The notes under the pieces: generated by a model
What the model was told of the DNA's origin: nothing
The model's database searches: none
The model's input: only the letters and a program-made list of their open reading frames with translations
NCBI GenBank assembly: GCA_038861395.1
Contig: JAWCDE010000005.1
Coordinates: 5,022-69,021 of the forward strand
From: Thermoproteota archaeon
GTDB lineage: Archaea; Thermoproteota; EX4484-205; JAAOZP01
Reading direction: 5' to 3'
DNA length: 64,000 nucleotides
Position numbers and translations under genes: made by a program
Shown here: piece after piece, positions 1-64,000 of the stretch
Numbering within the stretch: position 1 is the first letter of the stretch
Layout of the letters: every line of letters starts with the position of its first letter

Positions 1-22
1 TTGAAACGGCTGTCGAGCTAAA

Positions 23-766
23 ATGATAGAGGAAGTAAAGTTTGAAAATGTTACTTTCGGGTACAATCCGGGGATGCCTGTTTTAAAAGGGATTAGCTTC
101 ACACTCACACGGGAGAAGAGGCTAGCTATAGTTGGTCCTACAGGTGCTGGTAAGTCAACAATAATAAATCTCCTTGCTCGATTCTACGATCCAGATGATG
201 GAAGGATCCTTGTAAATGGTCATGATTTAAGAAACATAAGAATCCAGTCTTGGAGGTCTAAGCTGAGCATAGTTCTTCAAGACTCCTTCTTGTTTCCGAT
301 GAGTGTAAGGGAAAACATTAGGTTTGGTAAGCCCAATGCTTCAGACGAGGAGGTTATTGATGCCGCGAAGGCTGTTGGAGCCCATGAATTTATAATGAAA
401 TTGCCCAATGGCTATGACTATATGATTCAAGAAGGGTCTTCAAACATTTCTATTGGGCAAAGACAGTTGATAAGTTTCGCGAGAACACTGCTTGTTAATC
501 CCGAGCTGCTTGTTTTAGATGAAGCTACTTCTTCAATAGACCCCTATACTGAGTTACTCATACAAAGGGCTTTGAAAAAGCTTCTCTCGGGTAGGATGGC
601 AATAATAATTGCTCACAGGCTTTCCACAATACGTTTATGCGATGAGATAATAGTTCTCAATAATGGGATTATCGTGGAGAAGGGTACGCATGAAGAGCTT
701 ATGAGTAAAGGAGGATTATACAGCTCTTTCTATAGGTTACAGTTTGTAGAAGAAAAAGGAGTTTAA
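23..766 (+). CDS. ABC transporter ATP-binding domain (ABCB/MsbA-type exporter NBD); probably the C-terminal part of, or partner to, a gene starting left of the window
   Basis: Walker A GPTGAGKS, Q-loop VLQD, signature ISIGQRQ, Walker B LVLDEATS, H-loop IAHRLSTI. ATG at 23 overlaps the TGA (24-26) of an upstream frame reading ETAVELK. Confidence 0.9.
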   Translation: MIEEVKFENVTFGYNPGMPVLKGISFTLTREKRLAIVGPTGAGKSTIINLLARFYDPDDGRILVNGHDLRNIRIQSWRSKLSIVLQDSFLFPMSVRENIRFGKPNASDEEVIDAAKAVGAHEFIMKLPNGYDYMIQEGSSNISIGQRQLISFARTLLVNPELLVLDEATSSIDPYTELLIQRALKKLLSGRMAIIIAHRLSTIRLCDEIIVLNNGIIVEKGTHEELMSKGGLYSSFYRLQFVEEKGV

Positions 767-832
767 ATAGAAAAAGCCCGGTCGATGTAAAATTTTAAAA
801 AACCGTTCTAAAATGCTTACCGCGGAGGTGCC

Positions 833-2200
833 TTGGCTGGGGTTAGGGAGATATCTGAGTCATTAAGGGAATGGGAGCGGATTGCAGCACACTCGCATAT
901 AACTGGCTTAGGCTTAGACGGCTTGAAGGCAAAGCCTGTTGGAGGCGGTCTCGTCGGGCAGATAGAAGCCAGAGAAGCTGCTGGAATAGTCGTAAGGCTG
1001 ATAAAGGAGGGTAAGTTCGCTGGTAGAGCTGTCTTGCTTGCTGGGCCCCCTGGAACTGGTAAGACTGCGATCGCTACGGCAATAGCTAGAGAACTCGGCA
1101 GGGATGTTCCGTTCGTACCGTTGGCTGCTAGCGAAATATTCTCCACAGATATTAAGAAGACGGAGTTCCTGATGCAGACTCTGAGGAAGGCTATAGGTGC
1201 GAGGATACATGAGATTAGAAAGATATACGAGGGGGAGGTTAAGGAGATCTCTATAGAGAAGGCCCCTCACCCTTACAATCCATATCAGCAGATACCTGCA
1301 GGTGCCACTATAAAGATCGCTACCACTGATGAATCTAAGAGACTGACGATGGACCAGAGCTTTGCTATCCAGCTGATACAACAGGGCATAGAGACTGGTG
1401 ACATTGTTCAGATAGATCCTGAAGGCGGGAGAATCGTTAAGCTTGGGAAAAGTAGGAAGAGCGTTGAGGAGAAGAAAGTCGACCTCTCTACGGCTCAAGT
1501 CCTAGATGTTCCAAACGGTGCTGTCCTTAAAGAGAAGGAGTTCGTATACCCCGTTACACTACATGCCTTAGACATGGCTGCAGCTAGGCGTGGCGGAGAC
1601 ATATTCAGCATATTCTTCGGTGGAAGGGAGTCGAAGGAGATAGAACCTGAAACTAGAAGGGAAGTCGATGAGTATATTAAGACGCTTGTGCAAGAAGGTA
1701 GGTGTGAGCTATTGCCCGGAGTTGTTTTCATCGATGAATGCAGTATGCTCGACGTTGAGACTTTCGCTTTTCTAAACAGAGCACTTGAACAAGAGCTAGC
1801 GCCGATAATAATATTCGCAACGAACAGAGGTTTCTCCACGGTGAGAGGCACGGATATGAGAGCCCCTCATGGAATGCCGCTTGACCTCCTCGATAGGCTT
1901 CTAATAATAAACACCAAGCCTTACAGCAAAGATGAAATAAGGAAGATCCTTGAGATAAGAGCGAAGGCAGAGAAAATACCCATAAGCCAAGAGGCTCTAG
2001 ACTATCTGACCGAGATAGGTGCTGAAACCAGCTTAAGGTATGCTGTTCAGTTAATGGCTCCGTCCTACGAGCTTGCTAAGGATAGGAATTCTGAGAGGAT
2101 AGAGAAGGAGCACGTAAGCTATGTCGAGAAGCTTTTCGTTGATGTTAAGAAGTCTGTTGAGTATTTGAGAGAGTATGAGAAGCAGTTTCTAGATTTTTAA
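833..2200 (+). CDS. tip49: TIP49/RuvB-like (RUVBL) AAA+ ATPase
   Basis: AAHSHITGLGL, GLVGQ.EAREAAG, Walker A GPPGTGKT, PGVVFIDEC, ATNRG, PHGMPLDLLDR; GGAGGTG SD before the TTG start. Confidence 0.95.
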   Translation: MAGVREISESLREWERIAAHSHITGLGLDGLKAKPVGGGLVGQIEAREAAGIVVRLIKEGKFAGRAVLLAGPPGTGKTAIATAIARELGRDVPFVPLAASEIFSTDIKKTEFLMQTLRKAIGARIHEIRKIYEGEVKEISIEKAPHPYNPYQQIPAGATIKIATTDESKRLTMDQSFAIQLIQQGIETGDIVQIDPEGGRIVKLGKSRKSVEEKKVDLSTAQVLDVPNGAVLKEKEFVYPVTLHALDMAAARRGGDIFSIFFGGRESKEIEPETRREVDEYIKTLVQEGRCELLPGVVFIDECSMLDVETFAFLNRALEQELAPIIIFATNRGFSTVRGTDMRAPHGMPLDLLDRLLIINTKPYSKDEIRKILEIRAKAEKIPISQEALDYLTEIGAETSLRYAVQLMAPSYELAKDRNSERIEKEHVSYVEKLFVDVKKSVEYLREYEKQFLDF

Positions 2201-2214
2201 ACCAACGTGCGACG

Positions 2215-2688
2215 ATGCCAGTTACATGGGTGTTGGATAATGTTATCGCAGCATCGCCAATAGCCAAGAGCATTGACGATGTCGAGTCATGGAAGAAAGC
2301 TGGTTTAAAGGCTATTGCAGTTTTAGCGGAGCCTCAGGAGATTGCAAGATATTGGGGAAATGTTAGTAACTATTTCAAGGCTTTGAAGGATAAGGGTTTC
2401 GAATTCACCTACAGCCCTATTAGAGATTTTCATGCTCCTGATTTAATCCAATTGGAAAACTTAGTTGAATGGATTGATGCGAGGGTTAAGTTAAATAAAC
2501 CAGTGCTTGTCCACTGTCGTGCCGGGATAGGTAGAACTGGTACAATAATAGCCGCATATTTAGTTAAGAAGGGTTACGCGGTGGAAGACGCGATTTCTAC
2601 GGTTAGGAGAGTAATCACATTAGCGTTGGAAGTTGATGAGCAAGTATCCATAGTATACGAGTATCACGAGGCTCTTAGGTCTCGTTAG
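2215..2688 (+). CDS. Dual-specificity / protein-tyrosine phosphatase
   Basis: CX5R loop VHCRAGIGRTG; PIRDFHAP acid loop. Confidence 0.9.
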   Translation: MPVTWVLDNVIAASPIAKSIDDVESWKKAGLKAIAVLAEPQEIARYWGNVSNYFKALKDKGFEFTYSPIRDFHAPDLIQLENLVEWIDARVKLNKPVLVHCRAGIGRTGTIIAAYLVKKGYAVEDAISTVRRVITLALEVDEQVSIVYEYHEALRSR

Positions 2689-2703
2689 AATGTAGTCTTC
2701 CAG

Positions 2704-3981
2704 TTATTTTTTCTCTGCGAGTTCTTTAATGAGCTCTTGAGCTCTATCGAACCTTATCTTACCTTCTTTCACCATTTGCTCAGCAACTTTCTCAATGAGC
2801 TCTCCAGTAGCACCAGCCATTATCGCTATGTTTCTTGCGTGAAGACGCATATGGCCCGCTTGAATTCCTTCAAGAGCGAGCGCCCTAAGTGCAGCAAGAT
2901 TCTGTGCTAATCCTACAGCACCCATTACCCTCGCTAATTCAACAGCGGTTTTGATTCCGAGTATTTTAATAGCTATTTTAGCAACGGGATGAGTCTTAGT
3001 AGCACCACCTATTATTCCTACTGCCATTGGCATTTCCAATGTTCCAACTAAGTCGCCATTCTTGTCTTTTTCCCAGACGCTTAAAGGGAGATACTTGCCT
3101 GTTCTAGCAGCATAAGCATGTGCTCCTGCTTCTATAGCCCTATGGTCTTGTCCAGTAGCGAGGGCCACTGCTATAACTCCGTTCATTATCCCCTTATTGT
3201 GAGTGGCAGCCCGATATGGATCGCATGCCGCTAGGGCCCACGCCGTTACTATAGCATCAACAGCTTCCTCTCCTCCCAATTCTTCCTTTGCTACTGTTGT
3301 TCTCGCTCTAACAATCCTCCTGTCTGCAAGGTTTGATATTATCCTAAGGCATACTTTACCTCCAGTAATTCTTTCTATAAGAGGAGCGACAGCTTCGCAC
3401 ATTGTGTTTACAGCATTGGCACCCATGGCGTCTCTTACATCAACTAAAAGATGGGTTACAACCATTGGCCCTACCGGGCTTTCTAATACTCTAACTTCAA
3501 GGTCTCTTGCCCCTCCCCCGAACTTCGCAAGGACGGGATCTTGATCGTTGGCTAGCTTAAGTATCTCGTCCTTATGCTCTAAGATCTTCATTTTAGCTGA
3601 AAAAGGGTCGCTTACTCTTGTAAGTTGTACCTGTCCTATCATTATTGGGTCTGTTGCTTCTGTGAATATTCCGCCTTTGCTTCTTGTCATTTTGGCAGCG
3701 TTGCTAGCAGCGGCCACAACGGAAGTTTCCTCAATCACCATGGGTATGATATACTCCTTATTGTCTATAAGGAAGTTTAAAGCAACCGAGAAGGGATAGG
3801 CCATCGTGCCTATGACGTTTTCAACCATCCTGTCAGCTATTTCCAGACTTAGATTCCCCTCTTTAGATAGTAGGTTAATCTCGTCCTCAGATAAGCCGGC
3901 TAACTCAGCTATCTTCCTCCGCCTCTCGTCAATACTAAAATTGTAAAATCCAGGTATTCTCGATGTTCCAATCATGGTCAT
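2704..3981 (-). CDS. hmgA: Hydroxymethylglutaryl-CoA reductase, class II (bacterial/degradative type)
   Basis: ENVIG, EETSVVAAAS, DAMGANAVNT, RAATHNKGIMNG, GIQAGHMRLH. Confidence 0.95.
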   Translation of the reverse strand: MTMIGTSRIPGFYNFSIDERRRKIAELAGLSEDEINLLSKEGNLSLEIADRMVENVIGTMAYPFSVALNFLIDNKEYIIPMVIEETSVVAAASNAAKMTRSKGGIFTEATDPIMIGQVQLTRVSDPFSAKMKILEHKDEILKLANDQDPVLAKFGGGARDLEVRVLESPVGPMVVTHLLVDVRDAMGANAVNTMCEAVAPLIERITGGKVCLRIISNLADRRIVRARTTVAKEELGGEEAVDAIVTAWALAACDPYRAATHNKGIMNGVIAVALATGQDHRAIEAGAHAYAARTGKYLPLSVWEKDKNGDLVGTLEMPMAVGIIGGATKTHPVAKIAIKILGIKTAVELARVMGAVGLAQNLAALRALALEGIQAGHMRLHARNIAIMAGATGELIEKVAEQMVKEGKIRFDRAQELIKELAEKK

Positions 3982-4256
3982 TATTTTACAACAAGTTGTT
4001 AAAAAAAGTTCTGTTTTAGGAAACTATCAGGAAGCATATGATCGAAAACTGTCTCATGTAGTAAAAAATTCAGTAATGAGTCAGAATACTCTGGAATGCC
4101 TAAAAGTGGTTAGAGGATTAGAAAATTCTCTCATCTCCCATACGAATAATTTACATGTTTCAAGCAACTCTTTTAAAATGAACGTATTCTTAAACCTTCC
4201 TTCTATCATAAAATCTTAAATATCCTTTTTAGGATTATTATTGCGAGGTAATTCGA

Positions 4257-5657
4257 ATGGATTCCCCCCAAGGAACCCCTGTTATCCTGAAGTGTAGAAT
4301 ACCGGAGCTAGAGATAGAGGAGGGCAGTAGCGTTTCAGAACAAGACATTGATATGTTTGAAAATATATTTAAAGAATTCTTAGAAGCTGAGCATAAAAGA
4401 CTACTTATGCCCCCGTTATTCATTTTAGACGTTTCTAAAAAACTAGGATCTGCTGAAGCACGTAGGGAAATAAAAATAGTTCCTCTAGACGATGTTACGG
4501 TTGCACTGACCGGCCATCCTCTAATCCTCTTAACTTCCTATTCTAGCGGAATACATGGAGTAGCCCATATACGTCAGCTGAGCCATCTTGAAGTCATGCG
4601 TAGGTACGTGGATGCGGAATTAGCAATCTATGCTTTAATGTCCGTGCTTAAAACTAGCATAAGTCAGGGTCTAGAGTCATTGGTAAGATCAGGAATAGGA
4701 AAGTCTAAAGGATTATCCGTTGAAAGCGTTGAGTTCAGGGATCTGCTCTTTAACATGAAGGAATCTATCCCCTATTTGCCGTTTAAAATCGATAGGGATA
4801 GGCTTATCCTCTTGGAATCCGTATCGCTACTGGATCAGTTATTAGCATTGGAAAAGCCTGGGGTTAAAAAGCTTAGAGACAACGTGAAGGAAAGTATTCG
4901 TAACAATATTAATACAAGAATTGTAAAGATACTTACTGCAGACCCTGAAAAATCGCTTTACTGGGAGTCCATGGAACTTGCTTCCAGCCTCAGTGAAATA
5001 CTGCCGGAATCGTACCTTAATGTAATGCTTTATGCAAGCTACTTTACGGACCTCGGAGCTCAAGGCCTTCTGTCCTTGGCTAGCAAGATTGCTAAGCAAG
5101 AAAACAAGGTGAAAGTTCTAGCTATAGTTGAAAAGGAGGCGAAGGGTGGAGGAAACCGCCTGGAACTGGTCTTCGAATATAATATTTTCGACTACGAGGA
5201 CTTGGTTAGACACAAGGAGAACCTACTTAGGATAATCGACGATGCTCTAGAGATATGTAGGAAGGGTAGACCTTCTGATAGGATGAGATATATAAGGAAT
5301 AAGATAGATAGTGCTAAGGCTCCCTCTGAACTCCAAATGCTCTGCGACAATTTTTCACAAACTATTTTCAGCCAAAGCCTTGCTCCCAATCAGCCTCCTA
5401 CATACTATATTCATGCAAACGGCTTTTCCTACAATAAGGAAGACGTGATGCTTTTTTCATCTTTCTTTGCAGATTTAACTATTACATTAAATGTTTTGAA
5501 TACCATGTTGGATTCGCTGGAGAGTGGGGGTAATTTAAAGAAGGCTATAGAGAGTGCAATACGCTGCCCCTTCAGGAGGGCCCCTCAAATGAAATGCGTC
5601 TGGAAGCCTGAATGCGACCATGAGAGGGTTTGGTTTGATGCTATTTACGGCCCTTGA
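4257..5657 (+). CDS. Hypothetical protein (466 aa), first gene of the MoxR/vWA cluster
   Basis: Long ORF, co-directional with the downstream cluster; no family recognised; C-terminal Cys-containing tail CPF...C...C.H. Confidence 0.7.
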   Translation: MDSPQGTPVILKCRIPELEIEEGSSVSEQDIDMFENIFKEFLEAEHKRLLMPPLFILDVSKKLGSAEARREIKIVPLDDVTVALTGHPLILLTSYSSGIHGVAHIRQLSHLEVMRRYVDAELAIYALMSVLKTSISQGLESLVRSGIGKSKGLSVESVEFRDLLFNMKESIPYLPFKIDRDRLILLESVSLLDQLLALEKPGVKKLRDNVKESIRNNINTRIVKILTADPEKSLYWESMELASSLSEILPESYLNVMLYASYFTDLGAQGLLSLASKIAKQENKVKVLAIVEKEAKGGGNRLELVFEYNIFDYEDLVRHKENLLRIIDDALEICRKGRPSDRMRYIRNKIDSAKAPSELQMLCDNFSQTIFSQSLAPNQPPTYYIHANGFSYNKEDVMLFSSFFADLTITLNVLNTMLDSLESGGNLKKAIESAIRCPFRRAPQMKCVWKPECDHERVWFDAIYGP

Positions 5658-5736
5658 AATCAGTTTAAAGTATTCTAAGGGAATAACTGCTTAACCGGCA
5701 CTACTGCAAGGTTCTCGTTTATCAGAAGTATAACAA

Positions 5737-6087
5737 ATGCTTAAAAGACCTCTGGGAATCAAGCATTCTATGCTAGAAAATGAGAGTTTCAGAAGGTTTT
5801 TGAAGGAAAAGTCTCTAAATATAAAAGTGGGGAGATACGGGGAAATTATTTCTTGGGAGGAGTCTGTAGAAAGCGGAAAACATTCTTTCACAGGCTTTCT
5901 AGAATTTGCCTACTCTAAGAAAACCTCAGGGGAATACATATACTTGGATAGGAGTACCGCATTCGATATTTTAGACAGAATAAACTGGATGGATGGGAAA
6001 ATAAAAAGCCTGCGGAAAAGACTAAGGATCCTTACTTTACTTCTCCTACTCGCTCTAATGTTTGCTGCATGGGGCTGGTTGACATGA
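5737..6087 (+). CDS. Small protein with C-terminal transmembrane anchor
   Basis: Basic stretch then LRILTLLLLLALMFAAWGWL; stop overlaps the next start (ATGA 6084-6087). Confidence 0.7.
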   Translation: MLKRPLGIKHSMLENESFRRFLKEKSLNIKVGRYGEIISWEESVESGKHSFTGFLEFAYSKKTSGEYIYLDRSTAFDILDRINWMDGKIKSLRKRLRILTLLLLLALMFAAWGWLT

Positions 6088-7289
6088 GTAATGAGAAAGC
6101 TCTTGTAGAAAGGTTTATGGAAGAATTGATGAAAAGGTTTATCGGAAACAAGGAAGTCATTCCAATACTAGTATTAAACCTCCTGCACAGGAGGTCTACA
6201 ACGCTAATAAGAGCTCCTAGGGGAACGGGGAAGTCTACGCTCATGCTACTTGTTCTGAAAGGGCTTTTCGGAGAAGATTTTATTGTTATCTCAGGTTCTT
6301 CAGAGGTTAAAAGAGGAGAAGTTGTTGGTAGGCTTCACATTCCTTCACTTGAGAAAAAAGGCATGGAGAAGGTTCTCTGGGCTAGGTTCGTACAGGCACC
6401 GGGGAAGGGTATAGATGAGGTTAACAGGCTTAATCCCTACACTACTGCAAACATTCACCACCTTATGCAGTTTGGAGAAGTATGGGCATACGGTCAGAGA
6501 TATACTGTGGATGATTACACGCTAATAGCTAATGAGAACCCTCATGACACAACAACTTTCATCCAGCCTCCGCCATTCTACGATAGGTTTGACGTAGTGA
6601 TATATTTGAACTCTCTTACCGTAAGTCAAAAATTTGCTCTCCAAGAGTTGAACCATCTTTACAGCTACAATTTGGTTGATTCCATGCCGCATGTAATAAG
6701 TTCTGAAGACCTCTGTAAAATAAGGATGGGAGTTGAGAATACTGAGGTAGAACCTGCAATAGTTGGTTTCATCAATACTTTGATCAGAGATTTTCAAGTA
6801 TGCGTGAAGGGTAAGGAACACAGTAACTCCCCCTTACCCCTCTTATGCGAAGGCTGCCATTTCACCAGATTTGTTTGCAGCAGGGTCAAGGAGCCGCCTA
6901 GCGAAAGAGCTACGATCGTTCTCCTTCAGTTAGCCAAGGCTAAGAAGTGGCTTGATGGAAAAGTTGACGAGGAAGATATCCTCAGAATGGCTAAGTGGGT
7001 ACTAGTACACAGAACCGGCTTAATGAATACTGAGAAACCGTTAACAGAAATCGATGAATTGCTTGAAAGGGAAAGAGAGAGAATGTTTGAAAGGGAATCA
7101 AGGAAGCAATGGTTCATTCTTAACGAGCTTTACAATAATTTCAGCCCAGGTCTTTATAAGGTGGCTAAGGAAATAGCTGCAGAGGACAACGTTTTTGCTG
7201 AAGAGCTTTTCAACCTTGAGGAGAAATGGGTTAGGGAGGGAAAGATTAGCAGAGAAGAAACATTGAAAGTAGGGCTTGGTATAGATTGA
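6084..7289 (+). CDS. MoxR-family AAA+ ATPase
   Basis: Walker A APRGTGKS, Walker B IDEVNR, sensor ANENP, arginine finger YDRF; Cys cluster C...CEGC...C in the lid. Start taken at the ATGA overlap. Confidence 0.85.
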   Translation: MSNEKALVERFMEELMKRFIGNKEVIPILVLNLLHRRSTTLIRAPRGTGKSTLMLLVLKGLFGEDFIVISGSSEVKRGEVVGRLHIPSLEKKGMEKVLWARFVQAPGKGIDEVNRLNPYTTANIHHLMQFGEVWAYGQRYTVDDYTLIANENPHDTTTFIQPPPFYDRFDVVIYLNSLTVSQKFALQELNHLYSYNLVDSMPHVISSEDLCKIRMGVENTEVEPAIVGFINTLIRDFQVCVKGKEHSNSPLPLLCEGCHFTRFVCSRVKEPPSERATIVLLQLAKAKKWLDGKVDEEDILRMAKWVLVHRTGLMNTEKPLTEIDELLERERERMFERESRKQWFILNELYNNFSPGLYKVAKEIAAEDNVFAEELFNLEEKWVREGKISREETLKVGLGID

Positions 7290-9007
7290 AATTAGATGAT
7301 GCTAAAATAAGGAGAATTTTTGCACAGGTCAGGAGCGAGCTCTACTTCCCGCCTTGCGAATTAGAAATAAAGGGAGATGAAGAAAAAGTTTCTCCCTTCT
7401 TCGTAGTCGGTTCTAAAGTCCATATTTCTCCCAAAGCTATTCCGAGGGGGGTTGATGAGGAGAAATATCTTTTATCAGTGATGAGGCATGAGGTGTCTCA
7501 TCTTCACTACTGCCCCTATGACATAAGGACGGCGCACGAGCTTGTCAAGGAAGCATACGGCTCTTGTAGAAGCTGGGATATCGCGTACTTTTCGCTTATG
7601 CTGTTCTCCGACTTAAATGTTGATTGCTTCTATCTTTTAAACAGGTTCGGCGAAATACCCTATCACGTAGACAGGTTTCTTAACACTCGTCAAAAAGGTA
7701 TCGGAAGATATGTGCAGGCGATTTACGGGCTTCTTTTGAAGAAGGCTCATAAAGAATATGGTTACGATGTTGAAAATGTCGCTAGACAGATAAGCATGGT
7801 CATGAAATCAGAGAGAAGCTGGTTTAGCAAAGTAAGCCTAATAGCTTCAATACTGTCATTGAATAAGGTAAAGGTAAGGATTCCAAGACGCTTAACCGGC
7901 TCCAACACCAGCATCCTCTTAAGAGAAGACCTAAGCAAGAAGGGGATTGAGAAGATAAGTGAGGTGATGGGTGGGATAAGGGATCGCGAGGAGGCAATGA
8001 AGTTCTATGAATATTGGATAAAACCCCGATTGAAAGACGTTGAGTCCGAGATTAAAAAGATAGTTAAGAAAAGCCGGAAGGGAGCGAGTGAGAAAAAAGG
8101 TGGCAGAGCCCCTGGTAGAATAAGTAGAGTTGGGGCTGAGACCGGTAGGGAGCCAAAGCTGTATACAAGCATGAGTAAGCCTTATTCCAGATTGTCTGAA
8201 GAAATTATCAAAAACCTGTTTTGGAAGATATTTTGGTATAGGGCTAGGGCAAAGAGGACAATGCTAATCTACTTGGAAGAGGGGAGAAGACCTGAGCCTA
8301 GTCTTTCAATATCAAGCTATCCGACAGACTGGAATATCGAGGACGAGGTTGAAGAGCTCGACTTAGAAGCCAGCTTAGATGAGGGAAAGCCGAGGATCGA
8401 AGTAAACATGGTGAAATGGGAAAACGAGATTAAGGGCACGGGGAGTAGTCTTACAGTAACGAGCATTCCTTCAAGCCTAATAGTTTTAGATGCGAGTAAG
8501 AGTATGGAGAATGTCTTCGATAATGCTGCAACCTCTGCCTTCATCAACCTGTTGTCTGCGGAAAGGGTTGGAGGCAAAACTGCATCCATAAGTTTCTCTA
8601 CGGACTATTACTCTGTGGATTGGCAGGGATCGATGCTTGAGAAAGAAATAGCATTATCGCTTTATTTTGGAAATATGACAATACTCCCACTCGGCAGGAT
8701 AATGGAGCTAGTTTCCGAGAGCGAGAACAGGGTTGTGATAAACGTAATAACAGATTGCGGTTGGCAGAATATTGAGGAAGCACTCCCCTTCTTGGAGCAG
8801 ATAGTCAAGAGAGGCCACGTGGTCAAAATATTCTACTTGCATGGAGGCGATTATCCGGAGAACCTGAAGAAAGTAAGCAGAGTTAGCGGTATAAGGATAA
8901 TCCCAGTTAGAGATCCTGAGAATGATTTACAATACCTAGTGGCTAGAGAGACCAGTGGAGACTATAGCCCAATGTTAGTATTTAAAAACCAGCCCGTTAT
9001 CACTTAA
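7286..9007 (+). CDS. HExxH metallopeptidase-like + von Willebrand factor A domain protein (MoxR partner)
   Basis: N-terminal RHEVSH; C-terminal MIDAS LIVLDASKSM ... VITD; overlaps the moxR stop. Confidence 0.8.
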   Translation: MKLDDAKIRRIFAQVRSELYFPPCELEIKGDEEKVSPFFVVGSKVHISPKAIPRGVDEEKYLLSVMRHEVSHLHYCPYDIRTAHELVKEAYGSCRSWDIAYFSLMLFSDLNVDCFYLLNRFGEIPYHVDRFLNTRQKGIGRYVQAIYGLLLKKAHKEYGYDVENVARQISMVMKSERSWFSKVSLIASILSLNKVKVRIPRRLTGSNTSILLREDLSKKGIEKISEVMGGIRDREEAMKFYEYWIKPRLKDVESEIKKIVKKSRKGASEKKGGRAPGRISRVGAETGREPKLYTSMSKPYSRLSEEIIKNLFWKIFWYRARAKRTMLIYLEEGRRPEPSLSISSYPTDWNIEDEVEELDLEASLDEGKPRIEVNMVKWENEIKGTGSSLTVTSIPSSLIVLDASKSMENVFDNAATSAFINLLSAERVGGKTASISFSTDYYSVDWQGSMLEKEIALSLYFGNMTILPLGRIMELVSESENRVVINVITDCGWQNIEEALPFLEQIVKRGHVVKIFYLHGGDYPENLKKVSRVSGIRIIPVRDPENDLQYLVARETSGDYSPMLVFKNQPVIT

Positions 9008-9085
9008 ACCGGTTGTTCGTATTTCTGGACACTTAGTCACAAACAATATTGTTAAAAACGCCTGCTGCTTTCATAGTAGTCGAAG

Positions 9086-9955
9086 ATGGAGGTTCCAAGC
9101 AAAAAACTGGTGGTAGTGCTAGGAATAATCGCAGTCACGGTCATAGGTGTTAACTTAACAATATTCCTACTACTATACTCTGTCTATTCCCATTCTACCA
9201 CAACCCTTAGCGTACAACCGGGTGTTCCACCATCCTATTTAGAATCTCCGGAGCTGGGGTTTAAAAGAGATCTCTCTCCATACGCTGGAGATACTCAGGT
9301 TGAGCTGGGGTTTAAAAAAATAAGCGTAACAGGTATAGGTGTAGCTAGGGCAAAACCTGACAGGGCTCTGATAAGTCTGAGCGTTATTACACAGGCGGGT
9401 AGTGCAGAGGAAGCGATTTCTGAGAATGCTGTCAAGATGGATCGCGTTACTAAAGCTCTTAAAACCATGGGAGTAACCGAGGAGCAGATGGAAACCTCTA
9501 CATACAGCTTAACCCCCCTCTTAGATTATTCCGATCGCAATTCGCCAAAGATTACTGGCTATACTTGTTCTAACACGATTAGGGTTACTGTCATGAATCT
9601 GAACAAGATAGGGGATATAATTGATAACGCGGTGTCTGCCGGCGCGAATCACATTTCCTCTCTCCAGTTCACGGTATCAGAGGAGAAATTGCGTCAATTG
9701 GGGCTGGAGGCATTGGGGAACGCTGTTAGGGATGCTGACTCGAAGGCTAAAGCTATAGCCGGTGCTACGGGAGTAACCTTAACAAGCCTGCTTTCAATAA
9801 GCGTCTTAAGCTATTCTCCGAATGTAGCGAGCTACTCTTTTGAATCAACCATTCCTGCTCCAACACCGATTACTGGAGTCTTATTGACACCAATACTCCC
9901 ACCGGGGGAGGTTAGCATAACGGTAAGCATCTCTGCAGTATATGAGTTCAGATAA
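9086..9955 (+). CDS. SIMPL (DUF541/YggE-like) domain protein, membrane anchored
   Basis: N-terminal TM; ISVTGIG...PDRA, AVSAGANHI, AVRDA..KA..IA, PGEVSITVSISAVYEF. Confidence 0.9.
   Translation: MEVPSKKLVVVLGIIAVTVIGVNLTIFLLLYSVYSHSTTTLSVQPGVPPSYLESPELGFKRDLSPYAGDTQVELGFKKISVTGIGVARAKPDRALISLSVITQAGSAEEAISENAVKMDRVTKALKTMGVTEEQMETSTYSLTPLLDYSDRNSPKITGYTCSNTIRVTVMNLNKIGDIIDNAVSAGANHISSLQFTVSEEKLRQLGLEALGNAVRDADSKAKAIAGATGVTLTSLLSISVLSYSPNVASYSFESTIPAPTPITGVLLTPILPPGEVSITVSISAVYEFR
9251..9317 (+). repeat. 16-bp perfect direct repeat GAGCTGGGGTTTAAAA, 51 bp apart, in frame within the SIMPL gene
   Basis: Copies at 9251-9266 and 9302-9317, both encoding ELGFK. Confidence 0.85.
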
Positions 9956-10002
9956 ATGTTTAATAATTTAGTTTTTATAATTCCACCGGTGTAATCTCCC
10001 GA

Positions 10003-10467
10003 TTGGACGGTGAGGAGGATCTTGAGTATAAACTACGCGGCAAAACTCTTCAAGTCTATCTTCATCTGATAAGGTCTGGCGTGAATGAGAGCTACGGGGT
10101 TAGGGAGATTCAAAGAGCACTAGGCTTCAAGAGCCCCAGCATAGCCTCTTACCATTTAGAGAAGCTGAGGGAGCTCGGCCTTCTTTCAAAAGACGAGAAG
10201 GGAGACTATCGCGTTGTTAAAGAGGTTAACGTCGGATTATTAAAGCTCTACATTAAGATAGGAGGGCTCCGATTACCAAGATTCCTTCTCTATGCCTGTT
10301 TTATAACGAGCATGGTTTCAACGTATTTGCTGGTTTATCCTCAAACTCTGAGCCTGCATAATCTTTTCGCACTATTGGTCAGCTTCTCATCGCTAGCAAT
10401 ACTATGGCTCGAAACATTTCTGGTTCTAAGAGAAACAAAGTCAAAGCTTATTAAAAAACCCTCTTAG
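10003..10467 (+). CDS. Winged-helix DNA-binding protein with two C-terminal TM helices
   Basis: LRGKTLQVY...GVREIQRALGFKSPSIASYHLEKLRELGL then two hydrophobic helices; paralog at 62574. Confidence 0.8.
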   Translation: MDGEEDLEYKLRGKTLQVYLHLIRSGVNESYGVREIQRALGFKSPSIASYHLEKLRELGLLSKDEKGDYRVVKEVNVGLLKLYIKIGGLRLPRFLLYACFITSMVSTYLLVYPQTLSLHNLFALLVSFSSLAILWLETFLVLRETKSKLIKKPS

Positions 10468-10514
10468 AAAAATAGGCATTGTTATAGTTGACAATTAACG
10501 GTGATCAGAACCAT

Positions 10515-10781
10515 TTATTTTAGAAGGCCTACAGCAAACCCTATTAATATTCCTATTGCGAACAATTGTGATGATTCTATGAATGCTTTAATCCATTCAA
10601 TCACTGGCAGTATTGCCCTTAAGAATTCCTCAACCTGGCTTCTAGATATAACAGTGATTCCTAGGAATGCTAGGAGTAAGATTACTAATCCGACTACTGC
10701 AGCAACCTTAAGTGCCTTTGCTATAAGGTAGCCTATTCCAATTCCTATTATCAGCAATACTATTGCAACTGGTTCAATCAT
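10515..10781 (-). CDS. Small membrane protein, FUN14-like
   Basis: GIGIGYLIAKALKVAAVVGL and terminal FAIGILIGFAVGLLK resemble archaeal FUN14 proteins. Confidence 0.55.
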   Translation of the reverse strand: MIEPVAIVLLIIGIGIGYLIAKALKVAAVVGLVILLLAFLGITVISRSQVEEFLRAILPVIEWIKAFIESSQLFAIGILIGFAVGLLK

Positions 10782-10893
10782 AACGCTTCAACTCCTAATA
10801 AATTATATAAATTTATTGTCTTTTGTCTTAAAACGCAAGACTCGATAGATCTTATGAAAAACACATAAATAATGTTTTGCACAGGTATGGATT

Positions 10894-11703
10894 ATGTGCA
10901 GGATGCTGGGTGCAATGTTTGTTGAAAGTAACAGTGTTGAAAACCATCTGCTGGATGCTGAGTGCTCTATTTTAAAACAAGCAGTTAAAGGCGGACAGTC
11001 GGATGGCTGGGGTATAGGTTTCTACATGGGGCGAGTCCCCATCGTGTTTAAGTCTGAAAAAGCTGTATACGAGGAAGAGGAAAAGTTTAAGGAGGTTGCT
11101 AAATCCACTAAAGGAAGGATAATAATTGTACATGTGAGAAAGGCAAGTAACCCTAGAGGATTACCACGTGAAAGATTAATATCCCCCGAGAACTCTCAGC
11201 CTTTCAACTATTCGAACTATCTTTTAGCGCACAATGGTTCAATAAACATACCTGATGAAGTGATTAAGAGATTAGGCCCCTACGGGGAATTTGTGAAGAG
11301 CAACAATGATAGTGAAGTATACTTCTATCTTTTGCTAAGTTTAATCGAGAAGGAAAATGATGTTATTACGGCTTTCAAGAATGTTGAAAAAACTTTGATG
11401 GAAATATTTGTAGAGGAGAAGCCCAGCAGGTTTGAAACTCCATTCACCAGCCTAAATACAGTATTCTCAGACGGCGAGAAGCTTTACGCGTTTTCAAGAT
11501 ACTTGACTAATCCCGGGAAATCCATATGCTACGGAGATTCTCCAGTATTCGAAATGTGTTTCAAATTCGATGAAAAACATCTTGTAGTGGCTTCAGAGAA
11601 GACTGAGAAAGGAGTCTGGCACCCATTGAGAAACAATAATCTGCTTACATGCTGGGTAGAAGAAAATAGGATAAAGCATGAGATAGTGGACTTTAACAAG
11701 TAA
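10894..11703 (+). CDS. Class II glutamine amidotransferase (YafJ/EgtC-like Ntn hydrolase)
   Basis: N-terminal MCRM, DGWGIG, HVRKAS, NSQPF, AHNG, DSE. Confidence 0.9.
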   Translation: MCRMLGAMFVESNSVENHLLDAECSILKQAVKGGQSDGWGIGFYMGRVPIVFKSEKAVYEEEEKFKEVAKSTKGRIIIVHVRKASNPRGLPRERLISPENSQPFNYSNYLLAHNGSINIPDEVIKRLGPYGEFVKSNNDSEVYFYLLLSLIEKENDVITAFKNVEKTLMEIFVEEKPSRFETPFTSLNTVFSDGEKLYAFSRYLTNPGKSICYGDSPVFEMCFKFDEKHLVVASEKTEKGVWHPLRNNNLLTCWVEENRIKHEIVDFNK

Positions 11704-11736
11704 ACAGTCATATTTCTCCATGTTAGAAAACGTTTT

Positions 11737-14460
11737 TCATTTAATTGTTGATAGTGCTAATTCATACCATATTGTTTGGTACTCTGGTCCTATTTTGAAA
11801 ACCTTATACTCTCCCTCGTCAACTACTTTTACCTGACTAGTTCTCCTACCCATATTGTCTAACGCCCATACCTCCAGATCCATGTCTGTCCTTATTCTTA
11901 TAGTCCCGGGTATTCCCTCGGTAACGGTCGGCGCATAGCCCCATTCCACCCCGCATGTCACTGGTCCCTTATAGATGTCGATGCCTGTAAGAAAGTTTCG
12001 GGACCATGTTAAGAGGCTCCTACCCTCTTCATACGTACGTAAACGCATTCCCGTATTCGTAGTATACCCTGTAGCAATTAAGAGCATTCTTTTTGAAGCT
12101 GATGAATTTTCATTATCAAGAGTTGAAAGCGTTATTACGCACCAACCGTCTAGAAGGGTTTCTCCCACCTCTATAATGATATTGCAAAATTTTAATGTTC
12201 TTCCTCCGCTGAAACCAATTATCGCAATACTTCTCGAAGTATTTACAAGTATTAATCCTCTTGAATCAGAGACGTCCCATATTATTTCTCCAGTATCAGA
12301 ACTATAGGTGTTTTGAGACTGTTTAAAATCAGTATCGTTATTAAAAGCGTTTTCAGTTGAAACCGCTGTCTTGTGAATCAAAGATAATAATGGGTTTAGC
12401 CCTGCAGTCCCCCCGTCGGGAAGCATCCAAGCATAAGCCTTTCCACCAGCTATAAACATAATTTCATCCTTACTATCCATCTTGACGGTTACAAGCCTTT
12501 CTGCAGGTTTTACATCCCCCCTTACGAAAATAAGATGTGCAGGTATTAGAGTTGCCATTTTAACCGGGTGTTGGTCTATGTTGAAGAATCCTCTAATCCT
12601 TTTAGAATCCCAATCGCCTCTTGCCCCGTAGTCGAAAAGGAATACCCCATCCCAGTCTTGGAGGGCTGCGTATGTTGCTAGGGTTAGAGCTGTTTCAGCA
12701 TCGTACATGTTTGGTGAGGGATGATTATACTCAGTAACGAAATGAGGTTTTCCATAGACTCTTTTAACAGCCAGGCCTGTAATAGTGCTTCCCTGCGGAT
12801 TATTAACCATGGGTTCATTAATAACATACCAATTCGCAGGATCCCAAGGGATTCCTGGAAACCAGGGATGCATCCAGTACGCATGCGTATCCACTATGTC
12901 GAGCTTAGCCATTATGTTGGGCGTGCTACAGCCAACTGTAGTGCCTATTACGAGAGCTTTAACACCGAGTTCTTCCTTTATGAAATGATACATTTCCGTG
13001 AAGAAACTCTCCTCCAAGAAGTATAGGAATTCGATCCAGTCGTTCTTAGCAACTGGGCTCCTCTTATTATACTCGGAAACGGGAAATATTTGAACAGTCT
13101 TATTACTCAGACTTTCACCATTCATTAAACCGTATCCGCTAAACCGCTTCATTGAAAAACAGGAAAACTGGTAAGTAGCAATATTTGCTCCAAGCCCTGA
13201 GATATCTAGCCTAGCATTCTCTTCGGATTGAGATGCGAGGAGAGCAATTTCGTAATCTTCCCAGTCTCTAGTAAGCGTTATATCGACTCGTTGCGAAAGC
13301 CATCCCCATGGTTCATGAGCCTGAACAAGACCTATGCTAACTCTAACATTCCTATCCGCCTTGGCGCCGAAACGTACTAAGTATGTTTCACCTTCGGCTA
13401 TTCTTAACCCAGGTTGGTTGAACTGTACGTGCCAGTTCTCCAAGCCTTTTTTCTTCACAGCAATCTCAAGAAATATTCTCCCCCCTGCTTCCGTGACTAT
13501 CCTGTAAGATGCTTCCGCGCCGTCGTGAACTTCTATAACCCATGAATCCAAGCCATTTTCAAAACGACCGTTTTTCAAAAGCTCAGTACTTTGACTAAGG
13601 CTTATCGGTGTTGCCCACGCCTTCCTAAGATTCTCATCGGAGCCGTATTTAGAGAGAAGATAATTATTCCACTTCTCCTTAAGCGCATCCTTGAATGTTT
13701 GCGGAAGCCTATCTATTGCACCGTCCAGCCAAGAATGTATCAAACCCTGTTCATTAACTATTTCCACAAAGGCCACAGCCGGGTCTTCGCCGTAGGCCAT
13801 TCCCGTATAGGGATTAAAATGAGTCAGAAGTTGTGTCGCATACTCCTTCTCTAAAGATTCAACCTCTTCCATGAAGAATCCTAGAATCTGCTGTTCCTTC
13901 CAGTCCACAAGCTCAATCTCCGAAGGCAAACCGTCTGCAATCGTGAACCTTCTCGAGACTAAGAGATTCAGGTCAATGTATATCCCGTTTTCCTTAAGGC
14001 AGTGTATAAAGTAGTCCAGCTTGTCGAGAGCATTATCGTTAAGCTTTCTAGTACCGCCCGCGGACCTATCGAAAATATTGAAGCTTTCCCAACTAGCATC
14101 CATGTGGTGGAACCGGACGGCGTTTACTCCAAACTTAGCAAGCCGAGCGGCTATTCTCTCCGCCTCATCCTTTTCTGGAAAGGCTGCACCACCACATATA
14201 TTAACTCCCAAAAACTTTATCCTTTCTCCTCCGACGTAAAGATGCCCGTCTCTACCTACATGGACATGCCCAAGACTGCCAGCTGGTTTTCTACTATTCA
14301 TGCTGACAATTGTTTCTTCACCATCGTCCCAAGGTAGGTAGAAGGGAAATACTCTTCCGCCAAGATTCTCATTCTTCAATAATACTTGTATTTGAGAGAA
14401 TACTAAAAGTATAATGATAGCCAGCAAGAGCGTTAAAATCAAGATACTTCTCTTCCCCAT
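11737..14460 (-). CDS. Membrane-anchored clan GH-A glycoside hydrolase with an inserted CBM4/9-like module (GH148-like beta-glucanase)
   Basis: N-terminal TM; VRFHHMD, acid/base EIVNEQ, CBM-like insert LLKNGRFENGLDSW...WHVQFNQPG...QAHEPW, then DTHAYW.HP, nucleophile VTEYNHP, YAALQDWDG. Confidence 0.8.
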   Translation of the reverse strand: MGKRSILILTLLLAIIILLVFSQIQVLLKNENLGGRVFPFYLPWDDGEETIVSMNSRKPAGSLGHVHVGRDGHLYVGGERIKFLGVNICGGAAFPEKDEAERIAARLAKFGVNAVRFHHMDASWESFNIFDRSAGGTRKLNDNALDKLDYFIHCLKENGIYIDLNLLVSRRFTIADGLPSEIELVDWKEQQILGFFMEEVESLEKEYATQLLTHFNPYTGMAYGEDPAVAFVEIVNEQGLIHSWLDGAIDRLPQTFKDALKEKWNNYLLSKYGSDENLRKAWATPISLSQSTELLKNGRFENGLDSWVIEVHDGAEASYRIVTEAGGRIFLEIAVKKKGLENWHVQFNQPGLRIAEGETYLVRFGAKADRNVRVSIGLVQAHEPWGWLSQRVDITLTRDWEDYEIALLASQSEENARLDISGLGANIATYQFSCFSMKRFSGYGLMNGESLSNKTVQIFPVSEYNKRSPVAKNDWIEFLYFLEESFFTEMYHFIKEELGVKALVIGTTVGCSTPNIMAKLDIVDTHAYWMHPWFPGIPWDPANWYVINEPMVNNPQGSTITGLAVKRVYGKPHFVTEYNHPSPNMYDAETALTLATYAALQDWDGVFLFDYGARGDWDSKRIRGFFNIDQHPVKMATLIPAHLIFVRGDVKPAERLVTVKMDSKDEIMFIAGGKAYAWMLPDGGTAGLNPLLSLIHKTAVSTENAFNNDTDFKQSQNTYSSDTGEIIWDVSDSRGLILVNTSRSIAIIGFSGGRTLKFCNIIIEVGETLLDGWCVITLSTLDNENSSASKRMLLIATGYTTNTGMRLRTYEEGRSLLTWSRNFLTGIDIYKGPVTCGVEWGYAPTVTEGIPGTIRIRTDMDLEVWALDNMGRRTSQVKVVDEGEYKVFKIGPEYQTIWYELALSTIK

Positions 14461-14545
14461 CGCTATTTATTCTTGAGACGGAGATATATAGGCATTTTAA
14501 TTATGAAGAAAGCAAAAATCAGCTATCCTGAAAGGAGAATCTTGC

Positions 14546-16450
14546 TTACCACGGCCATATCCAAGACGCTTTAGATACTAGCGTAATAGTTGTCCCGATT
14601 GCTACTATGATCCCCATCCCAGCCGAGAACCCTGCCAATACTATGCCCCTCATTGCGTTCCATCTTTCCGCTCCCATTAGACGTGGCATAAGGTATTTCC
14701 CAACCAGCGACATTATGAACACCATTATAGTGTAAGGTGGTATGGAATACATTCCACCGATCAGCCCAATGGGGCTTAACGGTACCCCTACTTTACTGAG
14801 AACTGTGGCTATCACGCCCCATACTATCGCGATACCCATGCCCATGAATATTTGGTCAATCCTTATCATTATCTGCCGGGTTGCGAAAAGCGAGTCGCTG
14901 ACAGCGTAGTTAGGCCATATGCCCATTACATACGGGTATACGAATGAGGGTATGGGGGCTATTCTCCAGAAAAAGTCCGTGAAAAGCAACCCGAACGTGG
15001 CGACCAGTATGAAAGATATTATCTGGGCCTTGTAAAAGTCCATTGGTCTCGTTTTCGTATTATAAGCTACTCTCGTGGCATTAACCCAGTAGGGAGTGGA
15101 GAATCCTGCTATAGCGGGTGTGAATATCCATCCTGCATAACCCTGGTAGGGGCTGTAATATATCGTGCTCTTCCACATGTTGTATATGAAGTCTGCTGAA
15201 AGAAGTATGCCGAGCTCGCCGTAGAGCCTAGCCGCCACCGATCCGAGTGCAAAGCTCATGCCTATCGATACAACTAGGGGCAACCACACCGGAACACCTG
15301 GAACAAGCCAGATGTAGAGAAGAGCGCTTAGTGCTGAAGATATGAGGTACACAGATAGCAGTAGTTTTGGCGATGGGAAGTCAGGTCCTCCCTTAATCTT
15401 ACTAAGCTTCGAAAGAGCCCTTACTATCTTTCTAAGAGATAGGAGGAATAGGTAAATAGACATTCCGAAGGAGAGTCCTATGAAGAGAGAAAGCCAAAGC
15501 TTTAAACCCGCTCTTTGAAGAATCAGGAAAATATTCATCCCCGGAGTATATTCCCGAGCCCACTCTGGCGAGAACTCTCTGAAAGTTGTTATGGTAAGTG
15601 TGTTGCCGAATACCCATGATATTAGAGATCCTACAAATAGCGAGCCAGTTAAGGAAGGCGGTAGAACCATGCCGTAAAGGAAACTCAATGGATCTGTCGC
15701 TATGCCTATTACCGCACCTGGGAGATTAGTCTGCGTATATTGAGTAAGATCTACCCACGGATACGGTATTAGTTGCGCTTGCGGTCCCACAAGGAGCGGC
15801 ACAAGGTAGAGGAGCATTCCGTATATCGCGCCCATGCTTAACGACACTATGAAGTACAGCAGGTCCTGCGGCTTCCTTTCATCCAAAGTATTTATCATGG
15901 CAGTATCAATTTGCGCGAAGGGGAATGGCAGAGGCTCCTCCTCTATGTAAAGGTATGAAAACACTATACTAAGAGAAAGCTCTGCGGCCAAGCCTAAGAT
16001 TGAGAATGCTAAATTCACAGCAATTGCGAAAAGCCAGTCGGGGTGCAGAAGAGTCCTCAACTGGTGGGCTGCGGAGGATATGGGGGGAGACATCCACGTG
16101 GGCACGTAATCCCTCAAAGGAGTTCCACCAAGCTTAAACTCCAAACTAAGAGGGAGATTAACATAGTAAGACCTGTAGATGAACCAGTAGTAGAGAGGCA
16201 TAGCGCCACCTATGCCTCCGACAATAGAGTATATTATGAACAGCTCCTGTTTAGAAAGCCTGCCGCCGTATATCCTCGCTAAAGCCGTGAACAGTATGGC
16301 CGTTACATAAGTGGCTGCTACGCTAACGCTGGAGCCCACTGCAAACCACAAGTATATAGATGCTGGTAGGAATATTAGCGCCGCCATAATCATTGCCAAG
16401 ATACTTCTCCAAGTTAGTCCGGGGTAAAATTCAATCCTAGGCTCAGCCAG
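14546..16450 (-). CDS. OPT-superfamily-like polytopic membrane transporter; probable CTG start
   Basis: Many TM helices; LSKQE, IEEEPLPFPFA. The frame extends past the called TTG (16399) through GLTWRS to a CTG at 16450 preceded by SD AAGGTGAGG; in-frame stop at 16459-16457. Confidence 0.75.
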   Translation of the reverse strand: MAEPRIEFYPGLTWRSILAMIMAALIFLPASIYLWFAVGSSVSVAATYVTAILFTALARIYGGRLSKQELFIIYSIVGGIGGAMPLYYWFIYRSYYVNLPLSLEFKLGGTPLRDYVPTWMSPPISSAAHQLRTLLHPDWLFAIAVNLAFSILGLAAELSLSIVFSYLYIEEEPLPFPFAQIDTAMINTLDERKPQDLLYFIVSLSMGAIYGMLLYLVPLLVGPQAQLIPYPWVDLTQYTQTNLPGAVIGIATDPLSFLYGMVLPPSLTGSLFVGSLISWVFGNTLTITTFREFSPEWAREYTPGMNIFLILQRAGLKLWLSLFIGLSFGMSIYLFLLSLRKIVRALSKLSKIKGGPDFPSPKLLLSVYLISSALSALLYIWLVPGVPVWLPLVVSIGMSFALGSVAARLYGELGILLSADFIYNMWKSTIYYSPYQGYAGWIFTPAIAGFSTPYWVNATRVAYNTKTRPMDFYKAQIISFILVATFGLLFTDFFWRIAPIPSFVYPYVMGIWPNYAVSDSLFATRQIMIRIDQIFMGMGIAIVWGVIATVLSKVGVPLSPIGLIGGMYSIPPYTIMVFIMSLVGKYLMPRLMGAERWNAMRGIVLAGFSAGMGIIVAIGTTITLVSKASWIWPW

Positions 16451-16549
16451 AGTTCCTCACCTTTAAGGGAAAGGGAGTTAGGCACTCTAATAAAAACTTT
16501 TTTTAAGATTAAGGCTGAAATTAAGATTTATTAGGAGGAGTAAGAGAGA

Positions 16550-19500
16550 ATGACTCTGAGGCGAAGGCCAATGCAAATTAAGGATTACAGGCCGAGTATC
16601 ATAGCAATATTCTTAATCGCTCTCATCGCATTAGCAGGGGTGCAGTATTTTCTGACGGTAATAAGCTCCGCCTCCTCGCCTTCAACTATCCCGCCTTCTA
16701 CAGAGACTGTTGACGCTCAGAACCTCTTTCCATTGAATCTTCAGAGAATGAGTAGCCTGATACAAGAAATCTCTTCCTTCGGTTCCAGGATGACTGGTTA
16801 TCCAGGTTATTATAGAGCACTCGATTATCTCTACAACTACTTTAAGGACGAGTTGAAAATCACGCCTGTGGTTCATAGGTACAAGGTGCTAGTGCCGTAT
16901 GATGAAGAAACCTACATCGAGGTCTTGGAACCTTTTTCGGCTAGGTTCGACGCGTACGCACTGTACCCCAACGGGATTAATCCTTCTCCCACGCCCCCGG
17001 AAGGTATTGTCGGAAGCCTTGTTTACGTTAAGGATGGTAGTTTAGAAAACTTCGATGGGAAGGACATTGAAGGAAACATCGTCGCCATGGATTTCAATTC
17101 TCAAGATAACTGGCTTAAGGCCGCTAACCTTGGGGCCCAGGCCGTGGTATTCATCGAGCCGGAGTCAACCCTGTACCCTGAGTGTGAAGCAAAATTTCTG
17201 GATACTCCAATATGCTTTCCGAGGGTTTATGTTAAAAAAACCGATTGGGATCTTCTAAAGAACGCGGGTAAAATCAGGCTTGTCTCCAAGGTTTACTGGA
17301 AGGAGATTGAAGCAGTAAACCTGCTGGCAGTGATTAATGGAACAAAGTCCAGCGACGTCATAATGCTTTCAACACATTTCGACTCGTGGTCTGTGGTTCC
17401 TGGACTGGCTTCGAGCAAAACCGAGCTCCTGCCCTTGGCATTACTGTTAGACTATGCGCACTACCTTAAGGAGAATCCCCCCTACTACACTGTCTGGCTG
17501 GTCTTGTATTCCGGGCACTGGCAGGCCCTTAAAGGCCCAAGGGAATTTGTTGAGGACTACTTTTTCAGCGAGGACTTGATGAGCGGTAGGATAGCAATAC
17601 GTGGGAACATAAACTTTGACCTTATAGCTAGTGACTGCGACGGCCTGCAGATACTGCAATCCAGTTATTACTCCACTTACGGTGGAAACTCTATACATGG
17701 TTCGGGGATGAGTAATAGGCTAGGATGGTTCCGATGCCCCTCTCCTTCTGGCTCTATAATCGTGGACATACTGTTAAGAGATGAAGTCAAAAGTTTCTGC
17801 CTACAGCGTCTAAAAGCCAACAACTCCATAAACCTGGTAAACGCAGCAATCGACACAGGCGCATCCGGGGGGTATAACATAAACCCAGTCGGTAGTGAGC
17901 CTTATCCATATATGCTGGATTCGGAACCGGTCTCCATAGCTGGCATAGCTGCCTTCTCCATAACGAGTAGGCGGTCAAACAGGCTCTACGTGGGTTCTCC
18001 AGTGAGTGATGAGAAATACGCTGACCTTACTGTTTTAGACCCGTATTTACAGCTCGCCCTATACATTACTAATGAGCTCTTAAACATGGAATGGAAGATA
18101 GAAAGGGTTAGACCAGAAAGATACCTCTTAGTACAATCCAGAGGCTTCCCTGGTTACGCAACTCTATACGGCAGAGTTGTGGCCTACAATTTTAGCAAGG
18201 GATGGTACGATGGGGTTCCTAACGCAATAGTAGAGCTGAAGCTGAATACTCAGTGGGGGCCCTCGACATATAAGCTTAACAGGATAGTTATGAAAGCGGA
18301 TGAGCAAGGGTATTTCACTGTACACGGTGTACCTATCTCCGGCGCCGCAGCAGGAGGTAATGTTGTAATACCTTTCTCCAGATGGGTTGCGCAAGCCTGG
18401 GTTTTAGACGATAAGGGCACTATCCTAATGGCTACCGACATGGGTCAATTCGGCATGAGCAGGTTTCCGCAGGAAGTGATCATCCTGCATGAGCATGAAA
18501 ACATTACCGTGGTGGTGGCTAAAGTAGTTTCAGTCGAGATGTTTGATTTCGAACTACCAACCGAGCTCACTACCCCCAGTATAAGAGACCCCCGGGCTGG
18601 GACATTCGAGAGATGGAGGTTCTCGAGAGCAGACCTCATACCTTTGGAGTTTTACAGTAAGAGTATACCGATAAGCTTCGGCTCTTATTGTAACGGTTGG
18701 GAGCCTGTAGCAATAGCTTGGATTCAGCCTGATGTCCGGTTTGCAGTCCTGGGTACGGCAGCGCTTCTAACAAATTCTTCAGCCGAGAATACAGAGGGAT
18801 ATGGTCTCTACGCTAAATATGGGGAAAAGATAAGGGTAAGGTTTTCTGCCCTACAGGTTGCTAGAGACTTATACTACATATCCTACGGGAGGTATGCAGA
18901 GCTTGCTAAGAAAAACGTTGGAAGCCCGAGCGCGGATGAGACCCTCAATAAGGCGAAGGAGTATTTGGAGAAGGCTGAAGAATACTTAAGCAATAAGAAA
19001 TACAGTGAAGCGTATACTTGCGCGCTAATGGCTAGGGCGTATGGTGCAAAGGCCTACGGCATGGAGGTCATGCCGCTTATAAACGACTCGGCGAGATCAC
19101 TCCTCTACATATTCATCATAATCATACTGGGTGCCTTCTTCTTAGAAAAGGTTTTAGTTCACGCGCAGGGTAATAAGCGTTTAATAGCTATCGTTGCATT
19201 CGGAGGGTTCTTCCTAGGGCTTTTCGCAATAGTTCATCCCGTTTTCGGCTTAATGAGCAATATATCGTTGGGGATGATTGGCTCGCTCATATTGGTGGTT
19301 TTACTAATTACGGTGATTATTCTGCTCTCGCTTAGCGAGGAAGTCAGGGCGGGCATCGAGAAAAGAATCCTCGGTGTCCACAGGGCTGAGATAAGCCGGC
19401 TTGACACGGCTATGATATCTTTCTCGCTTGGAAGCGAGCACATGCGGCGTAGGCCTCTGCGTGCAATACTTGTTCTCTTAACAATGATCACCATGATTAT

Positions 19501-21127
19501 CGCGATAACATCATTTACCTCTCTAACTCCTTCTCGAGTATCGAGGGATGTTGTCTGGCCAACTACGTATCCGCCGAGTTTGAACGAGATTCTGATAAAG
19601 CAGGGAAGAGGCGTGCCCCCAGGGATGCTTTCCGACAAAGTTTTGAGTGTAGTGAGTACAATGGCTGGAGACGAATACTATGTTCTGCCACGAGTATGGT
19701 TATATGCTAACTTAGATAGGACTTTAGGAGGAGCATTCCTTAGAGTTTACAGTGCCAGCAACTTTACTACAGTAAATGCTCTCATGGGTATAACTCAAGA
19801 AGACTTCAATCTGATTTTCGAGAAGATTAAGGGAAACATTACGCTGGGAAGTAGGATTCTCGGCGAAGACTCTGCGATAATATCTAGAACGTTGGCGAAA
19901 ACGCTGAATGTAGGGGTAGGGGATACTATAAGGGTTGCTGGAGTTAACTTTACAGTAATGGGGATTGTAGAATCCCCTGACCTTATCGACTACATTATTG
20001 AAGCAGATGGTTGGAATATTTTCCCAGGAAACCCGATTTACTTCCCAACTATAAGTAGGGATCAAACGCAGCAGGCTCCGGGTGCTATTCCACAGAATCT
20101 CGGAATCTCAACCACTATTCTAATACCTTATGAGAAAGCTCTGAGACTAGGAGGATATGTCGCTACAATAGCCTTGGTTCCTAAACAACCCACTTCCTAC
20201 GAGAATATGCTTAAGCTGGCGAGGGAGATCGCATATGCAACAGACTTGTCAATCTACGTCTCTCATGAAGGCTCTTCTCGTAGAATGTCCACTTATTCTA
20301 GCGTCCTCCTAGGAGGGTGGGAAATAATATGGATCATACTGATCATAGGCGCCTTGAACATTTTTACCACAGTCCTTGGCAGCTTGAAAGAGAGGGCTAG
20401 AGAGGTCTACATTTTCAGCGTAGTAGGCTTGTCCCCAATGGGTGTCACAGTATTCTTCATGACGGAAGTTCTAGTCTACGCTGTGATAAGCACCCTAATA
20501 GGGTATGTCAGCGGCTATTTCGTAACGAGGCTATTCATGCTACTGGGCATTCTACCATCTACTCACGTTTTCAACTTCGCATCCCTCTTCACAATCCTAG
20601 GCACTCTGATAGTAATCGCCTCGGCTCTCGCGGCCTCCTCGTATCCTTCCTACATCGCTTCCAGAGTTGTTACACCATCGTTGGAAAGAAGGTGGAAGTT
20701 TAAGACGAAGCCTAAGGAAGACGAGTGGGAAATACCCCTGTTGATAAGCATCCCTACTTTAGAGGAGAGCAAGGGGGTCATGGCATACTTGCACGAGTAC
20801 TATAGCGGAGGAGGGGCTGTGAAGGAGGGCATCCATATGGTTAAGGACCTTTATCCGCCGGACTACGAGAATCTTTCGCTAAGCCTGACAGCAAGCCTAT
20901 CGCCTTTTGAAGTAGGCGTCTTGCAAGCAGTCAATGTCTCAGCAAAGTTTAACGAGAGCATAAAGAGATATGAAGTCATCCTCCACCTCAAGAGGCTCTC
21001 GGGCCCGCAGAATATTTGGGAGACTTCGAACTACAGGTTCGTAAACGATTTGAGAAAACAGCTGTTAATGTGGGGATCGTTCTCAGCATCCGAGAAAGCG
21101 AAGTATATCTCTAAGGCAGCAGGCTAG
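16550..21127 (+). CDS. 1525-aa fusion: M28-peptidase-like/PA extracellular region + TM bundle + MacB/FtsX-like permease
   Basis: N-terminal TM; GSRMTGYPG, PA-like insert, LSTHFDSW; MRRRPLRA.L.L, LAKTLNVGVGD, KERAREVYIFSVVGLSP, SYPSYIASR. Confidence 0.8.
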   Translation: MTLRRRPMQIKDYRPSIIAIFLIALIALAGVQYFLTVISSASSPSTIPPSTETVDAQNLFPLNLQRMSSLIQEISSFGSRMTGYPGYYRALDYLYNYFKDELKITPVVHRYKVLVPYDEETYIEVLEPFSARFDAYALYPNGINPSPTPPEGIVGSLVYVKDGSLENFDGKDIEGNIVAMDFNSQDNWLKAANLGAQAVVFIEPESTLYPECEAKFLDTPICFPRVYVKKTDWDLLKNAGKIRLVSKVYWKEIEAVNLLAVINGTKSSDVIMLSTHFDSWSVVPGLASSKTELLPLALLLDYAHYLKENPPYYTVWLVLYSGHWQALKGPREFVEDYFFSEDLMSGRIAIRGNINFDLIASDCDGLQILQSSYYSTYGGNSIHGSGMSNRLGWFRCPSPSGSIIVDILLRDEVKSFCLQRLKANNSINLVNAAIDTGASGGYNINPVGSEPYPYMLDSEPVSIAGIAAFSITSRRSNRLYVGSPVSDEKYADLTVLDPYLQLALYITNELLNMEWKIERVRPERYLLVQSRGFPGYATLYGRVVAYNFSKGWYDGVPNAIVELKLNTQWGPSTYKLNRIVMKADEQGYFTVHGVPISGAAAGGNVVIPFSRWVAQAWVLDDKGTILMATDMGQFGMSRFPQEVIILHEHENITVVVAKVVSVEMFDFELPTELTTPSIRDPRAGTFERWRFSRADLIPLEFYSKSIPISFGSYCNGWEPVAIAWIQPDVRFAVLGTAALLTNSSAENTEGYGLYAKYGEKIRVRFSALQVARDLYYISYGRYAELAKKNVGSPSADETLNKAKEYLEKAEEYLSNKKYSEAYTCALMARAYGAKAYGMEVMPLINDSARSLLYIFIIIILGAFFLEKVLVHAQGNKRLIAIVAFGGFFLGLFAIVHPVFGLMSNISLGMIGSLILVVLLITVIILLSLSEEVRAGIEKRILGVHRAEISRLDTAMISFSLGSEHMRRRPLRAILVLLTMITMIIAITSFTSLTPSRVSRDVVWPTTYPPSLNEILIKQGRGVPPGMLSDKVLSVVSTMAGDEYYVLPRVWLYANLDRTLGGAFLRVYSASNFTTVNALMGITQEDFNLIFEKIKGNITLGSRILGEDSAIISRTLAKTLNVGVGDTIRVAGVNFTVMGIVESPDLIDYIIEADGWNIFPGNPIYFPTISRDQTQQAPGAIPQNLGISTTILIPYEKALRLGGYVATIALVPKQPTSYENMLKLAREIAYATDLSIYVSHEGSSRRMSTYSSVLLGGWEIIWIILIIGALNIFTTVLGSLKERAREVYIFSVVGLSPMGVTVFFMTEVLVYAVISTLIGYVSGYFVTRLFMLLGILPSTHVFNFASLFTILGTLIVIASALAASSYPSYIASRVVTPSLERRWKFKTKPKEDEWEIPLLISIPTLEESKGVMAYLHEYYSGGGAVKEGIHMVKDLYPPDYENLSLSLTASLSPFEVGVLQAVNVSAKFNESIKRYEVILHLKRLSGPQNIWETSNYRFVNDLRKQLLMWGSFSASEKAKYISKAAG

Positions 21128-21779
21128 TATAAGTAAAATCCTCTACTTTTTTCGCTAACCCTAATACCGTTAGATAACTTCTCCCAGTGCCCCCGCCGCT
21201 GAAAGGCATACCGTACATTAAATGAGCCCTCAAAATCCATGAGACGGATTGAGGAGACTCTAGATACTCCTTAACTAGTCTGCCGATTACTAGGCCCCTG
21301 CCGGAGGCAAGCATGTAGTATTCGAGCAGTTCAGCAGGTATTAGCCTTGGAAATATTTCTAAAAGCTCCAACCTGCTCTTCTTAATGTCTTTCTCAACAT
21401 TCTTATCGTTCTTCAACATTGAGAAAAGTCCCCCTCCTTCTGGTAATGGAATCTTACTTTTAAGCGCGGAGAGCTCACTCCACCTCCTAACTTCCACTCT
21501 CTTAACCAATACTCCTTTCACCTCCAGTTCCACGGATTCCGACAGCATTTTCTTCAACAATTGAGAACGTTCTCTGTCTCGAACTCTGTCCTCCGGGATA
21601 TCGAGTACTCCAATAATCTCAAACTTCATGTCAAGACTAAACTGCATCCTCCTCACTATAATCATTGAAGTAAAATTGGGCTGTTTAACCGGCTTAACTA
21701 GGAGGTTTCCTCTCTGCGTTTCTTCTACCGATGCTTCAAACTTCTCCAAAGTTTTCTTTACAGCCCTTGTCCAAGACAT
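21111..21779 (-). CDS. Hypothetical protein (222 aa)
   Basis: Clean ORF, convergent with and overlapping the end of the FtsX gene, divergent from the OPT-like gene. Confidence 0.65.
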   Translation of the reverse strand: MSWTRAVKKTLEKFEASVEETQRGNLLVKPVKQPNFTSMIIVRRMQFSLDMKFEIIGVLDIPEDRVRDRERSQLLKKMLSESVELEVKGVLVKRVEVRRWSELSALKSKIPLPEGGGLFSMLKNDKNVEKDIKKSRLELLEIFPRLIPAELLEYYMLASGRGLVIGRLVKEYLESPQSVSWILRAHLMYGMPFSGGGTGRSYLTVLGLAKKVEDFTYTSLLP

Positions 21780-21934
21780 TCTTACTGTCAGGAGGCTATT
21801 TCACTGGTATGATATAACTTTGTGCCTTGGGTTTACTGTCACGATGGGTGTTAAGCCGTTCGGATAGGGTTTTCAGCCTATTTTTCAACACCGCTAAAGA
21901 AAATTAGAGTTACCATTGATGATTTTTTTAGCAA

Positions 21935-21980
21935 AACTTAAATACTTACTATCTGTATAACATATACGAAGGTGAAAATA
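21935..21980 (+). promoter_or_regulatory. Putative promoter/SD of OPT-like copy 1; 22-bp block AACATATACGAAGGTGAAAATA is identical upstream of copy 2
   Basis: 21959-21980 equals the reverse complement of 43916-43937; contains a GGTGA SD; TTAAATA TATA-like box upstream in both copies. Confidence 0.6.
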
Positions 21981-21983
21981 TAT

Positions 21984-24083
21984 ATGGCTACGGAAGTAGA
22001 GCTAAAAACAGGCTTAACCGTAAAATCGCTTGCCTTTTCAATCCCCTTGACACTGATATTTGCAGTACTCTCAGCCATAATGGGTACCTACACTGATAAG
22101 ACCGGGACGTTCGGAACCTTCATCCTCCCTATGATTTACATCGTGATCATCCTAGAGCTGCTTGGGAGAGCAAGCCCTAAGGCGAGGCTGACTCCCCAGG
22201 AATACGTTTTCGTGTTCACAATGTTCACATGCCTAGGCATGCACAGTTATCTGACGATGCATGCTGCCGCCCACCACAATCCTATTAACATGCCTTTGTA
22301 CGGAGCGTTTAGCGACTACCTGGCTTTTGGGATAGGCGACTTAAGAGACCCCTGGAGCAGAGCTGTTCCTTCCGTAATAGTTGCACCCGAGCCGGTGCGC
22401 TTCGACATTGCGACGATGCTTCTCAACGGGAGGGCTCCGGGTCAAGCAGTACCATGGGGATACTTAATGACTTCGATAGTGTACTGGGGACTGATATACC
22501 TGTTCTACTCTTTCATAAGCATATTCGTAGCTTTCACCGTAGGAAGGGTCTGGATAGAGGAGGAGAGGCTAGTGTTCCCATTGGCATTGCCCTCGCTCCA
22601 CTTGTTCAAGGAGGCGGGGGAAATCGACCCGGCTACGAACAAATCTAGGCTCTTTGACTTCAAGCTGGCAACTACGAAAGTCTTCTGGGGAATGTTCCTA
22701 ATAGGCGCGCTCGGTGGCATAATCCCCGTTGTGGTTGAGCTCTGGCCAGCGTTCCCAGCATCCGCCTGGTGGGGTGAGAACAGGGTTGACATGCCATTCC
22801 TGGCACAGGCAATACCCGGTGCCTACGCATCGTTCATCTTCTTCATACCTCAAATAGCCGTCGGGCTGGTCATGCCTAACGATGCTTTAGTAACACTAAT
22901 TCTGGGGTGGATAATCTTTGGTGTAATATACCAAGGGCTAGCAGTGGCCATGGGCTGGATGGCATACTCGCCTGGCATGGAGTTCCTCTGGCCTTGGGAT
23001 AGCGGTGCGGGGACGACATTAATGCCGTTCCCCTACAGGCTCGTCGGCTCAACCGGTTTAGCGCTTGGAATAGCGGTATGGTGCATCTACACTCAGAGGA
23101 AGAGATTCCTAAGCGTGTTCTCATCCCTGTGGAAGGGCGGTGAGGAGAGAGGCCTTTCATTGAGGATTGTTTCACTACTGGTGCTAATAGGTGCCTTCGG
23201 ATGGTACGCGTTGATGCTCGTAGAAGGAGCCGACCCGCTCGTCGCCCTGCTCATACCCTTATGGGGCTTCCTGTTCAACGTTTTCTACGCAAGAGTATAC
23301 GCAGAAGTGTTCTGGCACGTGGGCACTGGCTGGGGCCAGGGCACAGCTGTCTGGGAGCCGACTTACCTAGTTGGAGTAGGGTTAAGGGGATGGCCTGCTC
23401 CCGAGGCAGTAACATGGAACACGCCTATGACTGACCCCGGCTGGTTCACGATAGCTAGGAACATCGCTAACGTTGGCCACTGGAACATATCGTTCTCCCC
23501 GCTTGCATCGGGACACATGGTGACGCTTTACAAGCTTGCCTATGATCTTAAGATGAGGCTTAAGGACCTGTTGATTGCCATCATCATAAGCATACTGATA
23601 CTCCTATTCATATTCGTACCACTAGTATCCTACTTCATGTTCAATACGAAAGGCGGGATAAGCCAGCTTGGCGACATGTATACGTGGTGGCCATGGATTG
23701 CGCAAGGCCAGTATCATAGGGGTAGAGCTGCGCCAACCGGCATGACTATAGAATACTCGTTACTAGTGGTTAACCTACTAGGATTCGTGCTGGCTATAGT
23801 GCTCTACATACTTAAGCTGAAGGTGCCGATCTTCTGGTTCATAAACGTCCCAGCGCTCTCCATAGCCATGACCATACCAACATACATGTGGATGACTTCG
23901 CTGATTGCCTTGATCATAAAGTTCGTCGTAATAAGGACTGTTGGCATTAAGAAGTACGAGGAGTATGCTATTCCTATTGTAGCAGGCTGGATCCTGGGAT
24001 TCGGAGCCATGTGGCTGCCGGCTGCAATACTAAACCTAGTCGGGCCGACAGCAACAAGGTTCTCAACACTATTCGCACCCTAA
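21984..24083 (+). CDS. OPT-superfamily / DUF6785-like polytopic membrane protein, copy 1
   Basis: GLT..S N-terminus, LTPQE, WIEEERLVFPLA, many TM helices, Trp-rich loops; close paralog at 41821-43911. Confidence 0.75.
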   Translation: MATEVELKTGLTVKSLAFSIPLTLIFAVLSAIMGTYTDKTGTFGTFILPMIYIVIILELLGRASPKARLTPQEYVFVFTMFTCLGMHSYLTMHAAAHHNPINMPLYGAFSDYLAFGIGDLRDPWSRAVPSVIVAPEPVRFDIATMLLNGRAPGQAVPWGYLMTSIVYWGLIYLFYSFISIFVAFTVGRVWIEEERLVFPLALPSLHLFKEAGEIDPATNKSRLFDFKLATTKVFWGMFLIGALGGIIPVVVELWPAFPASAWWGENRVDMPFLAQAIPGAYASFIFFIPQIAVGLVMPNDALVTLILGWIIFGVIYQGLAVAMGWMAYSPGMEFLWPWDSGAGTTLMPFPYRLVGSTGLALGIAVWCIYTQRKRFLSVFSSLWKGGEERGLSLRIVSLLVLIGAFGWYALMLVEGADPLVALLIPLWGFLFNVFYARVYAEVFWHVGTGWGQGTAVWEPTYLVGVGLRGWPAPEAVTWNTPMTDPGWFTIARNIANVGHWNISFSPLASGHMVTLYKLAYDLKMRLKDLLIAIIISILILLFIFVPLVSYFMFNTKGGISQLGDMYTWWPWIAQGQYHRGRAAPTGMTIEYSLLVVNLLGFVLAIVLYILKLKVPIFWFINVPALSIAMTIPTYMWMTSLIALIIKFVVIRTVGIKKYEEYAIPIVAGWILGFGAMWLPAAILNLVGPTATRFSTLFAP
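22401..22459. repeat. 59-bp perfect inverted-repeat patch shared with 43436-43494
   Basis: TTCGACATTG...ACCATGGGG is identical in both OPT-like paralogs. Confidence 0.85.
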
Positions 24084-24128
24084 AAACACTAAACCCTCTC
24101 TTTTTTCTTTCTAAAATTTTAAACTTCT
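23880..24128. repeat. 249-bp perfect inverted repeat, left arm (3' end and downstream tract of OPT-like copy 1)
   Basis: Read base by base, identical to the reverse complement of 41776-42024. Confidence 0.9.
24094..24112 (+). terminator. Pyrimidine/oligo-T archaeal terminator-like tract
   Basis: CCCTCTCTTTTTTCTTTCT just after the stop; the same tract follows copy 2. Confidence 0.5.
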
Positions 24129-24216
24129 CTAACTCTAAACCATGTTAAGAGCGTATCTTGAATTATTTAAATCATAGTTAAAAATTTAAAGGCTACAAAA
24201 ATCTGTTAGAAGATTG

Positions 24217-25656
24217 ATGAAGCTAGGTAAGCATGCTTACTTAATCATTCTCTTTGTAATATTTCTACTGTTATTGTTCTCGTCTTACAGCTTGTTTACC
24301 TGTTTCCAATCCCTTAGGAGGATGGAGAGTCAGCTTGACGAGTATGATAAGGATTTCAAATCCTTGGCAAGCCTTATATTCGGTTTATATTACGACGATT
24401 ATGGGGGAGTATTGCACACGAAAGGAAGAGCCACAGGTTTCTTCCATGTTGAGAAGATTGGCGATGTATGGTGGATAATAAACCCTGAGGGGAACGTTTT
24501 TCTTTCGAAAGGAGTCAATGCAATAAACTTTCAAGGAGATTACTCGCCAGCACTCGGGTATAGTCCTTATAACAGAGCTGTGTTAAGGAAGTACGGAAAC
24601 TCAGAGACTTGGGCTAGGGCGACAGTTACAAGGCTTTGCGAATATGGTTTTAATACTATTGGTGCATGGTCAAGCGAGGAACTTTTTACTCAGGGAATAC
24701 CTTACACAATCATTCTTAACATCGCAGCCAGGGCAGGAGCAGAATGGGTTAGCGGCAGGGTTACGGACTTTTTCTCACAAGATTTTGAAAGGATTGCAAA
24801 CGAGGTGGCTGAGGAAATATGTGCCGCTAGGAGGAATGATCCTTATCTTTTAGGCTACTTCACTGACAATGAGCTAAGATGGTCTCCGGATTGGAGATCA
24901 TCTAAACATCTTTTCGACGACTATATTGCTCTGGAAAGGGATGCACCGGGTAAAAGAGCCTTAGTCCAATATTTAGAGAGCAAGTATGGAAGCATAAGAG
25001 AGCTCAATGCGAAATGGGGTATGAGCTTCAATTCTTTTGAAGACATTCTCGATACTTATACGCTTCCCCAAAGCAGTTTAATAGATCCTGATAGGCTAGG
25101 CTTCTTGGAGGTCATTTCTAGAAGGTATTTCCAAGTTTGTCATGATGCAATAAGAAGGCACGATCCAAACCATATGATTTTAGGGTGTAGATTCGCATTT
25201 AGACCTCCTGACGAGGTTTTGAAAGGATGCATAGGCTATATCGATGTAATTTCAATGAACAACTATGGGTGGGAGCCTCCTGTCGAAGACCTTAGGGAAA
25301 TGCATAATTTAACAGGCCTACCGATAATGATAACGGAGTTTTCGTTTAAAGCAATGGATTCAGGTCTGCCAAATACGCGAGGAGCCGGGTCCCCATTAGC
25401 AACGCAGAAAGACAGAGCAGAACGATTTGAAAAATATGTTAGTAAACTCCTGTCTGAGCCTTACATAGTCGGTTATCACTGGTTCCAATACGCAGACCAG
25501 CCAGCGCAGGGAAGGTTCGACGGGGAAAATAGCAATTTCGGTCTTGTTAACATAGAGGACGAGCCCTGGAAGATTTTAGTTACAAGGGCTACGGTCGTCA
25601 ATCTTAAAGCTGAACTCATACATGCAAGGTCCGTTGAAAAATCTAATCCGCCTTAG
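24217..25656 (+). CDS. Membrane-anchored GH50-like glycoside hydrolase
   Basis: N-terminal TM; ATGFFHVEK...WWIINPEG, GFNTIGAWS, LLGYFTDNEL, ITEFSF, VGYHWFQYADQP..GRFDGENSNFG. Confidence 0.8.
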   Translation: MKLGKHAYLIILFVIFLLLLFSSYSLFTCFQSLRRMESQLDEYDKDFKSLASLIFGLYYDDYGGVLHTKGRATGFFHVEKIGDVWWIINPEGNVFLSKGVNAINFQGDYSPALGYSPYNRAVLRKYGNSETWARATVTRLCEYGFNTIGAWSSEELFTQGIPYTIILNIAARAGAEWVSGRVTDFFSQDFERIANEVAEEICAARRNDPYLLGYFTDNELRWSPDWRSSKHLFDDYIALERDAPGKRALVQYLESKYGSIRELNAKWGMSFNSFEDILDTYTLPQSSLIDPDRLGFLEVISRRYFQVCHDAIRRHDPNHMILGCRFAFRPPDEVLKGCIGYIDVISMNNYGWEPPVEDLREMHNLTGLPIMITEFSFKAMDSGLPNTRGAGSPLATQKDRAERFEKYVSKLLSEPYIVGYHWFQYADQPAQGRFDGENSNFGLVNIEDEPWKILVTRATVVNLKAELIHARSVEKSNPP

Positions 25657-25920
25657 TTTTTAGTAAGATCATATTTGCAACATTAAATCCTTTTTCTATT
25701 CGTCACGAGGGTTTGTCGATAAGAATTGCTTAAACATGAAACATTCAATAAAATTCGATGAATTGAGCAACCTGATTCGAAGGTTGCTGCATGATTCCAG
25801 TATCAATTATGACGAGACTCTAACCATGTTCTTAACCGACTTATAAAACATCTAAAACGATTTACTGTACGTGTTAAAACTATAAATATTGTAAAAACTT
25901 AACATGATTGGTGTGGAAGG

Positions 25921-28224
25921 ATGAGGGACAAGCCTGTTTACCTAGATTCTTCAGCCCCGGTGGATCTAAGAGTGAAGGACCTTTTGAGAAGAATGACTCT
26001 GGAGGAGAAGATAGCTCAACTCCAGAGTCTCTGGCTGAGAATAGGAGGAGAAGTACTTACTGAGGATAAGTTTAAAGAACTAGCTGGGAAAGGTATCGGG
26101 GAAATAACGCGTGCTTCAGGAGCCTTAGGAGTTAAACCGGGAGAAGGCGCAAGAATAGTTAATGAAATCCAGAAGTTTCTAGTTGAAGAGACTAGGCTGG
26201 GCATACCAGCTATAATCCACGAAGAGTGTTTAACCGGCTTCTTAGCAATGGGCGCCACAGCCTTTCCTCAAGCAATAGGCTTGGCCAGTACGTGGAATCC
26301 CGAGCTTATTGAACAAGTTGCCTCTGTAATAAGGAGACAGATGAGAGCATGCGGAGCCCATCAGGGTCTTGCACCAGTACTCGATGTTGCGAGAGACCCG
26401 AGATGGGGGAGAACAGAGGAGACCTATGGGGAAGACCCCTATCTTGTTGCACGCATAGGGGTTTCCTACGTTAAGGGTCTTCAAGGAGAGGATCTGAGAA
26501 ACGGAATAATTGCTACTGCTAAGCATTTTGCCGCTCACGGTTTTCCGGAGGGGGGTAGGAACTGTGCACCAGTCCACGCTACTCCGAGAGAGTTTAGGGA
26601 AGTATTTCTATTCCCCTTCGAAGCCGTGGTTAAGCTGGCTGGAGTATATTCAATCATGAATGCATATCACGATATAGATGGTGTTCCATGCGCTTCTTCA
26701 AGGGTTCTTCTCACCGACATTCTCAGGGGCGAGTGGGGTTTCAATGGATTTGTAGTATCGGACTACTTCGCCATAAGAATGCTTGAAAACTTCCATTGTA
26801 CTGCTTCAGACGCTAAAGACGCTGCCGTAAAGGCGATTATTGCAGGCATAGACGTTGAGCTACCTTTAGTCGACTGCTACGGTAAGCCCCTTCTAGATGC
26901 GGTGAGCGAAGGCCTCGTACCCGAGGGAATAATAGACATAGCTGTATCCAGGGTTTTAAGGGCTAAGTTCCTACTCGGCTTGTTCGAAAACCCTTATGTT
27001 AAGGCTGAGGAAGCTGCCGGGCAACTGGATAGGGAAGAGGATAGGGCTTTAGCTCTTAGGGCGGCTAGAGAATCCATAGTTCTCCTTAAGAACAATGGTG
27101 TTTTGCCAATACCTAGCTCAGTAAGGTCTATAGCTGTAGTCGGTCCTAATGCTGACAGTAAGAGGAATCTTCATGGAGACTATAGTTTCACTGCCCACAT
27201 GGATAGTAAAGACAGGCCTCCCGGCTACGACGAAATATTTCAAGAAGGTGCTGTGAGGACTGTAAGCATACTCGAGGGTATTAAGAGCAGAGCCCCTCCG
27301 AGCGTTACTATTAACTATGCAAAGGGCTGCGACATAACGGGGGATTCGAAAGAAGGCTTCAAAGAGGCTGTTGATATTGCTATGAAATCAGACATAGTGA
27401 TAGCTGTAATGGGTGAAAAATCCGGCATGTTTGAAACAGGTGTTTCAGGAGAGGGCTGCGATCGCTACTCGCTTAAGCTTCCCGGAGTGCAGGAGGACCT
27501 AATGAAAGAGCTCTGTAACACAGAGAAGCCCATAGTTTTAGTCTTGGTAAACGGTAGGCCGCTTTCACTCGGATGGATAGCTGAGAAATGTTCGGCTATA
27601 ATCGAAGCATGGTATCCCGGTGAGGAAGGAGGTAATGCTGTAGCGGACGTTCTTTTCGGATATTATAATCCTGGAGGGAAACTCCCAATAACGTTTCCAA
27701 AAGACGTGGGACAGATACCGTTAAACTACAGTAGAAGACATTCTTCCTTTAGGAACTACGTGGGAATGGATGCTAAACCATTATTCCCGTTTGGACACGG
27801 ACTAAGCTACACGCGTTTTGAATACAGCTCGCTAGAAATAAACCCCAGCAATATTAGCCCCATGGGGCAGGTTAAGATACGCTTCAAACTGAAGAATTCA
27901 GGAGATAGAATGGGCGATGAGGTTGTTCAACTCTATGTGAGAGATATTGTTGCCAGTGTTGCCAGACCAATAATGGAGCTTAAAGGTTTTAAAAGGGTAA
28001 GTTTAAAACCGGGAGAGGTGAAAGAAGTAGAGTTCACTCTCTTTGCGGAACAGCTTGCATTCTACGACGAATATATGAGGCTGGTTGTTGAACCAGGGGT
28101 TTTCGAAGTGATGATTGGAAGCTCCTCCGAAGACATAAGGCTGAGAGGCGAGTTTAAAGTGGTTGGAGAAACTAGGGTAATTAAGAATAGAACCATTTTC
28201 TTCAGCGAAGTCGAAGTAAAGTAA
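25921..28224 (+). CDS. Glycoside hydrolase family 3 beta-glucosidase/xylosidase (cytoplasmic)
   Basis: MTLEEKIAQL, RDPRWGRTEETYGED, KHFAAH, VVSDY nucleophile, GEGCDR, PFGHGLSYT, Fn3-like C-terminus; no signal peptide. Confidence 0.95.
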   Translation: MRDKPVYLDSSAPVDLRVKDLLRRMTLEEKIAQLQSLWLRIGGEVLTEDKFKELAGKGIGEITRASGALGVKPGEGARIVNEIQKFLVEETRLGIPAIIHEECLTGFLAMGATAFPQAIGLASTWNPELIEQVASVIRRQMRACGAHQGLAPVLDVARDPRWGRTEETYGEDPYLVARIGVSYVKGLQGEDLRNGIIATAKHFAAHGFPEGGRNCAPVHATPREFREVFLFPFEAVVKLAGVYSIMNAYHDIDGVPCASSRVLLTDILRGEWGFNGFVVSDYFAIRMLENFHCTASDAKDAAVKAIIAGIDVELPLVDCYGKPLLDAVSEGLVPEGIIDIAVSRVLRAKFLLGLFENPYVKAEEAAGQLDREEDRALALRAARESIVLLKNNGVLPIPSSVRSIAVVGPNADSKRNLHGDYSFTAHMDSKDRPPGYDEIFQEGAVRTVSILEGIKSRAPPSVTINYAKGCDITGDSKEGFKEAVDIAMKSDIVIAVMGEKSGMFETGVSGEGCDRYSLKLPGVQEDLMKELCNTEKPIVLVLVNGRPLSLGWIAEKCSAIIEAWYPGEEGGNAVADVLFGYYNPGGKLPITFPKDVGQIPLNYSRRHSSFRNYVGMDAKPLFPFGHGLSYTRFEYSSLEINPSNISPMGQVKIRFKLKNSGDRMGDEVVQLYVRDIVASVARPIMELKGFKRVSLKPGEVKEVEFTLFAEQLAFYDEYMRLVVEPGVFEVMIGSSSEDIRLRGEFKVVGETRVIKNRTIFFSEVEVK

Positions 28225-28338
28225 TTCGATCTTCATTAATTTTTAATTTTAATACTAAATAGTCGATCCAGGTTAAAATATTGTTGGCTGCACATTAAGA
28301 AAGCATTTTAAATCGAGAAATCCTGTCCTTCCTTACGA

Positions 28339-29613
28339 ATGGCTGAGGAACAGTTCTTCCAAATGTTCCTAAGTGGGCTTTGTGAATCGTTAAATAGACT
28401 AATCCCTTTAGATTTCGACTCTTCACCTTTCAAGAACTCCTATCTTTCCAAATGGTGTTCTTATGGCGAAACATGTAAGCCGGATGGAGCCGTAGTTGCC
28501 TGTGACGGGAGCATTAGCGAATCCAGCTTCTCCGGAGGCTTAGTCATCTGGACTGCGAGGGCTGTAGCACATGTTTACTCGAAAGGAGGCAGACCCGATA
28601 GCCTTATGGAGACTGGTGTGGAGGCGGGCTATAGGCTTCAAGGCCGACAGTTTTTCCTAAAGCTTCTTGAGCTTAGAACGCTGAGACGGGCTTTAGAAAA
28701 AGCTTCACAAACGCATGAAAGGGTTTTCGGCATTTTCGACGGAAGCCTCTATCTTACTTTTCTCCACAATAGGAACCGCTTGAGAGTTTACTCCAAGCTA
28801 TTCGAAAATTATGTCAGGGAGTTGACTCTTCTTCTGAAGCTTGTCGACGAGAAAAAGATGGTTGTCGGCATCTGCAAGGATAGTGACATAAGTTATCTCA
28901 GGGCTAAGATAATGGTTGACATCTTGCATAGCTTAGACCCTGAACTGGCTGCTGAGGCAAGGGGAAGAAGCATACGGAGGATTCGAGAAGTGTTGGGTGA
29001 AAGGATTAAGGACTCGACTCAGGATTTGTTGAAAAACTGCTTAAAGGAGTTGGAGCAGGATTTTTCAGACGAAGGTGTTTACAGCGAGATAGCGCCAGGC
29101 CCAGGGTTCACGAGGCCTCTTCTCCTCGCGCCTCAGACGATTTTCCTAACCGGGGAGGCTAAGTCAACGGGATGGTGGGACTCGAGATTCAGGACGCGCC
29201 TCAACCAAGACGAGGAGCTAAAAGGAGTCCTTAGGGCACTTGACGAATACTTTTCAAACCCCCCAGTAGCGTTAACATATTGGAGACCCAAGATGAGCCT
29301 CAGGGTCTACAGGGTCGACGTGCCTTCAAGCCTTCTGGGATATAGTGGTGCGAGTGGAAGCCTCTCCGGGGACCTTTTCACGGACGATTCGGGTGTTGAA
29401 AAGGCAAAAGCAGTATTCGGCGTGTTAAACCTGCTGCACCAGGAGCCTCATGTTGTTCAACCGCTTGCTGAAGTAGACTGCATCGCCAGGCTCAACAGGA
29501 GCCTCTATAAGAATTCTTACGAGCCTGTTATAGTTGAAGAGTTGAGGAGAAGAGGTTTTAAAGCAAGTCCTAGAAGGAGAAGCATTAGGGATATTGTGTT
29601 AAGGGGATATTAA
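28339..29613 (+). CDS. nurA: NurA-family nuclease
   Basis: VVACDGS, IFDGSL, GICKDS, YRVD; coupled to herA. Confidence 0.85.
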   Translation: MAEEQFFQMFLSGLCESLNRLIPLDFDSSPFKNSYLSKWCSYGETCKPDGAVVACDGSISESSFSGGLVIWTARAVAHVYSKGGRPDSLMETGVEAGYRLQGRQFFLKLLELRTLRRALEKASQTHERVFGIFDGSLYLTFLHNRNRLRVYSKLFENYVRELTLLLKLVDEKKMVVGICKDSDISYLRAKIMVDILHSLDPELAAEARGRSIRRIREVLGERIKDSTQDLLKNCLKELEQDFSDEGVYSEIAPGPGFTRPLLLAPQTIFLTGEAKSTGWWDSRFRTRLNQDEELKGVLRALDEYFSNPPVALTYWRPKMSLRVYRVDVPSSLLGYSGASGSLSGDLFTDDSGVEKAKAVFGVLNLLHQEPHVVQPLAEVDCIARLNRSLYKNSYEPVIVEELRRRGFKASPRRRSIRDIVLRGY

Positions 29614-31166
29614 TGGAGCCGCTTGGTAGAGTAATAGAGGAATCCACACCTTTCCGATTCACCTTCAAGACGGGCATCGATAATCCAATAGCTCTCCATG
29701 ATTACGTCTTTGTTGAAGTTAACAACATTGAGGATGGAAAAGTCAGTAAAGAAAGGGTTCTTGCCGAAGTTGTAGGTTTAGGTTCTAAGAACCCCATGGC
29801 TACGGAAAGGCTTGTTGCAGAGCAGCAAGTATCAACATATTCTTATAAGCTTGTCTCAGCTGAAGTCGTAGGTTACCTTAAAGATGGTAGGATAATCAGA
29901 CCGAAGGTGGCTCCTGACCCTAATTCCCCTGTTTACAGAGCAGATGACGAGCTTCTCCAAGCCTTCTTCTCAGGAATCAATAGTAGAATACCTTTGAAAG
30001 TAACAGCGTTAATTAACAGGCCTGGGATAAGTGTTCCAATACACCTTCAAGACCTCCAGTTTCACCTTGGAATTTTCGCCGCAACCAGAGCGGGCAAGTC
30101 ATATTTTGCTGGAAAATTAATCGAGGAGATTCTGATTAATACCCCGTTTCCAGTAGTAGTTATAGATATTCATGCAGACTATGTCATGATGGATAAAAGA
30201 CAAGACGGGTCTAAACATGGCGACTTCAACGTTATCGTCTACTATCCGCCTAAGGCGCCCAGGATTAGTGGCGTGACAGCAGAGCAGAAAGAGCTCCTGT
30301 TAAGCCCGGAGAAACTGACCCATGAAGCTTTGGCAACGCTCCTAGGCGCAACACTGGGTGAGAGACAGAGAATAATATTGAGAAGAATATTGAAGAAGCT
30401 AAAATCCGAGAGGAAAGCTTTCGGTCTCAATGATGTAATTGCTCAAATAACTGAGGAGTTGAATAAAACAGATGAGAATGGGAAATATTTGCTAAAAGGA
30501 GATGAAAGAGCAAGGTATGAAAGCCTGCGTGACAGACTGGAGGATTTAGGAGAAGATGTTTCCCTCCCCCCTACTGGAATGGATGTTTCCGAATTGCTCC
30601 AGCCTAAAACCCTGAGCGTAATCTGCTTAAACGGCCTACGCTCTAAAGTCCAAGATGCGTATGCGAGCATAATCATTGAAATGCTTTTCAAACACCAAGT
30701 TTCAAGTAAGGATGAAAGGAATTTCATGCCAGTTTTCCTCTTCATAGAAGAAGCACATAGAATAGCGTCTGGAGAAGGTGGAGGATACGCTGTAAGGACT
30801 ATATCAACAGCAATAAGAGAGGGGTCGAAGTTCGGTCTCTTCATAGTTTTAATAAGCCAGCGGCCCAGGAACATTGACCCAGATATTTTAAGCAACGTAG
30901 GTAACTATGCAGTAATGCGCATCACGAATCAACAGGACCAGAGCGTCATAGAGAATGCTAGCGAAAGCTTCTCACACCGGCTTATAGAAGACCTACCGGG
31001 GTTAAACCAGGGCGAGGTGGTGCTCGTAGGACCCTTCGTACCGCTTCCAGCGCATGTTAAAACATTAGAGAGAAGGACGATTCATCATGGAGTTACACCG
31101 GAATTAAGCGTTTTAATAAATAGGATTAATGAGGCGCTGGAACAGAGAGAGAAAAGCAGGTGGTGA
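29613..31166 (+). CDS. herA: HerA helicase/translocase
   Basis: HAS-barrel N-terminus; HLGIFAATRAGKS, IDIHADY, FIEEAH, REGSKFG, ISQRP, LPGLNQGE. Confidence 0.9.
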   Translation: MEPLGRVIEESTPFRFTFKTGIDNPIALHDYVFVEVNNIEDGKVSKERVLAEVVGLGSKNPMATERLVAEQQVSTYSYKLVSAEVVGYLKDGRIIRPKVAPDPNSPVYRADDELLQAFFSGINSRIPLKVTALINRPGISVPIHLQDLQFHLGIFAATRAGKSYFAGKLIEEILINTPFPVVVIDIHADYVMMDKRQDGSKHGDFNVIVYYPPKAPRISGVTAEQKELLLSPEKLTHEALATLLGATLGERQRIILRRILKKLKSERKAFGLNDVIAQITEELNKTDENGKYLLKGDERARYESLRDRLEDLGEDVSLPPTGMDVSELLQPKTLSVICLNGLRSKVQDAYASIIIEMLFKHQVSSKDERNFMPVFLFIEEAHRIASGEGGGYAVRTISTAIREGSKFGLFIVLISQRPRNIDPDILSNVGNYAVMRITNQQDQSVIENASESFSHRLIEDLPGLNQGEVVLVGPFVPLPAHVKTLERRTIHHGVTPELSVLINRINEALEQREKSRW

Positions 31167-32437
31167 AATTGAAAATAGGGGTTTTGGCTGACACTCATGT
31201 AGGCAGAAGAATACCGATTGAAATAGGTGAGCTCAGGAGACGTGCTTATCGCCATGCTTTCACGCAATCCATAAACATTTTCATCGAGGAGGGTGTTGAC
31301 TATGTTATTCACGCAGGAGACCTTTTTGAGAAACGCAGCATGACCTCAGAGGATAGTGTTTTCGTAAAGGAGGAGTTTCAGCGACTTGTAAATTCTATTA
31401 AAGAAAAACATGGCAAGGAGGTTTCAATATTCGTCGTCAGAGGGAATCATGATGGCAGTTACGACAATAATGCTCTTGATTTTGTGAAACACCCGTTGGC
31501 AAAATACCTTAAGGTGGTGGGGGAGTCTCTAGTTAGAGGAGAAGAAGAGTTTTACGTGGATGGGGAAATCATGTTGACCGGCATGCCTTACCATACGTAT
31601 GTTTCACGTGTTTTCAAGGAGGTTAGGCCATTGATCGAGAAACTATTTAAGACAGAGGATTACTTCAAGATTTTCCTAGTGCACAATTTTATCCAAGGGC
31701 ATCACGACATCCCGCCTGGGACGCCTCCGCATAACTTTCTGAGCATCAAGGATTTTGAAGGACTGGGTGTAAACATCGTTATAGCAGGGCATTTCCATAC
31801 GAAAGCTGGACCGCTTGAAGAAAAAGGCATTATCTTCCTGACTCCAGGAGCAACGGAGGCTGTAGATCTGTCTGATGAAGGGCCTTTTGGAGTATACATT
31901 TTAGAACCAGGTGTTAAACCTAGATTCGTTAAAATAAGGCCGTTGCATGAAATACGCAATTCTAAAGTGGATTCTATGGAAACAGTGAAACCCAAGGAGT
32001 GGTATGTAGAAAATGTTTTGAAAGAGGCGAACGCCTATTGCTCGTATCTAAGGGAGAAAAAGGCTGATGGCCTACTGAGAATCGTAATATCAGGATATTT
32101 AGAAGAAGGAGACCCATCGATTATAGATTTGGCTTTGAGAGAAGAATTGTCGGAATTGAAAAGTCAAACGGGACTATTATACGTGGATTTAGTCAACCGC
32201 GTTGAAGAGCTTCCTCAGAAAATAGCGTTTCCGAAAATGGGTACAGGCCTCGACTACATGACAACTGCTCTAAAGCCATTGGGGGAAAACATTGGAGAAG
32301 CCATGAGTCTTATTGAGGAGATAAGTATGCTGCTTGAAGAAAAAGCCAGTCAGAAAACTGGGCTACTAACCGGATTAGATAGGTCTCGCTTCGTTAAAAG
32401 ATGGTTGGAAATATTTGAAAAGCGTGATGTTAAATGA
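31160..32437 (+). CDS. mre11: Mre11/SbcD metallophosphoesterase nuclease
   Basis: ADTHVG, HAGDLFE, RGNHD, VH, AGHFH motifs. Confidence 0.88.
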   Translation: MVKLKIGVLADTHVGRRIPIEIGELRRRAYRHAFTQSINIFIEEGVDYVIHAGDLFEKRSMTSEDSVFVKEEFQRLVNSIKEKHGKEVSIFVVRGNHDGSYDNNALDFVKHPLAKYLKVVGESLVRGEEEFYVDGEIMLTGMPYHTYVSRVFKEVRPLIEKLFKTEDYFKIFLVHNFIQGHHDIPPGTPPHNFLSIKDFEGLGVNIVIAGHFHTKAGPLEEKGIIFLTPGATEAVDLSDEGPFGVYILEPGVKPRFVKIRPLHEIRNSKVDSMETVKPKEWYVENVLKEANAYCSYLREKKADGLLRIVISGYLEEGDPSIIDLALREELSELKSQTGLLYVDLVNRVEELPQKIAFPKMGTGLDYMTTALKPLGENIGEAMSLIEEISMLLEEKASQKTGLLTGLDRSRFVKRWLEIFEKRDVK

Positions 32438-34425
32438 GCACTGTAATAGAAAAACTAGTTTTGAAGAATTTTGAAAGATATAGAAGGGTTGAAATAGATT
32501 TTTCAGCAGGACTTAATTTAGTCAGGGGCAGAAACTCAACGGGCAAAACTACGATTCTAAACGCCCTAACCTTTGCGCTTTTCGGAGAAACCCCGGAAGT
32601 AAGACCTAGGCTATTAGTATCTAGACTACCGGGCTCTGGTGAGATGTCTGTATACGTAAAATTCAGAAGTCCAAGGAGTGGTCAAATAGTAGAAGTAGAA
32701 AGGAAGGGTAGCCTAGATAGAAATGGAGATTACAGGACGGAGAGTAGAGTGCTTAAAATCGACGGTAAAACAATACCTGTTGACAGCGAGGAAGCTCTTA
32801 AACAAAAAGTTACTGAGCTCCTTGGAATGAGCCTTAGAAGGTTTCTCAACCTCGTCTACGTTAGGCAGGGAGGATTAAACGAAATACTCTCGCCAGACAG
32901 AGATCAGATGGACTCAATATTAGGAATAACTCTACTGAGGGAAGTTCGAGAACAGTTTGAAGAGGTACGTAAGGAATTAGAAAGGTTTGAGGGAAAAGAT
33001 GTTATGACTGAGTTACGAATATTAGAGGAGCAAATACCTAAGTACAATTCCGATCTAAGTTACGTAAATAAGGATATCGAGAATCTGGAGAACGAGATAA
33101 AGGAGTTAAGCGAGACAGTTAGCAAAGCGGAATCAAAAGAATTAAGCGAGCTCTTGGCAAGCATAAAGGATAGGGACAGTATTGAGCAGGAGTTGAATAA
33201 GAACAATTCTAAAATCCAGGCTTTTCTAGAGCAGACAGGATCTTCGTCAATAATAGAGCTTGAAGAGAAATTAAGGTCCTGTAGCAAGGAGCTTGAAAAT
33301 CTAGTATCTAAGAAGAGTTATCTAGAGGAAATAGTAAAATCCTGCGAAGAAAAATGGTCAGTAACAAGGGCACAGGTGGAGAACTTTAGGAAACGGATTA
33401 GAGAGCATAAAGAACTTGCTGAAAGCGGATTATCTAAATGCCCCAAATGTGGTCAGGAAATTAACCCCTTAATCCTCCGGGGAATGCTTGAGGAGGATCA
33501 GGCTTTACTAAAAGGGCTTGAGGAAGAAGAAGAGAACTTGAGGAAGATTGTTGACTCGAACAGGGGTGTATTGAAACAGATTCTCGACGAACTTAAACGG
33601 CTTGAAACTAATCATTCTAGATTAGCCTCCGCGATGAATAGTATAGGTGAGACTCTGAAAACCGTGGAGAAGCTTTTAGATAAGAAGAACTTGATTTTAG
33701 GGTTAATAACCGCAAGGCTGACTAGTCTAAATCTTCCATTCAAGCCCGAGGACCCGTATTTAGCACTGAAGATAGCTCAACTCCTACCCATTCAGCCTGA
33801 AGAGCTGGCGAGGAAAAAGAAAGACTTGGAGGAGAAGGTGAAAACATTGGAGGAGAAGAAGCGTAGGCGGGATAAAATCATGGAGGATGTTGAGAAAGCC
33901 AGAGGATTACTTGACAAGCTTAAGAGACGGGTTGAAAAAGCCAACCTTGCCAAAATGCTTGCGCAATCTCTTGAGAAGGCGATTGAGGAAAGGAGGCGTG
34001 AACTCTTACGACGAATAGAGTTTAAGGCATTAGAGTATTACAGGATTATGACTGATCAGCATGTTTACGACGCTATTAGAATAGACCCGGAGGATTATTC
34101 TGTCTGGGTTCATCCTCGGGGTTTAACGGAACCGATACCGGCAAACAGGGTTGGAGGAGGGCATCAAACAATAATATCTCTCGCCGTACGCCTTGCCCTA
34201 CTAGACTCCTTAAACCTCAGATCCATACTAATACTGGACGAGCCCACCTACGGCGTTGACTCGCAGAACCTGCCTCAAATAGCCAACTACATAGGAGAGG
34301 TTTCAAAATATATTTCGCAAATGATACTTGTTACTCATCACAGCATATGCGAGGAAGAAGCATCCAACATTATAAACGTAATCGTACAAGAGGACGGTAC
34401 TTCTAAAGTTGAACTGGAAGCGTAA
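32434..34425 (+). CDS. rad50: Rad50/SbcC SMC-like ATPase (short, 663 aa)
   Basis: LKNF, GRNSTGKTT, YVRQG, coiled coils with central zinc hook CPKCG, altered signature VGGGH, ILDEPT, VTH. Confidence 0.88.
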   Translation: MSTVIEKLVLKNFERYRRVEIDFSAGLNLVRGRNSTGKTTILNALTFALFGETPEVRPRLLVSRLPGSGEMSVYVKFRSPRSGQIVEVERKGSLDRNGDYRTESRVLKIDGKTIPVDSEEALKQKVTELLGMSLRRFLNLVYVRQGGLNEILSPDRDQMDSILGITLLREVREQFEEVRKELERFEGKDVMTELRILEEQIPKYNSDLSYVNKDIENLENEIKELSETVSKAESKELSELLASIKDRDSIEQELNKNNSKIQAFLEQTGSSSIIELEEKLRSCSKELENLVSKKSYLEEIVKSCEEKWSVTRAQVENFRKRIREHKELAESGLSKCPKCGQEINPLILRGMLEEDQALLKGLEEEEENLRKIVDSNRGVLKQILDELKRLETNHSRLASAMNSIGETLKTVEKLLDKKNLILGLITARLTSLNLPFKPEDPYLALKIAQLLPIQPEELARKKKDLEEKVKTLEEKKRRRDKIMEDVEKARGLLDKLKRRVEKANLAKMLAQSLEKAIEERRRELLRRIEFKALEYYRIMTDQHVYDAIRIDPEDYSVWVHPRGLTEPIPANRVGGGHQTIISLAVRLALLDSLNLRSILILDEPTYGVDSQNLPQIANYIGEVSKYISQMILVTHHSICEEEASNIINVIVQEDGTSKVELEA

Positions 34426-34443
34426 TAAAAAAGTTTTTGATTA

Positions 34444-34990
34444 TTAGAGTCCGATTAATATTTCCTCAAATATCTTCATCGTCCTCTCTTTCTTAGCTTT
34501 AAGTTTCACTCTCCTAAGATCTATTTTCGTAAACTTCATTATCCCCCTAACGTCTTCAATATCTTTCGCAGCTCTGTCTCTCGACACTGTCGCCTTAATC
34601 ATCCGTAGCTTCGCTAAAATCAATTCCTCAGGATCTTGGAAAAAAGTATTTAAATCGAAAATCGTACCCTTCCTCCTTTTAAACTTCCTTTCAGAAAATA
34701 TTATGTCAACACTGTAAGGAGACTTCTCATCATTAATTGTTATAATCTTATACCCAGATTTCAACACTTTCCTTACTGTTTCTTTTTCGACCTTAAGTTT
34801 TGCCCTTTTAAGAGCTGAAACAAATTTGTCAATATCTTTTTCACTAGAAACCGTTACCATAATATCAATATCAACAGTAGCACGGGGAACCATAGAAACT
34901 AGCTGCTATAGCGCCAGTAAAAGCATATTCTAAACCTGCTTCCTCTAACGCAGTTACAAGCCTCCTGACCAGATTTTTCAATGTATTCAA
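34444..34990 (-). pseudogene. Frameshifted nucleotidyltransferase (DUF6036-like, putative TA toxin)
   Basis: TTG at 34990 reads MNTLKNLVRRLVTALEEAGLEYAFTGAIAASFYG, then the protein continues in another frame PRATVDIDI...PEELILAKL...KDIEDV; about 2 nt missing near 34890. Confidence 0.75.
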
Positions 34991-34993
34991 AAC

Positions 34994-35206
34994 TTATCCT
35001 CTCAGCGTTACACGATGCCTCTTCATCCATTTAATGCGTTTCCTAAGTTCCTCAAGCAAGCTACTCTCATTTAACCCCGGTTTTTGTGCCTTAATCCCAG
35101 CAGTACAAACTGCAACACACACATCGCTCATTTCAATTGCTAATTCCACCTTCTCTTCCGGATTAAGATTCTTCATACTCCTCGCTCTTTTGCTCAATTC
35201 CCACAT
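34994..35206 (-). CDS. Small helical protein, putative antitoxin partner of the nucleotidyltransferase
   Basis: LNPEEKVELAIEMSD...AGIKAQKPG...EELRKRI pattern typical of genes upstream of such NTases; 3 bp from the NTase start. Confidence 0.6.
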   Translation of the reverse strand: MWELSKRARSMKNLNPEEKVELAIEMSDVCVAVCTAGIKAQKPGLNESSLLEELRKRIKWMKRHRVTLRG

Positions 35207-35322
35207 TATAGTATTGTTGAAGGAGTACTAAAAGGTTAAGAGTATTCTGCAGTGATGGAACCAGATTCTAGTAAGATACCAAATTTTTATTAATTTGCTG
35301 TATAGCATACTTATTAAGATAG

Positions 35323-35925
35323 ATGGGGGAACTTAGCAAAAGAAAAAATGCAGTTAAACTATTGGAACAACTAAACAGAATTAACACAGCTTTTGACCAA
35401 GCCACTCCTTATTTATTCATGATTTTAGGTTTATACTTAATTTTCATTTTTCTTCCCATGCTTGCCTCTTACTCTAATGATTTAAGAAGATTTGAGGATG
35501 CGCTAAGGAGAAATCCTGGTACGTTTCCTTCTGCGGAGATAGTGCTTATTAGGGCGATGTGCGACGTATTGCTCTCCATAGTTCTTCTGGGGTTGAGTGC
35601 GGTTTGCATAGGTTACTTGGGTATGAAACCGGAAATCAAAAACAAATTTTGGAAATCGCCCACTACAAGGAAGCTTCAATTCATAGTTATAATATTGGTT
35701 GTTCTCATAGAGATAGCAGTAGCTATACTTAATTTAATGGACGGAGTGGTGGTTGAAATCGCTTTTTACACTCTACTAAAAGGATATGATGCGTTACTCT
35801 TCACATCGTCGAAGCTACTTCTTTTAATCGCATCTATTGCGGCCATTACGTTTGTAATACCAATCCTCTATTTTTACTTTAGTAAGGTCTTCAAAAGGTG
35901 GAAAAAGATGAAAAAGATCAACTAG
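35323..35925 (+). CDS. Hypothetical membrane protein (about 4 TM)
   Basis: Four hydrophobic segments and a basic C-terminal tail. Confidence 0.65.
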   Translation: MGELSKRKNAVKLLEQLNRINTAFDQATPYLFMILGLYLIFIFLPMLASYSNDLRRFEDALRRNPGTFPSAEIVLIRAMCDVLLSIVLLGLSAVCIGYLGMKPEIKNKFWKSPTTRKLQFIVIILVVLIEIAVAILNLMDGVVVEIAFYTLLKGYDALLFTSSKLLLLIASIAAITFVIPILYFYFSKVFKRWKKMKKIN

Positions 35926-35942
35926 CATTTTTGAACGTTGTT

Positions 35943-36125
35943 TCATATTTTTGATGCTTGTTCTCCTCGTACTCCCCAGTTGCTTTTAGGCACATCGTGG
36001 ATGATTATATTAAGCCATTCTGGTTTCACGCCGATTTCTTCAAACACTCTCGTTATTCCTTTTATGAGTTTCTCCTTCTGTTCTTCAGTGCGCCCCTCCC
36101 ACATTTCAACTATGACTACTGGCAT
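35943..36125 (-). CDS. 4-oxalocrotonate tautomerase family protein
   Basis: Catalytic Pro-1 after Met: MPVVIVEMWEGRTEEQKEKLI...NWGVRG. Confidence 0.9.
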   Translation of the reverse strand: MPVVIVEMWEGRTEEQKEKLIKGITRVFEEIGVKPEWLNIIIHDVPKSNWGVRGEQASKI

Positions 36126-36189
36126 TCCAATCACCGTATATTTTGGTAATACCGATTTTAAAAGGATTTCTATGTTTTTGAAGACACTT

Positions 36190-37014
36190 TTAAGAAACTG
36201 GAATCTCTAACACGCAGTGGTGTCTTGTTTCCTCCCATTCGGCATAGGGGAAATGAGCTTCAATAACATAGATGCCTTCTTCATCAACCTTGTACTCGTA
36301 TTCTGATCGAATCGCTTCACCAGCCTTTAAAACGCGTTCCTGAATAACTTGAACACATACTTTCCCAGGATCGTAACCTATCGGAAAAAGCTCGATTCTA
36401 CGGCCACTAGGAGTCTGAAGGTATATTTTAAAGTCTGGAGAACAAGGCGTTGGTGAAGAATAGTAGAAATCCTTCTTTATAGGGTTTACAGCTACCGCAT
36501 ATATTTTCAATGTCTCGCCTTTGTTAACGGTAAGCCTATCCGTTTTTAGGTAAAAGATTATATCTCGAAGATTCGATGGAAAGCCACTAGTTTCACGTAA
36601 CAACTGGTAAAGATAAGTAAGTTCTTTAGGCGGCTTCTCACCGACATCAGTCCAATAGTAGTTTATGGCTCTACCCTTACTGTAAACAGTTAGGTTATAA
36701 ATGAAATAGTCTGCAGCTCCTTCTTCAGGCTTAAGCTCTAAACCATCTGGACATGCTTTAAGAAGGAGATTCATCCTACTCGTTAATTCATCTAGTACAA
36801 AGCTTGGTATTGATATTGAGCTGTTTTTCCTCTTGGAAAATACAGTTCCGTTAGAATAATATTCGTAGGTCTCGTATGCACCCCAGAATCCGCCTGAAAT
36901 ATTCAGTTCCATTATTTTTTCAAAGTTTTTCTGAACACTGATGAATGCAACGATTAGCGAACCGATTAGCACTGGTGCAAGCCACATGAATGTGTAGAAC
37001 TCAATCTTGCTCAT
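36190..37014 (-). CDS. Membrane-anchored extracellular protein; possible emfourin-like + BsuPI-like domains
   Basis: N-terminal TM; SGGFWG...GAADYFIYNLTV...PPKEL; C-terminal beta-sandwich with CVQVIQERVLKAGE. Confidence 0.55.
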   Translation of the reverse strand: MSKIEFYTFMWLAPVLIGSLIVAFISVQKNFEKIMELNISGGFWGAYETYEYYSNGTVFSKRKNSSISIPSFVLDELTSRMNLLLKACPDGLELKPEEGAADYFIYNLTVYSKGRAINYYWTDVGEKPPKELTYLYQLLRETSGFPSNLRDIIFYLKTDRLTVNKGETLKIYAVAVNPIKKDFYYSSPTPCSPDFKIYLQTPSGRRIELFPIGYDPGKVCVQVIQERVLKAGEAIRSEYEYKVDEEGIYVIEAHFPYAEWEETRHHCVLEIPVS

Positions 37015-37489
37015 AAAAAAACATTGCAAGCGGTAGTATATAATTCTAGATTTTCGAACAATTTAAAAACCTGTAGTAATGGAAATGAAATACTATAATG
37101 GTTTTTAGATTAAGAGATTTATTTTTCAGCCACTTATGTTCCTCTTAACATGGCTAGTGGAGAGAACTTGTTTCACGATTTAGGGATTATACAAAGTATA
37201 TGCTTTACAAAATGTATGTAAGTACGCTTGGTGAACTGAATTATCGGACAGATATTTCCACGAATAGCTTTAAGAGCTCTACGCAATGTTAAATTCACGT
37301 GCGATATTGACTTTTTAAAAAGAAATTGGCAATACCAAGTTTTAATTAGAATTTTTAGGGAAACTTTTAGTTAGATTGAGAGATTTTCCAAGAATATCCG
37401 AAAAGAGGTTAAAGCACTTTCAATAATACTAACTTATTTTGTAAAAGAAAGGAAAGCTTATCTATTGGCATGCTTGTCGTTTTTACAAA

Positions 37490-38530
37490 ATGTCTATCAC
37501 AGTAAATAAGGAGCAACTTATCGATGTTCTAAAAGATGTTTCAAGAATAGTGGAGCTTAAGAATGACATTGGTTCCATAATAATATCGGAATACGGTGCG
37601 AGAATCCTGGGAGTATTTGTAGGTAAATGGCAAAACCCATTCTGGATTGCTAATAATCCGCGAGAAGCAATTGTTAATAGAGACTGGAGGATAGGTGGAA
37701 ATAGACTCTGGATCTCACCTGAGAGAAATTTCTTCTATAAAAAGCCAGATAGTTTTGAAGATTGGTTCTGCCCCGTCCAACTAGACCCTGGAGACTGGAA
37801 GATAACTCATTCGGATGCGAAAAGCGTAACTCTAGAAGAAGACATGGAGCTAGAAGATTTCAAGAATAAAACTAAAATAGGTTTCTCTCTATCGAGGCGG
37901 ATTTCATTACAGGAAACGAGTATTAAGGGCCTAAGTTGCATTAGGCTTAGAGTCAGAGACGCGTTAATAGCTAGAAACGGGATTGAGGAGAGTGTAAACC
38001 TTTGGTCCATTACCCAAGTACGTCCGGGTAAGGCGGGTACTGTTATAGTTCCAGTAAGTCCCAAGGCAAAGCCGGTGCACTATTTCGGAGCTATACCGAA
38101 GAATAGGCTCAAGGTTTCGAGAGACCACATATCGTTCAAAATAGACGGCATGGCTGTTTACAAGCTTGGGGTTATGCCTGAAGACATGCCCAACCCCGGT
38201 TGCTCAAGCATAATGTACTATGCTGAATATGATAAAAACGAAGTCTTCCTGATTTCAATGAGGACTCTTATGGCTCCTGAGAGCCAGGAGGAATGTTTAG
38301 ACGTTGCGAAAGCGGATCCGCAGGGTCCAAAGGGATGTGTACAATCTTACAATTCAGGCCCCGATCTCTGCTTCGGAGAATTGGAATTACACTTCAAACC
38401 TGCTGTTAAAGTTAAGAATAACTGGATATCATACGCTGACTACGACATAGAGGTCTTAGCCGGGAATCGCGGAGGAGTCTTGAAGGTCTTGAGAAAGTAT
38501 ATTCCAAAGCCATTACTGTTTAAAGGTTAA
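37490..38530 (+). CDS. Uncharacterised beta-rich protein (DUF6786/DUF4380-like, galactose-mutarotase-like fold)
   Basis: YGARILG, W.IGGNRLWISPE, LWSITQV, Q.YNSG...FGELELH. Confidence 0.55.
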   Translation: MSITVNKEQLIDVLKDVSRIVELKNDIGSIIISEYGARILGVFVGKWQNPFWIANNPREAIVNRDWRIGGNRLWISPERNFFYKKPDSFEDWFCPVQLDPGDWKITHSDAKSVTLEEDMELEDFKNKTKIGFSLSRRISLQETSIKGLSCIRLRVRDALIARNGIEESVNLWSITQVRPGKAGTVIVPVSPKAKPVHYFGAIPKNRLKVSRDHISFKIDGMAVYKLGVMPEDMPNPGCSSIMYYAEYDKNEVFLISMRTLMAPESQEECLDVAKADPQGPKGCVQSYNSGPDLCFGELELHFKPAVKVKNNWISYADYDIEVLAGNRGGVLKVLRKYIPKPLLFKG

Positions 38531-38609
38531 ATCACAGACTTTTGTTCATCTCAATTACATTCTAAGTTTTTAGAAAAGACTATAAGTTGGCTTAGAAATT
38601 TGGAGAAAG

Positions 38610-39008
38610 ATGGTTAAGAGGCTTACCGTACTAGATACTGAGAAGTGCGTAGGATGCCAGCTATGCATGTTCGCATGTTCAAGAAGGTTCGGCGTGGGAG
38701 GGTTTGCAAAATCAGCAATACACGTTAAATCCATTGGAGGCGTTGAAAGAGGATTTGCAGTAGTAGTATGTAGAGCCTGTCCTTCCCCTCCGTGTATGAA
38801 GGTCTGCATAACAGATGCTCTGGTCTTAAGGAAGGGGGGAGGCGTAATACTCAATAGTTCTAAATGCATAGGGTGTGGTAGATGTGTTGAAGCCTGCCCC
38901 TTCGGCGCAGTCTTCTGGGATGATGAAGCCAATAAGCCAAATATATGCGTCCACTGCGGATACTGCGTAAACTATTGTCATTATGGCGTAATAAAGTTAA
39001 AGGAGTGA
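38610..39008 (+). CDS. Multi-[4Fe-4S] ferredoxin-like subunit of the oxidoreductase
   Basis: CVGCQLCMFAC, CRAC...C...C, CIGCGRCVEACP, CVHCGYCVNYC. Confidence 0.9.
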   Translation: MVKRLTVLDTEKCVGCQLCMFACSRRFGVGGFAKSAIHVKSIGGVERGFAVVVCRACPSPPCMKVCITDALVLRKGGGVILNSSKCIGCGRCVEACPFGAVFWDDEANKPNICVHCGYCVNYCHYGVIKLKE

Positions 39009-39014
39009 TGAGTA

Positions 39015-40757
39015 TTGAGGCTTGACAGAGTGCTTTACGTAGATCTTTCGCGAAGAAGTTTCCATGCTGAGAATAGGCCTGACTTGTTTGAAGAGTATTT
39101 AGGTGGTGTAGGAGTTGCAATAAGGCTTCTTGCCGAGGAATGCCCGCCCAATACTGATCCGCTCGGGCCTGATAACCCTATAATATTTTCAGTCGGTCCC
39201 CTAACCGGTTTATTCCCAATGGCTTCTAAAACGATTGCGATGTTCAAGTCACCGCTTACTGGAAACTTGGGTGAAAGCCATGCAGGGGGCAGGACTGCTA
39301 GTGCCATCCGCATGGCGGGCTATGGTGCAATCGTAATAAGAGGCTCTAGTGAGACTCCAGTATACTTGGCAATCCATGGGGATAAAGTGTACTTCAGAGA
39401 CGCCTCTGGACTATGGGGCGTTGAGAACAGCTATACGGTTGGCAGAGTGATAAGAGAGCTTGAGAAGGGAGCCGGCTTTAGGACTATAATGAGAATCGGC
39501 AGCGCTGGTGAGAAAATGGTTTCATACGCAAGCGTTGTAGTAGAAACATACCGTCACTTTGGTAGATTAGGACTTGGAGCGGTCTTCGGAAGCAAAAAGC
39601 TAAAGGCCATTGTAATATCTGGAAAATACTCGATTAAAATAAGGGATGTGGGTTATTACAGGAATGTGTATGATGAGATATTCAATCTGGCTGTTAAGTC
39701 TCTATTGATGAAGAAGTATCATGATATTGGGACTTCCTCTAACGTCCTACCGCTTAATGAACTTAAAGCATTACCATCCTTCAATTTGAAAGAGACTAGT
39801 CTTGAAAACGCTGAGGATATCTCTGGGGAAAACCTGGCCCAGAAATATTTAGGTAGGAGAATCGCCTGTTCTCACTGTCCTGTTGCATGCATACATTTAG
39901 CTACTTTAAGGGAACCGTATGAAGACGAGCCATACTTCTACAAGACTACAATGATCCCATACGATTACGAACCATTGTATGCTCTTGGATCTATGCTTGG
40001 TGTCACCGACTCGGTTGAATGGCTTAAGCTAATGGATGAAGTAGAAATTCAAGGACTAGACGCCATAAGTACAGGCGTTACTCTTGCTTGGGCTACTGAA
40101 GCATATGAGAGGGGGATCATAACACGTAATGAAACGCTGGGCGTAGAGCTTAAATGGGGGGATTCAAATTCATACAGAGAGGCTATTAGAAAAATCGTTC
40201 ACCAACCCAACGAGTTCTACTCGGCTTTAGCCAGAGGAGTTGAATACGCTGCTTCAAAATATGGTGGTTTAGATTTCGCATTGTCTTTCGGAGGAAACGA
40301 GATGCCCGGTTATCACACGGGTCCAGCTGCCTACCTAACGTTCTTAACGGGCTCTAGACATAGTCACCTCGATAGTGCGGGATACAGCATCGATGAAGAG
40401 GATGCTAAAACTGGCGTAAATAGAACGCCTAAGGAAATAGCTGAAATCCTTTTCAGAGAGGAGTCTTGGCGTCAAATATTGTCAAGCCTAGTTTTATGTT
40501 TCTTCGCAAGAGGGATCTACACGCCTGAGATAGTTGTAAAAACTCTGAAAGTCGTCGGCTTAGACACTACAGAAGAATCTTTAAGAAAAACAGGAGTAGA
40601 AACCCTCAAGAATAAGTATCTATTTAAGATAAGAGAGGGTTTTAAACCTGACTTACTTAGAATTCCGAGAAGAATACTGGAGAAAGAGTCTCCATTAGGA
40701 ATGTTAAATGAAAGCTTGATGAGAGAAGGGATAATGGAATTTTTCAAAATGTTATAA
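39015..40757 (+). CDS. aor: Tungstopterin aldehyde:ferredoxin oxidoreductase family, large subunit
   Basis: YLGGVG, KSPLTG.LGES.AGG, GRLGLGAVFGSKKLKA, CSHCPVAC, YDYE, GLDAIS, SLVLC.F. Confidence 0.92.
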   Translation: MRLDRVLYVDLSRRSFHAENRPDLFEEYLGGVGVAIRLLAEECPPNTDPLGPDNPIIFSVGPLTGLFPMASKTIAMFKSPLTGNLGESHAGGRTASAIRMAGYGAIVIRGSSETPVYLAIHGDKVYFRDASGLWGVENSYTVGRVIRELEKGAGFRTIMRIGSAGEKMVSYASVVVETYRHFGRLGLGAVFGSKKLKAIVISGKYSIKIRDVGYYRNVYDEIFNLAVKSLLMKKYHDIGTSSNVLPLNELKALPSFNLKETSLENAEDISGENLAQKYLGRRIACSHCPVACIHLATLREPYEDEPYFYKTTMIPYDYEPLYALGSMLGVTDSVEWLKLMDEVEIQGLDAISTGVTLAWATEAYERGIITRNETLGVELKWGDSNSYREAIRKIVHQPNEFYSALARGVEYAASKYGGLDFALSFGGNEMPGYHTGPAAYLTFLTGSRHSHLDSAGYSIDEEDAKTGVNRTPKEIAEILFREESWRQILSSLVLCFFARGIYTPEIVVKTLKVVGLDTTEESLRKTGVETLKNKYLFKIREGFKPDLLRIPRRILEKESPLGMLNESLMREGIMEFFKML

Positions 40758-40881
40758 TAGTCCTTTGAATATAGCGAATATCCGATTTTCCATTTCTAAA
40801 CTTAAATTTCTTTTCTTAACATTTGCTTGAAGGTTCTTCAGAAGGAAGGTTTAAAAGAAATATTGACGTTGATGCTAAAGG

Positions 40882-41724
40882 TTGAATGAGGATAAGAATT
40901 TAGAAGAAATATATGAGGTTATGCCTTGGCCTGAGGACCCTTGGAGTGAAGAAGGGAGGTCGAGGTATGAAGAAGCATTGGAGAGATTTAAGAGGCTTAT
41001 TGCCCAAGAGTGGATACGCTCTTTAATATCGAACAGGGATTGTATAAGTTTGATAGATGTATGCGGAGGAACCGGTATAGGTGGAATAGCTCTCGCAAAG
41101 GCCTTGGCGGAATCTGGAAAACGCATCGACTTGACTATAACCGATCTTAGGAAATCTGCTTTAAAGAAGGCTATTAAATTCGGCAAAGAAGTTGGAGTAG
41201 ATGTCAAGGTTGAACAGTTAGATGCCCTCAGAATTCATGAAACAGGTAAGAAGTATGACATAGGGCTTTTATACGGTAATTCTACTCCTCATTTCAATCC
41301 TTGGAGGCTAGTTAGACTCTTTGCCTCGGTATCGAGTTCAATTAGTGAAAACGGTGTTTTCATAATCGATGAAATCGATAAGATTTACATGTTTCTAATA
41401 AAAGGGTATGAGCTCGTATTCCCCGAAGCCTCTAGGGAAAGGATTGTAATAAGTATGCATAGCGATTACGATCCTATAACTGGCGAGATTAAGAGGCTGG
41501 AGTTCGATCTCGTGAAAAAGAGTAGAGCGGAATTACCATTATACTTCTGGGGATTAGCGGAATTAATGTCCATCGCCTGGCTTTTCTTCGAAGATATTGA
41601 CTTCCTAAGAGACGAGGATAGTAAGAGAGGACAATGCAGGGGACTAATATTAGCCCATAAACCAAGGAGAAGGATTACTCCAAGCGATCTCATCCATCAT
41701 CCTAGAGTGTTATCAGAAAATTGA
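40882..41724 (+). CDS. Class I SAM-dependent methyltransferase
   Basis: LIDVCGGTGIGG, TDLR, LDA, YD. Confidence 0.85.
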   Translation: MNEDKNLEEIYEVMPWPEDPWSEEGRSRYEEALERFKRLIAQEWIRSLISNRDCISLIDVCGGTGIGGIALAKALAESGKRIDLTITDLRKSALKKAIKFGKEVGVDVKVEQLDALRIHETGKKYDIGLLYGNSTPHFNPWRLVRLFASVSSSISENGVFIIDEIDKIYMFLIKGYELVFPEASRERIVISMHSDYDPITGEIKRLEFDLVKKSRAELPLYFWGLAELMSIAWLFFEDIDFLRDEDSKRGQCRGLILAHKPRRRITPSDLIHHPRVLSEN

Positions 41725-41775
41725 GTCCTTAGGGTTGGTGTCTTTAGAAATAGGAATGTTTTATTTTACTGTTAA

Positions 41776-42024
41776 AGAAGTTTAAAATTTTAGAAAGAAA
41801 AAAGAGAGGGTTTAGTGTTTTTAGGGTGCGAATAGTGTTGAGAACCTTGTTGCTGTCGGCCCGACTAGGTTTAGTATTGCAGCCGGCAGCCACATGGCTC
41901 CGAATCCCAGGATCCAGCCTGCTACAATAGGAATAGCATACTCCTCGTACTTCTTAATGCCAACAGTCCTTATTACGACGAACTTTATGATCAAGGCAAT
42001 CAGCGAAGTCATCCACATGTATGT
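41776..42024. repeat. 249-bp perfect inverted repeat, right arm
   Basis: Reverse complement of 23880-24128. Confidence 0.9.
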
Positions 42025-43911
42025 GACTGCAACCATAACTACGTATAGTGCGGGAATGTTTATGAACCATAGGAATGGGATCTTTGTCTTAAGTATGTAG
42101 AGCACTATCCCGAGCAGAAAACCTAAACCATAGAGATACAACAGGTTATACTCGATGGTCAAACCTGTTATTGCAGACCTTCCCTTATGATAATGGCCTT
42201 GCGCAATCCACGGCCACCACCATAGTAGACGATCACTCAATTGATTAATCCCTCCCTTCGTGTTAACGATGAAGTAGGTGTCTAATGGCACGAATATGAA
42301 TAGCAGTATTATCGCACCTATTAATAAGGCGATTAGAAAGTCTTTCAGCCTCATTTTCAACTCATAGGCTATCTTGTAAAGTATCATCATGTTTCCTGCA
42401 GACAGTGGAGAGAATAGGACATTCCAATTATTCACGTTCACAAGGTTCTTGTTTATGGTAAACCATGCTGGGTCAGTGTTAGGGGTACCCCAGGTTACTG
42501 ATTCAGGCGCGGGCCATCCTCTTAAACCAACGCCAGCTAGGTAAGTCGGCTCCCAGATGTACTCATAAGCAGTAACAAACCACCAGATCTCGGAGTATAT
42601 TCTTGCGCAAAGTATGTTGAAGAGGAATATCCATAGGGGTACGAGGAGAGCGATTAGAGGGTCGGCTCCCTCAACCAGCATCAACGCATACCATCCAAAT
42701 CCGCCTATCAACAATAGTGCTGGAATTATTCTCAACGGAAGCTCCCTTTCTTTCCCCCCTTTCCACAAAGATGAGAACACGCTGGCCAGTCTCTTCCTCT
42801 GGGTGAAGATGCACCATACTGGTATTGCAAGCCCCATGCCGTTTGCGGCGAACCATTTGTACGGGAATGGCATTAAATTGCAACCGGCACTTCCATCCCA
42901 ATTCCATACAAATTCCATGCCCGGCGTGTATGCCATCCAGCCCATGGCCACTGCCAGCCCCTGGTATATTACACCGAATACTAGCCAACCGATGATCTGG
43001 GTTAACAGCACATCATTGGATAGAATAAGTCCTATGGCTACTAGTGGCAGGAAGAAGACGAAAGCAGCATAGGCACCGGGTATTGCCTGGGCTAAGAAGG
43101 GTATACCTACGTTAGTTTCGCCCCACCATGCTGCTGCTGGGAACGCTGGCCAGAGCTCAGTTGCTACAGGGGCCATGCCTGTTACCATGCCTATTAGGAA
43201 CATTCCCCAGAAGACTTTCGTTGTTGCTATCTTGAAGTTGAAGAGTCTAGACTTGTTGGTAGTTGGATCAACCTCTCCTGCCTCCTTGAACAGGTGGAGC
43301 GAGGGCAGTGCCATTGGGAACACTAGCCTCTCTTCTTCTATCCACACTCTGCCGAATGCGAACGTTACAAACATGCTTATGAAAGAGTAGAACAGGTATA
43401 TCAGACTCCAGTATACTATCGAAGTTGTTAAGTAGCCCCATGGTACTGCTTGACCCGGAGCCCTCCCGTTGAGAAGCATCGTCGCAATGTCGAATCTTAC
43501 CGGCTCAGGTGGTATTATAGCTGAGGGGACCGCTTTACTCCAATCTTCTCTTAGAGCATCTATTCCAAACGCTAGATAGTCGCTAAACGCTCCATATATC
43601 GGTATGTTTAACGGATTGCCATGAGCTGCAGCATGCATTGCCAGATAGGAATGCATCCCTAGGAATGTGAAGACTGAAAATATGAAAACGTATTCTTGAG
43701 GAGTCAGCCTTAGCTTAGGACTAGCACGTCCCAAAAGCTCCATTACTATTACTATGTATATCATTGGGAGTAAGAAGGTTCCGAAGGTTCCAGGCTTATC
43801 TGTGTAAAGACCCAGCACTACTGAGAGATAGGCGAATATTAATGCTAGGGGGATTGAGAATGCGAGCGATTTTACAGTTAAGCCAGATTTAAGCTCTACT
43901 TCTGAAGTCAT
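41821..43911 (-). CDS. OPT-superfamily / DUF6785-like polytopic membrane protein, copy 2
   Basis: Colinear paralog of 21984-24083 with an identical C-terminus from TYMWMTS onward. Confidence 0.75.
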   Translation of the reverse strand: MTSEVELKSGLTVKSLAFSIPLALIFAYLSVVLGLYTDKPGTFGTFLLPMIYIVIVMELLGRASPKLRLTPQEYVFIFSVFTFLGMHSYLAMHAAAHGNPLNIPIYGAFSDYLAFGIDALREDWSKAVPSAIIPPEPVRFDIATMLLNGRAPGQAVPWGYLTTSIVYWSLIYLFYSFISMFVTFAFGRVWIEEERLVFPMALPSLHLFKEAGEVDPTTNKSRLFNFKIATTKVFWGMFLIGMVTGMAPVATELWPAFPAAAWWGETNVGIPFLAQAIPGAYAAFVFFLPLVAIGLILSNDVLLTQIIGWLVFGVIYQGLAVAMGWMAYTPGMEFVWNWDGSAGCNLMPFPYKWFAANGMGLAIPVWCIFTQRKRLASVFSSLWKGGKERELPLRIIPALLLIGGFGWYALMLVEGADPLIALLVPLWIFLFNILCARIYSEIWWFVTAYEYIWEPTYLAGVGLRGWPAPESVTWGTPNTDPAWFTINKNLVNVNNWNVLFSPLSAGNMMILYKIAYELKMRLKDFLIALLIGAIILLFIFVPLDTYFIVNTKGGINQLSDRLLWWWPWIAQGHYHKGRSAITGLTIEYNLLYLYGLGFLLGIVLYILKTKIPFLWFINIPALYVVMVAVTYMWMTSLIALIIKFVVIRTVGIKKYEEYAIPIVAGWILGFGAMWLPAAILNLVGPTATRFSTLFAP

Positions 43912-44223
43912 AGATTATTTTCACCTTCGTATATGTTTTATACAAAAGTAATATTTAAAGGTTATTCGGTCTTAAATTCATTTTCAAGTATTTTATATCA
44001 AAAAAACAGATACTGGAAAGAATAATTACGAAACTAGCTGGGCTAAACAGTTGTATACTAGCAGTCACACGCATCTATGGGTCTTTATTATGCTTACTGC
44101 CCAATCATAGCTTGTTGGCGTTCAGAATAAAAACAGGCTTATATTTACTTGTCCAATTCTTCAAGCTTTTAAAAGCTATTTTGAAGCATTAAGTTCTTAT
44201 CCTGCTTATACTATGCTCATACT

Positions 44224-45018
44224 ATGAGTTTTGAAATAAAGAGATTGAGAACTGGTGTTGAAGGACTTGATTCGCTTCTTCAAGGAGGGGTACCTGAGGG
44301 TTTTTTCGTAGCCATAACCGGAGAGCCGGGTTGCGGGAAGACAATACTGTCAATACATTTCATAAACAAGGGTGTTGAAGACGGAGATAAGTGCATATAC
44401 GTTACTACTGAGGAGAGCCGGGAATCCATAATTAGACAAGCTTCTCAATTCAACATGGATTTCTCTAAAAAGGTTGAAGAGAACAAGTTGATAATAATAG
44501 ATGCTTTAATGGGTAGAACAGACAAATGGAGCCTTCAAAGCCTGGACATGGATGCACTAGTCTCTAAGATAATAGAGGCCAAGAAAGAGCTTGGATACGG
44601 TAGGGCTAGAGTCGTTATCGATAGCCTTTCAGCATTCTGGCTTGATAAACCGGCAATGGCTAGGAGGTACAGCTATTACGTTAAGAAGGTTCTTTCAAAG
44701 TGGGATTTCACAATACTCGCAGTAAGCCAGTATGCGATAACCACTGCAGAAAGCTTCGGCTTCGGCGTTGAACACATAGCAGACGGGATAATAAGGTTCA
44801 GGAGAATTATCCGTGGAGGCGAGTTGAAAAGGTTCGTGGTGATTGAGAAAATGAGACAGACCGACCACAGCAGATACCTTCATGAGATCGATATTAAGCC
44901 TGGTGTTGGCCTAGTGGTCTTAGGCAGGGTTGAGAAGAGGGTCGAGGACTATAAGTTACCGTTTGAAGTGACGAAGAAAATAATTGAGGCTAAGAAAGAG
45001 GCTGAGAAAGAACTATGA
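44224..45018 (+). CDS. KaiC-like / RecA-superfamily ATPase (single domain, aRadC type)
   Basis: TGVEGLD, GEPGCGKT, YVTTEE, VIDSLS, VEHIADGII, IEKMRQTDH. Confidence 0.9.
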   Translation: MSFEIKRLRTGVEGLDSLLQGGVPEGFFVAITGEPGCGKTILSIHFINKGVEDGDKCIYVTTEESRESIIRQASQFNMDFSKKVEENKLIIIDALMGRTDKWSLQSLDMDALVSKIIEAKKELGYGRARVVIDSLSAFWLDKPAMARRYSYYVKKVLSKWDFTILAVSQYAITTAESFGFGVEHIADGIIRFRRIIRGGELKRFVVIEKMRQTDHSRYLHEIDIKPGVGLVVLGRVEKRVEDYKLPFEVTKKIIEAKKEAEKEL

Positions 45019-45884
45019 ACCCTTGGCTTCCGTCAGAGCATTACGAGAGACCTGAGGTTAAGAGGGAAATAGCTGATTACTGTAGAAACCGGTGGGTTGC
45101 TATCCACTTTGAAGCTGTTGGAGAAAACGGTATGCGTATAATGATCAGGTATGATAGAGGAAAACCATTGACAATAAACTCAGAATCTGAATTCACGGAA
45201 CTAATCAATCGTTACATGAAGTATAGACCAAGGGCATTCTATGCTACAACTCACATTTACTCTAGGCTTAAAATTAGGGAGGATGTTTTAGACAGGAGCA
45301 ACATAGTCTACTCTTCTCCTGTATGGGATATAGACTCTAAAGATGGAGACTGGAAAAGAGTAATCAAAAAGGCTCAGGAGATAGTGGGCTTGTTAGATAG
45401 TTTTGGAGTATCCAAATCGGTTTTCGTAAAGTGGAGCGGCCATGGTGCCCATGTTCACATAAATCCATTCTGTTTCAGCATTGATGTGAGGAAGAAAATA
45501 GAACCGATTGACATAGCATACTCAATAACAAACTTTATTGCTAATAGGCTTGAGCCCACTGAGGGACTTGCTGTTGAAAGCAGGATAGATATTCAGAGGG
45601 TTTTCACTTCGCCCCTATCTCTGCATAGGACTCTAGACCGCGTAGCCATATGCCTACCAACTGATAAACTGGAAGAGTTCGACATAGAATGGACAGACCC
45701 AAAATCATATGTTCATTTTCCAGACTCGTGGAGACGTTTTTCAGACGGCGAGGGGGATGATTTGGCTGAGAGAGCCTTCGCTTCCATAGGTCCATACATA
45801 ACCGGAAAGCATCGGAGGAGAAAACATAAGCCACTTGATACTGAAATACTGGAAACAATCAGAAAATTTGGTAGTCAACTCTAA
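45015..45884 (+). CDS. Archaeo-eukaryotic primase (AEP) superfamily catalytic-domain protein
   Basis: Motif I WDID, motif II KWSGHGAHVH, R.FTSPLSLH; ATGA overlap with the KaiC-like gene. Confidence 0.75.
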   Translation: MNPWLPSEHYERPEVKREIADYCRNRWVAIHFEAVGENGMRIMIRYDRGKPLTINSESEFTELINRYMKYRPRAFYATTHIYSRLKIREDVLDRSNIVYSSPVWDIDSKDGDWKRVIKKAQEIVGLLDSFGVSKSVFVKWSGHGAHVHINPFCFSIDVRKKIEPIDIAYSITNFIANRLEPTEGLAVESRIDIQRVFTSPLSLHRTLDRVAICLPTDKLEEFDIEWTDPKSYVHFPDSWRRFSDGEGDDLAERAFASIGPYITGKHRRRKHKPLDTEILETIRKFGSQL

Positions 45885-45964
45885 ATTTAATTCTTTATTT
45901 ATTAAAAGGATAAACTTTAGGGTAAAATTTATTAATTGTGGGATAAATATTGATTTTAGGGACA

Positions 45965-46213
45965 ATGGCAATAGTTAGGGTTGACGAAAGAGGGAGGATG
46001 ACTATTCCGAGAGAAATTGGTGTTAGAGGAACTAGAGCTATAGTCATACCTGCGGGCAGTTTCTTCTTAACGATACCTCTTCCTCAGTCTCCTCGCGAAG
46101 AAACGGGGAAGTGGCTTATTACCAAAAAAAGCAGGGGTGAGCTTAAAAAGTTGGCGGAGGCAGCTGCAAAAGAGGATGCTGTGAAGAGAGCGAAGAGGCG
46201 GAAACAACTTTGA
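45965..46213 (+). CDS. vapB: AbrB/MazE-type antitoxin
   Basis: VRVDERGRMTIPREI; overlaps the PIN gene. Confidence 0.8.
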   Translation: MAIVRVDERGRMTIPREIGVRGTRAIVIPAGSFFLTIPLPQSPREETGKWLITKKSRGELKKLAEAAAKEDAVKRAKRRKQL

Positions 46214-46626
46214 TGATTGAGACGGATATAATTTATGCATACGTTAAGACGGAGGATTGGCTAAAAAATATTGCAGAGAAGTTAATACGGAGGATTTCAA
46301 AAGGAGAATTTGGAACAGTATATGCTTCGAGGGAGGTTTTTCACGAGATGTATTACGTTTCGCAGCAAGAGGGTGTTTCCATAGATGAATATATTTCTAG
46401 AGTTGCTGCATTAACTGCCATAGAGAATATTGTCTTCTTAGAAACCACGTCTGAAATTGACCTTTTGGCACTAGTCCTGATGAAACAATACAGATTTAAA
46501 TCTATTTTTGATGCCTATTATGCTGCAACAGCATTAAATCAGGTTCCAGACCATTCAATAGTATCTACAGATACTGTCTTTGACAATGTAGCTGGGATAA
46601 AAAGAATCGACCCTCGCGAAATATAG
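46210..46626 (+). CDS. vapC: PIN-domain toxin
   Basis: IETDIIYA, E, FDAYYAATA, STDTVFD. Confidence 0.85.
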   Translation: MMIETDIIYAYVKTEDWLKNIAEKLIRRISKGEFGTVYASREVFHEMYYVSQQEGVSIDEYISRVAALTAIENIVFLETTSEIDLLALVLMKQYRFKSIFDAYYAATALNQVPDHSIVSTDTVFDNVAGIKRIDPREI

Positions 46627-46762
46627 GTGTCATGTAAAATATTCTCATTCTTTAACTAACCTTGTTAAAAGTGCCTGACCCTCCTTATTCGTTAAATCAT
46701 CCATAAGTCTATAATCGTAGACATGAAAACATTATATTTTGCCTTCTCAACTAAAAAATCGT

Positions 46763-47725
46763 ATGAGTGAAAGTGACGAAAAGATTGGTTTCGATTCTTC
46801 TAGAGCAGAACTTTTCGAAGCCCTAGGACATCCTATTCGCGTTAAGATTATTGAATCTCTAAGTAAAACGCCTCTCAGTTTCTCTGAGCTTAAGAAAAGG
46901 ATAGGGGTTGAGAGCAGTGGCCACCTCCAGTTTCATTTGAATAAATTGAATGGGCTTGTAGAAACCACGTCGGAGGGAAGCTACAAGCTTACTGACGATG
47001 GAAGAGAAGCTCTGAGGATAATGGGAACAATGAAGGAAACCGCTGAAACAGATATTGGGCATGATTCTAAAAATGGAATACTAAAATTTTCGATAGCATA
47101 TTCCCTTATTGTATTCATAGTTCTGATTTTTCTGAGCCTATACCTTCTGTCTTATCAAGAACAGGCTTTGCCTCCAAGTACTTCTCTTGGTGTTCCTCTG
47201 GAAATAGTTTGCCCGAGTTGGGATACTGCTATTCCCTTATACGTAAAGCCAAATCGGTCTGTTACACTCACATATACTATAAACTACAATTGGACATATC
47301 CCTCAATATTATGTGGAAACACTTCTATTCTAATAGAAGAATACCTGGCTCCTGAAAATACTTTTGAAGTCTCTGAATATGATTTAGGAAGTTATAATTT
47401 CTATTTTAATCCCATGGGTGGCGGGTTCATAGTACGGGTGTATTCGCCAGGAGGCGACCTGCTTGGTGAATGGAAGGGTGAGCCCGCAGGTGAAGGTCTG
47501 GTATGTGGTGGAGGTTTATGCTGGCTTATTGATAAGCCCGGTACTTACCGCATCATCATTTCAAATCTTGATTCATCAGAACGCGAGGTCAGAGGCACAT
47601 TTCAATTTACTCGTAACCGTTTTCAAAGGCCTTATGCTAAAATAGGCTATGTAACGCTATCCTTGGTAATTATCTATTTATTTGGAATATTAACAGTTTA
47701 TCTTGTGGGAAAACTAAAGAGATAA
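46763..47725 (+). CDS. ArsR-like wHTH fused to TM, extracellular domain and TM (membrane-bound one-component regulator)
   Basis: FEALGHPIRVKII...SFSELKK...SSGHLQFHLNKL...YKLTDDG, then TM, beta-rich loop, C-terminal TM. Confidence 0.8.
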   Translation: MSESDEKIGFDSSRAELFEALGHPIRVKIIESLSKTPLSFSELKKRIGVESSGHLQFHLNKLNGLVETTSEGSYKLTDDGREALRIMGTMKETAETDIGHDSKNGILKFSIAYSLIVFIVLIFLSLYLLSYQEQALPPSTSLGVPLEIVCPSWDTAIPLYVKPNRSVTLTYTINYNWTYPSILCGNTSILIEEYLAPENTFEVSEYDLGSYNFYFNPMGGGFIVRVYSPGGDLLGEWKGEPAGEGLVCGGGLCWLIDKPGTYRIIISNLDSSEREVRGTFQFTRNRFQRPYAKIGYVTLSLVIIYLFGILTVYLVGKLKR

Positions 47726-47765
47726 ATGTAAGTGATTTCAAATAACAGTCTGGAAAGAAATAGAC

Positions 47766-48092
47766 TTATTGCCTGAGTTCCATGCTCATCCATTTAAAAT
47801 AGTCTTTATATCCAAAAGCTATCGACATTGAAATAATTTCTGGAATCTCATAAGGATGGTTCTCTCTAACAGTTTTTTCAAGCTCTCCATAGAGATCTCT
47901 TCTGCTTTTGATTATGCACAGCCATTCTTCTGCCTCCTCTATTTTCCCCTTCCACCAATATAGGCTTGATATGGGACCAACTATTTGAACACACCCCGCC
48001 AGCCTCTTCTCCAATAGTATTTTCGCAATCCTTAAAGCATCTTCTTTTTTCTCCACCGTTGTTAAAATCTGAATATATTCCATCTCGCTCAT
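47766..48092 (-). CDS. cutA: Divalent-cation tolerance protein CutA
   Basis: LLEKRLAGCVQ, SLYWWKGKIE, HPYEIPEII. Confidence 0.95.
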   Translation of the reverse strand: MSEMEYIQILTTVEKKEDALRIAKILLEKRLAGCVQIVGPISSLYWWKGKIEEAEEWLCIIKSRRDLYGELEKTVRENHPYEIPEIISMSIAFGYKDYFKWMSMELRQ

Positions 48093-48207
48093 AGCCTGTC
48101 CTAAATTTTAAAGAGGATTTATTAATGTAGTTTGACTATACCGATTTTCAAACTGCTTTAAAAGATCAACCTAATGTTTTATAGCTTCCCCAAAACCCTC
48201 ATAGATT

Positions 48208-49233
48208 ATGAGTAATAATAGGCTTTATATTCCTGACCCGGTTTCAGCCGGAATAATATTGTCGTACAAGTGTAATAGCGAATGTAAGCATTGCATGTAT
48301 GCCTGCTCCCCCCTATGGAAAGCCCATTGGCTTACTAAGGAGGATATTGGGCTTATTCTAAAGCAACTGGCTTCAAGGATTAAGCCAAGCCCATATGGTC
48401 CTGAAAGTATTGGTGTAAACTACGGGCTACATTTTACTGGTGGAGAGCCGTTTCTAAATTATGATCTTCTTTTAGATGCTGTTAAAACTGCGAATGATTT
48501 TGGAATTCCTTCAACTTTCGTTGAAACTAACTGCTTCTGGTGCGTTGACGATGAGCAAGTCGGTGAAAAACTCGTAGCCTTAAAAAAGGCTGGGTTAAAG
48601 GGAATACTGATCAGTGTAAATCCCTTTATACTAGAGCAGGTTCCTTTCGAAAGAGTTGAGAGGGCAGTCAGGATAAGTGAAAAAGTTTTTGGCAATAATG
48701 CAATCATATATCAAGAAATCTACTATCATCGTTTTAAAAAACTGAGTATAAGGGGTACTGTTGCTCTAGACCAATATTTGAAGATAGATGGGTGGGCGTT
48801 ACATTATTCGGAGCTTCTTCCAATGGGAAGAGCCTGCTATAAGCTAAAGCATCTGTTCGTAAAGCGTCCTGCTAAAGCCTTCTTTAACGACTCTTGCGTA
48901 TCTGAGCTCACTAGGAACTGGCATGTTCACATAGATAATTATTTCAATTATATGACAGGTTATTGTGGTGGTATATCTCTCGGAGACGCTAGGAATCTGG
49001 ATGATTTAATACGGGAAGGAGTAAGTTTGGATGATAGGCCAATACTGCGCGCGCTCGTCACAAGTATCAAAAACCTTTATGAATTCGCAGCCAGGGAATT
49101 CAACTATAGGGATAACGGAGAAGGATATGTTTCTAAATGCCATCTTTGTATAGATATAAGGAGACACATAGTGCAACAAACAAACGAATTTAAAGAGCTC
49201 CAACCGAGAGAACTTTATTATAATTTAGAGTGA
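48208..49233 (+). CDS. Radical SAM protein
   Basis: [18 protein letters not shown]; C-terminal C...C and CHLC. Confidence 0.9.
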
Positions 49234-49280
49234 GGAGCAAGCAAATTTTAAAAAGGGGTTGTAAAAACCGCAGTTTTAAA

Positions 49281-49487
49281 ATGAGTAATGAGATTGTTCC
49301 TATGGCTAAGAGAAGAAGAGGAATTGTCCCCTTCTTGAGAAAGGCAAGAGGCTTCTCTATAGGTGAATTAAAAGAAGCAGGTTTAAACATAGATAAAGCT
49401 AGGAGGCTCGGTATTCCTATAGATCTTAGGAGGAAGTCTAATCACGAAGAAAACGTTAATAGGCTTAAGGAATTTCTTAAATCATAA
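49281..49487 (+). CDS. rpl13e: Ribosomal protein eL13 (L13e)
   Basis: [16 protein letters not shown]...[20 protein letters not shown]. Confidence 0.9.
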
Positions 49488-50075
49488 ATTTGGTTTTACG
49501 GATAAGAACTTAGAGTCTTTAACATAGAACCTTAGTGGAATATCGAGGTCTCTAGTAACGCCTATTCTAAAACTCCTAGAAATGTTCTTCTCTTCCCGTC
49601 CCTCCCTTATAGTAATTTCTGAATTCTTCAAATAAACAGGCTTCTTATGCAGCTTTTTATCTATACGCATGGCTTCAGTAAGTCTCCCCGGTCCGTTTGT
49701 TAATTTGAGCAGATCATCGGTTTTCCTGAACCTCTTCATCATTTCCACTCCCTTAATTGGTTCTAGGGCTCTGATCAAAACGCCTCCGCTTTCACATGGC
49801 TCATGGGCTACAACGTTGAAAAGCCATTTTCCATGAATGCCATATATTAGAGCCCTACCCACATCACCGTATAGCATCATAGCTATATCGCCCTTGCTCC
49901 TATATGCTCTTGAAGCCGGATCTATTTTTCCATAATAAGCTTCTGTTTCAACAATAACTCCCGCGAGGGTTACTTCTCTTAAAACCCTGCATAAAACTTT
50001 GCCCAAAAGACTTTTCGCTACCAGCGCAGGATCCTTCGCATAAAAGTCCTGTGCCAGTATTCTTCCTATTCTCAT
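49482..50075 (-). CDS. mpg: DNA-3-methyladenine glycosylase (MPG/AAG family)
   Basis: [39 protein letters not shown]. Confidence 0.93.
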
Positions 50076-50087
50076 AATTCACAGTTA

Positions 50088-50900
50088 TTAGCGGTTATAC
50101 AGCTTTTTCTCTAAAGGTTTACGTTTGCTGAAGACAGTTATATGGTCATAGCCTATTGTCTGTATGTATTCCATCAAAACATTGTAGGCATAATCTATTT
50201 CTCCTATGGAATGCGCGTCAGTACCTATTGTAATCGGTATACCCAATTCGAAAGCCTTCTTCAATATTCTGGGAGAAGGATATATAGAGTTTATGGGTTG
50301 TCTTAATCCTCTTGAAGAAACCTCTAGACACAACCTTTTCCCTCTGATAAGCTCTAAAGCCTTCTGCTCATCTTCAAAACCATCAGTAGGGTTAAATCCC
50401 CATATCTTAACAAGGTCTATGTGTCCAACGATATCGAAGAAACCGGTTTCCACAGCAGCTCTCACTAAATCCAAGTATTTAGAGTAAAGACTATCAAAAC
50501 CATCTTCTTTAACCATCTTTTCCACTAGAACCCTCTGCCTCGAAGAATCTATGCAGACACCGTCGACGAAATGAACGCTTCCTATCACAAGATCAAAATC
50601 ATAGCTTTTCAGTATTCTTTCAACTTTTTCCTCGTTTCCAGGTATGTAATCAACCTCAACACCGAGCCTAATGGTTACTCTATCTCCATATTTCCAAGAA
50701 GCAGTCTTAACTTCTTTCACATAGTCTTCGATCTTAAGCGTGTTTAATGAATGGTTCTCTGTCGAGCCGTCTGGGAAAATAGTTAAGTGGTCAGTGAAAG
50801 CAATCTCTTCAAAACCTCTTTGAATAGCAGTCTTGCAATAATCCGTTATGCTGGAACTCCCGTCGCTGAACACCGTATGAATATGATAGTTTATTTTCAC
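50088..50900 (-). CDS. PHP-family histidinol-phosphatase (HisJ-like)
   Basis: YHIHT.FSDG, FTDH, GVEVDY, IGSVH, GHID, GTDAH. Confidence 0.85.
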   Translation of the reverse strand: MKINYHIHTVFSDGSSSITDYCKTAIQRGFEEIAFTDHLTIFPDGSTENHSLNTLKIEDYVKEVKTASWKYGDRVTIRLGVEVDYIPGNEEKVERILKSYDFDLVIGSVHFVDGVCIDSSRQRVLVEKMVKEDGFDSLYSKYLDLVRAAVETGFFDIVGHIDLVKIWGFNPTDGFEDEQKALELIRGKRLCLEVSSRGLRQPINSIYPSPRILKKAFELGIPITIGTDAHSIGEIDYAYNVLMEYIQTIGYDHITVFSKRKPLEKKLYNR

Positions 50901-50936
50901 GGGACTGAGACTAAGGAAAAACTTTTTTAAACTTTC

Positions 50937-51309
50937 CTATTCATCGCCGAAACAGGTTAAGACCGGTCTTCTGTCCTAGGCCCATCCAGTTCCACGAGCA
51001 TGAGTTGCTACCAGGTGTTTACCCTTATTTCCAATTTTTAATAGAAATAGTTATGCTCAGGCCAATTATTGAATGCTCTAACATGCGAAATGCCTATTTC
51101 CATCATACTGCATTTTCCCATGTTTGTGATAAATTATTATAAGCTATTCTCTCCAGTGTACTAAGCAGGTCTTTCAACAAGCCCAGCTCATATTCGATCC
51201 TTGTTACTGCACTAGTAGATCTTAACTGCCTTCTCAATGTTCTCTTTGATGTCGATAATCCAACTCCCTAGTCTTGACACTAAGCTCTTCAACATTCAAT
51301 GCTGATCAC
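50937..51309 (-). pseudogene. yjbQ: Decayed YjbQ (UPF0047) gene, absent from the ORF track
   Basis: Colinear fragments in shifting frames: EELSVKT / IIDIKENIEKAVK / STSAVTRIEYELGLLKDLLSTLERIA / SHVRA / IGLSITISIKN / TW*QLMLVELDGPR / RPVLTCFGDE*. Confidence 0.8.
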
Positions 51310-51559
51310 CATTCTTTTTTTAAGTGTCTTCTATAAAGGAATGTTAAACTATGAAATCGCTTTGGCTGAGATTTGTATCGCCTATACCTTTGGGAAACGA
51401 ATTCCATGATTTAAAAGAAATAAATAGATGTTTTGATAGATTTCTGTAAGTACGTCTTATTACAAACATTTTTATTATTCTCGCTTAACAGTTCGTTTGT
51501 AAACTAGATTATGAAACAATTTTCTTAAATAATAAAATCTTCCCTAACTCGGGGAGGGG

Positions 51560-51928
51560 GTGGGGGGAATGAGGCCCTCAGAGATTAGAAGTTTGAAGGA
51601 AACGTTTCTGAGGGCCCTGGTTTTTTCAGTGTTGTTGGCTATTTTAACCAATTTTCTTTCTCTTTTCTGGGTGATTGGTGGTGAAGCATGGTTTGAAGCT
51701 TCTTATCTTTACTACCCCCCGCCTCCTTGCAACTCTGATGGTGAAGCGAGTAAAATCCAGACCAATACTTCTATTTCTAAAATGGAAGCGTCATTTTACG
51801 CTCCTGTTCAACAAGCAAACGATAAATTGGAAGCGCCAACGGGTTCCACGTATATTGAAAACGTTTTTCAATATATTGCTCGAGGCATAAGAGAATTATT
51901 TCAATTGATTACAAACATTCTTTCTTAA
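51560..51928 (+). CDS. Hypothetical protein with N-terminal TM
   Basis: One hydrophobic helix, Pro-rich linker; may be a fragment. Confidence 0.4.
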   Translation: MGGMRPSEIRSLKETFLRALVFSVLLAILTNFLSLFWVIGGEAWFEASYLYYPPPPCNSDGEASKIQTNTSISKMEASFYAPVQQANDKLEAPTGSTYIENVFQYIARGIRELFQLITNILS

Positions 51929-52201
51929 CCTCCTTATAGCGTTTACAGTAAGCACTCAAAATCTTAAAGTATTCTTGAAGATTCTTAACATGTTGCGTCA
52001 GTCAAGCGGTTTCGGATTCTGGCCAAATTTGTTGTAAGCCAGAGTAAAAAATGCTGGGTTAAATGGGGAAAGATGCCCGTTTAAAAACAACATATTCGTT
52101 GAAACAGGCCTTAAAAAGGGTTTAAATGGTAAACAGACACCATTATTTAAGAGGTAGAAAAATAATCTTTAAACTATACTGTTTTTCAATTCTAATAACA
52201 G

Positions 52202-53479
52202 ATGGGGGTAAATAGAAGCTGTGGGATAGTTATACTTGCGGCATCCATGTTTCCACTACTTATTATAATGCTTTCATGGAATATCGCCATACTGAAAAGT
52301 GCCTTTAATCCTTCAAATACTTATTGGAAACATCCGGAAAAAGCAAGTGGTTATATTGTTGACAGATGCAGTGAGAATATTGTTGCATCTCCATCTGCTG
52401 ATGAGGATAACGAAGTATTATTTGCAAGTCTAGACAATGAAACTGATTACTCTATGATTAAGCCTTGCGAAAAGGATTTTAAAGGACCTGTTGGCTATGT
52501 TCTTGTTTTCAATAGTTTTACAGATGAGGTTCAGTACCGCTACACATATCTCGGAATAGTTCCTGAAGGGTCTAATGCAGATTGCAGTCCTTCCCAATCT
52601 AAAAAGTTCGAGGTCGGCATAGGTGATATGGTTCTATTTTTCATAGATTATGAGGGTAGGCCGCTTGAAAATGTTCACGTAGTTTTAGATGAATGGGGGA
52701 TAGAGGGATATACTGACAAGTCGGGAAGCCTAAGGCTGGAGAAGATGCCGAGGATAAGCTACAGAATTACTGCAGAATGGGTAAGTAAGTACGGTAGTAA
52801 AGCTTTTACAAGAGCATTCGTGAAAGGTGACTCCGTTATAACTATGCCAGTCTACGACGTTACCTTACAATTATTAACTTCAAAAAGTAGTCCGGTGGCT
52901 AATGCTAATGTTTGGCTGGGGAACTTGTACGTGGGTGTTACTAACGGAGAGGGGAGGGTCTTGGTTACCCAAGTTCCAGCAGGCAGCTATGGGGTTTCAG
53001 CAAAGTGGCTTGGCTCAGACCTTATTCTGCAGGATGTGAATGTTACAACCGGTGGCGAGCTGGTCCTAACACCCACCAATGTACATAGTTTAACCGTAAT
53101 GGTCAGGGGAGCTATGGGGCAGGCTCTTGAAGGAGCTAGCGTTACTGTCTGGAAGGATGGTGCCGAACTGTTTAGAAGGATTACGGATAAGAGCGGTAAC
53201 GTGGAGATTGAGCTACCAGACGGAGAATATGTTATCGAGGCTTCTTTCGATCAGTTCCAGAAGAGAACTCTAGTAACGCTCACTGTCGATAGCTTCGTAA
53301 GAATAGATCTGGATGTGTTCACGAAGATGCTCGGCGTCTCCATGACTCTTTCACAAACTCTTCTCCTAATAGCGGCAGTGGTAATTATGATTATTCTTTT
53401 AGCAATAATTGTTCACGAATATCATATTTACAGGAGGAAGAAACTGCCTCAGCTTTTTATAGCTAGGAAGACAGCTTAG
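52202..53479 (+). CDS. Cell-surface protein with repeated carboxypeptidase-regulatory-like beta-sandwiches and C-terminal TM anchor
   Basis: Signal/TM; three units of PL.NA.V...G.TD..G...P.G.Y; C-terminal TM followed by YRRKK. Confidence 0.8.
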   Translation: MGVNRSCGIVILAASMFPLLIIMLSWNIAILKSAFNPSNTYWKHPEKASGYIVDRCSENIVASPSADEDNEVLFASLDNETDYSMIKPCEKDFKGPVGYVLVFNSFTDEVQYRYTYLGIVPEGSNADCSPSQSKKFEVGIGDMVLFFIDYEGRPLENVHVVLDEWGIEGYTDKSGSLRLEKMPRISYRITAEWVSKYGSKAFTRAFVKGDSVITMPVYDVTLQLLTSKSSPVANANVWLGNLYVGVTNGEGRVLVTQVPAGSYGVSAKWLGSDLILQDVNVTTGGELVLTPTNVHSLTVMVRGAMGQALEGASVTVWKDGAELFRRITDKSGNVEIELPDGEYVIEASFDQFQKRTLVTLTVDSFVRIDLDVFTKMLGVSMTLSQTLLLIAAVVIMIILLAIIVHEYHIYRRKKLPQLFIARKTA

Positions 53480-53770
53480 GGCAGGCCTCACTCTAACCAA
53501 GGGTTTTTCTCATCTCAATAGCGTGCACTGAATACTTATTGATAATACGTCACTTTATGACGGATGGAAACTCATTACCAATGAGTTCCCACTCCGGCTC
53601 GGAAGCTAGGGAACATCCCTATTAGTATCGTCGAGTTTGACACTGGGCATAATAATATGGATTCCCTTCTTTAGGGATAAAGCTATTAGAGAATACAGAC
53701 AGGAAGTAATAAGCTTCGTAAAAGCTTTGAAGAGCATAGGAAAGATTTTATAAAAAGACTGTGATCCTTA

Positions 53771-53949
53771 ATGGAGAAACCCGATCTATACGTAGTTGCC
53801 CGTTTTCTCGACATCTTATATTCTAATGGAAATCCTATAGGTAAGACTTGTCTCCAAATGCTTGTAAGCCTCAACTATCCGAGGTTCGAGAGTCTTACTA
53901 TAAACTAGTCCGACGGATAAGAGATCTTATGAAAAATATCAAAATATGA
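53771..53949 (+). pseudogene. Internally deleted winged-helix regulator
   Basis: MEKPDLYVVARFLDILYSNGNPIGKTCLQMLVSLNYPRF joins, in another frame, ESYYKLVRRIRDLMKNIKI*; the segment expected in between is missing. Confidence 0.6.
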
Positions 53950-54159
53950 GTATACCGACATGTCCTGTACCAAGTCTGTCGCATGTTTAGAAGGCTTAAA
54001 AACATTTCTAACAGTAAAACAACCTCCTTTTTTATAATACTCCGGATGGTCGTGGGGCATCTTGCAAGCATCTTTTTTCGATATTTTATCGTGTCGAAAA
54101 ATGAATAAAAGTACGTTTTGCGAAAAGCATATATTTAACAATCATTAAAACAATATTAG

Positions 54160-54789
54160 ATGGGTAAGAAAAAAGATATAGTTGACAAGCTCGACTTAGA
54201 AATACTCCATATTCTCTCCCGGAATCCTAGGCTTAGCTGTCGGGAAATAGCTAAGCAGCTTGAAGTATCCGACAGGACGGTGGCCCGAAGGGTATCCAGA
54301 ATGGAGAGGGAGGGCATTATACTAGGATATCAGCTTGTTTTAAACGATTATGCTAAAAGCCTCGTTTTCGACACAAGTGATCTGAGCGAGATACGGTTCA
54401 CAGTGGCAGAGTGGTCTAATTTTGAAGAGGCTCTTCGCCAAATGTATTCCACCGCAGCAGATGTCATATTTTTCTACGCTGGAAAGGGGATTGGCAAGTC
54501 TATAATAAGGAGCATGGGTAAGAGCAAGTTTAGTATAGAAGATGCTTTATCCTTCTCTTCTAAAGTGTGTAATATAAGGGGGTGGGGGAATGTTCGCTTC
54601 GATAAGTTGAAAGACAATTCAATAAAGGCTGATCTTAGAGGTCTGAGAATAAACCCTTCTTTCTTCCGGGGAATAATTGCGGGAATGCTTGAGAACATGA
54701 CTGGAGAAGAGCCTGAATCATTATTGTTCACAGAGGAGGATGGTTCACTCATAATAAGACCCTTGGAGGGTTTGAGCCTTGAAGGATAG
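54160..54789 (+). CDS. Lrp/AsnC-type HTH fused to a V4R-like domain
   Basis: DKLDLEIL..L..NPRLS.REIAKQL.VSDRTVARRV..ME.EGII.GY; C-terminal YAGKGIG, RGWG, FFRGIIAG. Confidence 0.8.
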   Translation: MGKKKDIVDKLDLEILHILSRNPRLSCREIAKQLEVSDRTVARRVSRMEREGIILGYQLVLNDYAKSLVFDTSDLSEIRFTVAEWSNFEEALRQMYSTAADVIFFYAGKGIGKSIIRSMGKSKFSIEDALSFSSKVCNIRGWGNVRFDKLKDNSIKADLRGLRINPSFFRGIIAGMLENMTGEEPESLLFTEEDGSLIIRPLEGLSLEG

Positions 54790-55468
54790 AGTGCCCTTTG
54801 GCATAGCGGAGCTCGACAACCTTATTGAAGGAGGATTGCCCAAGGGGGGGCTTATTGTAATCGCGGGCAGTCCGGGAGCTGGTAAAACGATACTCTCAGC
54901 CCAGTTCATCTACAACGGTGCCATGTTGTATAAGGAGAAGGGTGTTTACGTTTGTTTGAGCGAGAGCAAGGAGAATTTTAAGAGCAACATGCTTGGCTTA
55001 GGATGGGACTTTAATAAGCTCGAGGATAAGGGCATAGTCAGAGTAGTAGAGCTCCCCGCGGTGGCAAAGATAAGGGTTGAGGATATGACCGATCTTATAG
55101 TAGAGGAAGCTAAGAGGTTTAAAGCACAGAGACTCGTAGTCGACTCGCTCTCAGCCCTAAACCTTGCACTAGGCAGTAGGGCTGAAGTAAGGGCAGTGAT
55201 AAACCTGATTGCTAGAATGTTGAAGAACGTGGGATGTACAACGCTAATGATCACGGAGAGTCCATGGGGGACTACGGGAATAGGCATGGGTATTGAAGAA
55301 TTCCTAGCTGACGGCATAATACTCATGGAATCTGTTGTCGTAGGTAATAGGCTTGAGAGAAGGCTGATGATACTTAAGATGAGAACCACGAGTCACGACA
55401 CAAGATACTATAGGCTTAACATAGCTAAGGGAACAGGCATTATGCTGAGCCTCTATCCAGAAATGTAA
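54779..55468 (+). CDS. KaiC-like / RAD55-type ATPase (single domain)
   Basis: GIAELD, GSPGAGKT, VVDSLS, EEFLADGII, ILKMRTTSH. Confidence 0.9.
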   Translation: MKDRVPFGIAELDNLIEGGLPKGGLIVIAGSPGAGKTILSAQFIYNGAMLYKEKGVYVCLSESKENFKSNMLGLGWDFNKLEDKGIVRVVELPAVAKIRVEDMTDLIVEEAKRFKAQRLVVDSLSALNLALGSRAEVRAVINLIARMLKNVGCTTLMITESPWGTTGIGMGIEEFLADGIILMESVVVGNRLERRLMILKMRTTSHDTRYYRLNIAKGTGIMLSLYPEM

Positions 55469-55488
55469 TTCTAAGGAGGTGGGTTTAA

Positions 55489-57114
55489 TTGAGCCATGAG
55501 GGAAAGGAGCTCTGGAACAAGTATTGCAGCTTCCTATATGAGGATTTTCAGAAGCAAGTGGAATACAACCGTAAGAAGATGGGCGAATACTTCAAGATGC
55601 TTAAGAATACGCTGCTCCTAGAAGCCTTAAAAGCTAAGGAAGCTGAAAAAATAAAACAGGTTCCTGTCACAACATACGATGATTACTTTTTCTTAAAAGC
55701 TTTCGGAGAAAGAGTGAGAGAACTTGAGGTAACAACTCCTAAGAAGAAGGGTGAAACCTTAGTCGAGTATTACACGCGTATCGGTAGGATAGCAGCTGAA
55801 CCCATTAGAAACTATCTTCCGGGAGAATTCGAATGCTTTGTTAAAACTAGTGGAACTACAGGTCAGAGCAAATGGATAGTGCATACGGAGCTTCTCCGTA
55901 ATATAGCAGCTGATGTTGCAATGACCGTCCTAGTTATAGCTTGCAGCGAACGTGCGGGAGACACGGCCCTCCGCTTGGGAGAAACTGTGCTGAACATAGT
56001 TGCTCCCGCACCCTATGTCTCAGGTTGGAGCCTCTATTATCTCCAGGAGATTAACAAGTTTAAGATATACCCTCCATTTCGAATTACAGATAGAGTATCA
56101 GACATCAGGCGTAGAATGTTGATGATTATGAAGGAGGTGGATAGAATGAAGGGGAAAATAGCTATACTGGCTGCAGTAGCCTCAATGCTCTACCTGCTTA
56201 TAAAGTATATAACGGATAGGTATTCCTTCTATAAGGATTATGCCGAGTCTTTAAACATAGGGTTAACTAAGCTATACGTGTTTTCGAAGCTTATTCAAAC
56301 AAAGCTGTTTTGGGAGCCCAAGGATATAAGAGAGATTTTACCAGCCAAGGGAATAATATGCACAGGCTACGATTCCAAAATATATGATAAGCTTTTTAGA
56401 CGCAATTTCGGAGTTATACCATTAAATATATATGGAAGCAGTGAGTTTATCATCCCAATGTATGGAACAGTTGAGAACAAGTATCAGCTTGTTTTAGATT
56501 TAAGGACTGGATATTTTGAATTTCTTGACGTTGAGAGTGGAGACATATTAGACATCGATGAGCTTAAGAAGGGGCGAAGCTACAGCTTAATCGGAACACC
56601 TTTTGGAAGCAGTTTAGTCAGATACAGAATCGGCGATATCTTTAAGGTAGAGGATTTCAGAGATGATGGGATGCCATTTTTCTCTTTTGAAGGTAGGGAA
56701 GGCAACCATCTGGATGTTTACGGCTACTTTAGGATTACTGAGAGCCTAGCTATAAGGGTTATGACTAAAACTGACTTAATATCTTCTGATAAATGGTGCT
56801 TCGCTAAACTTCTAGATCCTAGTGAACATATATGCGTGCTTATGGAAAAAGAACTAGAAGTTGATGAAGAAACAGCTTCAGAGAGAATATTTAAAACCCT
56901 TCTTGAGGAGAGTGAAGATTTCAGAAACTTTGTGAAGGATTTCAGAATAAGGAACCCCGAGAACATAATAAAGGTTGAGTATTTGAGAAAAGGTGCATTT
57001 AAAAGATATTCTGATTTGCGTTTTAAGATGGGGACGCCGTTTGGTCAGATTAAGCCTCCCAAAATAATACCTACAGAGAAAATGGAGATTTTCGAAACCC
57101 TAAGGAGGATCTGA
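55489..57114 (+). CDS. Gretchen Hagen 3 (GH3 auxin-responsive) family acyl-adenylate / acyl-amido synthetase
   Basis: VPVTTYDDY and the adenylation motifs KTSGTTGQSK, YGSSE, YRIGD; F.FEGR; terminal GQIKPPK; SD AAGGAGGTGG. Confidence 0.85.
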   Translation: MSHEGKELWNKYCSFLYEDFQKQVEYNRKKMGEYFKMLKNTLLLEALKAKEAEKIKQVPVTTYDDYFFLKAFGERVRELEVTTPKKKGETLVEYYTRIGRIAAEPIRNYLPGEFECFVKTSGTTGQSKWIVHTELLRNIAADVAMTVLVIACSERAGDTALRLGETVLNIVAPAPYVSGWSLYYLQEINKFKIYPPFRITDRVSDIRRRMLMIMKEVDRMKGKIAILAAVASMLYLLIKYITDRYSFYKDYAESLNIGLTKLYVFSKLIQTKLFWEPKDIREILPAKGIICTGYDSKIYDKLFRRNFGVIPLNIYGSSEFIIPMYGTVENKYQLVLDLRTGYFEFLDVESGDILDIDELKKGRSYSLIGTPFGSSLVRYRIGDIFKVEDFRDDGMPFFSFEGREGNHLDVYGYFRITESLAIRVMTKTDLISSDKWCFAKLLDPSEHICVLMEKELEVDEETASERIFKTLLEESEDFRNFVKDFRIRNPENIIKVEYLRKGAFKRYSDLRFKMGTPFGQIKPPKIIPTEKMEIFETLRRI

Positions 57115-57115
57115 T

Positions 57116-59221
57116 TTGAGTATTCTACCGTTTCATCCATGGCTTCTACTATATCCGATAACGGCAATAATCGCATTTGTTATATCCTTAAGAATCATAA
57201 GGAGTGGACCTAAAACACTAAGCTCAAAAAACTTCCTATTCTTTACTCTAACTTTATCCTTATGGGAAATATTTGCATTCCTGCACAGGATTGCTCCTGA
57301 CGAGTATTTATCGAAACTTTTCTTTCATATTGGTTCTCTTTTTCTTGTGTTAAATCCTCTCCTTCTACTTATGAGCATACTCTTCCTCTGGAAGGAGGAT
57401 CCTAGATTCCAATTGTTAATGATTCCATCAATCCCACTTTACATATTGCATCTACTCTTTTCAAACATTAAAGTTATTAAAACAACCGAATACGGCTGGT
57501 CTTATACCTTTGAATTAAATATCTTTTCAATAATAAACTATCTCGCCTATTTCCTTTGCCTAATCCTCATATGTCTTTCAATAGTATTTTTAATTACCCG
57601 CGTTAGAAGCAGCATTATACGTAGAAAGTATATCATAATTCTAGTGTACTTCGTCCTTTTTTATGTGTTTGGAGTCTTCGGGTTAAACATATTATTATCC
57701 GAAAATCCTAACATGCCACCGCCGGGAGGAATAAACATTTTCCTGTTCTTTCTAGGTGTGAGTTATGCTTTTTCCTTGAGGGAGAAAGCCTCTTTAAAAC
57801 TTGGAAACAAGAAAATTAAAGATTTGTTGCTTGAACAGTATGCTTCTTTTATTAAGAAATTCATAGAGGTCGCTCCGGGTAAAGAATTGGGGCAGAGCCT
57901 GATTGAACTTGAAAGATACCTTGCTAGAGTCGGGTTGAAAGACATGCTAGAACATAATTCAGAAGGAACACTGATTTTGAAACCCGATATTTTAGAAAAA
58001 GCTAATTTAGTCACAATTATGGAGGGAACCATAAGTTATCTTGAGGATAAACCATGGGCTTTAGAGCTTGTGCATAGCCTTCTACCGGTCTTAAACACTG
58101 TTTATGCGAATCTTGAAAATAAAAACGAGTTTAGAAGAATAATTATCTACCACGAGGACTTTCTTAAGAAGACGGATATGATTTACGCCCTAGCTGGTGG
58201 AGAATTTCTTTCAGAAATCGGGGAGGACAATTCTCTTAAAAATCTTCCTAATTGGCAAGCTTGTCTGAGGCTATTCCGCAGGCTTGTTTCTATGATTCTC
58301 CAAGATTTCTACAATATTGTTGGAGACGCGATAGAAAGTAAAATCCTGTCTTTCAGCCTTCTAAACCGCTTGAAAATTTCTAGGCTCGGCCAGGTGGAAA
58401 TAGAGGGGGTTGAAGAAGCCATTAAAAATATGCCGCAGAATGAAAGGATTCCTGCCTTACTTGATAACTTTATCCCACTCATAGCTTGGATGATTGAAGA
58501 AATTTATAAAAAAATAGGCGGGGATATAGAAGATCTTATTAAGCGTCTGAGAATTGCGTTAAAGCTCGACATGGACGTAGCTATTAAAACCATGATTTAC
58601 AGTAATCTAGTAGAATCATTATCAGGTAGGATTCCATCCGAATACGTAAGTATGCTAAAACTTGCTGAAGGCTTTACTCTTAAAGACCTGACAAAATTCT
58701 CCTCCAAGATTAATCTTGATCACAACGAACTCATAGGTAAGGGCATACTTCTGGAATTCGAACCTAAAAGCACATATCTGGAATATATTAGGGATTATGT
58801 GGTTGAGGCATTGGCTCACGGTGGGCTGAGCATTGTCCTAACGAGAAAGGGTAGCTCCCTACAAGATAAGCTGCAAGATCTGAGAAGTATTAGATTCATA
58901 CATCCCTCTCTAATGACCCTGCGTACTACATCAATATCCGATTTCGAGACTCATGTCCCTCTTCAGGATGTGGTCCAGATCCTAGAATCCTTAGGGAGAA
59001 GCGTTAAATCCTCGTCATCTCCAGTGTTTATAGTGTTCGACGGTTTAACGGATTTCGTAACGCAACATGGCTTCGAAAAGACTTACAAACTCATCCGGAG
59101 TATGCTTGAATTAGCTCCTTCTAAGGTGTCCCTACTTGTTCCATTAAACATTAAAGCTTGGGGCGAGAACGTTAAATCCGCCTTGGAAGAGCTTCTGAAT
59201 ATAACTATTCATGCAGAGTAA
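57116..59221 (+). CDS. 7TM receptor-like protein (HisKA_7TM-like N-terminus) with a helical middle region and DUF835-like inactive KaiC-type C-terminal domain
   Basis: Seven hydrophobic helices in roughly the first 220 aa with an EYGWSY loop; C-terminus ILLEFEP...IVFDGLTDFV..HGFEKTYKLI, lacking Walker A; no kinase motifs. Confidence 0.7.
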   Translation: MSILPFHPWLLLYPITAIIAFVISLRIIRSGPKTLSSKNFLFFTLTLSLWEIFAFLHRIAPDEYLSKLFFHIGSLFLVLNPLLLLMSILFLWKEDPRFQLLMIPSIPLYILHLLFSNIKVIKTTEYGWSYTFELNIFSIINYLAYFLCLILICLSIVFLITRVRSSIIRRKYIIILVYFVLFYVFGVFGLNILLSENPNMPPPGGINIFLFFLGVSYAFSLREKASLKLGNKKIKDLLLEQYASFIKKFIEVAPGKELGQSLIELERYLARVGLKDMLEHNSEGTLILKPDILEKANLVTIMEGTISYLEDKPWALELVHSLLPVLNTVYANLENKNEFRRIIIYHEDFLKKTDMIYALAGGEFLSEIGEDNSLKNLPNWQACLRLFRRLVSMILQDFYNIVGDAIESKILSFSLLNRLKISRLGQVEIEGVEEAIKNMPQNERIPALLDNFIPLIAWMIEEIYKKIGGDIEDLIKRLRIALKLDMDVAIKTMIYSNLVESLSGRIPSEYVSMLKLAEGFTLKDLTKFSSKINLDHNELIGKGILLEFEPKSTYLEYIRDYVVEALAHGGLSIVLTRKGSSLQDKLQDLRSIRFIHPSLMTLRTTSISDFETHVPLQDVVQILESLGRSVKSSSSPVFIVFDGLTDFVTQHGFEKTYKLIRSMLELAPSKVSLLVPLNIKAWGENVKSALEELLNITIHAE

Positions 59222-59223
59222 TG

Positions 59224-59655
59224 TTAAACTGATTTTTTAGACTTAACTATATGGATCACCCTGATTTTCCTCCTTCTCAAATAGGATGCTATAAACCTTC
59301 TGTGACAATACTTAGGTTCCGTTTCCAGGCACATTATGCAAGTCCTATTTTTTTCAGCAATTTTCAAGAGCTTTTCAACCCCTTTCTTAAAACTACTTGT
59401 TTCCATATACTTTTCATAACCTTCACGACGATACCCGCCTAACTCCTCTCCAAGCCAGAAATAGGAAATCCCTTTTTTCGGAAGCCATTGCCCCATATTC
59501 TCCCTACAGAAGTGTTCAAGCCTGGACTTTGGAAACCTGCGAACATCTACCAGTATCTTAATCCGATATTTTCTCAACAATCCTAGGAATTCTTCTTTCG
59601 AAAGGCTTCCATGACCTATTGTCCAAAGCATCGTCTTACTCTTATGCATGTTCAA
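59224..59655 (-). CDS. DUF488 family protein
   Basis: WTIGHG, LVDVRRFP.S, ELGGYR, IMCLE....CHRRFIA. Confidence 0.9.
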   Translation of the reverse strand: MNMHKSKTMLWTIGHGSLSKEEFLGLLRKYRIKILVDVRRFPKSRLEHFCRENMGQWLPKKGISYFWLGEELGGYRREGYEKYMETSSFKKGVEKLLKIAEKNRTCIMCLETEPKYCHRRFIASYLRRRKIRVIHIVKSKKSV

Positions 59656-59843
59656 CTAAATGATTACTGGGCTAAGTGGCTTAAATATTAATTGCTATAC
59701 TTCTCAATCGAATCAGGGTTTTTACTTTGCACTAGAAAGTGAGGCTTTTTATTAAACGAATTCGTCACTAAGTTAATCTAAGTCCTTTGAAAAATTTAAT
59801 GTAAGTAAGATTTATATATGTCTAATATAATATCAGCTAGAGC

Positions 59844-60659
59844 TTGAAAATGACCTCGAGTAATCCTATTGAAATATGTTATCCTAAAGAAATAATGTGT
59901 TCTGAGCATCTTCCTGGAGGAAGGCTTGTCGAGTTCTTCGTAAGACTTCGTAGAGAAGCTGAGCCGGAATTCTTCAAAGTTTTTAAAATCAGTATGAAGA
60001 ATATCGTAGAACTATCCGGCTTTTACGATGCAGATATAGAGAAAAATGAGATTTCTATGGGTTTTTTTATAGATATTTCTCATCTAAAAGAAAGCGTTCC
60101 GGAGAAAATAGCTGAGGAGTTTAAAAAGATAGAGGGCGTTTTGGAAGTAAGGTTTTCGCAAAGAATGTTTAAAGACCTTATCATAGATGAGCTTTTCTTC
60201 CCGTTAATGGTCGGCGGTGAGAGAAGCTTCACCATCAGAGTCGAGAGCTTTGGAGTACTACTGAAGAGACTCTACGAGAAGTTCGGAACAGGAGCTGCAG
60301 TAATACTCTATGAAATGGGTATGTCTCTGGGAGAGAGTAAAGTCGAGAGCGTGATTAAAAAGTATAAGGTAGATAAGCATACCGCGTTAAAAATCATACT
60401 GGCTGAGCGCGCAGCCAAAGGGTGGTGTATTGCGGAGGCTGAAGAATCTGACAGTAGGAGGGCGATAATAGTTGTTCGAGAGCTGTTTGAATGCCTGCCC
60501 TTCAAGGATAAGCAGGAGAAGCCTGTAAGCCAGCTTTTCAGAGGGTATCTGGCAGGAGTTTTCCAAAAGCTATATGGCAAAAGCTTTACAGTGTCTGAAG
60601 TGGAATGCATTGCTAAAGGAGATAGCGTTTGCAAGTTCTTGGTAGAAATCGCTAAATAA
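59844..60659 (+). CDS. ACT-like + V4R domain ligand-binding protein
   Basis: KIEGVLEV at the end of an ACT-like unit; LYEMG...G, AKGW, ELFEC, FRGYLAG, EVECIAKGDSVCKF. Confidence 0.8.
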   Translation: MKMTSSNPIEICYPKEIMCSEHLPGGRLVEFFVRLRREAEPEFFKVFKISMKNIVELSGFYDADIEKNEISMGFFIDISHLKESVPEKIAEEFKKIEGVLEVRFSQRMFKDLIIDELFFPLMVGGERSFTIRVESFGVLLKRLYEKFGTGAAVILYEMGMSLGESKVESVIKKYKVDKHTALKIILAERAAKGWCIAEAEESDSRRAIIVVRELFECLPFKDKQEKPVSQLFRGYLAGVFQKLYGKSFTVSEVECIAKGDSVCKFLVEIAK

Positions 60660-60882
60660 ATCCTAAGCCTGAGTTCTTCGGAATATTCTGAAGCTGGAAG
60701 ACCGTGGTGTTGGAGACTAACAACTGAAATCATTAAGGGCTTTTTTATTCAGGCTTTTAAATATCCCATTTTATTCCCTTCATGGTATAAAAATATGGGA
60801 TTATGCTCACGGCAATGCTTAATACATGTGTCCTTCTCTAGTTGCTCGCTCAGGGGCTTGCTAGAGTTCTGGAGGTGGGACA

Positions 60883-61920
60883 ATGATCCCTAGTCTGAAC
60901 CCTCCCGAATACGTGACGTGGCTGCTTACTTCTAGATGTAACCTTAGGTGTGAGCATTGCTACGCTTCCTCCCGCCCCTGGTACGGCGAGCTTGCTGAGG
61001 AGAGAGTGTTGAAAATAGTTGAAGAAGCATGTGAAATGGGTGTTGAAAACCTTCATTTAACCGGTGGAGAACCACTGCTGAGAAGGGATATTCTTAAAAT
61101 ACTCGAGGCTGCAAGCAGGGATATAAAAGCCTCGCTTTTCACAAACCTTAAGGCAATTAATAGGGATAAGGCTAGGAGGCTGAGCTCGCTAGGAGTTCAA
61201 GTCTTCACAAGCGTAGAGGGCGCTGTTAAGAAGACTCACGAAGCTATCCGCGGCCCAGGTTCTTGGAGTCTTTTAATGCGCGGCACAAGTATCCTCAGAG
61301 AGGAGGAGGTCAGTTTCACACCAATATTCTCGATCTCGCGTTTAAACTTCAGGGAGGCTGGGGAATTCGTGCGCCTAGCGGAGCGTCTGGGGGCTTACTC
61401 AGCCGTGCTTCTACCAGTAATGCCCTTCGGGAGAGCGGAATCAAAGGATTTCAGCGCCGACCCCTACACATGTACAAAAGCCATAGACTTGGCTGAGGAG
61501 GTTGCTGAAGAACTCGGCTTTAAAATTGTATTATGGTGCATGCCTTTCGCTAGCCTGTTAGTAAAATCACGCTACGTCTCGTGGGATTCCTGCAAGTCTG
61601 AGAGAAACATGGATATCGGGCCTGACGGAGAGGTTCTTCTCTGCGACACCTTGGACATGCCTGTCTCCAACATCAAGACTAAGAGCCTGAGAGAAGCCTG
61701 GTTTGAATTGAATTCAAACAGCCTCTTCATCGAAATAATGAGCAACAACCCTTGCCCAGACTGTCCTGCAAGCAATAGCTGTAAAGGAGGGTGCTACGCC
61801 CGGTCGTATAAGAAATACGGTTCATTCAACAACCCGGACCCCTTATGTCCTAGGGTTTTAGAAGAATGCTTAAATCCGCCTATTAATATTAAAGGAAAGG
61901 AAGATGTAAAAAAGAAATAA
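60883..61920 (+). CDS. Radical SAM / SPASM domain protein
   Basis: CNLRCEHC, TGGEPL, H..IRG; SPASM C...IGPDGEVLLC...CPDC....CKGGC...DPLC. Confidence 0.92.
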   Translation: MIPSLNPPEYVTWLLTSRCNLRCEHCYASSRPWYGELAEERVLKIVEEACEMGVENLHLTGGEPLLRRDILKILEAASRDIKASLFTNLKAINRDKARRLSSLGVQVFTSVEGAVKKTHEAIRGPGSWSLLMRGTSILREEEVSFTPIFSISRLNFREAGEFVRLAERLGAYSAVLLPVMPFGRAESKDFSADPYTCTKAIDLAEEVAEELGFKIVLWCMPFASLLVKSRYVSWDSCKSERNMDIGPDGEVLLCDTLDMPVSNIKTKSLREAWFELNSNSLFIEIMSNNPCPDCPASNSCKGGCYARSYKKYGSFNNPDPLCPRVLEECLNPPINIKGKEDVKKK

Positions 61921-61952
61921 GATACTAATTTTATAATCTTATAATCTTCCTG

Positions 61953-62501
61953 CTAGTCCCACCACTTTTTCCTCAACGGCATTGCGATTATTTCTCTTAC
62001 CTCGAGCCTCCTAGACTTACTGCTGCTGAATATCTCTCTAGTAGGGGTTGCTCTGGCTACTATCGCGGTGTCAGCACCCTCCCCGCTTCCACCGACTCCA
62101 ATAACATTCTCATACCGTTTTACAAGATCCTTATCAGCAGCTATTAGAATCACTTCTACAGCCACCTTAAAACCCTGTCCAAGAGTGTAGAAAGAATCCC
62201 TAACTCTATCCATTCCTCTACCGTGCAGTGGCAGATGAGTATTGTCAACAGCTAATCCTCCTAACTTAATTATCCTCTCCTTGAACTCAGGATCCATCCT
62301 CTCATGGGAAACAACTACTAAGTCTGCTTTCCTCCTTAGAGCTTTAGCAAATTTAAGCCCTGTTCTCCCAGAAGTGCTAGCAACAACTACTGTATTAATA
62401 TCATTTAACAGAATCCTTTTTGCAACGGCTTTTATAACCTCGTCAGTATTCTCTGGACCTGGAGTAGCAAAATACCTTATGATTTTCTCATGTTTAGGCA
62501 T
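61953..62501 (-). CDS. Pyruvate-kinase C-terminal-like domain protein (MTH1675-like)
   Basis: YF..PGPENT, VVASTSG.T, GQGFKVAVEV...AAD, GGS..GADTA. Confidence 0.85.
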   Translation of the reverse strand: MPKHEKIIRYFATPGPENTDEVIKAVAKRILLNDINTVVVASTSGRTGLKFAKALRRKADLVVVSHERMDPEFKERIIKLGGLAVDNTHLPLHGRGMDRVRDSFYTLGQGFKVAVEVILIAADKDLVKRYENVIGVGGSGEGADTAIVARATPTREIFSSSKSRRLEVREIIAMPLRKKWWD

Positions 62502-62573
62502 AGGATGTTTGATTATCAGGGTTGCTTAAAACCTTTTGAATAGGGACCATTCCTCTAAATCTCGTTTAAAACA

Positions 62574-62990
62574 ATGGGAAGTGTAGAGGACATTAATGAA
62601 GTTCTTAAGGGGAAGACTCTACTAGTATACCACTACATGCTGCGCAAGAGTAGACCTCTTTCCGTTAGGGAGGTTCAAGCCGGGTTGAGATTTAAAACTC
62701 CTTCTCAAGCCTTTTACCATCTGAACAGGCTTCAATCAGTTGGATTGATCGAGCTTCAGAAAGAGGGTTATGTTGTGAAAGGAATTTACTTAAAGCATTA
62801 TACGGTGATTTCTAAACTCATATCTAGTCGTTTTATCTTTTACTTTGTTTTCTTCGCTATAGCCTTATTAATAGAACTTCTAATCTTAAAACCTGAAGAC
62901 TTCTCAAGCTATTTATTTTCAGTAGCAATCATGTTCCTGGGGACTCTCCTCTTCCTCTATGAAACCATCAGAACTATTCTAATGAAATGA
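62574..62990 (+). CDS. Winged-helix DNA-binding protein with two C-terminal TM helices
   Basis: LKGKTLLVY...SVREVQAGLRFKTPSQAFYHLNRL; paralog of 10003-10467. Confidence 0.8.
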   Translation: MGSVEDINEVLKGKTLLVYHYMLRKSRPLSVREVQAGLRFKTPSQAFYHLNRLQSVGLIELQKEGYVVKGIYLKHYTVISKLISSRFIFYFVFFAIALLIELLILKPEDFSSYLFSVAIMFLGTLLFLYETIRTILMK

Positions 62991-63031
62991 ATTAAGTTTA
63001 AATATTTCTAGGAAAATTTTCGTTTTTAAAG

Positions 63032-63607
63032 ATGAGCGTATTTAAGAAGCTTAAGGAAAAGTTAACTCCCCCCAGAGCTAGATTAACAATAGAGTTGAAG
63101 AAACCATTCTTTGTTCTCGGAGATGCTATAGAGGGCGTAGTGCAATTAGAATCTCAAGAAGAATTTGATTGCACCGAAATAAGATGCGAGCTAGAATGCG
63201 TGGAACGAGTACGTAGAATAAGAAGAGTTTACGACGCGGCTCTTAAGAGGGATATTGAGCAGCAGGTTTGGGAGTCCGCAGTACTGTTCTCAGCAAGGCC
63301 TCAATTAGTTGGGGCAATGCATATTCCTGAGGGGTTTATCCAAAACTTTTCTTTCAAGATACCGATTCCGCCTAGTGCTCAGCCTTCTTTCAAGAGTTTA
63401 GATAGGGTTGTAGTCTGGAATCTCAAAGGGGTTGTTGCTGTAGAAGGCCGTCCGGACGCTACCAGTAAGACCATAGAGCTACAAGTTGCCCACCCCTCGC
63501 AAACCCCTCAACCTACGGTTTCGACAGTTACCTGTAAATATTGCGGGGCTGTTTACCCTGAAAACGAGGTTAAATGCCCCAACTGTGGAGCGCCCCGTAT
63601 GATTTAG
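63032..63607 (+). CDS. Arrestin-N/SpoOM-like beta-sandwich with C-terminal zinc ribbon
   Basis: LTIELKK..F..GD.IEG.V.L, FSFKIP...PSF...V.W.LK..V...GRPD; CKYCG...CPNCG. Confidence 0.7.
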   Translation: MSVFKKLKEKLTPPRARLTIELKKPFFVLGDAIEGVVQLESQEEFDCTEIRCELECVERVRRIRRVYDAALKRDIEQQVWESAVLFSARPQLVGAMHIPEGFIQNFSFKIPIPPSAQPSFKSLDRVVVWNLKGVVAVEGRPDATSKTIELQVAHPSQTPQPTVSTVTCKYCGAVYPENEVKCPNCGAPRMI

Positions 63608-64000
63608 AAAACTCCCAAGCGCTTTTCAGCTTCTTCAATAAGCCTTAGGAAATATTCGCTACTAACATTTTCTCCATTACCTAATCCAGGACATGAAGGG
63701 TCGGTCTCAAAAATGTATTTGCTAGCGATTTTGCGCATGAGAAATGGATAGAACCTGCATACTAAGGGTCTATAAGAATATATTAGGCGTGTATTATGAT
63801 CATCTAGGAAAAACATTTTCCTGAAACTAGCTTCATGGTATAAGGATATTTTTCCTCAATACTTTTATCAGCAAATCTTCTATTCTAAGTTTCGTTGCAC
63901 TTGATATAATTTCACTATCTTTCTTAGTTAAAAGAATTCTTCTCTCAACTCTATCCGTGTTTCTACAACAGTTTCCGCAACGTATGCAATTGAACCTTAC
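63604..64000 (-). pseudogene. YkgJ (CxxCxxCC) family gene with two frameshifts; 5' end lies beyond the window
   Basis: VRFNCIRCGNCC...LRIED / ADKSIEEKYPYTMKLVSGKCF / LDDHNTRLIYSYRPLVCRFYPF...CPGLG in three successive frames. Confidence 0.8.

Follow-up and report, generated by a model that had tools for sequence, protein, structure and literature searches.

The block at positions 11737–28224 of the window (the whole stretch of 64,000 nucleotides that was analysed) is built around a conserved membrane module: the genes for two predicted OPT-fold permeases and a giant surface protein, joined in one subclade by a gene for a 222-aa protein, are inherited together. We consider it about evenly balanced whether the block serves a Brockarchaeota-like hot-spring archaeon as a locus for glycan utilisation, with this multi-copy Thermoproteota module as its transport core. 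Sugar-chain import is the best reading of the module from its gene context, because glycosidases, Leloir-pathway genes and TrmB regulators adjoin modules, and we hold it with much the same middling confidence.

Organization of the locus

The seven ORFs of the block were recovered exactly where the original prediction had placed them. They are listed here with a stand-alone permease from elsewhere in the window, the evidence being given in brackets.

11737–14460, minus strand: GH148-like endo-β-glycanase, 907 aa (Pfam, PDB matches, EngU layout)
14546–16399, minus strand: predicted OPT-fold permease A ('TM617'), 617 aa (hhalign to the DUF6785 family)
16550–21127, plus strand: giant surface protein, 1525 aa (Pfam, AF2, Foldseek)
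21111–21779, minus strand: 222-aa soluble protein, fold unassigned (iterated HMM, always beside modules)
21972–24083, plus strand: predicted OPT-fold permease B, DUF6785 family, 703 aa (PF20581, AF2, Foldseek)
24214–25656, plus strand: GH50-like glycanase (GH50L), 480 aa (PDB 4bq2)
25921–28224, plus strand: GH3 exo-glycosidase, predicted cytoplasmic, 767 aa (Pfam GH3 domains, PDB)
41821–43911, minus strand: second DUF6785 permease, stand-alone, 696 aa (75% identical to the 703-aa protein)

As had been noted originally, the block is devoid of a solute-binding protein, a MalFG-type permease, an MFS transporter and an ABC ATPase: a Pfam scan of its seven proteins found no member of the SBP, BPD_transp, MFS or ABC_tran families, and the ABC_tran gene closest to the block lies at positions 23–766 of the window. 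A SusC/SusD pair is likewise absent from the Pfam families of the block, whose likeness to a polysaccharide utilisation locus (PUL) is one of logic only. Among 35 related loci, the same seven-gene order recurs, with 61–98% protein identity, in seven whole loci (L003, L005–L009 and L011; L009, counted here, stops before GH3) and in three contig-end pieces (L023, L024 and L037). The seven-gene arrangement is therefore not a product of chance.

Could the glycosidases and the module nonetheless be mere neighbours in the window, the module having a different substrate and the glycan products entering by ABC importers? Several features fit this alternative: the DUF6785, GH50L and GH3 genes each stand behind a TATA-like box of their own, the gaps amount to 130 bp between the DUF6785 and GH50L genes and 264 bp between GH50L and GH3, orientations diverge, and five relatives (L007, L008, L009, L011 and L037) have an additional AFOR gene separating GH50L from GH3. 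Moreover, classical importers are not scarce in this genome, which has 11 BPD_transp_1 matches in five places elsewhere, and the GH148-like, GH50-like and GH3 enzymes flank the module in the Brockarchaeota-like clade only. Yet the seven-gene order is kept at 61–80% protein identity across that clade, and independent module–glycosidase links are found in five other family-level groups (f7, f25, f27, f38 and f48), so that we regard a mere neighbourhood as rather improbable.

The exact 9-mer AACCATGTT occurs twice in the whole window, upstream of GH50L and of GH3. It is shared with the nearest relative alone, L003, and is missing from L005–L011, L024 and L037, for which reason it was rejected as a clade-wide operator. 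Note that the 696-aa protein lies outside the locus, in a synteny with a methyltransferase, a DUF6786 gene and a 279-aa ORF that is kept in L004 and L010.

Two distantly related permeases

The 703-aa protein belongs to the DUF6785 family (PF20581, 67.7 bits for a cut-off of 25), as does its 696-aa paralogue (58.9 bits, same cut-off); its match to Pfam OPT (PF03169) reaches 21.6 bits, below the gathering cut-off of 25.8. Its AF2 model (pLDDT 80, pTM 0.88) matches barley YS1 alone in Foldseek (7wst, E 4.5e-10; 7wsr, E 2.9e-09; TM 0.59–0.70), the next match having an E-value of 0.024, and the identity to YS1 is just 13%. The 617-aa protein, which is also polytopic, has no Pfam or NCBIfam match; in a relaxed Pfam scan it does not reach the DUF6785 cut-off and shows no OPT match even at E 10. 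Homology between the two proteins is visible at the profile level only: BLASTP gives a marginal E-value of 0.027, whereas hhalign aligns the 617-aa family with the DUF6785 family over 573 columns (probability 99.3%, E 3.9e-20). Since hhalign ties the 617-aa family to DUF6785, whose model matches YS1, the two proteins appear to be distant paralogues that both adopt the OPT fold, as judged from a structural model for the 703-aa protein and from profile similarity for the 617-aa protein. The description of both polytopic proteins as OPT-like is thus borne out.

Profile searches of PDB sequences with both permease families returned nothing useful. The Atlas clusters nearest the 617-aa protein are called 'OPT 21%' and 'peptide transporter', automatic names that provide a lead only. 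The true start of this protein is uncertain, because the reading frame stays open immediately ahead of the first canonical start of the ORF (to about 16435) and there encodes the conserved residues GLTWRS. Word-based homologue searches reached just 27 and 29 archaeal proteins, and neither DUF6785 nor DUF6784 is mentioned in any paper of the literature searched.

The giant surface protein and its small neighbour

Pfam recognizes in the 1525-aa protein a Peptidase_M28 domain (24.8 bits, cut-off 21.3) and an FtsX domain (39.2 bits, cut-off 25.5); the match to MacB_PCD, at 22 bits, falls short of the cut-off of 27. The N-terminal part comprises a TM helix, a PA + M28-fold ectodomain (residues about 60–520) and then β-sandwich domains; it is followed by a helical stalk (766–859), three TM helices and FtsX TM1. 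A MacB-like extracytoplasmic domain (about 1000–1250) comes next, then FtsX TM2–4 (1259–1371), i.e. the FtsX domain carries its outer domain between TM1 and TM2. The protein ends with a conserved, family-specific cytoplasmic domain (1372–1525), the family of which amounts to 1,531 representative clusters, more than 1,300 of them at E ≤ 1e-10.

The AF2 model of residues 1–860 has a pLDDT of 82. In Foldseek, its ectodomain matches PA/M28 aminopeptidases, GCPII and the transferrin receptor (E about 1e-21 to 1e-16), the M28 fold being evident from the matches to 2ek8, PaAP and BSAP (E about 1e-21 to 1e-20). The original prediction had called the protein M28-like: this stands for the fold, on both Pfam and Foldseek evidence, and fails for catalysis. 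The catalytic Glu-Glu of M28 enzymes is replaced by [H/Y]-[W/Y/H] in 19/19 sequences of the giant family, and in 8 of these 19 the bridging Asp has given way to Thr, Ala or His (those of the window and of its Brockarchaeota-like and Thermofilaceae relatives, together with L027, L029 and L036). The co-catalytic zinc site (His, bridging Asp, Glu-Glu, Asp/Glu, His), judged on the Glu-Glu and the bridging Asp, is thus not preserved, and the PA/M28 ectodomain of this family is predicted to be catalytically dead.

The FtsX and MacB-like domains bear on another alternative, namely that the module is a machine of the envelope that works by FtsX/MacB-like mechanotransmission, is driven by an unlinked ABC ATPase, and either handles or activates surface proteins or glycans or exports a compound via the OPT-fold proteins. 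The FtsX TM2–TM3 loop (ERAREVYIFSVVGLSPMG) is kept and resembles what we take to be the ABC-ATPase-docking, or coupling, helix of MacB and LolC, which leaves room for an unlinked ATPase and for a role other than import. Known FtsX systems (FtsEX, LolCDE, MacB) act outside the membrane and not as importers, a PMT-type glycosyltransferase sits inside a Caldarchaeales-type cluster (L028), and the genome of the window offers 41 ABC_tran matches and five further giant FtsX ORFs (983–1,786 aa), in addition to that of the window and one 245-aa ORF. However, no ABC ATPase travels with the module: within the Pfam-scanned flanks, an ABC_tran gene was found in L028 only, about 5 kb from the module. In addition, the module is surrounded by genes for catabolic enzymes and sugar regulators and not by genes of envelope synthesis, and the sole solved relative of the permeases, YS1, is an importer. 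An envelope machine is, in our estimation, a quite doubtful reading.

The gene for the 222-aa protein and the giant gene converge, with 17 bases shared by their 3' ends. The 222-aa protein, predicted to be cytoplasmic, has no Pfam or NCBIfam family match and no usable Atlas match. An iterated HMM retrieved 21 ORFs, all adjoining modules, in Brockarchaeota-like, Thermofilaceae and Caldarchaeales-type loci and in L029; the 222-aa protein is the fourth component of the module in one subclade. A complex prediction with the C-terminal domain of the giant protein (1372–1525) gave a score of 0.01 and a mark of 0.32, which is informative neither way.

Three glycosidases

The 907-aa protein has an N-terminal hydrophobic segment (membrane anchor or signal), weak GH5/GH42-like matches (Cellulase, GH42) at residues 79–285 and a CBM_4_9 insert at 293–420 (46 bits) that splits a clan GH-A barrel; its PDB matches are CBM4 (1gui, 3k4z) and GH5 (3pz9). 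This is the layout of EngU, the founder of GH148, for which an excerpt of PMC5725463 gives 905 aa, a signal peptide at 3–22, GH-A1 at 83–241, CBM4 at 293–430 and GH-A2 at 476–616. The split barrel of GH148 is therefore found in the 907-aa protein, the likeness being one of layout and not of alignment to EngU. The same excerpt (PMC5725463) upholds the original premise that GH148 cleaves β-glucans.

The 480-aa protein consists of an N-terminal hydrophobic segment (membrane anchor or signal) and a catalytic domain only. Over residues 114–465 it resembles the catalytic part of GH50 agarases (4bq2, E 6.5e-54); further PDB matches are 5z6p (E 6.5e-48) and 6xj9, and Pfam gives weak GH42 and Glyco_hydro_cc matches. 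That some GH50 enzymes cleave β-glucans, as had been assumed, agrees with a passage of PMC11079163, in which one GH50 enzyme is a β-1,3-endoglucanase and GH50_3 is a β-1,3-glucanase subfamily.

The 767-aa protein is a complete GH3 enzyme (N, C and Fn3-like domains at 280.8, 200.2 and 91.5 bits). As read from the sequence, it is without the N-terminal hydrophobic segment that both endo-glycanases possess. It scores 803 bits against NF052329 (β-xylosidase/α-L-arabinosidase), below the cut-off of 1050, and matches the PDB β-xylosidases 7zb3 and 8c7f with an E-value of about 1e-273, as against about 1e-150 for β-glucosidases; its closest solved relatives are thus β-xylosidases, not β-glucosidases.

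Distribution of the module

A cluster of all three membrane genes is present in 20 of the 35 loci found via the 703-aa protein and in 22 of the 40 loci centred on DUF6785 matches. Five more of these 40 associate DUF6785 with the giant gene, four of them having a giant ORF or a contig that is truncated where the retrieved sequence ends, and 12 are stand-alone permeases, many beside URO-D or MttB-type methyltransferases, which indicates that the family is not devoted to sugars only. A search of 401 Thermoproteota genomes found DUF6785 in 64, and the loci come from 13 family-level groups. Several genomes have two or three modules (G168, with L088, L089 and L105; G288; G327), and the genome of the window has a second module copy on contig C50. 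In a metatranscriptomic library from a different study (X10), contigs 90–99% alike span portions of the genes for the 617-aa, giant and DUF6785 proteins; the run was found via those very genes, contig depths cannot rank genes and the library may contain DNA, so that these contigs suggest, at best, expression of the genes in relatives.

Sugar-related genes around the module

The enrichment in CAZymes looked for at homologous clusters is present, though modest. Among 215 neighbour ORFs, 18 belong to glycosidase families (spread over 13 of 36 loci), compared with 3 among 130 control ORFs (from 2 of 20 regions) taken 30–50 kb away on the same contigs, in stretches of 7 kb versus flanks of about 12 kb (Fisher one-sided p 0.016, a naive value given related, non-independent genomes and our own ORF calls). 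Broad 'sugar metabolism' genes are also frequent in the controls (about 7 of 20 regions).

Outside the Brockarchaeota-like clade, the neighbours of the module include GH36 with Leloir-pathway genes, GH57, GH31, GH15, GH94 and TrmB regulators. Same-strand runs with short gaps are found in several loci: GH36-GalE-GalT-DUF6785-giant-TM617 in L089 and L093, which belong to two family-level groups; giant-DUF6785-TM617-GH57-GH57-like in L105; and, in L073, GH57-TM617-DUF6785-giant. Regulators of the TrmB sugar type adjoin modules in L092 and L104, GH94 in L088, and GH31 together with GH57 in L084 and L085. Among the unassigned ORFs of other module loci, a relaxed Pfam scan gave weak DUF4861, CarboxypepD_reg, coiled-coil, GH116-like (L072) and GH57 (L029) matches.

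This context also bears on a rival reading, in which peptides or glycopeptides would be the cargo of the module, its inactive M28/PA domain would be a peptide receptor derived from an aminopeptidase, and the glycosidases would be incidental or directed at the glycan part of glycopeptides. Characterised OPT proteins are carriers of peptides or metal chelates, which counts for peptide uptake and against the sugar reading. Most prokaryotic OPT subclusters are likewise predicted peptide carriers in the part of PMC3061005 concerned with them, the Atlas clusters nearest the 617-aa protein bear the automatic name 'peptide transporter', and the giant ectodomain has a peptidase fold. Within the fetched flanks, peptidases lie beside two module loci only, L068 (M55) and L027 (S49, S9), and a NamZ/MurQ-like amino-sugar cluster adjoins the stand-alone DUF6785 of L017. 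On the other hand, glycosidases, Leloir-pathway genes and TrmB are far commoner neighbours than peptidases, the catalytic residues are gone in 19/19 sequences of the giant family examined, and the Pfam OPT match is below cut-off or absent in the two permeases. Peptide uptake is therefore an explanation that we judge unlikely.

Oligosaccharide import by proteins usually annotated as peptide transporters, the central idea of the original prediction, gains from the OPT fold and the CAZyme context; it is weakened by the restriction of the glycosidase trio to the modules of one clade.

Proposed mechanism and implications

According to the sugar-import reading, the anchored GH148-like and GH50-like endo-glycanases would cleave, outside the cell, a β-linked glycan of plant or microbial origin. 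The giant protein may then serve as a tethered receptor or handling device, in the role played elsewhere by a binding protein or SusD. Excerpts of PMC9691689 describe YS1 as a homodimer with an elevator-type model, which makes it plausible that the co-encoded paralogues form a heterodimer. The two permeases would import oligosaccharides, with the proton gradient as the proposed drive, and the β-xylosidase-like GH3 would release monosaccharides in the cytoplasm; the module has no ATPase of its own. Paralogous modules elsewhere may handle other sugars: the context suggests α-galactosides for L089 and L093, α-glucans for L073, L105 and L092, and β-linked hemicellulose fragments for the window.

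More tentatively, the module could represent a new class of archaeal glycan-uptake machine, in which a pseudo-peptidase/FtsX receptor feeds a heterodimeric OPT-fold permease in the absence of a dedicated ATPase and which exists across Thermoproteota in many copies with differing sugar specificities. Such a machine would be the functional equivalent of SusC/D, or of an ABC importer with its binding protein. If so, many archaeal 'peptide transporters' and 'M28 peptidases' would be sugar-uptake parts, and the diet reconstructed for uncultured archaea of sediments and hot springs would shift from protein towards polysaccharide. OPT-like and M28-like genes of this kind should not count as evidence of protein degradation in metagenomes. 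The module also seems to provide an example of an FtsX domain working without its own ATPase.

Comparison with known systems

The 703-aa permease resembles the OPT/YSL transporters (TC 2.A.67; YS1) in fold and in length (about 600–700 aa). The permeases of the module differ from them in that, in module loci, they always come with a second paralogue and the giant FtsX fusion, in a gene context of sugars and not of peptides or metal chelates; the 703-aa protein has an identity of only 13% to YS1. An OPT relative carrying oligosaccharides is not a new idea: the section of Gomolplitinant and Saier (2011, PMC3061005) on Bacteroides OPT subcluster 4C, which is co-transcribed with an anchored endo-xylanase, already predicted from gene context an importer of xylan oligosaccharides. 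That subcluster is bacterial and has a single permease and no FtsX-fusion partner; both systems are known from gene context and are set side by side by description.

With type VII ABC systems (MacB, LolCDE, FtsEX), the giant protein shares a four-helix FtsX domain whose TM1 and TM2 are separated by a large outer domain. Unlike them, it has no ATPase in its module, its FtsX domain lies behind an ectodomain of ~860 residues and three extra helices, and it has a C-terminal domain of its own. It shares with the transferrin receptor and GCPII a PA + M28 fold exposed at the cell surface. The peptidase site of the transferrin receptor is non-functional and the domain serves as a receptor. The kinship is one of fold only (14–16% identity), and the giant protein differs in being archaeal and fused to FtsX.

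As a whole, the block follows the logic of PULs, be they of the SusC/D type of Bacteroidota or of the Gram-positive type with an ABC importer and a binding protein: anchored endo-enzymes, dedicated uptake and an internal exo-enzyme. It differs from them by having no SusC/D, outer membrane, binding protein or ABC importer, and no regulator tied to it. The word 'transporter' is absent from the main text of the Brockarchaeota paper (PMC8065059). A likeness of another order exists with certain Opp/Dpp-type systems of hyperthermophiles, which belong to another superfamily, are driven by ATP and use a binding protein: although annotated as 'peptide transporters', they are sugar importers and so set a precedent. 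Such oligosaccharide-carrying ABC importers occur in Pyrococcus, Sulfolobus and Thermotoga. To our knowledge, the capture and import of polysaccharide fragments by archaea that lack an outer membrane are known almost only for binding-protein ABC systems; the module, a large, uniform and undescribed gene set, is a candidate for a second archaeal route.

Conservation of the permease–FtsX module in Thermoproteota

The module, which comprises a 617-type permease, a giant FtsX-fusion protein (1525 aa in the window) and a DUF6785 permease (703 aa), is real, conserved and undescribed. The 703-aa protein retrieved 35 loci, in 20 of which the three genes lie together; two others (L029 and L031), which lie at a contig end, are without the 617-type gene. 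Out of 401 Thermoproteota genomes, 64 have a PF20581 match, against 0 of 14 control genomes. Two single-contig genomes, G045 and G189, are among the DUF6785 carriers; the G045 module adjoins GH57. Among 40 DUF6785-centred stretches (up to about 13–20 kb) taken from the 64 DUF6785-carrying genomes, 22 contain the full set, five DUF6785 plus the giant gene (with the giant ORF or the contig cut at the stretch end in 4/5), one the permease pair alone and 12 a stand-alone DUF6785 gene. Metatranscriptome contigs cover the module genes, although expression level is not readable from contigs. DUF6785 and DUF6784 were not mentioned in the literature searched, and none of the literature matches listed joins FtsX, M28 and OPT in archaea.

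Several genomes carry two or three modules. The window's own genome has a second copy, 48–68% identical, on a 5.7-kb contig (G000:C50:1-5674):

617-type gene, 68% identity, truncated at the contig end
giant gene, 57% identity
222-aa type gene, 48% identity, likewise truncated

In one subclade the module has a fourth member, the 222-aa protein: an iterated HMM retrieved 21 ORFs, every one beside a module. At modules of other lineages (L072, L082, L088, L092, L093, L095 and L103), one or two family-less ORFs of 400–880 aa lie inside or beside the module, some with weak DUF4861, IgGFc-binding or CarboxypepD_reg matches or with coiled coils; these are possible extra surface components.

The two permeases and the OPT fold

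In family scans, the 703-aa protein belongs to DUF6785 (67.7 bits), its OPT match staying below threshold, and the 617-aa protein matched no family. Aligned with hhalign, the two family profiles share 573 columns at a probability of 99.3% and E 3.9e-20; the two are old paralogues. For the 703-aa protein, an AlphaFold2 model built from a 14-sequence alignment (pLDDT 80, pTM 0.88) had barley Yellow Stripe 1 as its sole PDB match (E 4.5e-10 and 2.9e-09; TM 0.59–0.70), the next entry having an E value of 0.024. Yellow Stripe 1 is described as a homodimeric, probably elevator-type importer (PMC9691689). Given the profile alignment and this single structural match, the term "OPT-like" used in the original prediction is therefore right at the level of the fold, whereas membership of the Pfam OPT family did not hold.

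Several of the related loci L005–L011 have, about 60–90 bases before the DUF6785 start, an inverted repeat of the type GGGTTTATGAACCC, which the window shows in partial form only; it could be a regulator site. As for the 617-aa family, the residues GLTWRS, conserved at its N-terminus, precede the first ATG, GTG or TTG of the window's gene in the same frame (16400–16435, minus strand), with no canonical start codon between the stop and these residues. This lineage may use a rare start codon or make a shorter protein.

A giant surface protein with a degenerate peptidase site

Residues 1–860 of the giant protein, modelled from 19 sequences (pLDDT 82), matched PA-domain M28 aminopeptidases, GCPII and the transferrin receptor. 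In the alignment of orthologues and paralogues, the catalytic/ligand Glu-Glu pair is replaced by [H/Y]-[W/Y/H] in 19/19 sequences, and the bridging Asp is retained in distant members and gone in the window's clade; judging from these residues, the PA/M28 ectodomain is a pseudo-peptidase. The M28 part is followed by beta-sandwich domains and a helical stalk; then come three helices and an FtsX domain, whose outer domain is MacB-like. A 154-residue cytoplasmic domain closes the protein at the C-terminus. This last domain occurs in 1,531 representative clusters (E ≤ 0.001; 1,317 at ≤ 1e-10); among the best 150, most are proteins of about 1,430–1,570 aa that carry it at their extreme end.

Binding-protein, BPD_transp, MFS and ABC_tran families were absent from all seven proteins of the block in the family scan. 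No ATPase accompanies the module, yet the FtsX domain retains a loop that we take to resemble a coupling helix. The missing ATPase next to such a loop is the main unexplained point, and the module may on this account have a mechanotransmission role.

Other giant FtsX-domain ORFs (983–1,786 aa) are present on contigs C3, C12, C17 and C22 of the window's genome (G000) and in two further stretches (L077:16400-19972 and L122:190-4245), the last (1,351 aa) adjoining an M1 peptidase gene. Giant FtsX fusions seem to be a wider theme in this and related archaea.

Glycosidases and surroundings of the window block

The ORF listing and family scans confirmed the seven genes of the block and their positions. 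Two of its glycosidases start with a hydrophobic segment:

11737–14460, minus strand, GH148-like protein (907 aa), weak clan GH-A matches at 79–285 and a CBM_4_9 module at 293–420
24214–25656, plus strand, GH50-like protein (480 aa), matching GH50 enzymes in their catalytic part (4bq2, E 6.5e-54)

In domain layout the former agrees almost residue for residue with the GH148 founding member EngU (905 aa; signal 3–22, GH-A1 83–241, CBM4 293–430, GH-A2 476–616; PMC5725463), the likeness being judged by layout. EngU is reported to act on mixed-linkage beta-glucans and CMC (PMC5725463), and a GH50 enzyme with relatives in thermophilic archaea is described as a beta-1,3-endoglucanase (PMC11079163). 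The third enzyme, a 767-aa GH3 without N-terminal hydrophobic segment, has beta-xylosidases as its closest solved relatives by a wide margin (7zb3, E 1.9e-273, against about 1e-150 for beta-glucosidases). The exact 9-mer AACCATGTT, present at only two places in the 64 kb (24138–24146 and 25822–25830), upstream of the GH50-like and GH3 genes, was considered as a shared upstream element and led nowhere, being conserved in the nearest relative (L003) only.

That relative is a MAG labelled Candidatus Brockarchaeota, with 88–98% identity over the block proteins; the runs holding the window's DNA are hot-spring metagenomes. The paper describing Brockarchaeota emphasizes many CAZymes and xylan use, and a term search of its main text did not find the word "transporter" (PMC8065059). 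An archaeal NurA–HerA–Mre11–Rad50 set adjoins the block: directly downstream of the GH3 gene, 28339–34425 holds an operon for NurA, HerA, an Mre11-like phosphoesterase and a Rad50-like ATPase, a neighbourhood kept in relatives. The window also contains a PIN gene and an AbiEii-like fragment (34444–34893), and two KaiC-like ATPase genes (44224–45884 and 54160–55468), of which one has a 289-aa ORF without family behind it and the other an AsnC-type HTH gene in front.

Sugar genes around homologous modules

If the module imports oligosaccharides, as the original prediction proposed, CAZymes should be enriched around its homologues. We scanned 215 neighbour ORFs (≥ 100 aa, greedy calls, Pfam E ≤ 1e-8, module genes excluded) in 36 new loci, after removal of the duplicates L087, L096, L097 and L102, and, as controls, 20 stretches of 7 kb located 30–50 kb away on the same contigs. 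Glycosidase families were found in 18/215 neighbour ORFs and 13/36 loci (GH57 x4, a GH57-like PSMA domain, GH31 x2, GH4 x2, GH36 x2, GH127, GH140-like, GH35/42, GH94, GH15, GHL10 and GH38), against 3/130 control ORFs and 2/20 stretches (GH4, GH3, NamZ). The excess is thus in the expected direction, with naive Fisher p values (0.016 per ORF, 0.032 per locus) that are indications only, given the relatedness of the genomes and the shorter control stretches.

The gene order around the modules is more telling than these counts. A one-strand run GH36–GalE–GalT–DUF6785–giant–617 occurs in two family-level groups (L089, L093); L105 has giant–DUF6785–617–GH57–GH57-like on one strand and L073 GH57–617–DUF6785–giant. 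The modules of L092 (with GH15) and L104 have TrmB regulators beside them, and that of L088 has GH94. A scan of 129 ORFs from an initial 12 loci at E ≤ 1e-5 gave GH57 x3 (L013), GH2 (L012), a fucosidase (L021), NamZ with MurQ-like genes (L017) and GFO/IDH/MocA with sugar-isomerase-type barrels (L028); BLAST detected a GH3 in L027. Peptidases are seldom beside modules (L068, L027).

Three observations run counter to the sugar reading: general sugar-metabolism genes occur in about 7/20 control stretches as well, 11 BPD_transp_1 matches are spread over five places of the window's genome, and stand-alone DUF6785 genes often adjoin URO-D or MttB-type methyltransferases. The window itself carries a stand-alone DUF6785 gene (41821–43911, minus strand) whose product is 75% identical to the 703-aa protein, and some members of the family may carry methylated compounds. 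Near this gene are a methyltransferase (40882–41724), an AFOR with ferredoxin (38610–40757), a DUF6786 protein (37490–38530), for which a PDB sequence search returned nothing, and a 279-aa ORF (36190–37029); L004 and L010 keep the order DUF6785–methyltransferase–DUF6786–279-aa ORF. URO-D-like (MtaA-type) genes recur beside DUF6785, mostly stand-alone, in L016, L071, L074, L075, L076, L079, L083, L091, L095 and L100, and MttB-type genes in L075; URO-D-like/MttB-type genes occur in one control stretch too (L118).

A putative glycan-uptake machine

Gene content, folds, the dead peptidase site, co-inheritance and neighbourhoods are what the analysis demonstrates. Nutrient uptake is the best-supported role of the module, with oligosaccharides as the predicted main substrate class. 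The original interpretation is partly supported: the OPT fold and the sugar neighbours agree with import; the flank of three glycosidases is a feature of Brockarchaeota-like loci alone (7 whole, 3 partial). At the window locus, a beta-linked glycan would be cut outside, imported and split inside. The two permeases would form a heterodimer, import would be coupled to protons and the giant protein would serve as receptor. The likely substrates, as predicted from the GH148-like, GH50-like and beta-xylosidase-like GH3 enzymes, are xylo- or gluco-oligosaccharides. The known kinds behind such a system are OPT-fold carriers and PUL-like loci; the module as such could represent a new class of archaeal glycan-uptake machine.

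Follow-up and report, generated by a model that had tools for sequence, protein, structure and literature searches.

A conserved pairing of a GH3-family enzyme with a seven-transmembrane sensor in an archaeal operon, a candidate module for setting and reading a small-molecule ligand

The window, the whole 64,000-nucleotide stretch of archaeal DNA that was analyzed, contains four open reading frames on the + strand that form one tightly coupled operon (54160-59221). An AT-rich element upstream of the first start codon is a possible archaeal promoter, as judged from its sequence. The features are as follows:

54128..54138, + strand: TATA-like, AT-rich element, read from the sequence, 22-32 nt 5' of the first ATG
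54160..54789, + strand: regulator of 209 aa with an AsnC/Lrp-type winged HTH (aa 9-54) and a degenerate V4R-like domain (aa ~67-205), from Pfam and hhalign
54779..55468, + strand: single-domain KaiC-like RecA-superfamily ATPase of 229 aa, from Pfam and Walker motifs
55489..57114, + strand: GH3-family ATP-dependent acyl-acid amido synthetase (adenylating) of 541 aa, from profile, fold and catalytic columns
57116..59221, + strand: whole sensor ORF of 701 aa (7TM, helical middle and DUF835-like domains)
57116..57781, + strand: sensor 7TM domain (aa 1-222), HisKA_7TM-like, from the model, the PF16927 score and VIA-align
57824..58660, + strand: helical cytoplasmic middle domain of the sensor (aa 237-515), from model secondary structure and phmmer
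58661..59221, + strand: C-terminal DUF835-like domain of the sensor, a P-loop-less RecA/KaiC fold, from hhalign, Foldseek and VIA

The junctions are, in order, an 11-bp overlap (HTH/KaiC), a 20-bp gap (KaiC/GH3) and a 1-bp gap (GH3/sensor), and a GGAGG-type Shine-Dalgarno (SD) sequence precedes every downstream TTG start, that of the KaiC gene being GGAGG. The four tightly coupled genes described in the first-pass annotation are therefore borne out by the ORF coordinates and by an SD at 3/3 junctions. No exporter gene is encoded in the operon. An unrelated CarboxypepD_reg gene lies upstream and is also syntenic within the genus.

The HTH of the first gene product was matched by Pfam HTH_24 (55.2 bits) and by an HTH_AsnC-type family (49.3 bits), whereas Pfam V4R (PF02830) gave no match to this protein at E <= 0.01. 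Comparison of the gene 1 family with the alignment of a neighboring true V4R protein using hhalign gave 96.3% (E 1.7e-9, 133 columns), a score raised by the inclusion of the ortholog from locus L031 in the gene 1 alignment; that ortholog itself scored 46.5 bits for V4R, against a cut-off of 31. GWG and RG are invariant in the family alignment, and the Cys pair of the neighboring V4R protein is absent. By profile, the C-terminal half is a degenerate V4R-like domain. The earlier description of an Lrp-type HTH with a V4R-like domain agrees with these results, the V4R part through hhalign and the L031 ortholog and not through Pfam on the window protein. A Lrp/AsnC regulator proper was rejected: the HTH is present but there is no RAM (AsnC_trans_reg) match, the C-terminal half is V4R-like, and scores against the NCBIfam Lrp/AsnC equivalogs fell far under their cut-offs.

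The second gene product scored 196.1 bits with Pfam KaiC (PF06745), over the cut-off, and carries Walker A (GSPGAGKT), Walker B (LVVDS) and the catalytic E62, invariant in 12 orthologs. It is predicted from these motifs to be an active ATPase and, at 229 aa, is the single-domain KaiC-like protein that had been proposed. A circadian double-domain KaiC was rejected on length, on the presence of one domain, and on scores of 142.5 vs 408 (NF006799) and 108.9 vs 546 (TIGR02655).

The third gene product carries TSGTTGQSK at residue 120, YGSSE at 315 and YRIGD at 379, which correspond to the three adenylation motifs ([ST][ST]G[ST]xGxxK, YGxxE and YxxGD). GH3_M passed its Pfam threshold (40 bits), whereas the GH3 N and GH3_C domains (19.4 and 20.5 bits) fell under the cut-off of 23.6; NCBIfam gave no match for either this enzyme or the sensor. 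Searched against solved proteins, the family profile matched ten GH3 sequences (E 3e-12 to 7e-8), and the first non-GH3 match was ApnA A1 (E 0.068). The top folds for the enzyme model (pLDDT 90.4) were JAR1, GH3.15 and GH3.6 (E ~1e-18), and the best Foldseek matches were 4epl, 6e1q and 9fwd (E ~2e-18), with a modest margin over PaaK-type ligases (~2e-16).

Catalytic columns are kept both in 44 archaeal-type and in 28 distant relatives: K128 in 44/44 and 27/28, E319 in 42/44 and 28/28, D383 in 43/44 and 27/28, and K522 in 43/44 and 28/28, respectively, while R378 and Y379 are present in all 72. Conservation in both clades implies an active enzyme under selection. Profile and model indicate that the third gene encodes a GH3-family adenylating enzyme, for which conjugation activity is predicted. 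The GH3 enzyme with three intact motifs put forward in the first-pass annotation stands on the motifs, GH3_M, the profile (E 3e-12) and the fold; in the HMM confirmation that it proposed, GH3_M passed its cut-off and the N and C domains scored below theirs.

The sensor model (pLDDT 88) has seven transmembrane helices at its N-terminus, oriented N-out, with the cytoplasmic domains following TM7. The helices adopt a GPCR-like arrangement in the model, with an outward beta-hairpin at aa 118-132 (YGW) and almost no extramembrane sensing surface. VIA-align against GPCRs gave Z 14-17.5 over ~200-220 residues, the whole 701-aa model being tested essentially over residues 1-222 only. With PF16927 (HisKA_7TM), the window domain scored 25 bits, under the cut-off of 28.6; partners at other loci scored 29.5, 30.8 and 30.4 bits (orthologs) and 35-66 bits (bacterial). 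W50, R58, G126, P200, F40 and A217 are common to the archaeal and bacterial partners, and several of these (the W50, R58, G126, P200 set) map to outer helix ends or outer loops in the model.

The middle domain (aa 237-515) gave no Pfam match, and an Atlas search with it gave no usable match, the best structural row being a DUF835 cluster (TM 0.44); its first part is common to all archaeal-type partners by phmmer. The C-terminal domain scored 17.1 bits with DUF835 (PF05763), under the cut-off of 33.1, and is therefore named DUF835-like and not a Pfam member. Compared with true DUF835 domains by hhalign, it gave 95.2% (E 2.8e-8). Its best Foldseek matches were the KaiC-like PH0284 (2dr3) and SSO2452 (2w0m) and Elp456, KaiC also matches, and VIA gave Z 13.8 against Elp456. 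The residues LLEFEPKSTY occupy the Walker A position, and there is no Walker A motif. Sequence profiles gave no link to KaiC for either the DUF835-like domain (5%) or true DUF835 (0.4%), so that its kinship with KaiC is one of predicted fold only. As modeled, the domain is an inactivated KaiC-like, P-loop-less, DUF835-like domain. The seven-helix model and the 95.2% profile match uphold the earlier proposal of a 7TM protein ending in a DUF835-like domain. HMM searches for HisKA_7TM, DUF835 and V4R in the window proteins themselves were all sub-threshold or absent; the identities came from orthologs (HisKA_7TM, V4R) and from profile comparison (DUF835, V4R).

The first-pass annotation had suggested that linkage of GH3 to the sensor be sought in other genomes, and such linkage was found. 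The sensor adjoins the GH3-like gene in 42/49 loci of the archaeal-type clade, and in all 32 of those in which each flank extends for 1.5 kb or more. For a distant bacterial clade (~24% identity), the counts are 25/29 for direct adjacency and 29/29 for a sensor within three genes, against a background of 2/672 ORFs with a 7TM domain among those lying more than three genes away. The HMM used for adjacency was itself derived from the partner proteins; by the independent PF16927, 20/22 bacterial but 3/42 archaeal-type partners exceed the cut-off, which makes this independent confirmation strong for the bacterial clade only. Locus counts derive from MAGs and a simple ORF caller, and include related, non-independent species. 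The enzyme gene lies upstream of the sensor gene in the same operon, with intergenic distances mostly of -8 to +12 nt, and in the 1.46-Mb genome of the window the GH3_M gene and the HisKA_7TM-like gene are each present once and lie side by side.

The pair is patchily distributed, occurring in 17/301 genomes and 4/123 genera of the phylum. HisKA_7TM sensors also occur where the genome gave no match to GH3 (Thermus, Haloferax and Methanosarcina), which indicates that the domain in general does not need the enzyme. The conserved core is the GH3-like enzyme with a HisKA_7TM sensor, found across archaeal phyla and in bacteria, and this conservation supports a functional tie between the two proteins. 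Literature searches found no description of the pairing.

The output attached to the pair varies. It is a histidine kinase in 10 archaeal-type and 17 bacterial loci, HD-GYP in 3, clear DUF835 in 12, and a DUF835-like domain with KaiC in 14, and the GH3 tree requires six or more changes among these outputs. The bacterial partners carry GAF-HisKA-HATPase, with GAF where the archaeal middle domain is. A KaiC gene lies upstream in 12/12 testable loci whose sensor bears the window-type C-terminal domain, so that the proposed coupling of KaiC to that domain holds at the level of gene association. The four genes had been taken as a unit: the enzyme and the 7TM sensor are indeed conserved together, but KaiC with the HTH is only one output among four or more that can replace one another. 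Likewise, the layout was described as lacking a histidine kinase, which is true of the window operon but not of the orthologous modules in Bathyarchaeia and bacteria; the absence is a local trait and does not define the module. As the output varies while the input domain is constant, the enzyme belongs to the level of signal input. SAM methyltransferases lie upstream of the pair in 8 bacterial loci, PEMT/ICMT-like genes lie beside it at L076, L090 and L037, and UbiA prenyltransferases at L035, L037 and L039. By annotation, these recurring neighbors point to small-molecule chemistry.

We consider it somewhat probable that the operon is a single signal-transduction module in which the enzyme sets the level of a ligand at the input of the HisKA_7TM sensor. 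The cytoplasmic GH3-like enzyme would adenylate a carboxylic acid with ATP and join it to an amine, and its product or substrate would be the ligand, a carboxylate that is amphipathic and probably lipid-like, which the 7TM domain would read in the membrane or at its outer face. From the sequences, it is most likely that the enzyme makes or removes such a ligand, the level of which could be set by synthesis, as with an autoinducer-type synthase, or by inactivation. The DUF835-like end of the sensor would then relay its state to the active KaiC ATPase of the same operon, and this ATPase would control the AsnC-HTH/V4R-like regulator and thereby transcription. We infer the ligand relationship, the direction of this relay and all of its physical contacts.

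Other explanations of the pairing were weighed. Coupling might occur at the protein level with no diffusible ligand, the enzyme either docking on the sensor as a cytoplasmic co-sensor (a ‘trigger enzyme’ for acid, amine or ATP supply) or covalently modifying it in adaptation. The tight translational coupling, with the genes overlapping or only a few nt apart at most loci (1 bp in the window), is typical of fixed-ratio proteins, the pair is retained regardless of output, and a conserved helical middle domain follows the 7TM in all archaeal-type partners. However, no acceptor-capable cytoplasmic residue is common to the archaeal and bacterial partners, the bacterial partners have GAF in place of the middle domain, which leaves no obvious cytoplasmic docking domain shared by both groups, and the methyltransferase and prenyltransferase genes nearby suggest chemistry on small molecules; we regard such coupling as fairly unlikely. 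A sensor is often encoded next to its target genes, and GH3 enzymes of plants inactivate acids through conjugation, so the enzyme could simply be a regulated gene, for example a detoxifying conjugase, beside a sensor of an unrelated cue. This is very unlikely, as the same pair is accompanied by non-transcriptional outputs (HD-GYP, DUF835 alone), the enzyme is encoded upstream in the sensor's own operon and not in a separate target operon, and the link persists in both archaea and bacteria at identities as low as ~24%. That the four genes are functionally unlinked and their synteny due to chance is hardly credible: the CarboxypepD_reg gene is likewise syntenic within the genus, but adjacency of the pair crosses phyla and domains against the 2/672 background, and SD coupling is present at all three internal junctions.

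A role in membrane-lipid homeostasis was also considered, in which OlsH-like N-acylation of an amino acid would yield an aminolipid and the 7TM sensor would monitor membrane state and regulate. The available part of PMC12493201 describes OlsH, a bacterial GH3-like enzyme, as using ATP to make N-acyl-ornithine out of ornithine and free fatty acid. Some loci carry the membrane-embedded PEMT/ICMT-like methyltransferases and UbiA prenyltransferases, and the sensor's near lack of extramembrane sensing surface would suit such a role. No OlsI-type acyltransferase was found among the neighbors scanned, though, and the patchy distribution is more what one would expect of an accessory signaling module than of a core lipid pathway, which makes lipid homeostasis quite unlikely.

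For the favored reading, in which the enzyme sets the level of the sensor's ligand, the closest parallels in layout are LuxM/LuxN, CqsA/CqsS and AinS/AinR, in which an enzyme for a hydrophobic small molecule adjoins a polytopic membrane sensor without a large external domain. The GH3/7TM pair shares the adjacency of a candidate synthase gene and a membrane sensor gene; enzyme and receptor families both differ from the LuxM- and CqsA-type pairs. A quorum-sensing-like role is plausible from this gene arrangement, and the N-acyl-amino-acid signal proposed in the first-pass annotation, with its binding by the 7TM or V4R domain, is likewise hypothetical. That GH3-type synthetases and HisKA_7TM receptors constitute an unrecognized autoinducer (cell-cell) signaling class in Archaea and Bacteria is a minority possibility: an N-acyl- or prenyl-amino-acid-like signal would be read in the membrane by a GPCR-like receptor wired to histidine kinases, c-di-GMP phosphodiesterases or the archaeal KaiC hub. 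Such a class, if real, would be a counterpart of JA-Ile/auxin-conjugate chemistry in plants and of lipid-GPCR sensing in animals.

The plant GH3 enzymes (JAR1/GH3.11, PBS3/GH3.12 and GH3.5/GH3.6) share the fold of the window enzyme and are its best structural matches. Both have ATP-dependent adenylation motifs, and the profile match spans YGxxE, YxxGD and the C-terminal GQxKxP lysine. The window enzyme is ~16-18% identical, shorter (541 aa) and sub-threshold for the Pfam N and C domains and, unlike the plant enzymes, is encoded by a prokaryotic gene in an operon with a membrane sensor. KaiC-centered archaeal signaling was reportedly proposed by Makarova et al. in 2017. The available text of PMC5847659 lists DUF835 as ‘iKaiC’; KaiC-centered signaling with inactivated KaiC domains (DUF835, MEDS) resembles the window in having an active single-domain KaiC beside a sensor-fused P-loop-less KaiC-like domain, with an HTH regulator alongside, but as far as the available text goes it has no input-side enzyme partner, and GH3 does not occur in PMC5847659. 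OlsH, compared by description only, is likewise a prokaryotic member of the GH3 family and uses ATP to couple a free acid with an amino acid; its partner is the O-acyltransferase OlsI, whereas that of the window enzyme is a 7TM sensor, and the words sensor, histidine kinase and two-component are absent from the available text (PMC12493201). HisKA_7TM (PF16927) histidine kinases share the 7TM input domain, from which that of the window is divergent (25 bits) and ends in a DUF835-like domain and not a kinase; the published mentions found, as far as their available text goes, treat HisKA_7TM as a sensor domain only and name no ligand. A Haloferax quorum-sensing two-component system was set aside as a different system that, in the available part of PMC13464002, involves a KaiC-like protein but neither GH3 nor a 7TM sensor.

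Very little is known of archaeal sensor ligands, and for the predicted KaiC/DUF835 network no inputs are known. The conserved enzyme provides a biochemical handle, as identifying what it produces should indicate the probable ligand of the sensor. In bacteria the pair is connected to ordinary histidine kinases, so that the hypothesis is testable in standard two-component assays and could then be carried to the archaeal KaiC route. The enzyme-sensor pair may be an undescribed means by which microbes produce and detect a small signal molecule and, if the product is released, it would represent new prokaryotic signaling chemistry and be among very few candidate archaeal synthase/receptor systems.

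An RNA-library run gave no contigs on the GH3 or sensor genes, which is not evidence of silence. Three RNA-library contigs (98-99% identity) map to the HTH and KaiC genes, one of them crossing the HTH/KaiC junction, and are a weak hint of expression.

The operon proposed in the first-pass annotation was recovered as described, with all four open reading frames on the forward strand and with the overlap and gaps claimed for it. It ends at 59221, since the next gene lies on the opposite strand.

Genes of the operon and the gene that follows it (window coordinates)
54160-54789, + strand: gene 1, HTH/V4R-like regulator, 209 aa
54779-55468, + strand: gene 2, KaiC-like ATPase, 229 aa
55489-57114, + strand: gene 3, GH3-like enzyme, 541 aa
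57116-59221, + strand: gene 4, 7TM sensor, 701 aa
59224-59655, - strand: DUF488 gene, next gene 3' of the sensor, convergent

Genes 1 and 2 overlap by 11 bp, and gaps of 20 bp and 1 bp separate genes 2 and 3 and genes 3 and 4, respectively; each of the three downstream starts is a TTG codon preceded by a GGAGG-type Shine-Dalgarno sequence. An AT-rich, TATA-like element, read from the sequence 22-32 nt 5' of the first ATG, is a candidate promoter. The window is present in DNA runs labelled as hot-springs metagenomes, and three short contigs from one metatranscriptomic library (98-99% identical) fall on the HTH and KaiC genes, one of them crossing their junction; as DNA can occur in such libraries, these contigs are only a hint of expression. 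In the surroundings, a CarboxypepD_reg-like repeat protein (52202-53479, + strand) is syntenic 5' of the operon genus-wide, and the DUF488 protein is kept in a close subclade of the genus. Further 3' lie a 271-aa true V4R protein (59844-60659, + strand; 46 bits), whose MsvR-like similarity is weak (38.7 bits against a cut-off of 220), and a radical SAM/SPASM enzyme 3' of it (60883-61920, + strand); these two are found 3' of the operon only in its closest relatives (loci L014, L016 and L017).

Gene 1 carries a clear AsnC-type winged HTH (Pfam HTH_24, 55 bits; HTH_AsnC-type, 49 bits). The V4R-like domain proposed for this protein was not matched by Pfam in the window's own sequence; however, an alignment of 14 gene 1 orthologs (A3) matched an alignment of the neighbouring V4R protein with 96.3% probability (E = 1.7e-9, 133 columns), and the ortholog at a Bathyarchaeia locus (L031) scores 46.5 bits for V4R against a cut-off of 31. 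An internal deletion marks the window's domain, which is also without the C-terminal cysteine pair of the neighbouring V4R protein. Together, the Pfam miss, the profile match, the ortholog's score, the deletion and the missing cysteines make 'degenerate V4R-like' the apt term for the C-terminal half. Gene 2 is a single-domain KaiC-like ATPase, as had been claimed (Pfam, 196 bits), with Walker A (GSPGAGKT), Walker B (LVVDS) and the conserved Glu present; having a single domain, it was rejected as a double-domain clock KaiC.

The assignment of gene 3 to the GH3 family stood at the level of family profile and fold, whereas GH3_M (40 bits) was the sole GH3 Pfam model to pass, the N- and C-terminal models scoring 19.4 and 20.5 bits against a cut-off of 23.6. 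A 20-member family profile matched ten solved plant GH3 sequences (E = 3e-12 to 7e-8) over a region that takes in YGxxE, YxxGD and the C-terminal GQxKxP lysine, and its first non-GH3 match had an E-value of 0.068. The best fold matches of the AlphaFold model (pLDDT 90.4) were JAR1, GH3.15, GH3.6, GH3.5 and PBS3 (E ~1e-18), PaaK-type ligases ranking next (~1e-16); relatives carry the NCBI label 'GH3 auxin-responsive promoter family protein'.

The proposed 7TM protein was borne out by the gene 4 model (pLDDT 88), which has seven transmembrane helices (8-220) and a beta-hairpin (118-132), although HisKA_7TM (PF16927) reaches 25 bits in the window against a cut-off of 28.6. The 7TM part matched GPCR-type bundles with Z of 14-17.5 (rmsd about 3-3.8 Å, about 200-220 residues); because such Z scores are only slightly above the level that any helical bundle can reach, the model points to a GPCR-like helix arrangement and no homology is claimed. 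The part past TM7 is predicted to form first a helical domain (237-515) in the middle of the protein and then an alpha/beta domain (543-699) at its C-terminus. The latter had been called DUF835-like, and it falls below the Pfam cut-off for DUF835 (17.1 against 33.1 bits), but profile comparison finds it homologous to the clear DUF835 domains that stand in its place in other partner sensors (95.2%, E = 2.8e-8). Its fold matches are archaeal KaiC-like ATPases (2dr3, 2w0m), Elp4/5/6 and KaiC, and LLEFEPKSTY occupies the P-loop position; no sequence-profile link from this domain or DUF835 to KaiC was found. The fold and the missing P-loop agree with the label 'DUF835 (iKaiC)' in the available part of PMC5847659.

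The GH3-like gene occurs in 15 of 41 related genomes, the window's own included; besides the window's genome, 13 of 16 from the genus have it, as does 1 of 24 from further away. Within the genus, the sensor lies directly 3' of the enzyme in 14 of 14 loci (13 genomes), KaiC lies directly 5' in all 13 loci with upstream sequence, and all four genes are complete in 11 of the 14; sensor identity falls to 26-29% in half of these loci. Genus synteny alone proves little, because the gene upstream, which is unrelated, is syntenic there as well. When species-representative genomes were scanned, 460 stretches encoding GH3-like relatives came up, from which the best 78 loci were kept. The GH3 tree (75 rows, four loci with cut or uncalled genes being left out) has two deep clades, each with 100% SH-aLRT. 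The archaeal-type clade, 35-47% identical to the window enzyme apart from one same-genus locus (82%), includes Hadarchaeota, Bathyarchaeia, Thermoplasmata, Nitrososphaeria, Hydrothermarchaeota, Brockarchaeota and a few contigs binned as bacteria; the bacterial clade (about 24% identity) comprises Dehalococcoidia, other Chloroflexota and Spirochaetota.

The partners themselves then served to build a 7TM HMM, against which all ORFs were scored. Among the best 78 of the 460, the sensor is adjacent to the enzyme in 42 of 49 archaeal-type loci, and in all 32 of those that extend 1.5 kb or more in both directions; of the seven exceptions, six are cut off by the contig end on the side that matters, and at the seventh (L037) the sensor is four genes off. 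Bacterial-clade loci from the same set have it adjacent in 25 of 29 and at most three genes away in all 29. Of the 672 ORFs further than three genes from the enzyme, only 2 have the 7TM domain. The Pfam cut-off for HisKA_7TM is exceeded by 20 of the 22 sensor candidates from bacteria (35-66 bits) and by 3 of the 42 archaeal-type partners, with 8 more just below it; these scores confirm partner identity independently of the partner-built HMM. The window's genome has a single GH3_M gene and a single HisKA_7TM-like gene, and they adjoin. Among 14 control genomes, HisKA_7TM was found without a GH3_M match in Thermus, Haloferax and Methanosarcina, and GH3_M in Bacteroides thetaiotaomicron only; both families are broader than their pairing. 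The conserved unit is the GH3-like enzyme with the HisKA_7TM sensor. The synthase/receptor circuit of the first-pass annotation is thus partly supported: its GH3/7TM link extends across phyla and domains, but KaiC and the HTH protein are one of several outputs.

Histidine kinase modules (HisKA + HATPase_c) form the sensor's cytoplasmic end in 10 archaeal-type (Bathyarchaeia) and 17 bacterial loci among the best 78 of 460, some as hybrid kinases and five followed by OmpR-type regulators, so a layout 'without a histidine kinase' does not describe the pair. The other outputs in this set are HD_5 (HD-GYP type; 3 bacterial loci), a clear DUF835 (37-90 bits; 12 loci, of which several continue into PAS histidine kinases and response regulators) and the window-type DUF835-like domain (14 loci). 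On the GH3 tree the output labels, those of L075 (sub-threshold DUF835) and L029 (by orthology to L028) being less secure, require at least six changes; the minimum possible is three, and none of 200 shuffles was as low. Where the sensor has the window-type C-terminal domain, KaiC lies directly 5' of the enzyme at all 12 loci that could be tested, and elsewhere it does so only in Hadarchaeum loci, which have separate DUF835 genes. The four-gene order, including the AsnC-HTH/V4R protein, recurs outside the genus at L031 (Bathyarchaeia) and at L056 and L060 (Nitrososphaeria). In the Hadarchaeum loci (L028, L029, L063) two separate genes make up the sensor, one for the 7TM part (246-273 aa) and one with DUF835 (295 aa), a second DUF835 protein (620-660 aa) follows, and a divergent KaiC (27-30% identity) lies upstream; L063 adds a MEDS+PadR regulator. 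Two Thermoplasmatota loci (L059, L065) have one GH3-like gene with two or three paralogous 7TM sensors on its flanks, after which PAS histidine kinases follow.

When the phylum was sampled evenly, 17 of 301 genomes and 4 of 123 genera had the enzyme, 14 of the 17 belonging to the window's genus. One genome of that genus (G015) has two operon copies, on contigs C66 and C90 (loci L018 and L015), whose enzymes share 61-63% identity with that of the window; possible causes are a true duplication and a mixed bin. Archaeal-type pairs with DUF835 lie on contigs binned as Dehalococcoidales, Dehalococcoidia, Neomarinimicrobiota and Spirochaetales (L038, L052, L062, L064). At L038 a bacterial-type HisKA_3 kinase and a LuxR-type (REC-GerE) regulator come after the pair, an arrangement suggestive of inter-domain transfer rather than of mis-binning. 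The distribution pattern suggests a mobile accessory module that crossed domains.

Catalytic columns were counted in 44 archaeal-type and 28 distant (bacterial-clade) sequences. R378 and Y379 are kept in all of them, K128 in 44 and 27, E319 in 42 and 28, D383 in 43 and 27, and K522 in 43 and 28, respectively. Conservation of these columns in both clades indicates that enzyme activity is what selection keeps. Because the constant partner is the input domain, whatever the output, the enzyme must act at signal input. From this we infer the module's function, with confidence that tips only just in its favour: the enzyme would control the amount of an amphipathic ligand (acyl-amido or carboxylate), by making or removing the signal, the 7TM domain would read that ligand, and the DUF835-like domain, KaiC and the HTH-V4R-like regulator would carry the signal to transcription in the window's organism. 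In its signal-making version, this arrangement would resemble the synthase/receptor pairs LuxM/LuxN and CqsA/CqsS.

The same constant partnership might instead mean that the enzyme docks on the sensor directly or modifies it covalently, which we regard as unlikely though deserving of attention. The module might also serve aminolipid synthesis with membrane sensing, like that of OlsH in the available part of PMC12493201; this is doubtful, and a plain regulator-target arrangement is slightly more so. A chance neighbourhood, with the sensor adjacent in both clades, is very improbable. 

The 7TM domains of archaeal partners and of bacterial ones have F40, W50, R58, G126, P200 and A217 in common. 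Since the sensor has seven helices and its output domains are cytoplasmic, its N-terminus must lie outside, and R58, the hairpin with G126, and P200 would then sit on the outer face or close to it; speculatively, a conserved outer-face arginine (R58) would suit a carboxylate head group.

No prokaryotic GH3 enzyme tied to a sensor was found in the available part of the literature, although the 2017 KaiC-hub paper may contain an earlier mention. HisKA_7TM appears as a sensor domain only, its ligand unnamed, in the accessible portions of PMC5847659 and PMC6944256. Enzyme/receptor signalling pairs and the component families are known, and GH3 with HisKA_7TM is a variant built from them.

SAM methyltransferases lie 5' of the pair in eight bacterial loci, and a methyltransferase directly 5' of the GH3-like gene suggests a two-step small-molecule pathway. 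PEMT/ICMT-like membrane methyltransferases are found by the pair at L076, L090 and L037, UbiA prenyltransferases in two phyla (L035:8639-9610, L039:11127-12011, L037:3253-4140), and class I/II aminotransferases at L035 and L062. The gene immediately upstream of the enzyme encodes a class I SAM methyltransferase (Methyltransf_11) at L080, L083, L088, L094, L096, L097, L099 and L103, and the PEMT-like enzyme at L076 and L090 (Spirochaetota). At L037:1931-3124, between enzyme and sensor, an ICMT/PEMT-like domain is fused to a metallo-beta-lactamase. In two bacterial loci a ThiF-family (E1-like adenylating) gene adjoins the GH3-like gene (L081:9161-9934, L101:3354-4175); the GH3-like ORF of L101, 746 aa long, is extended by about 280 aa at its N-terminus.
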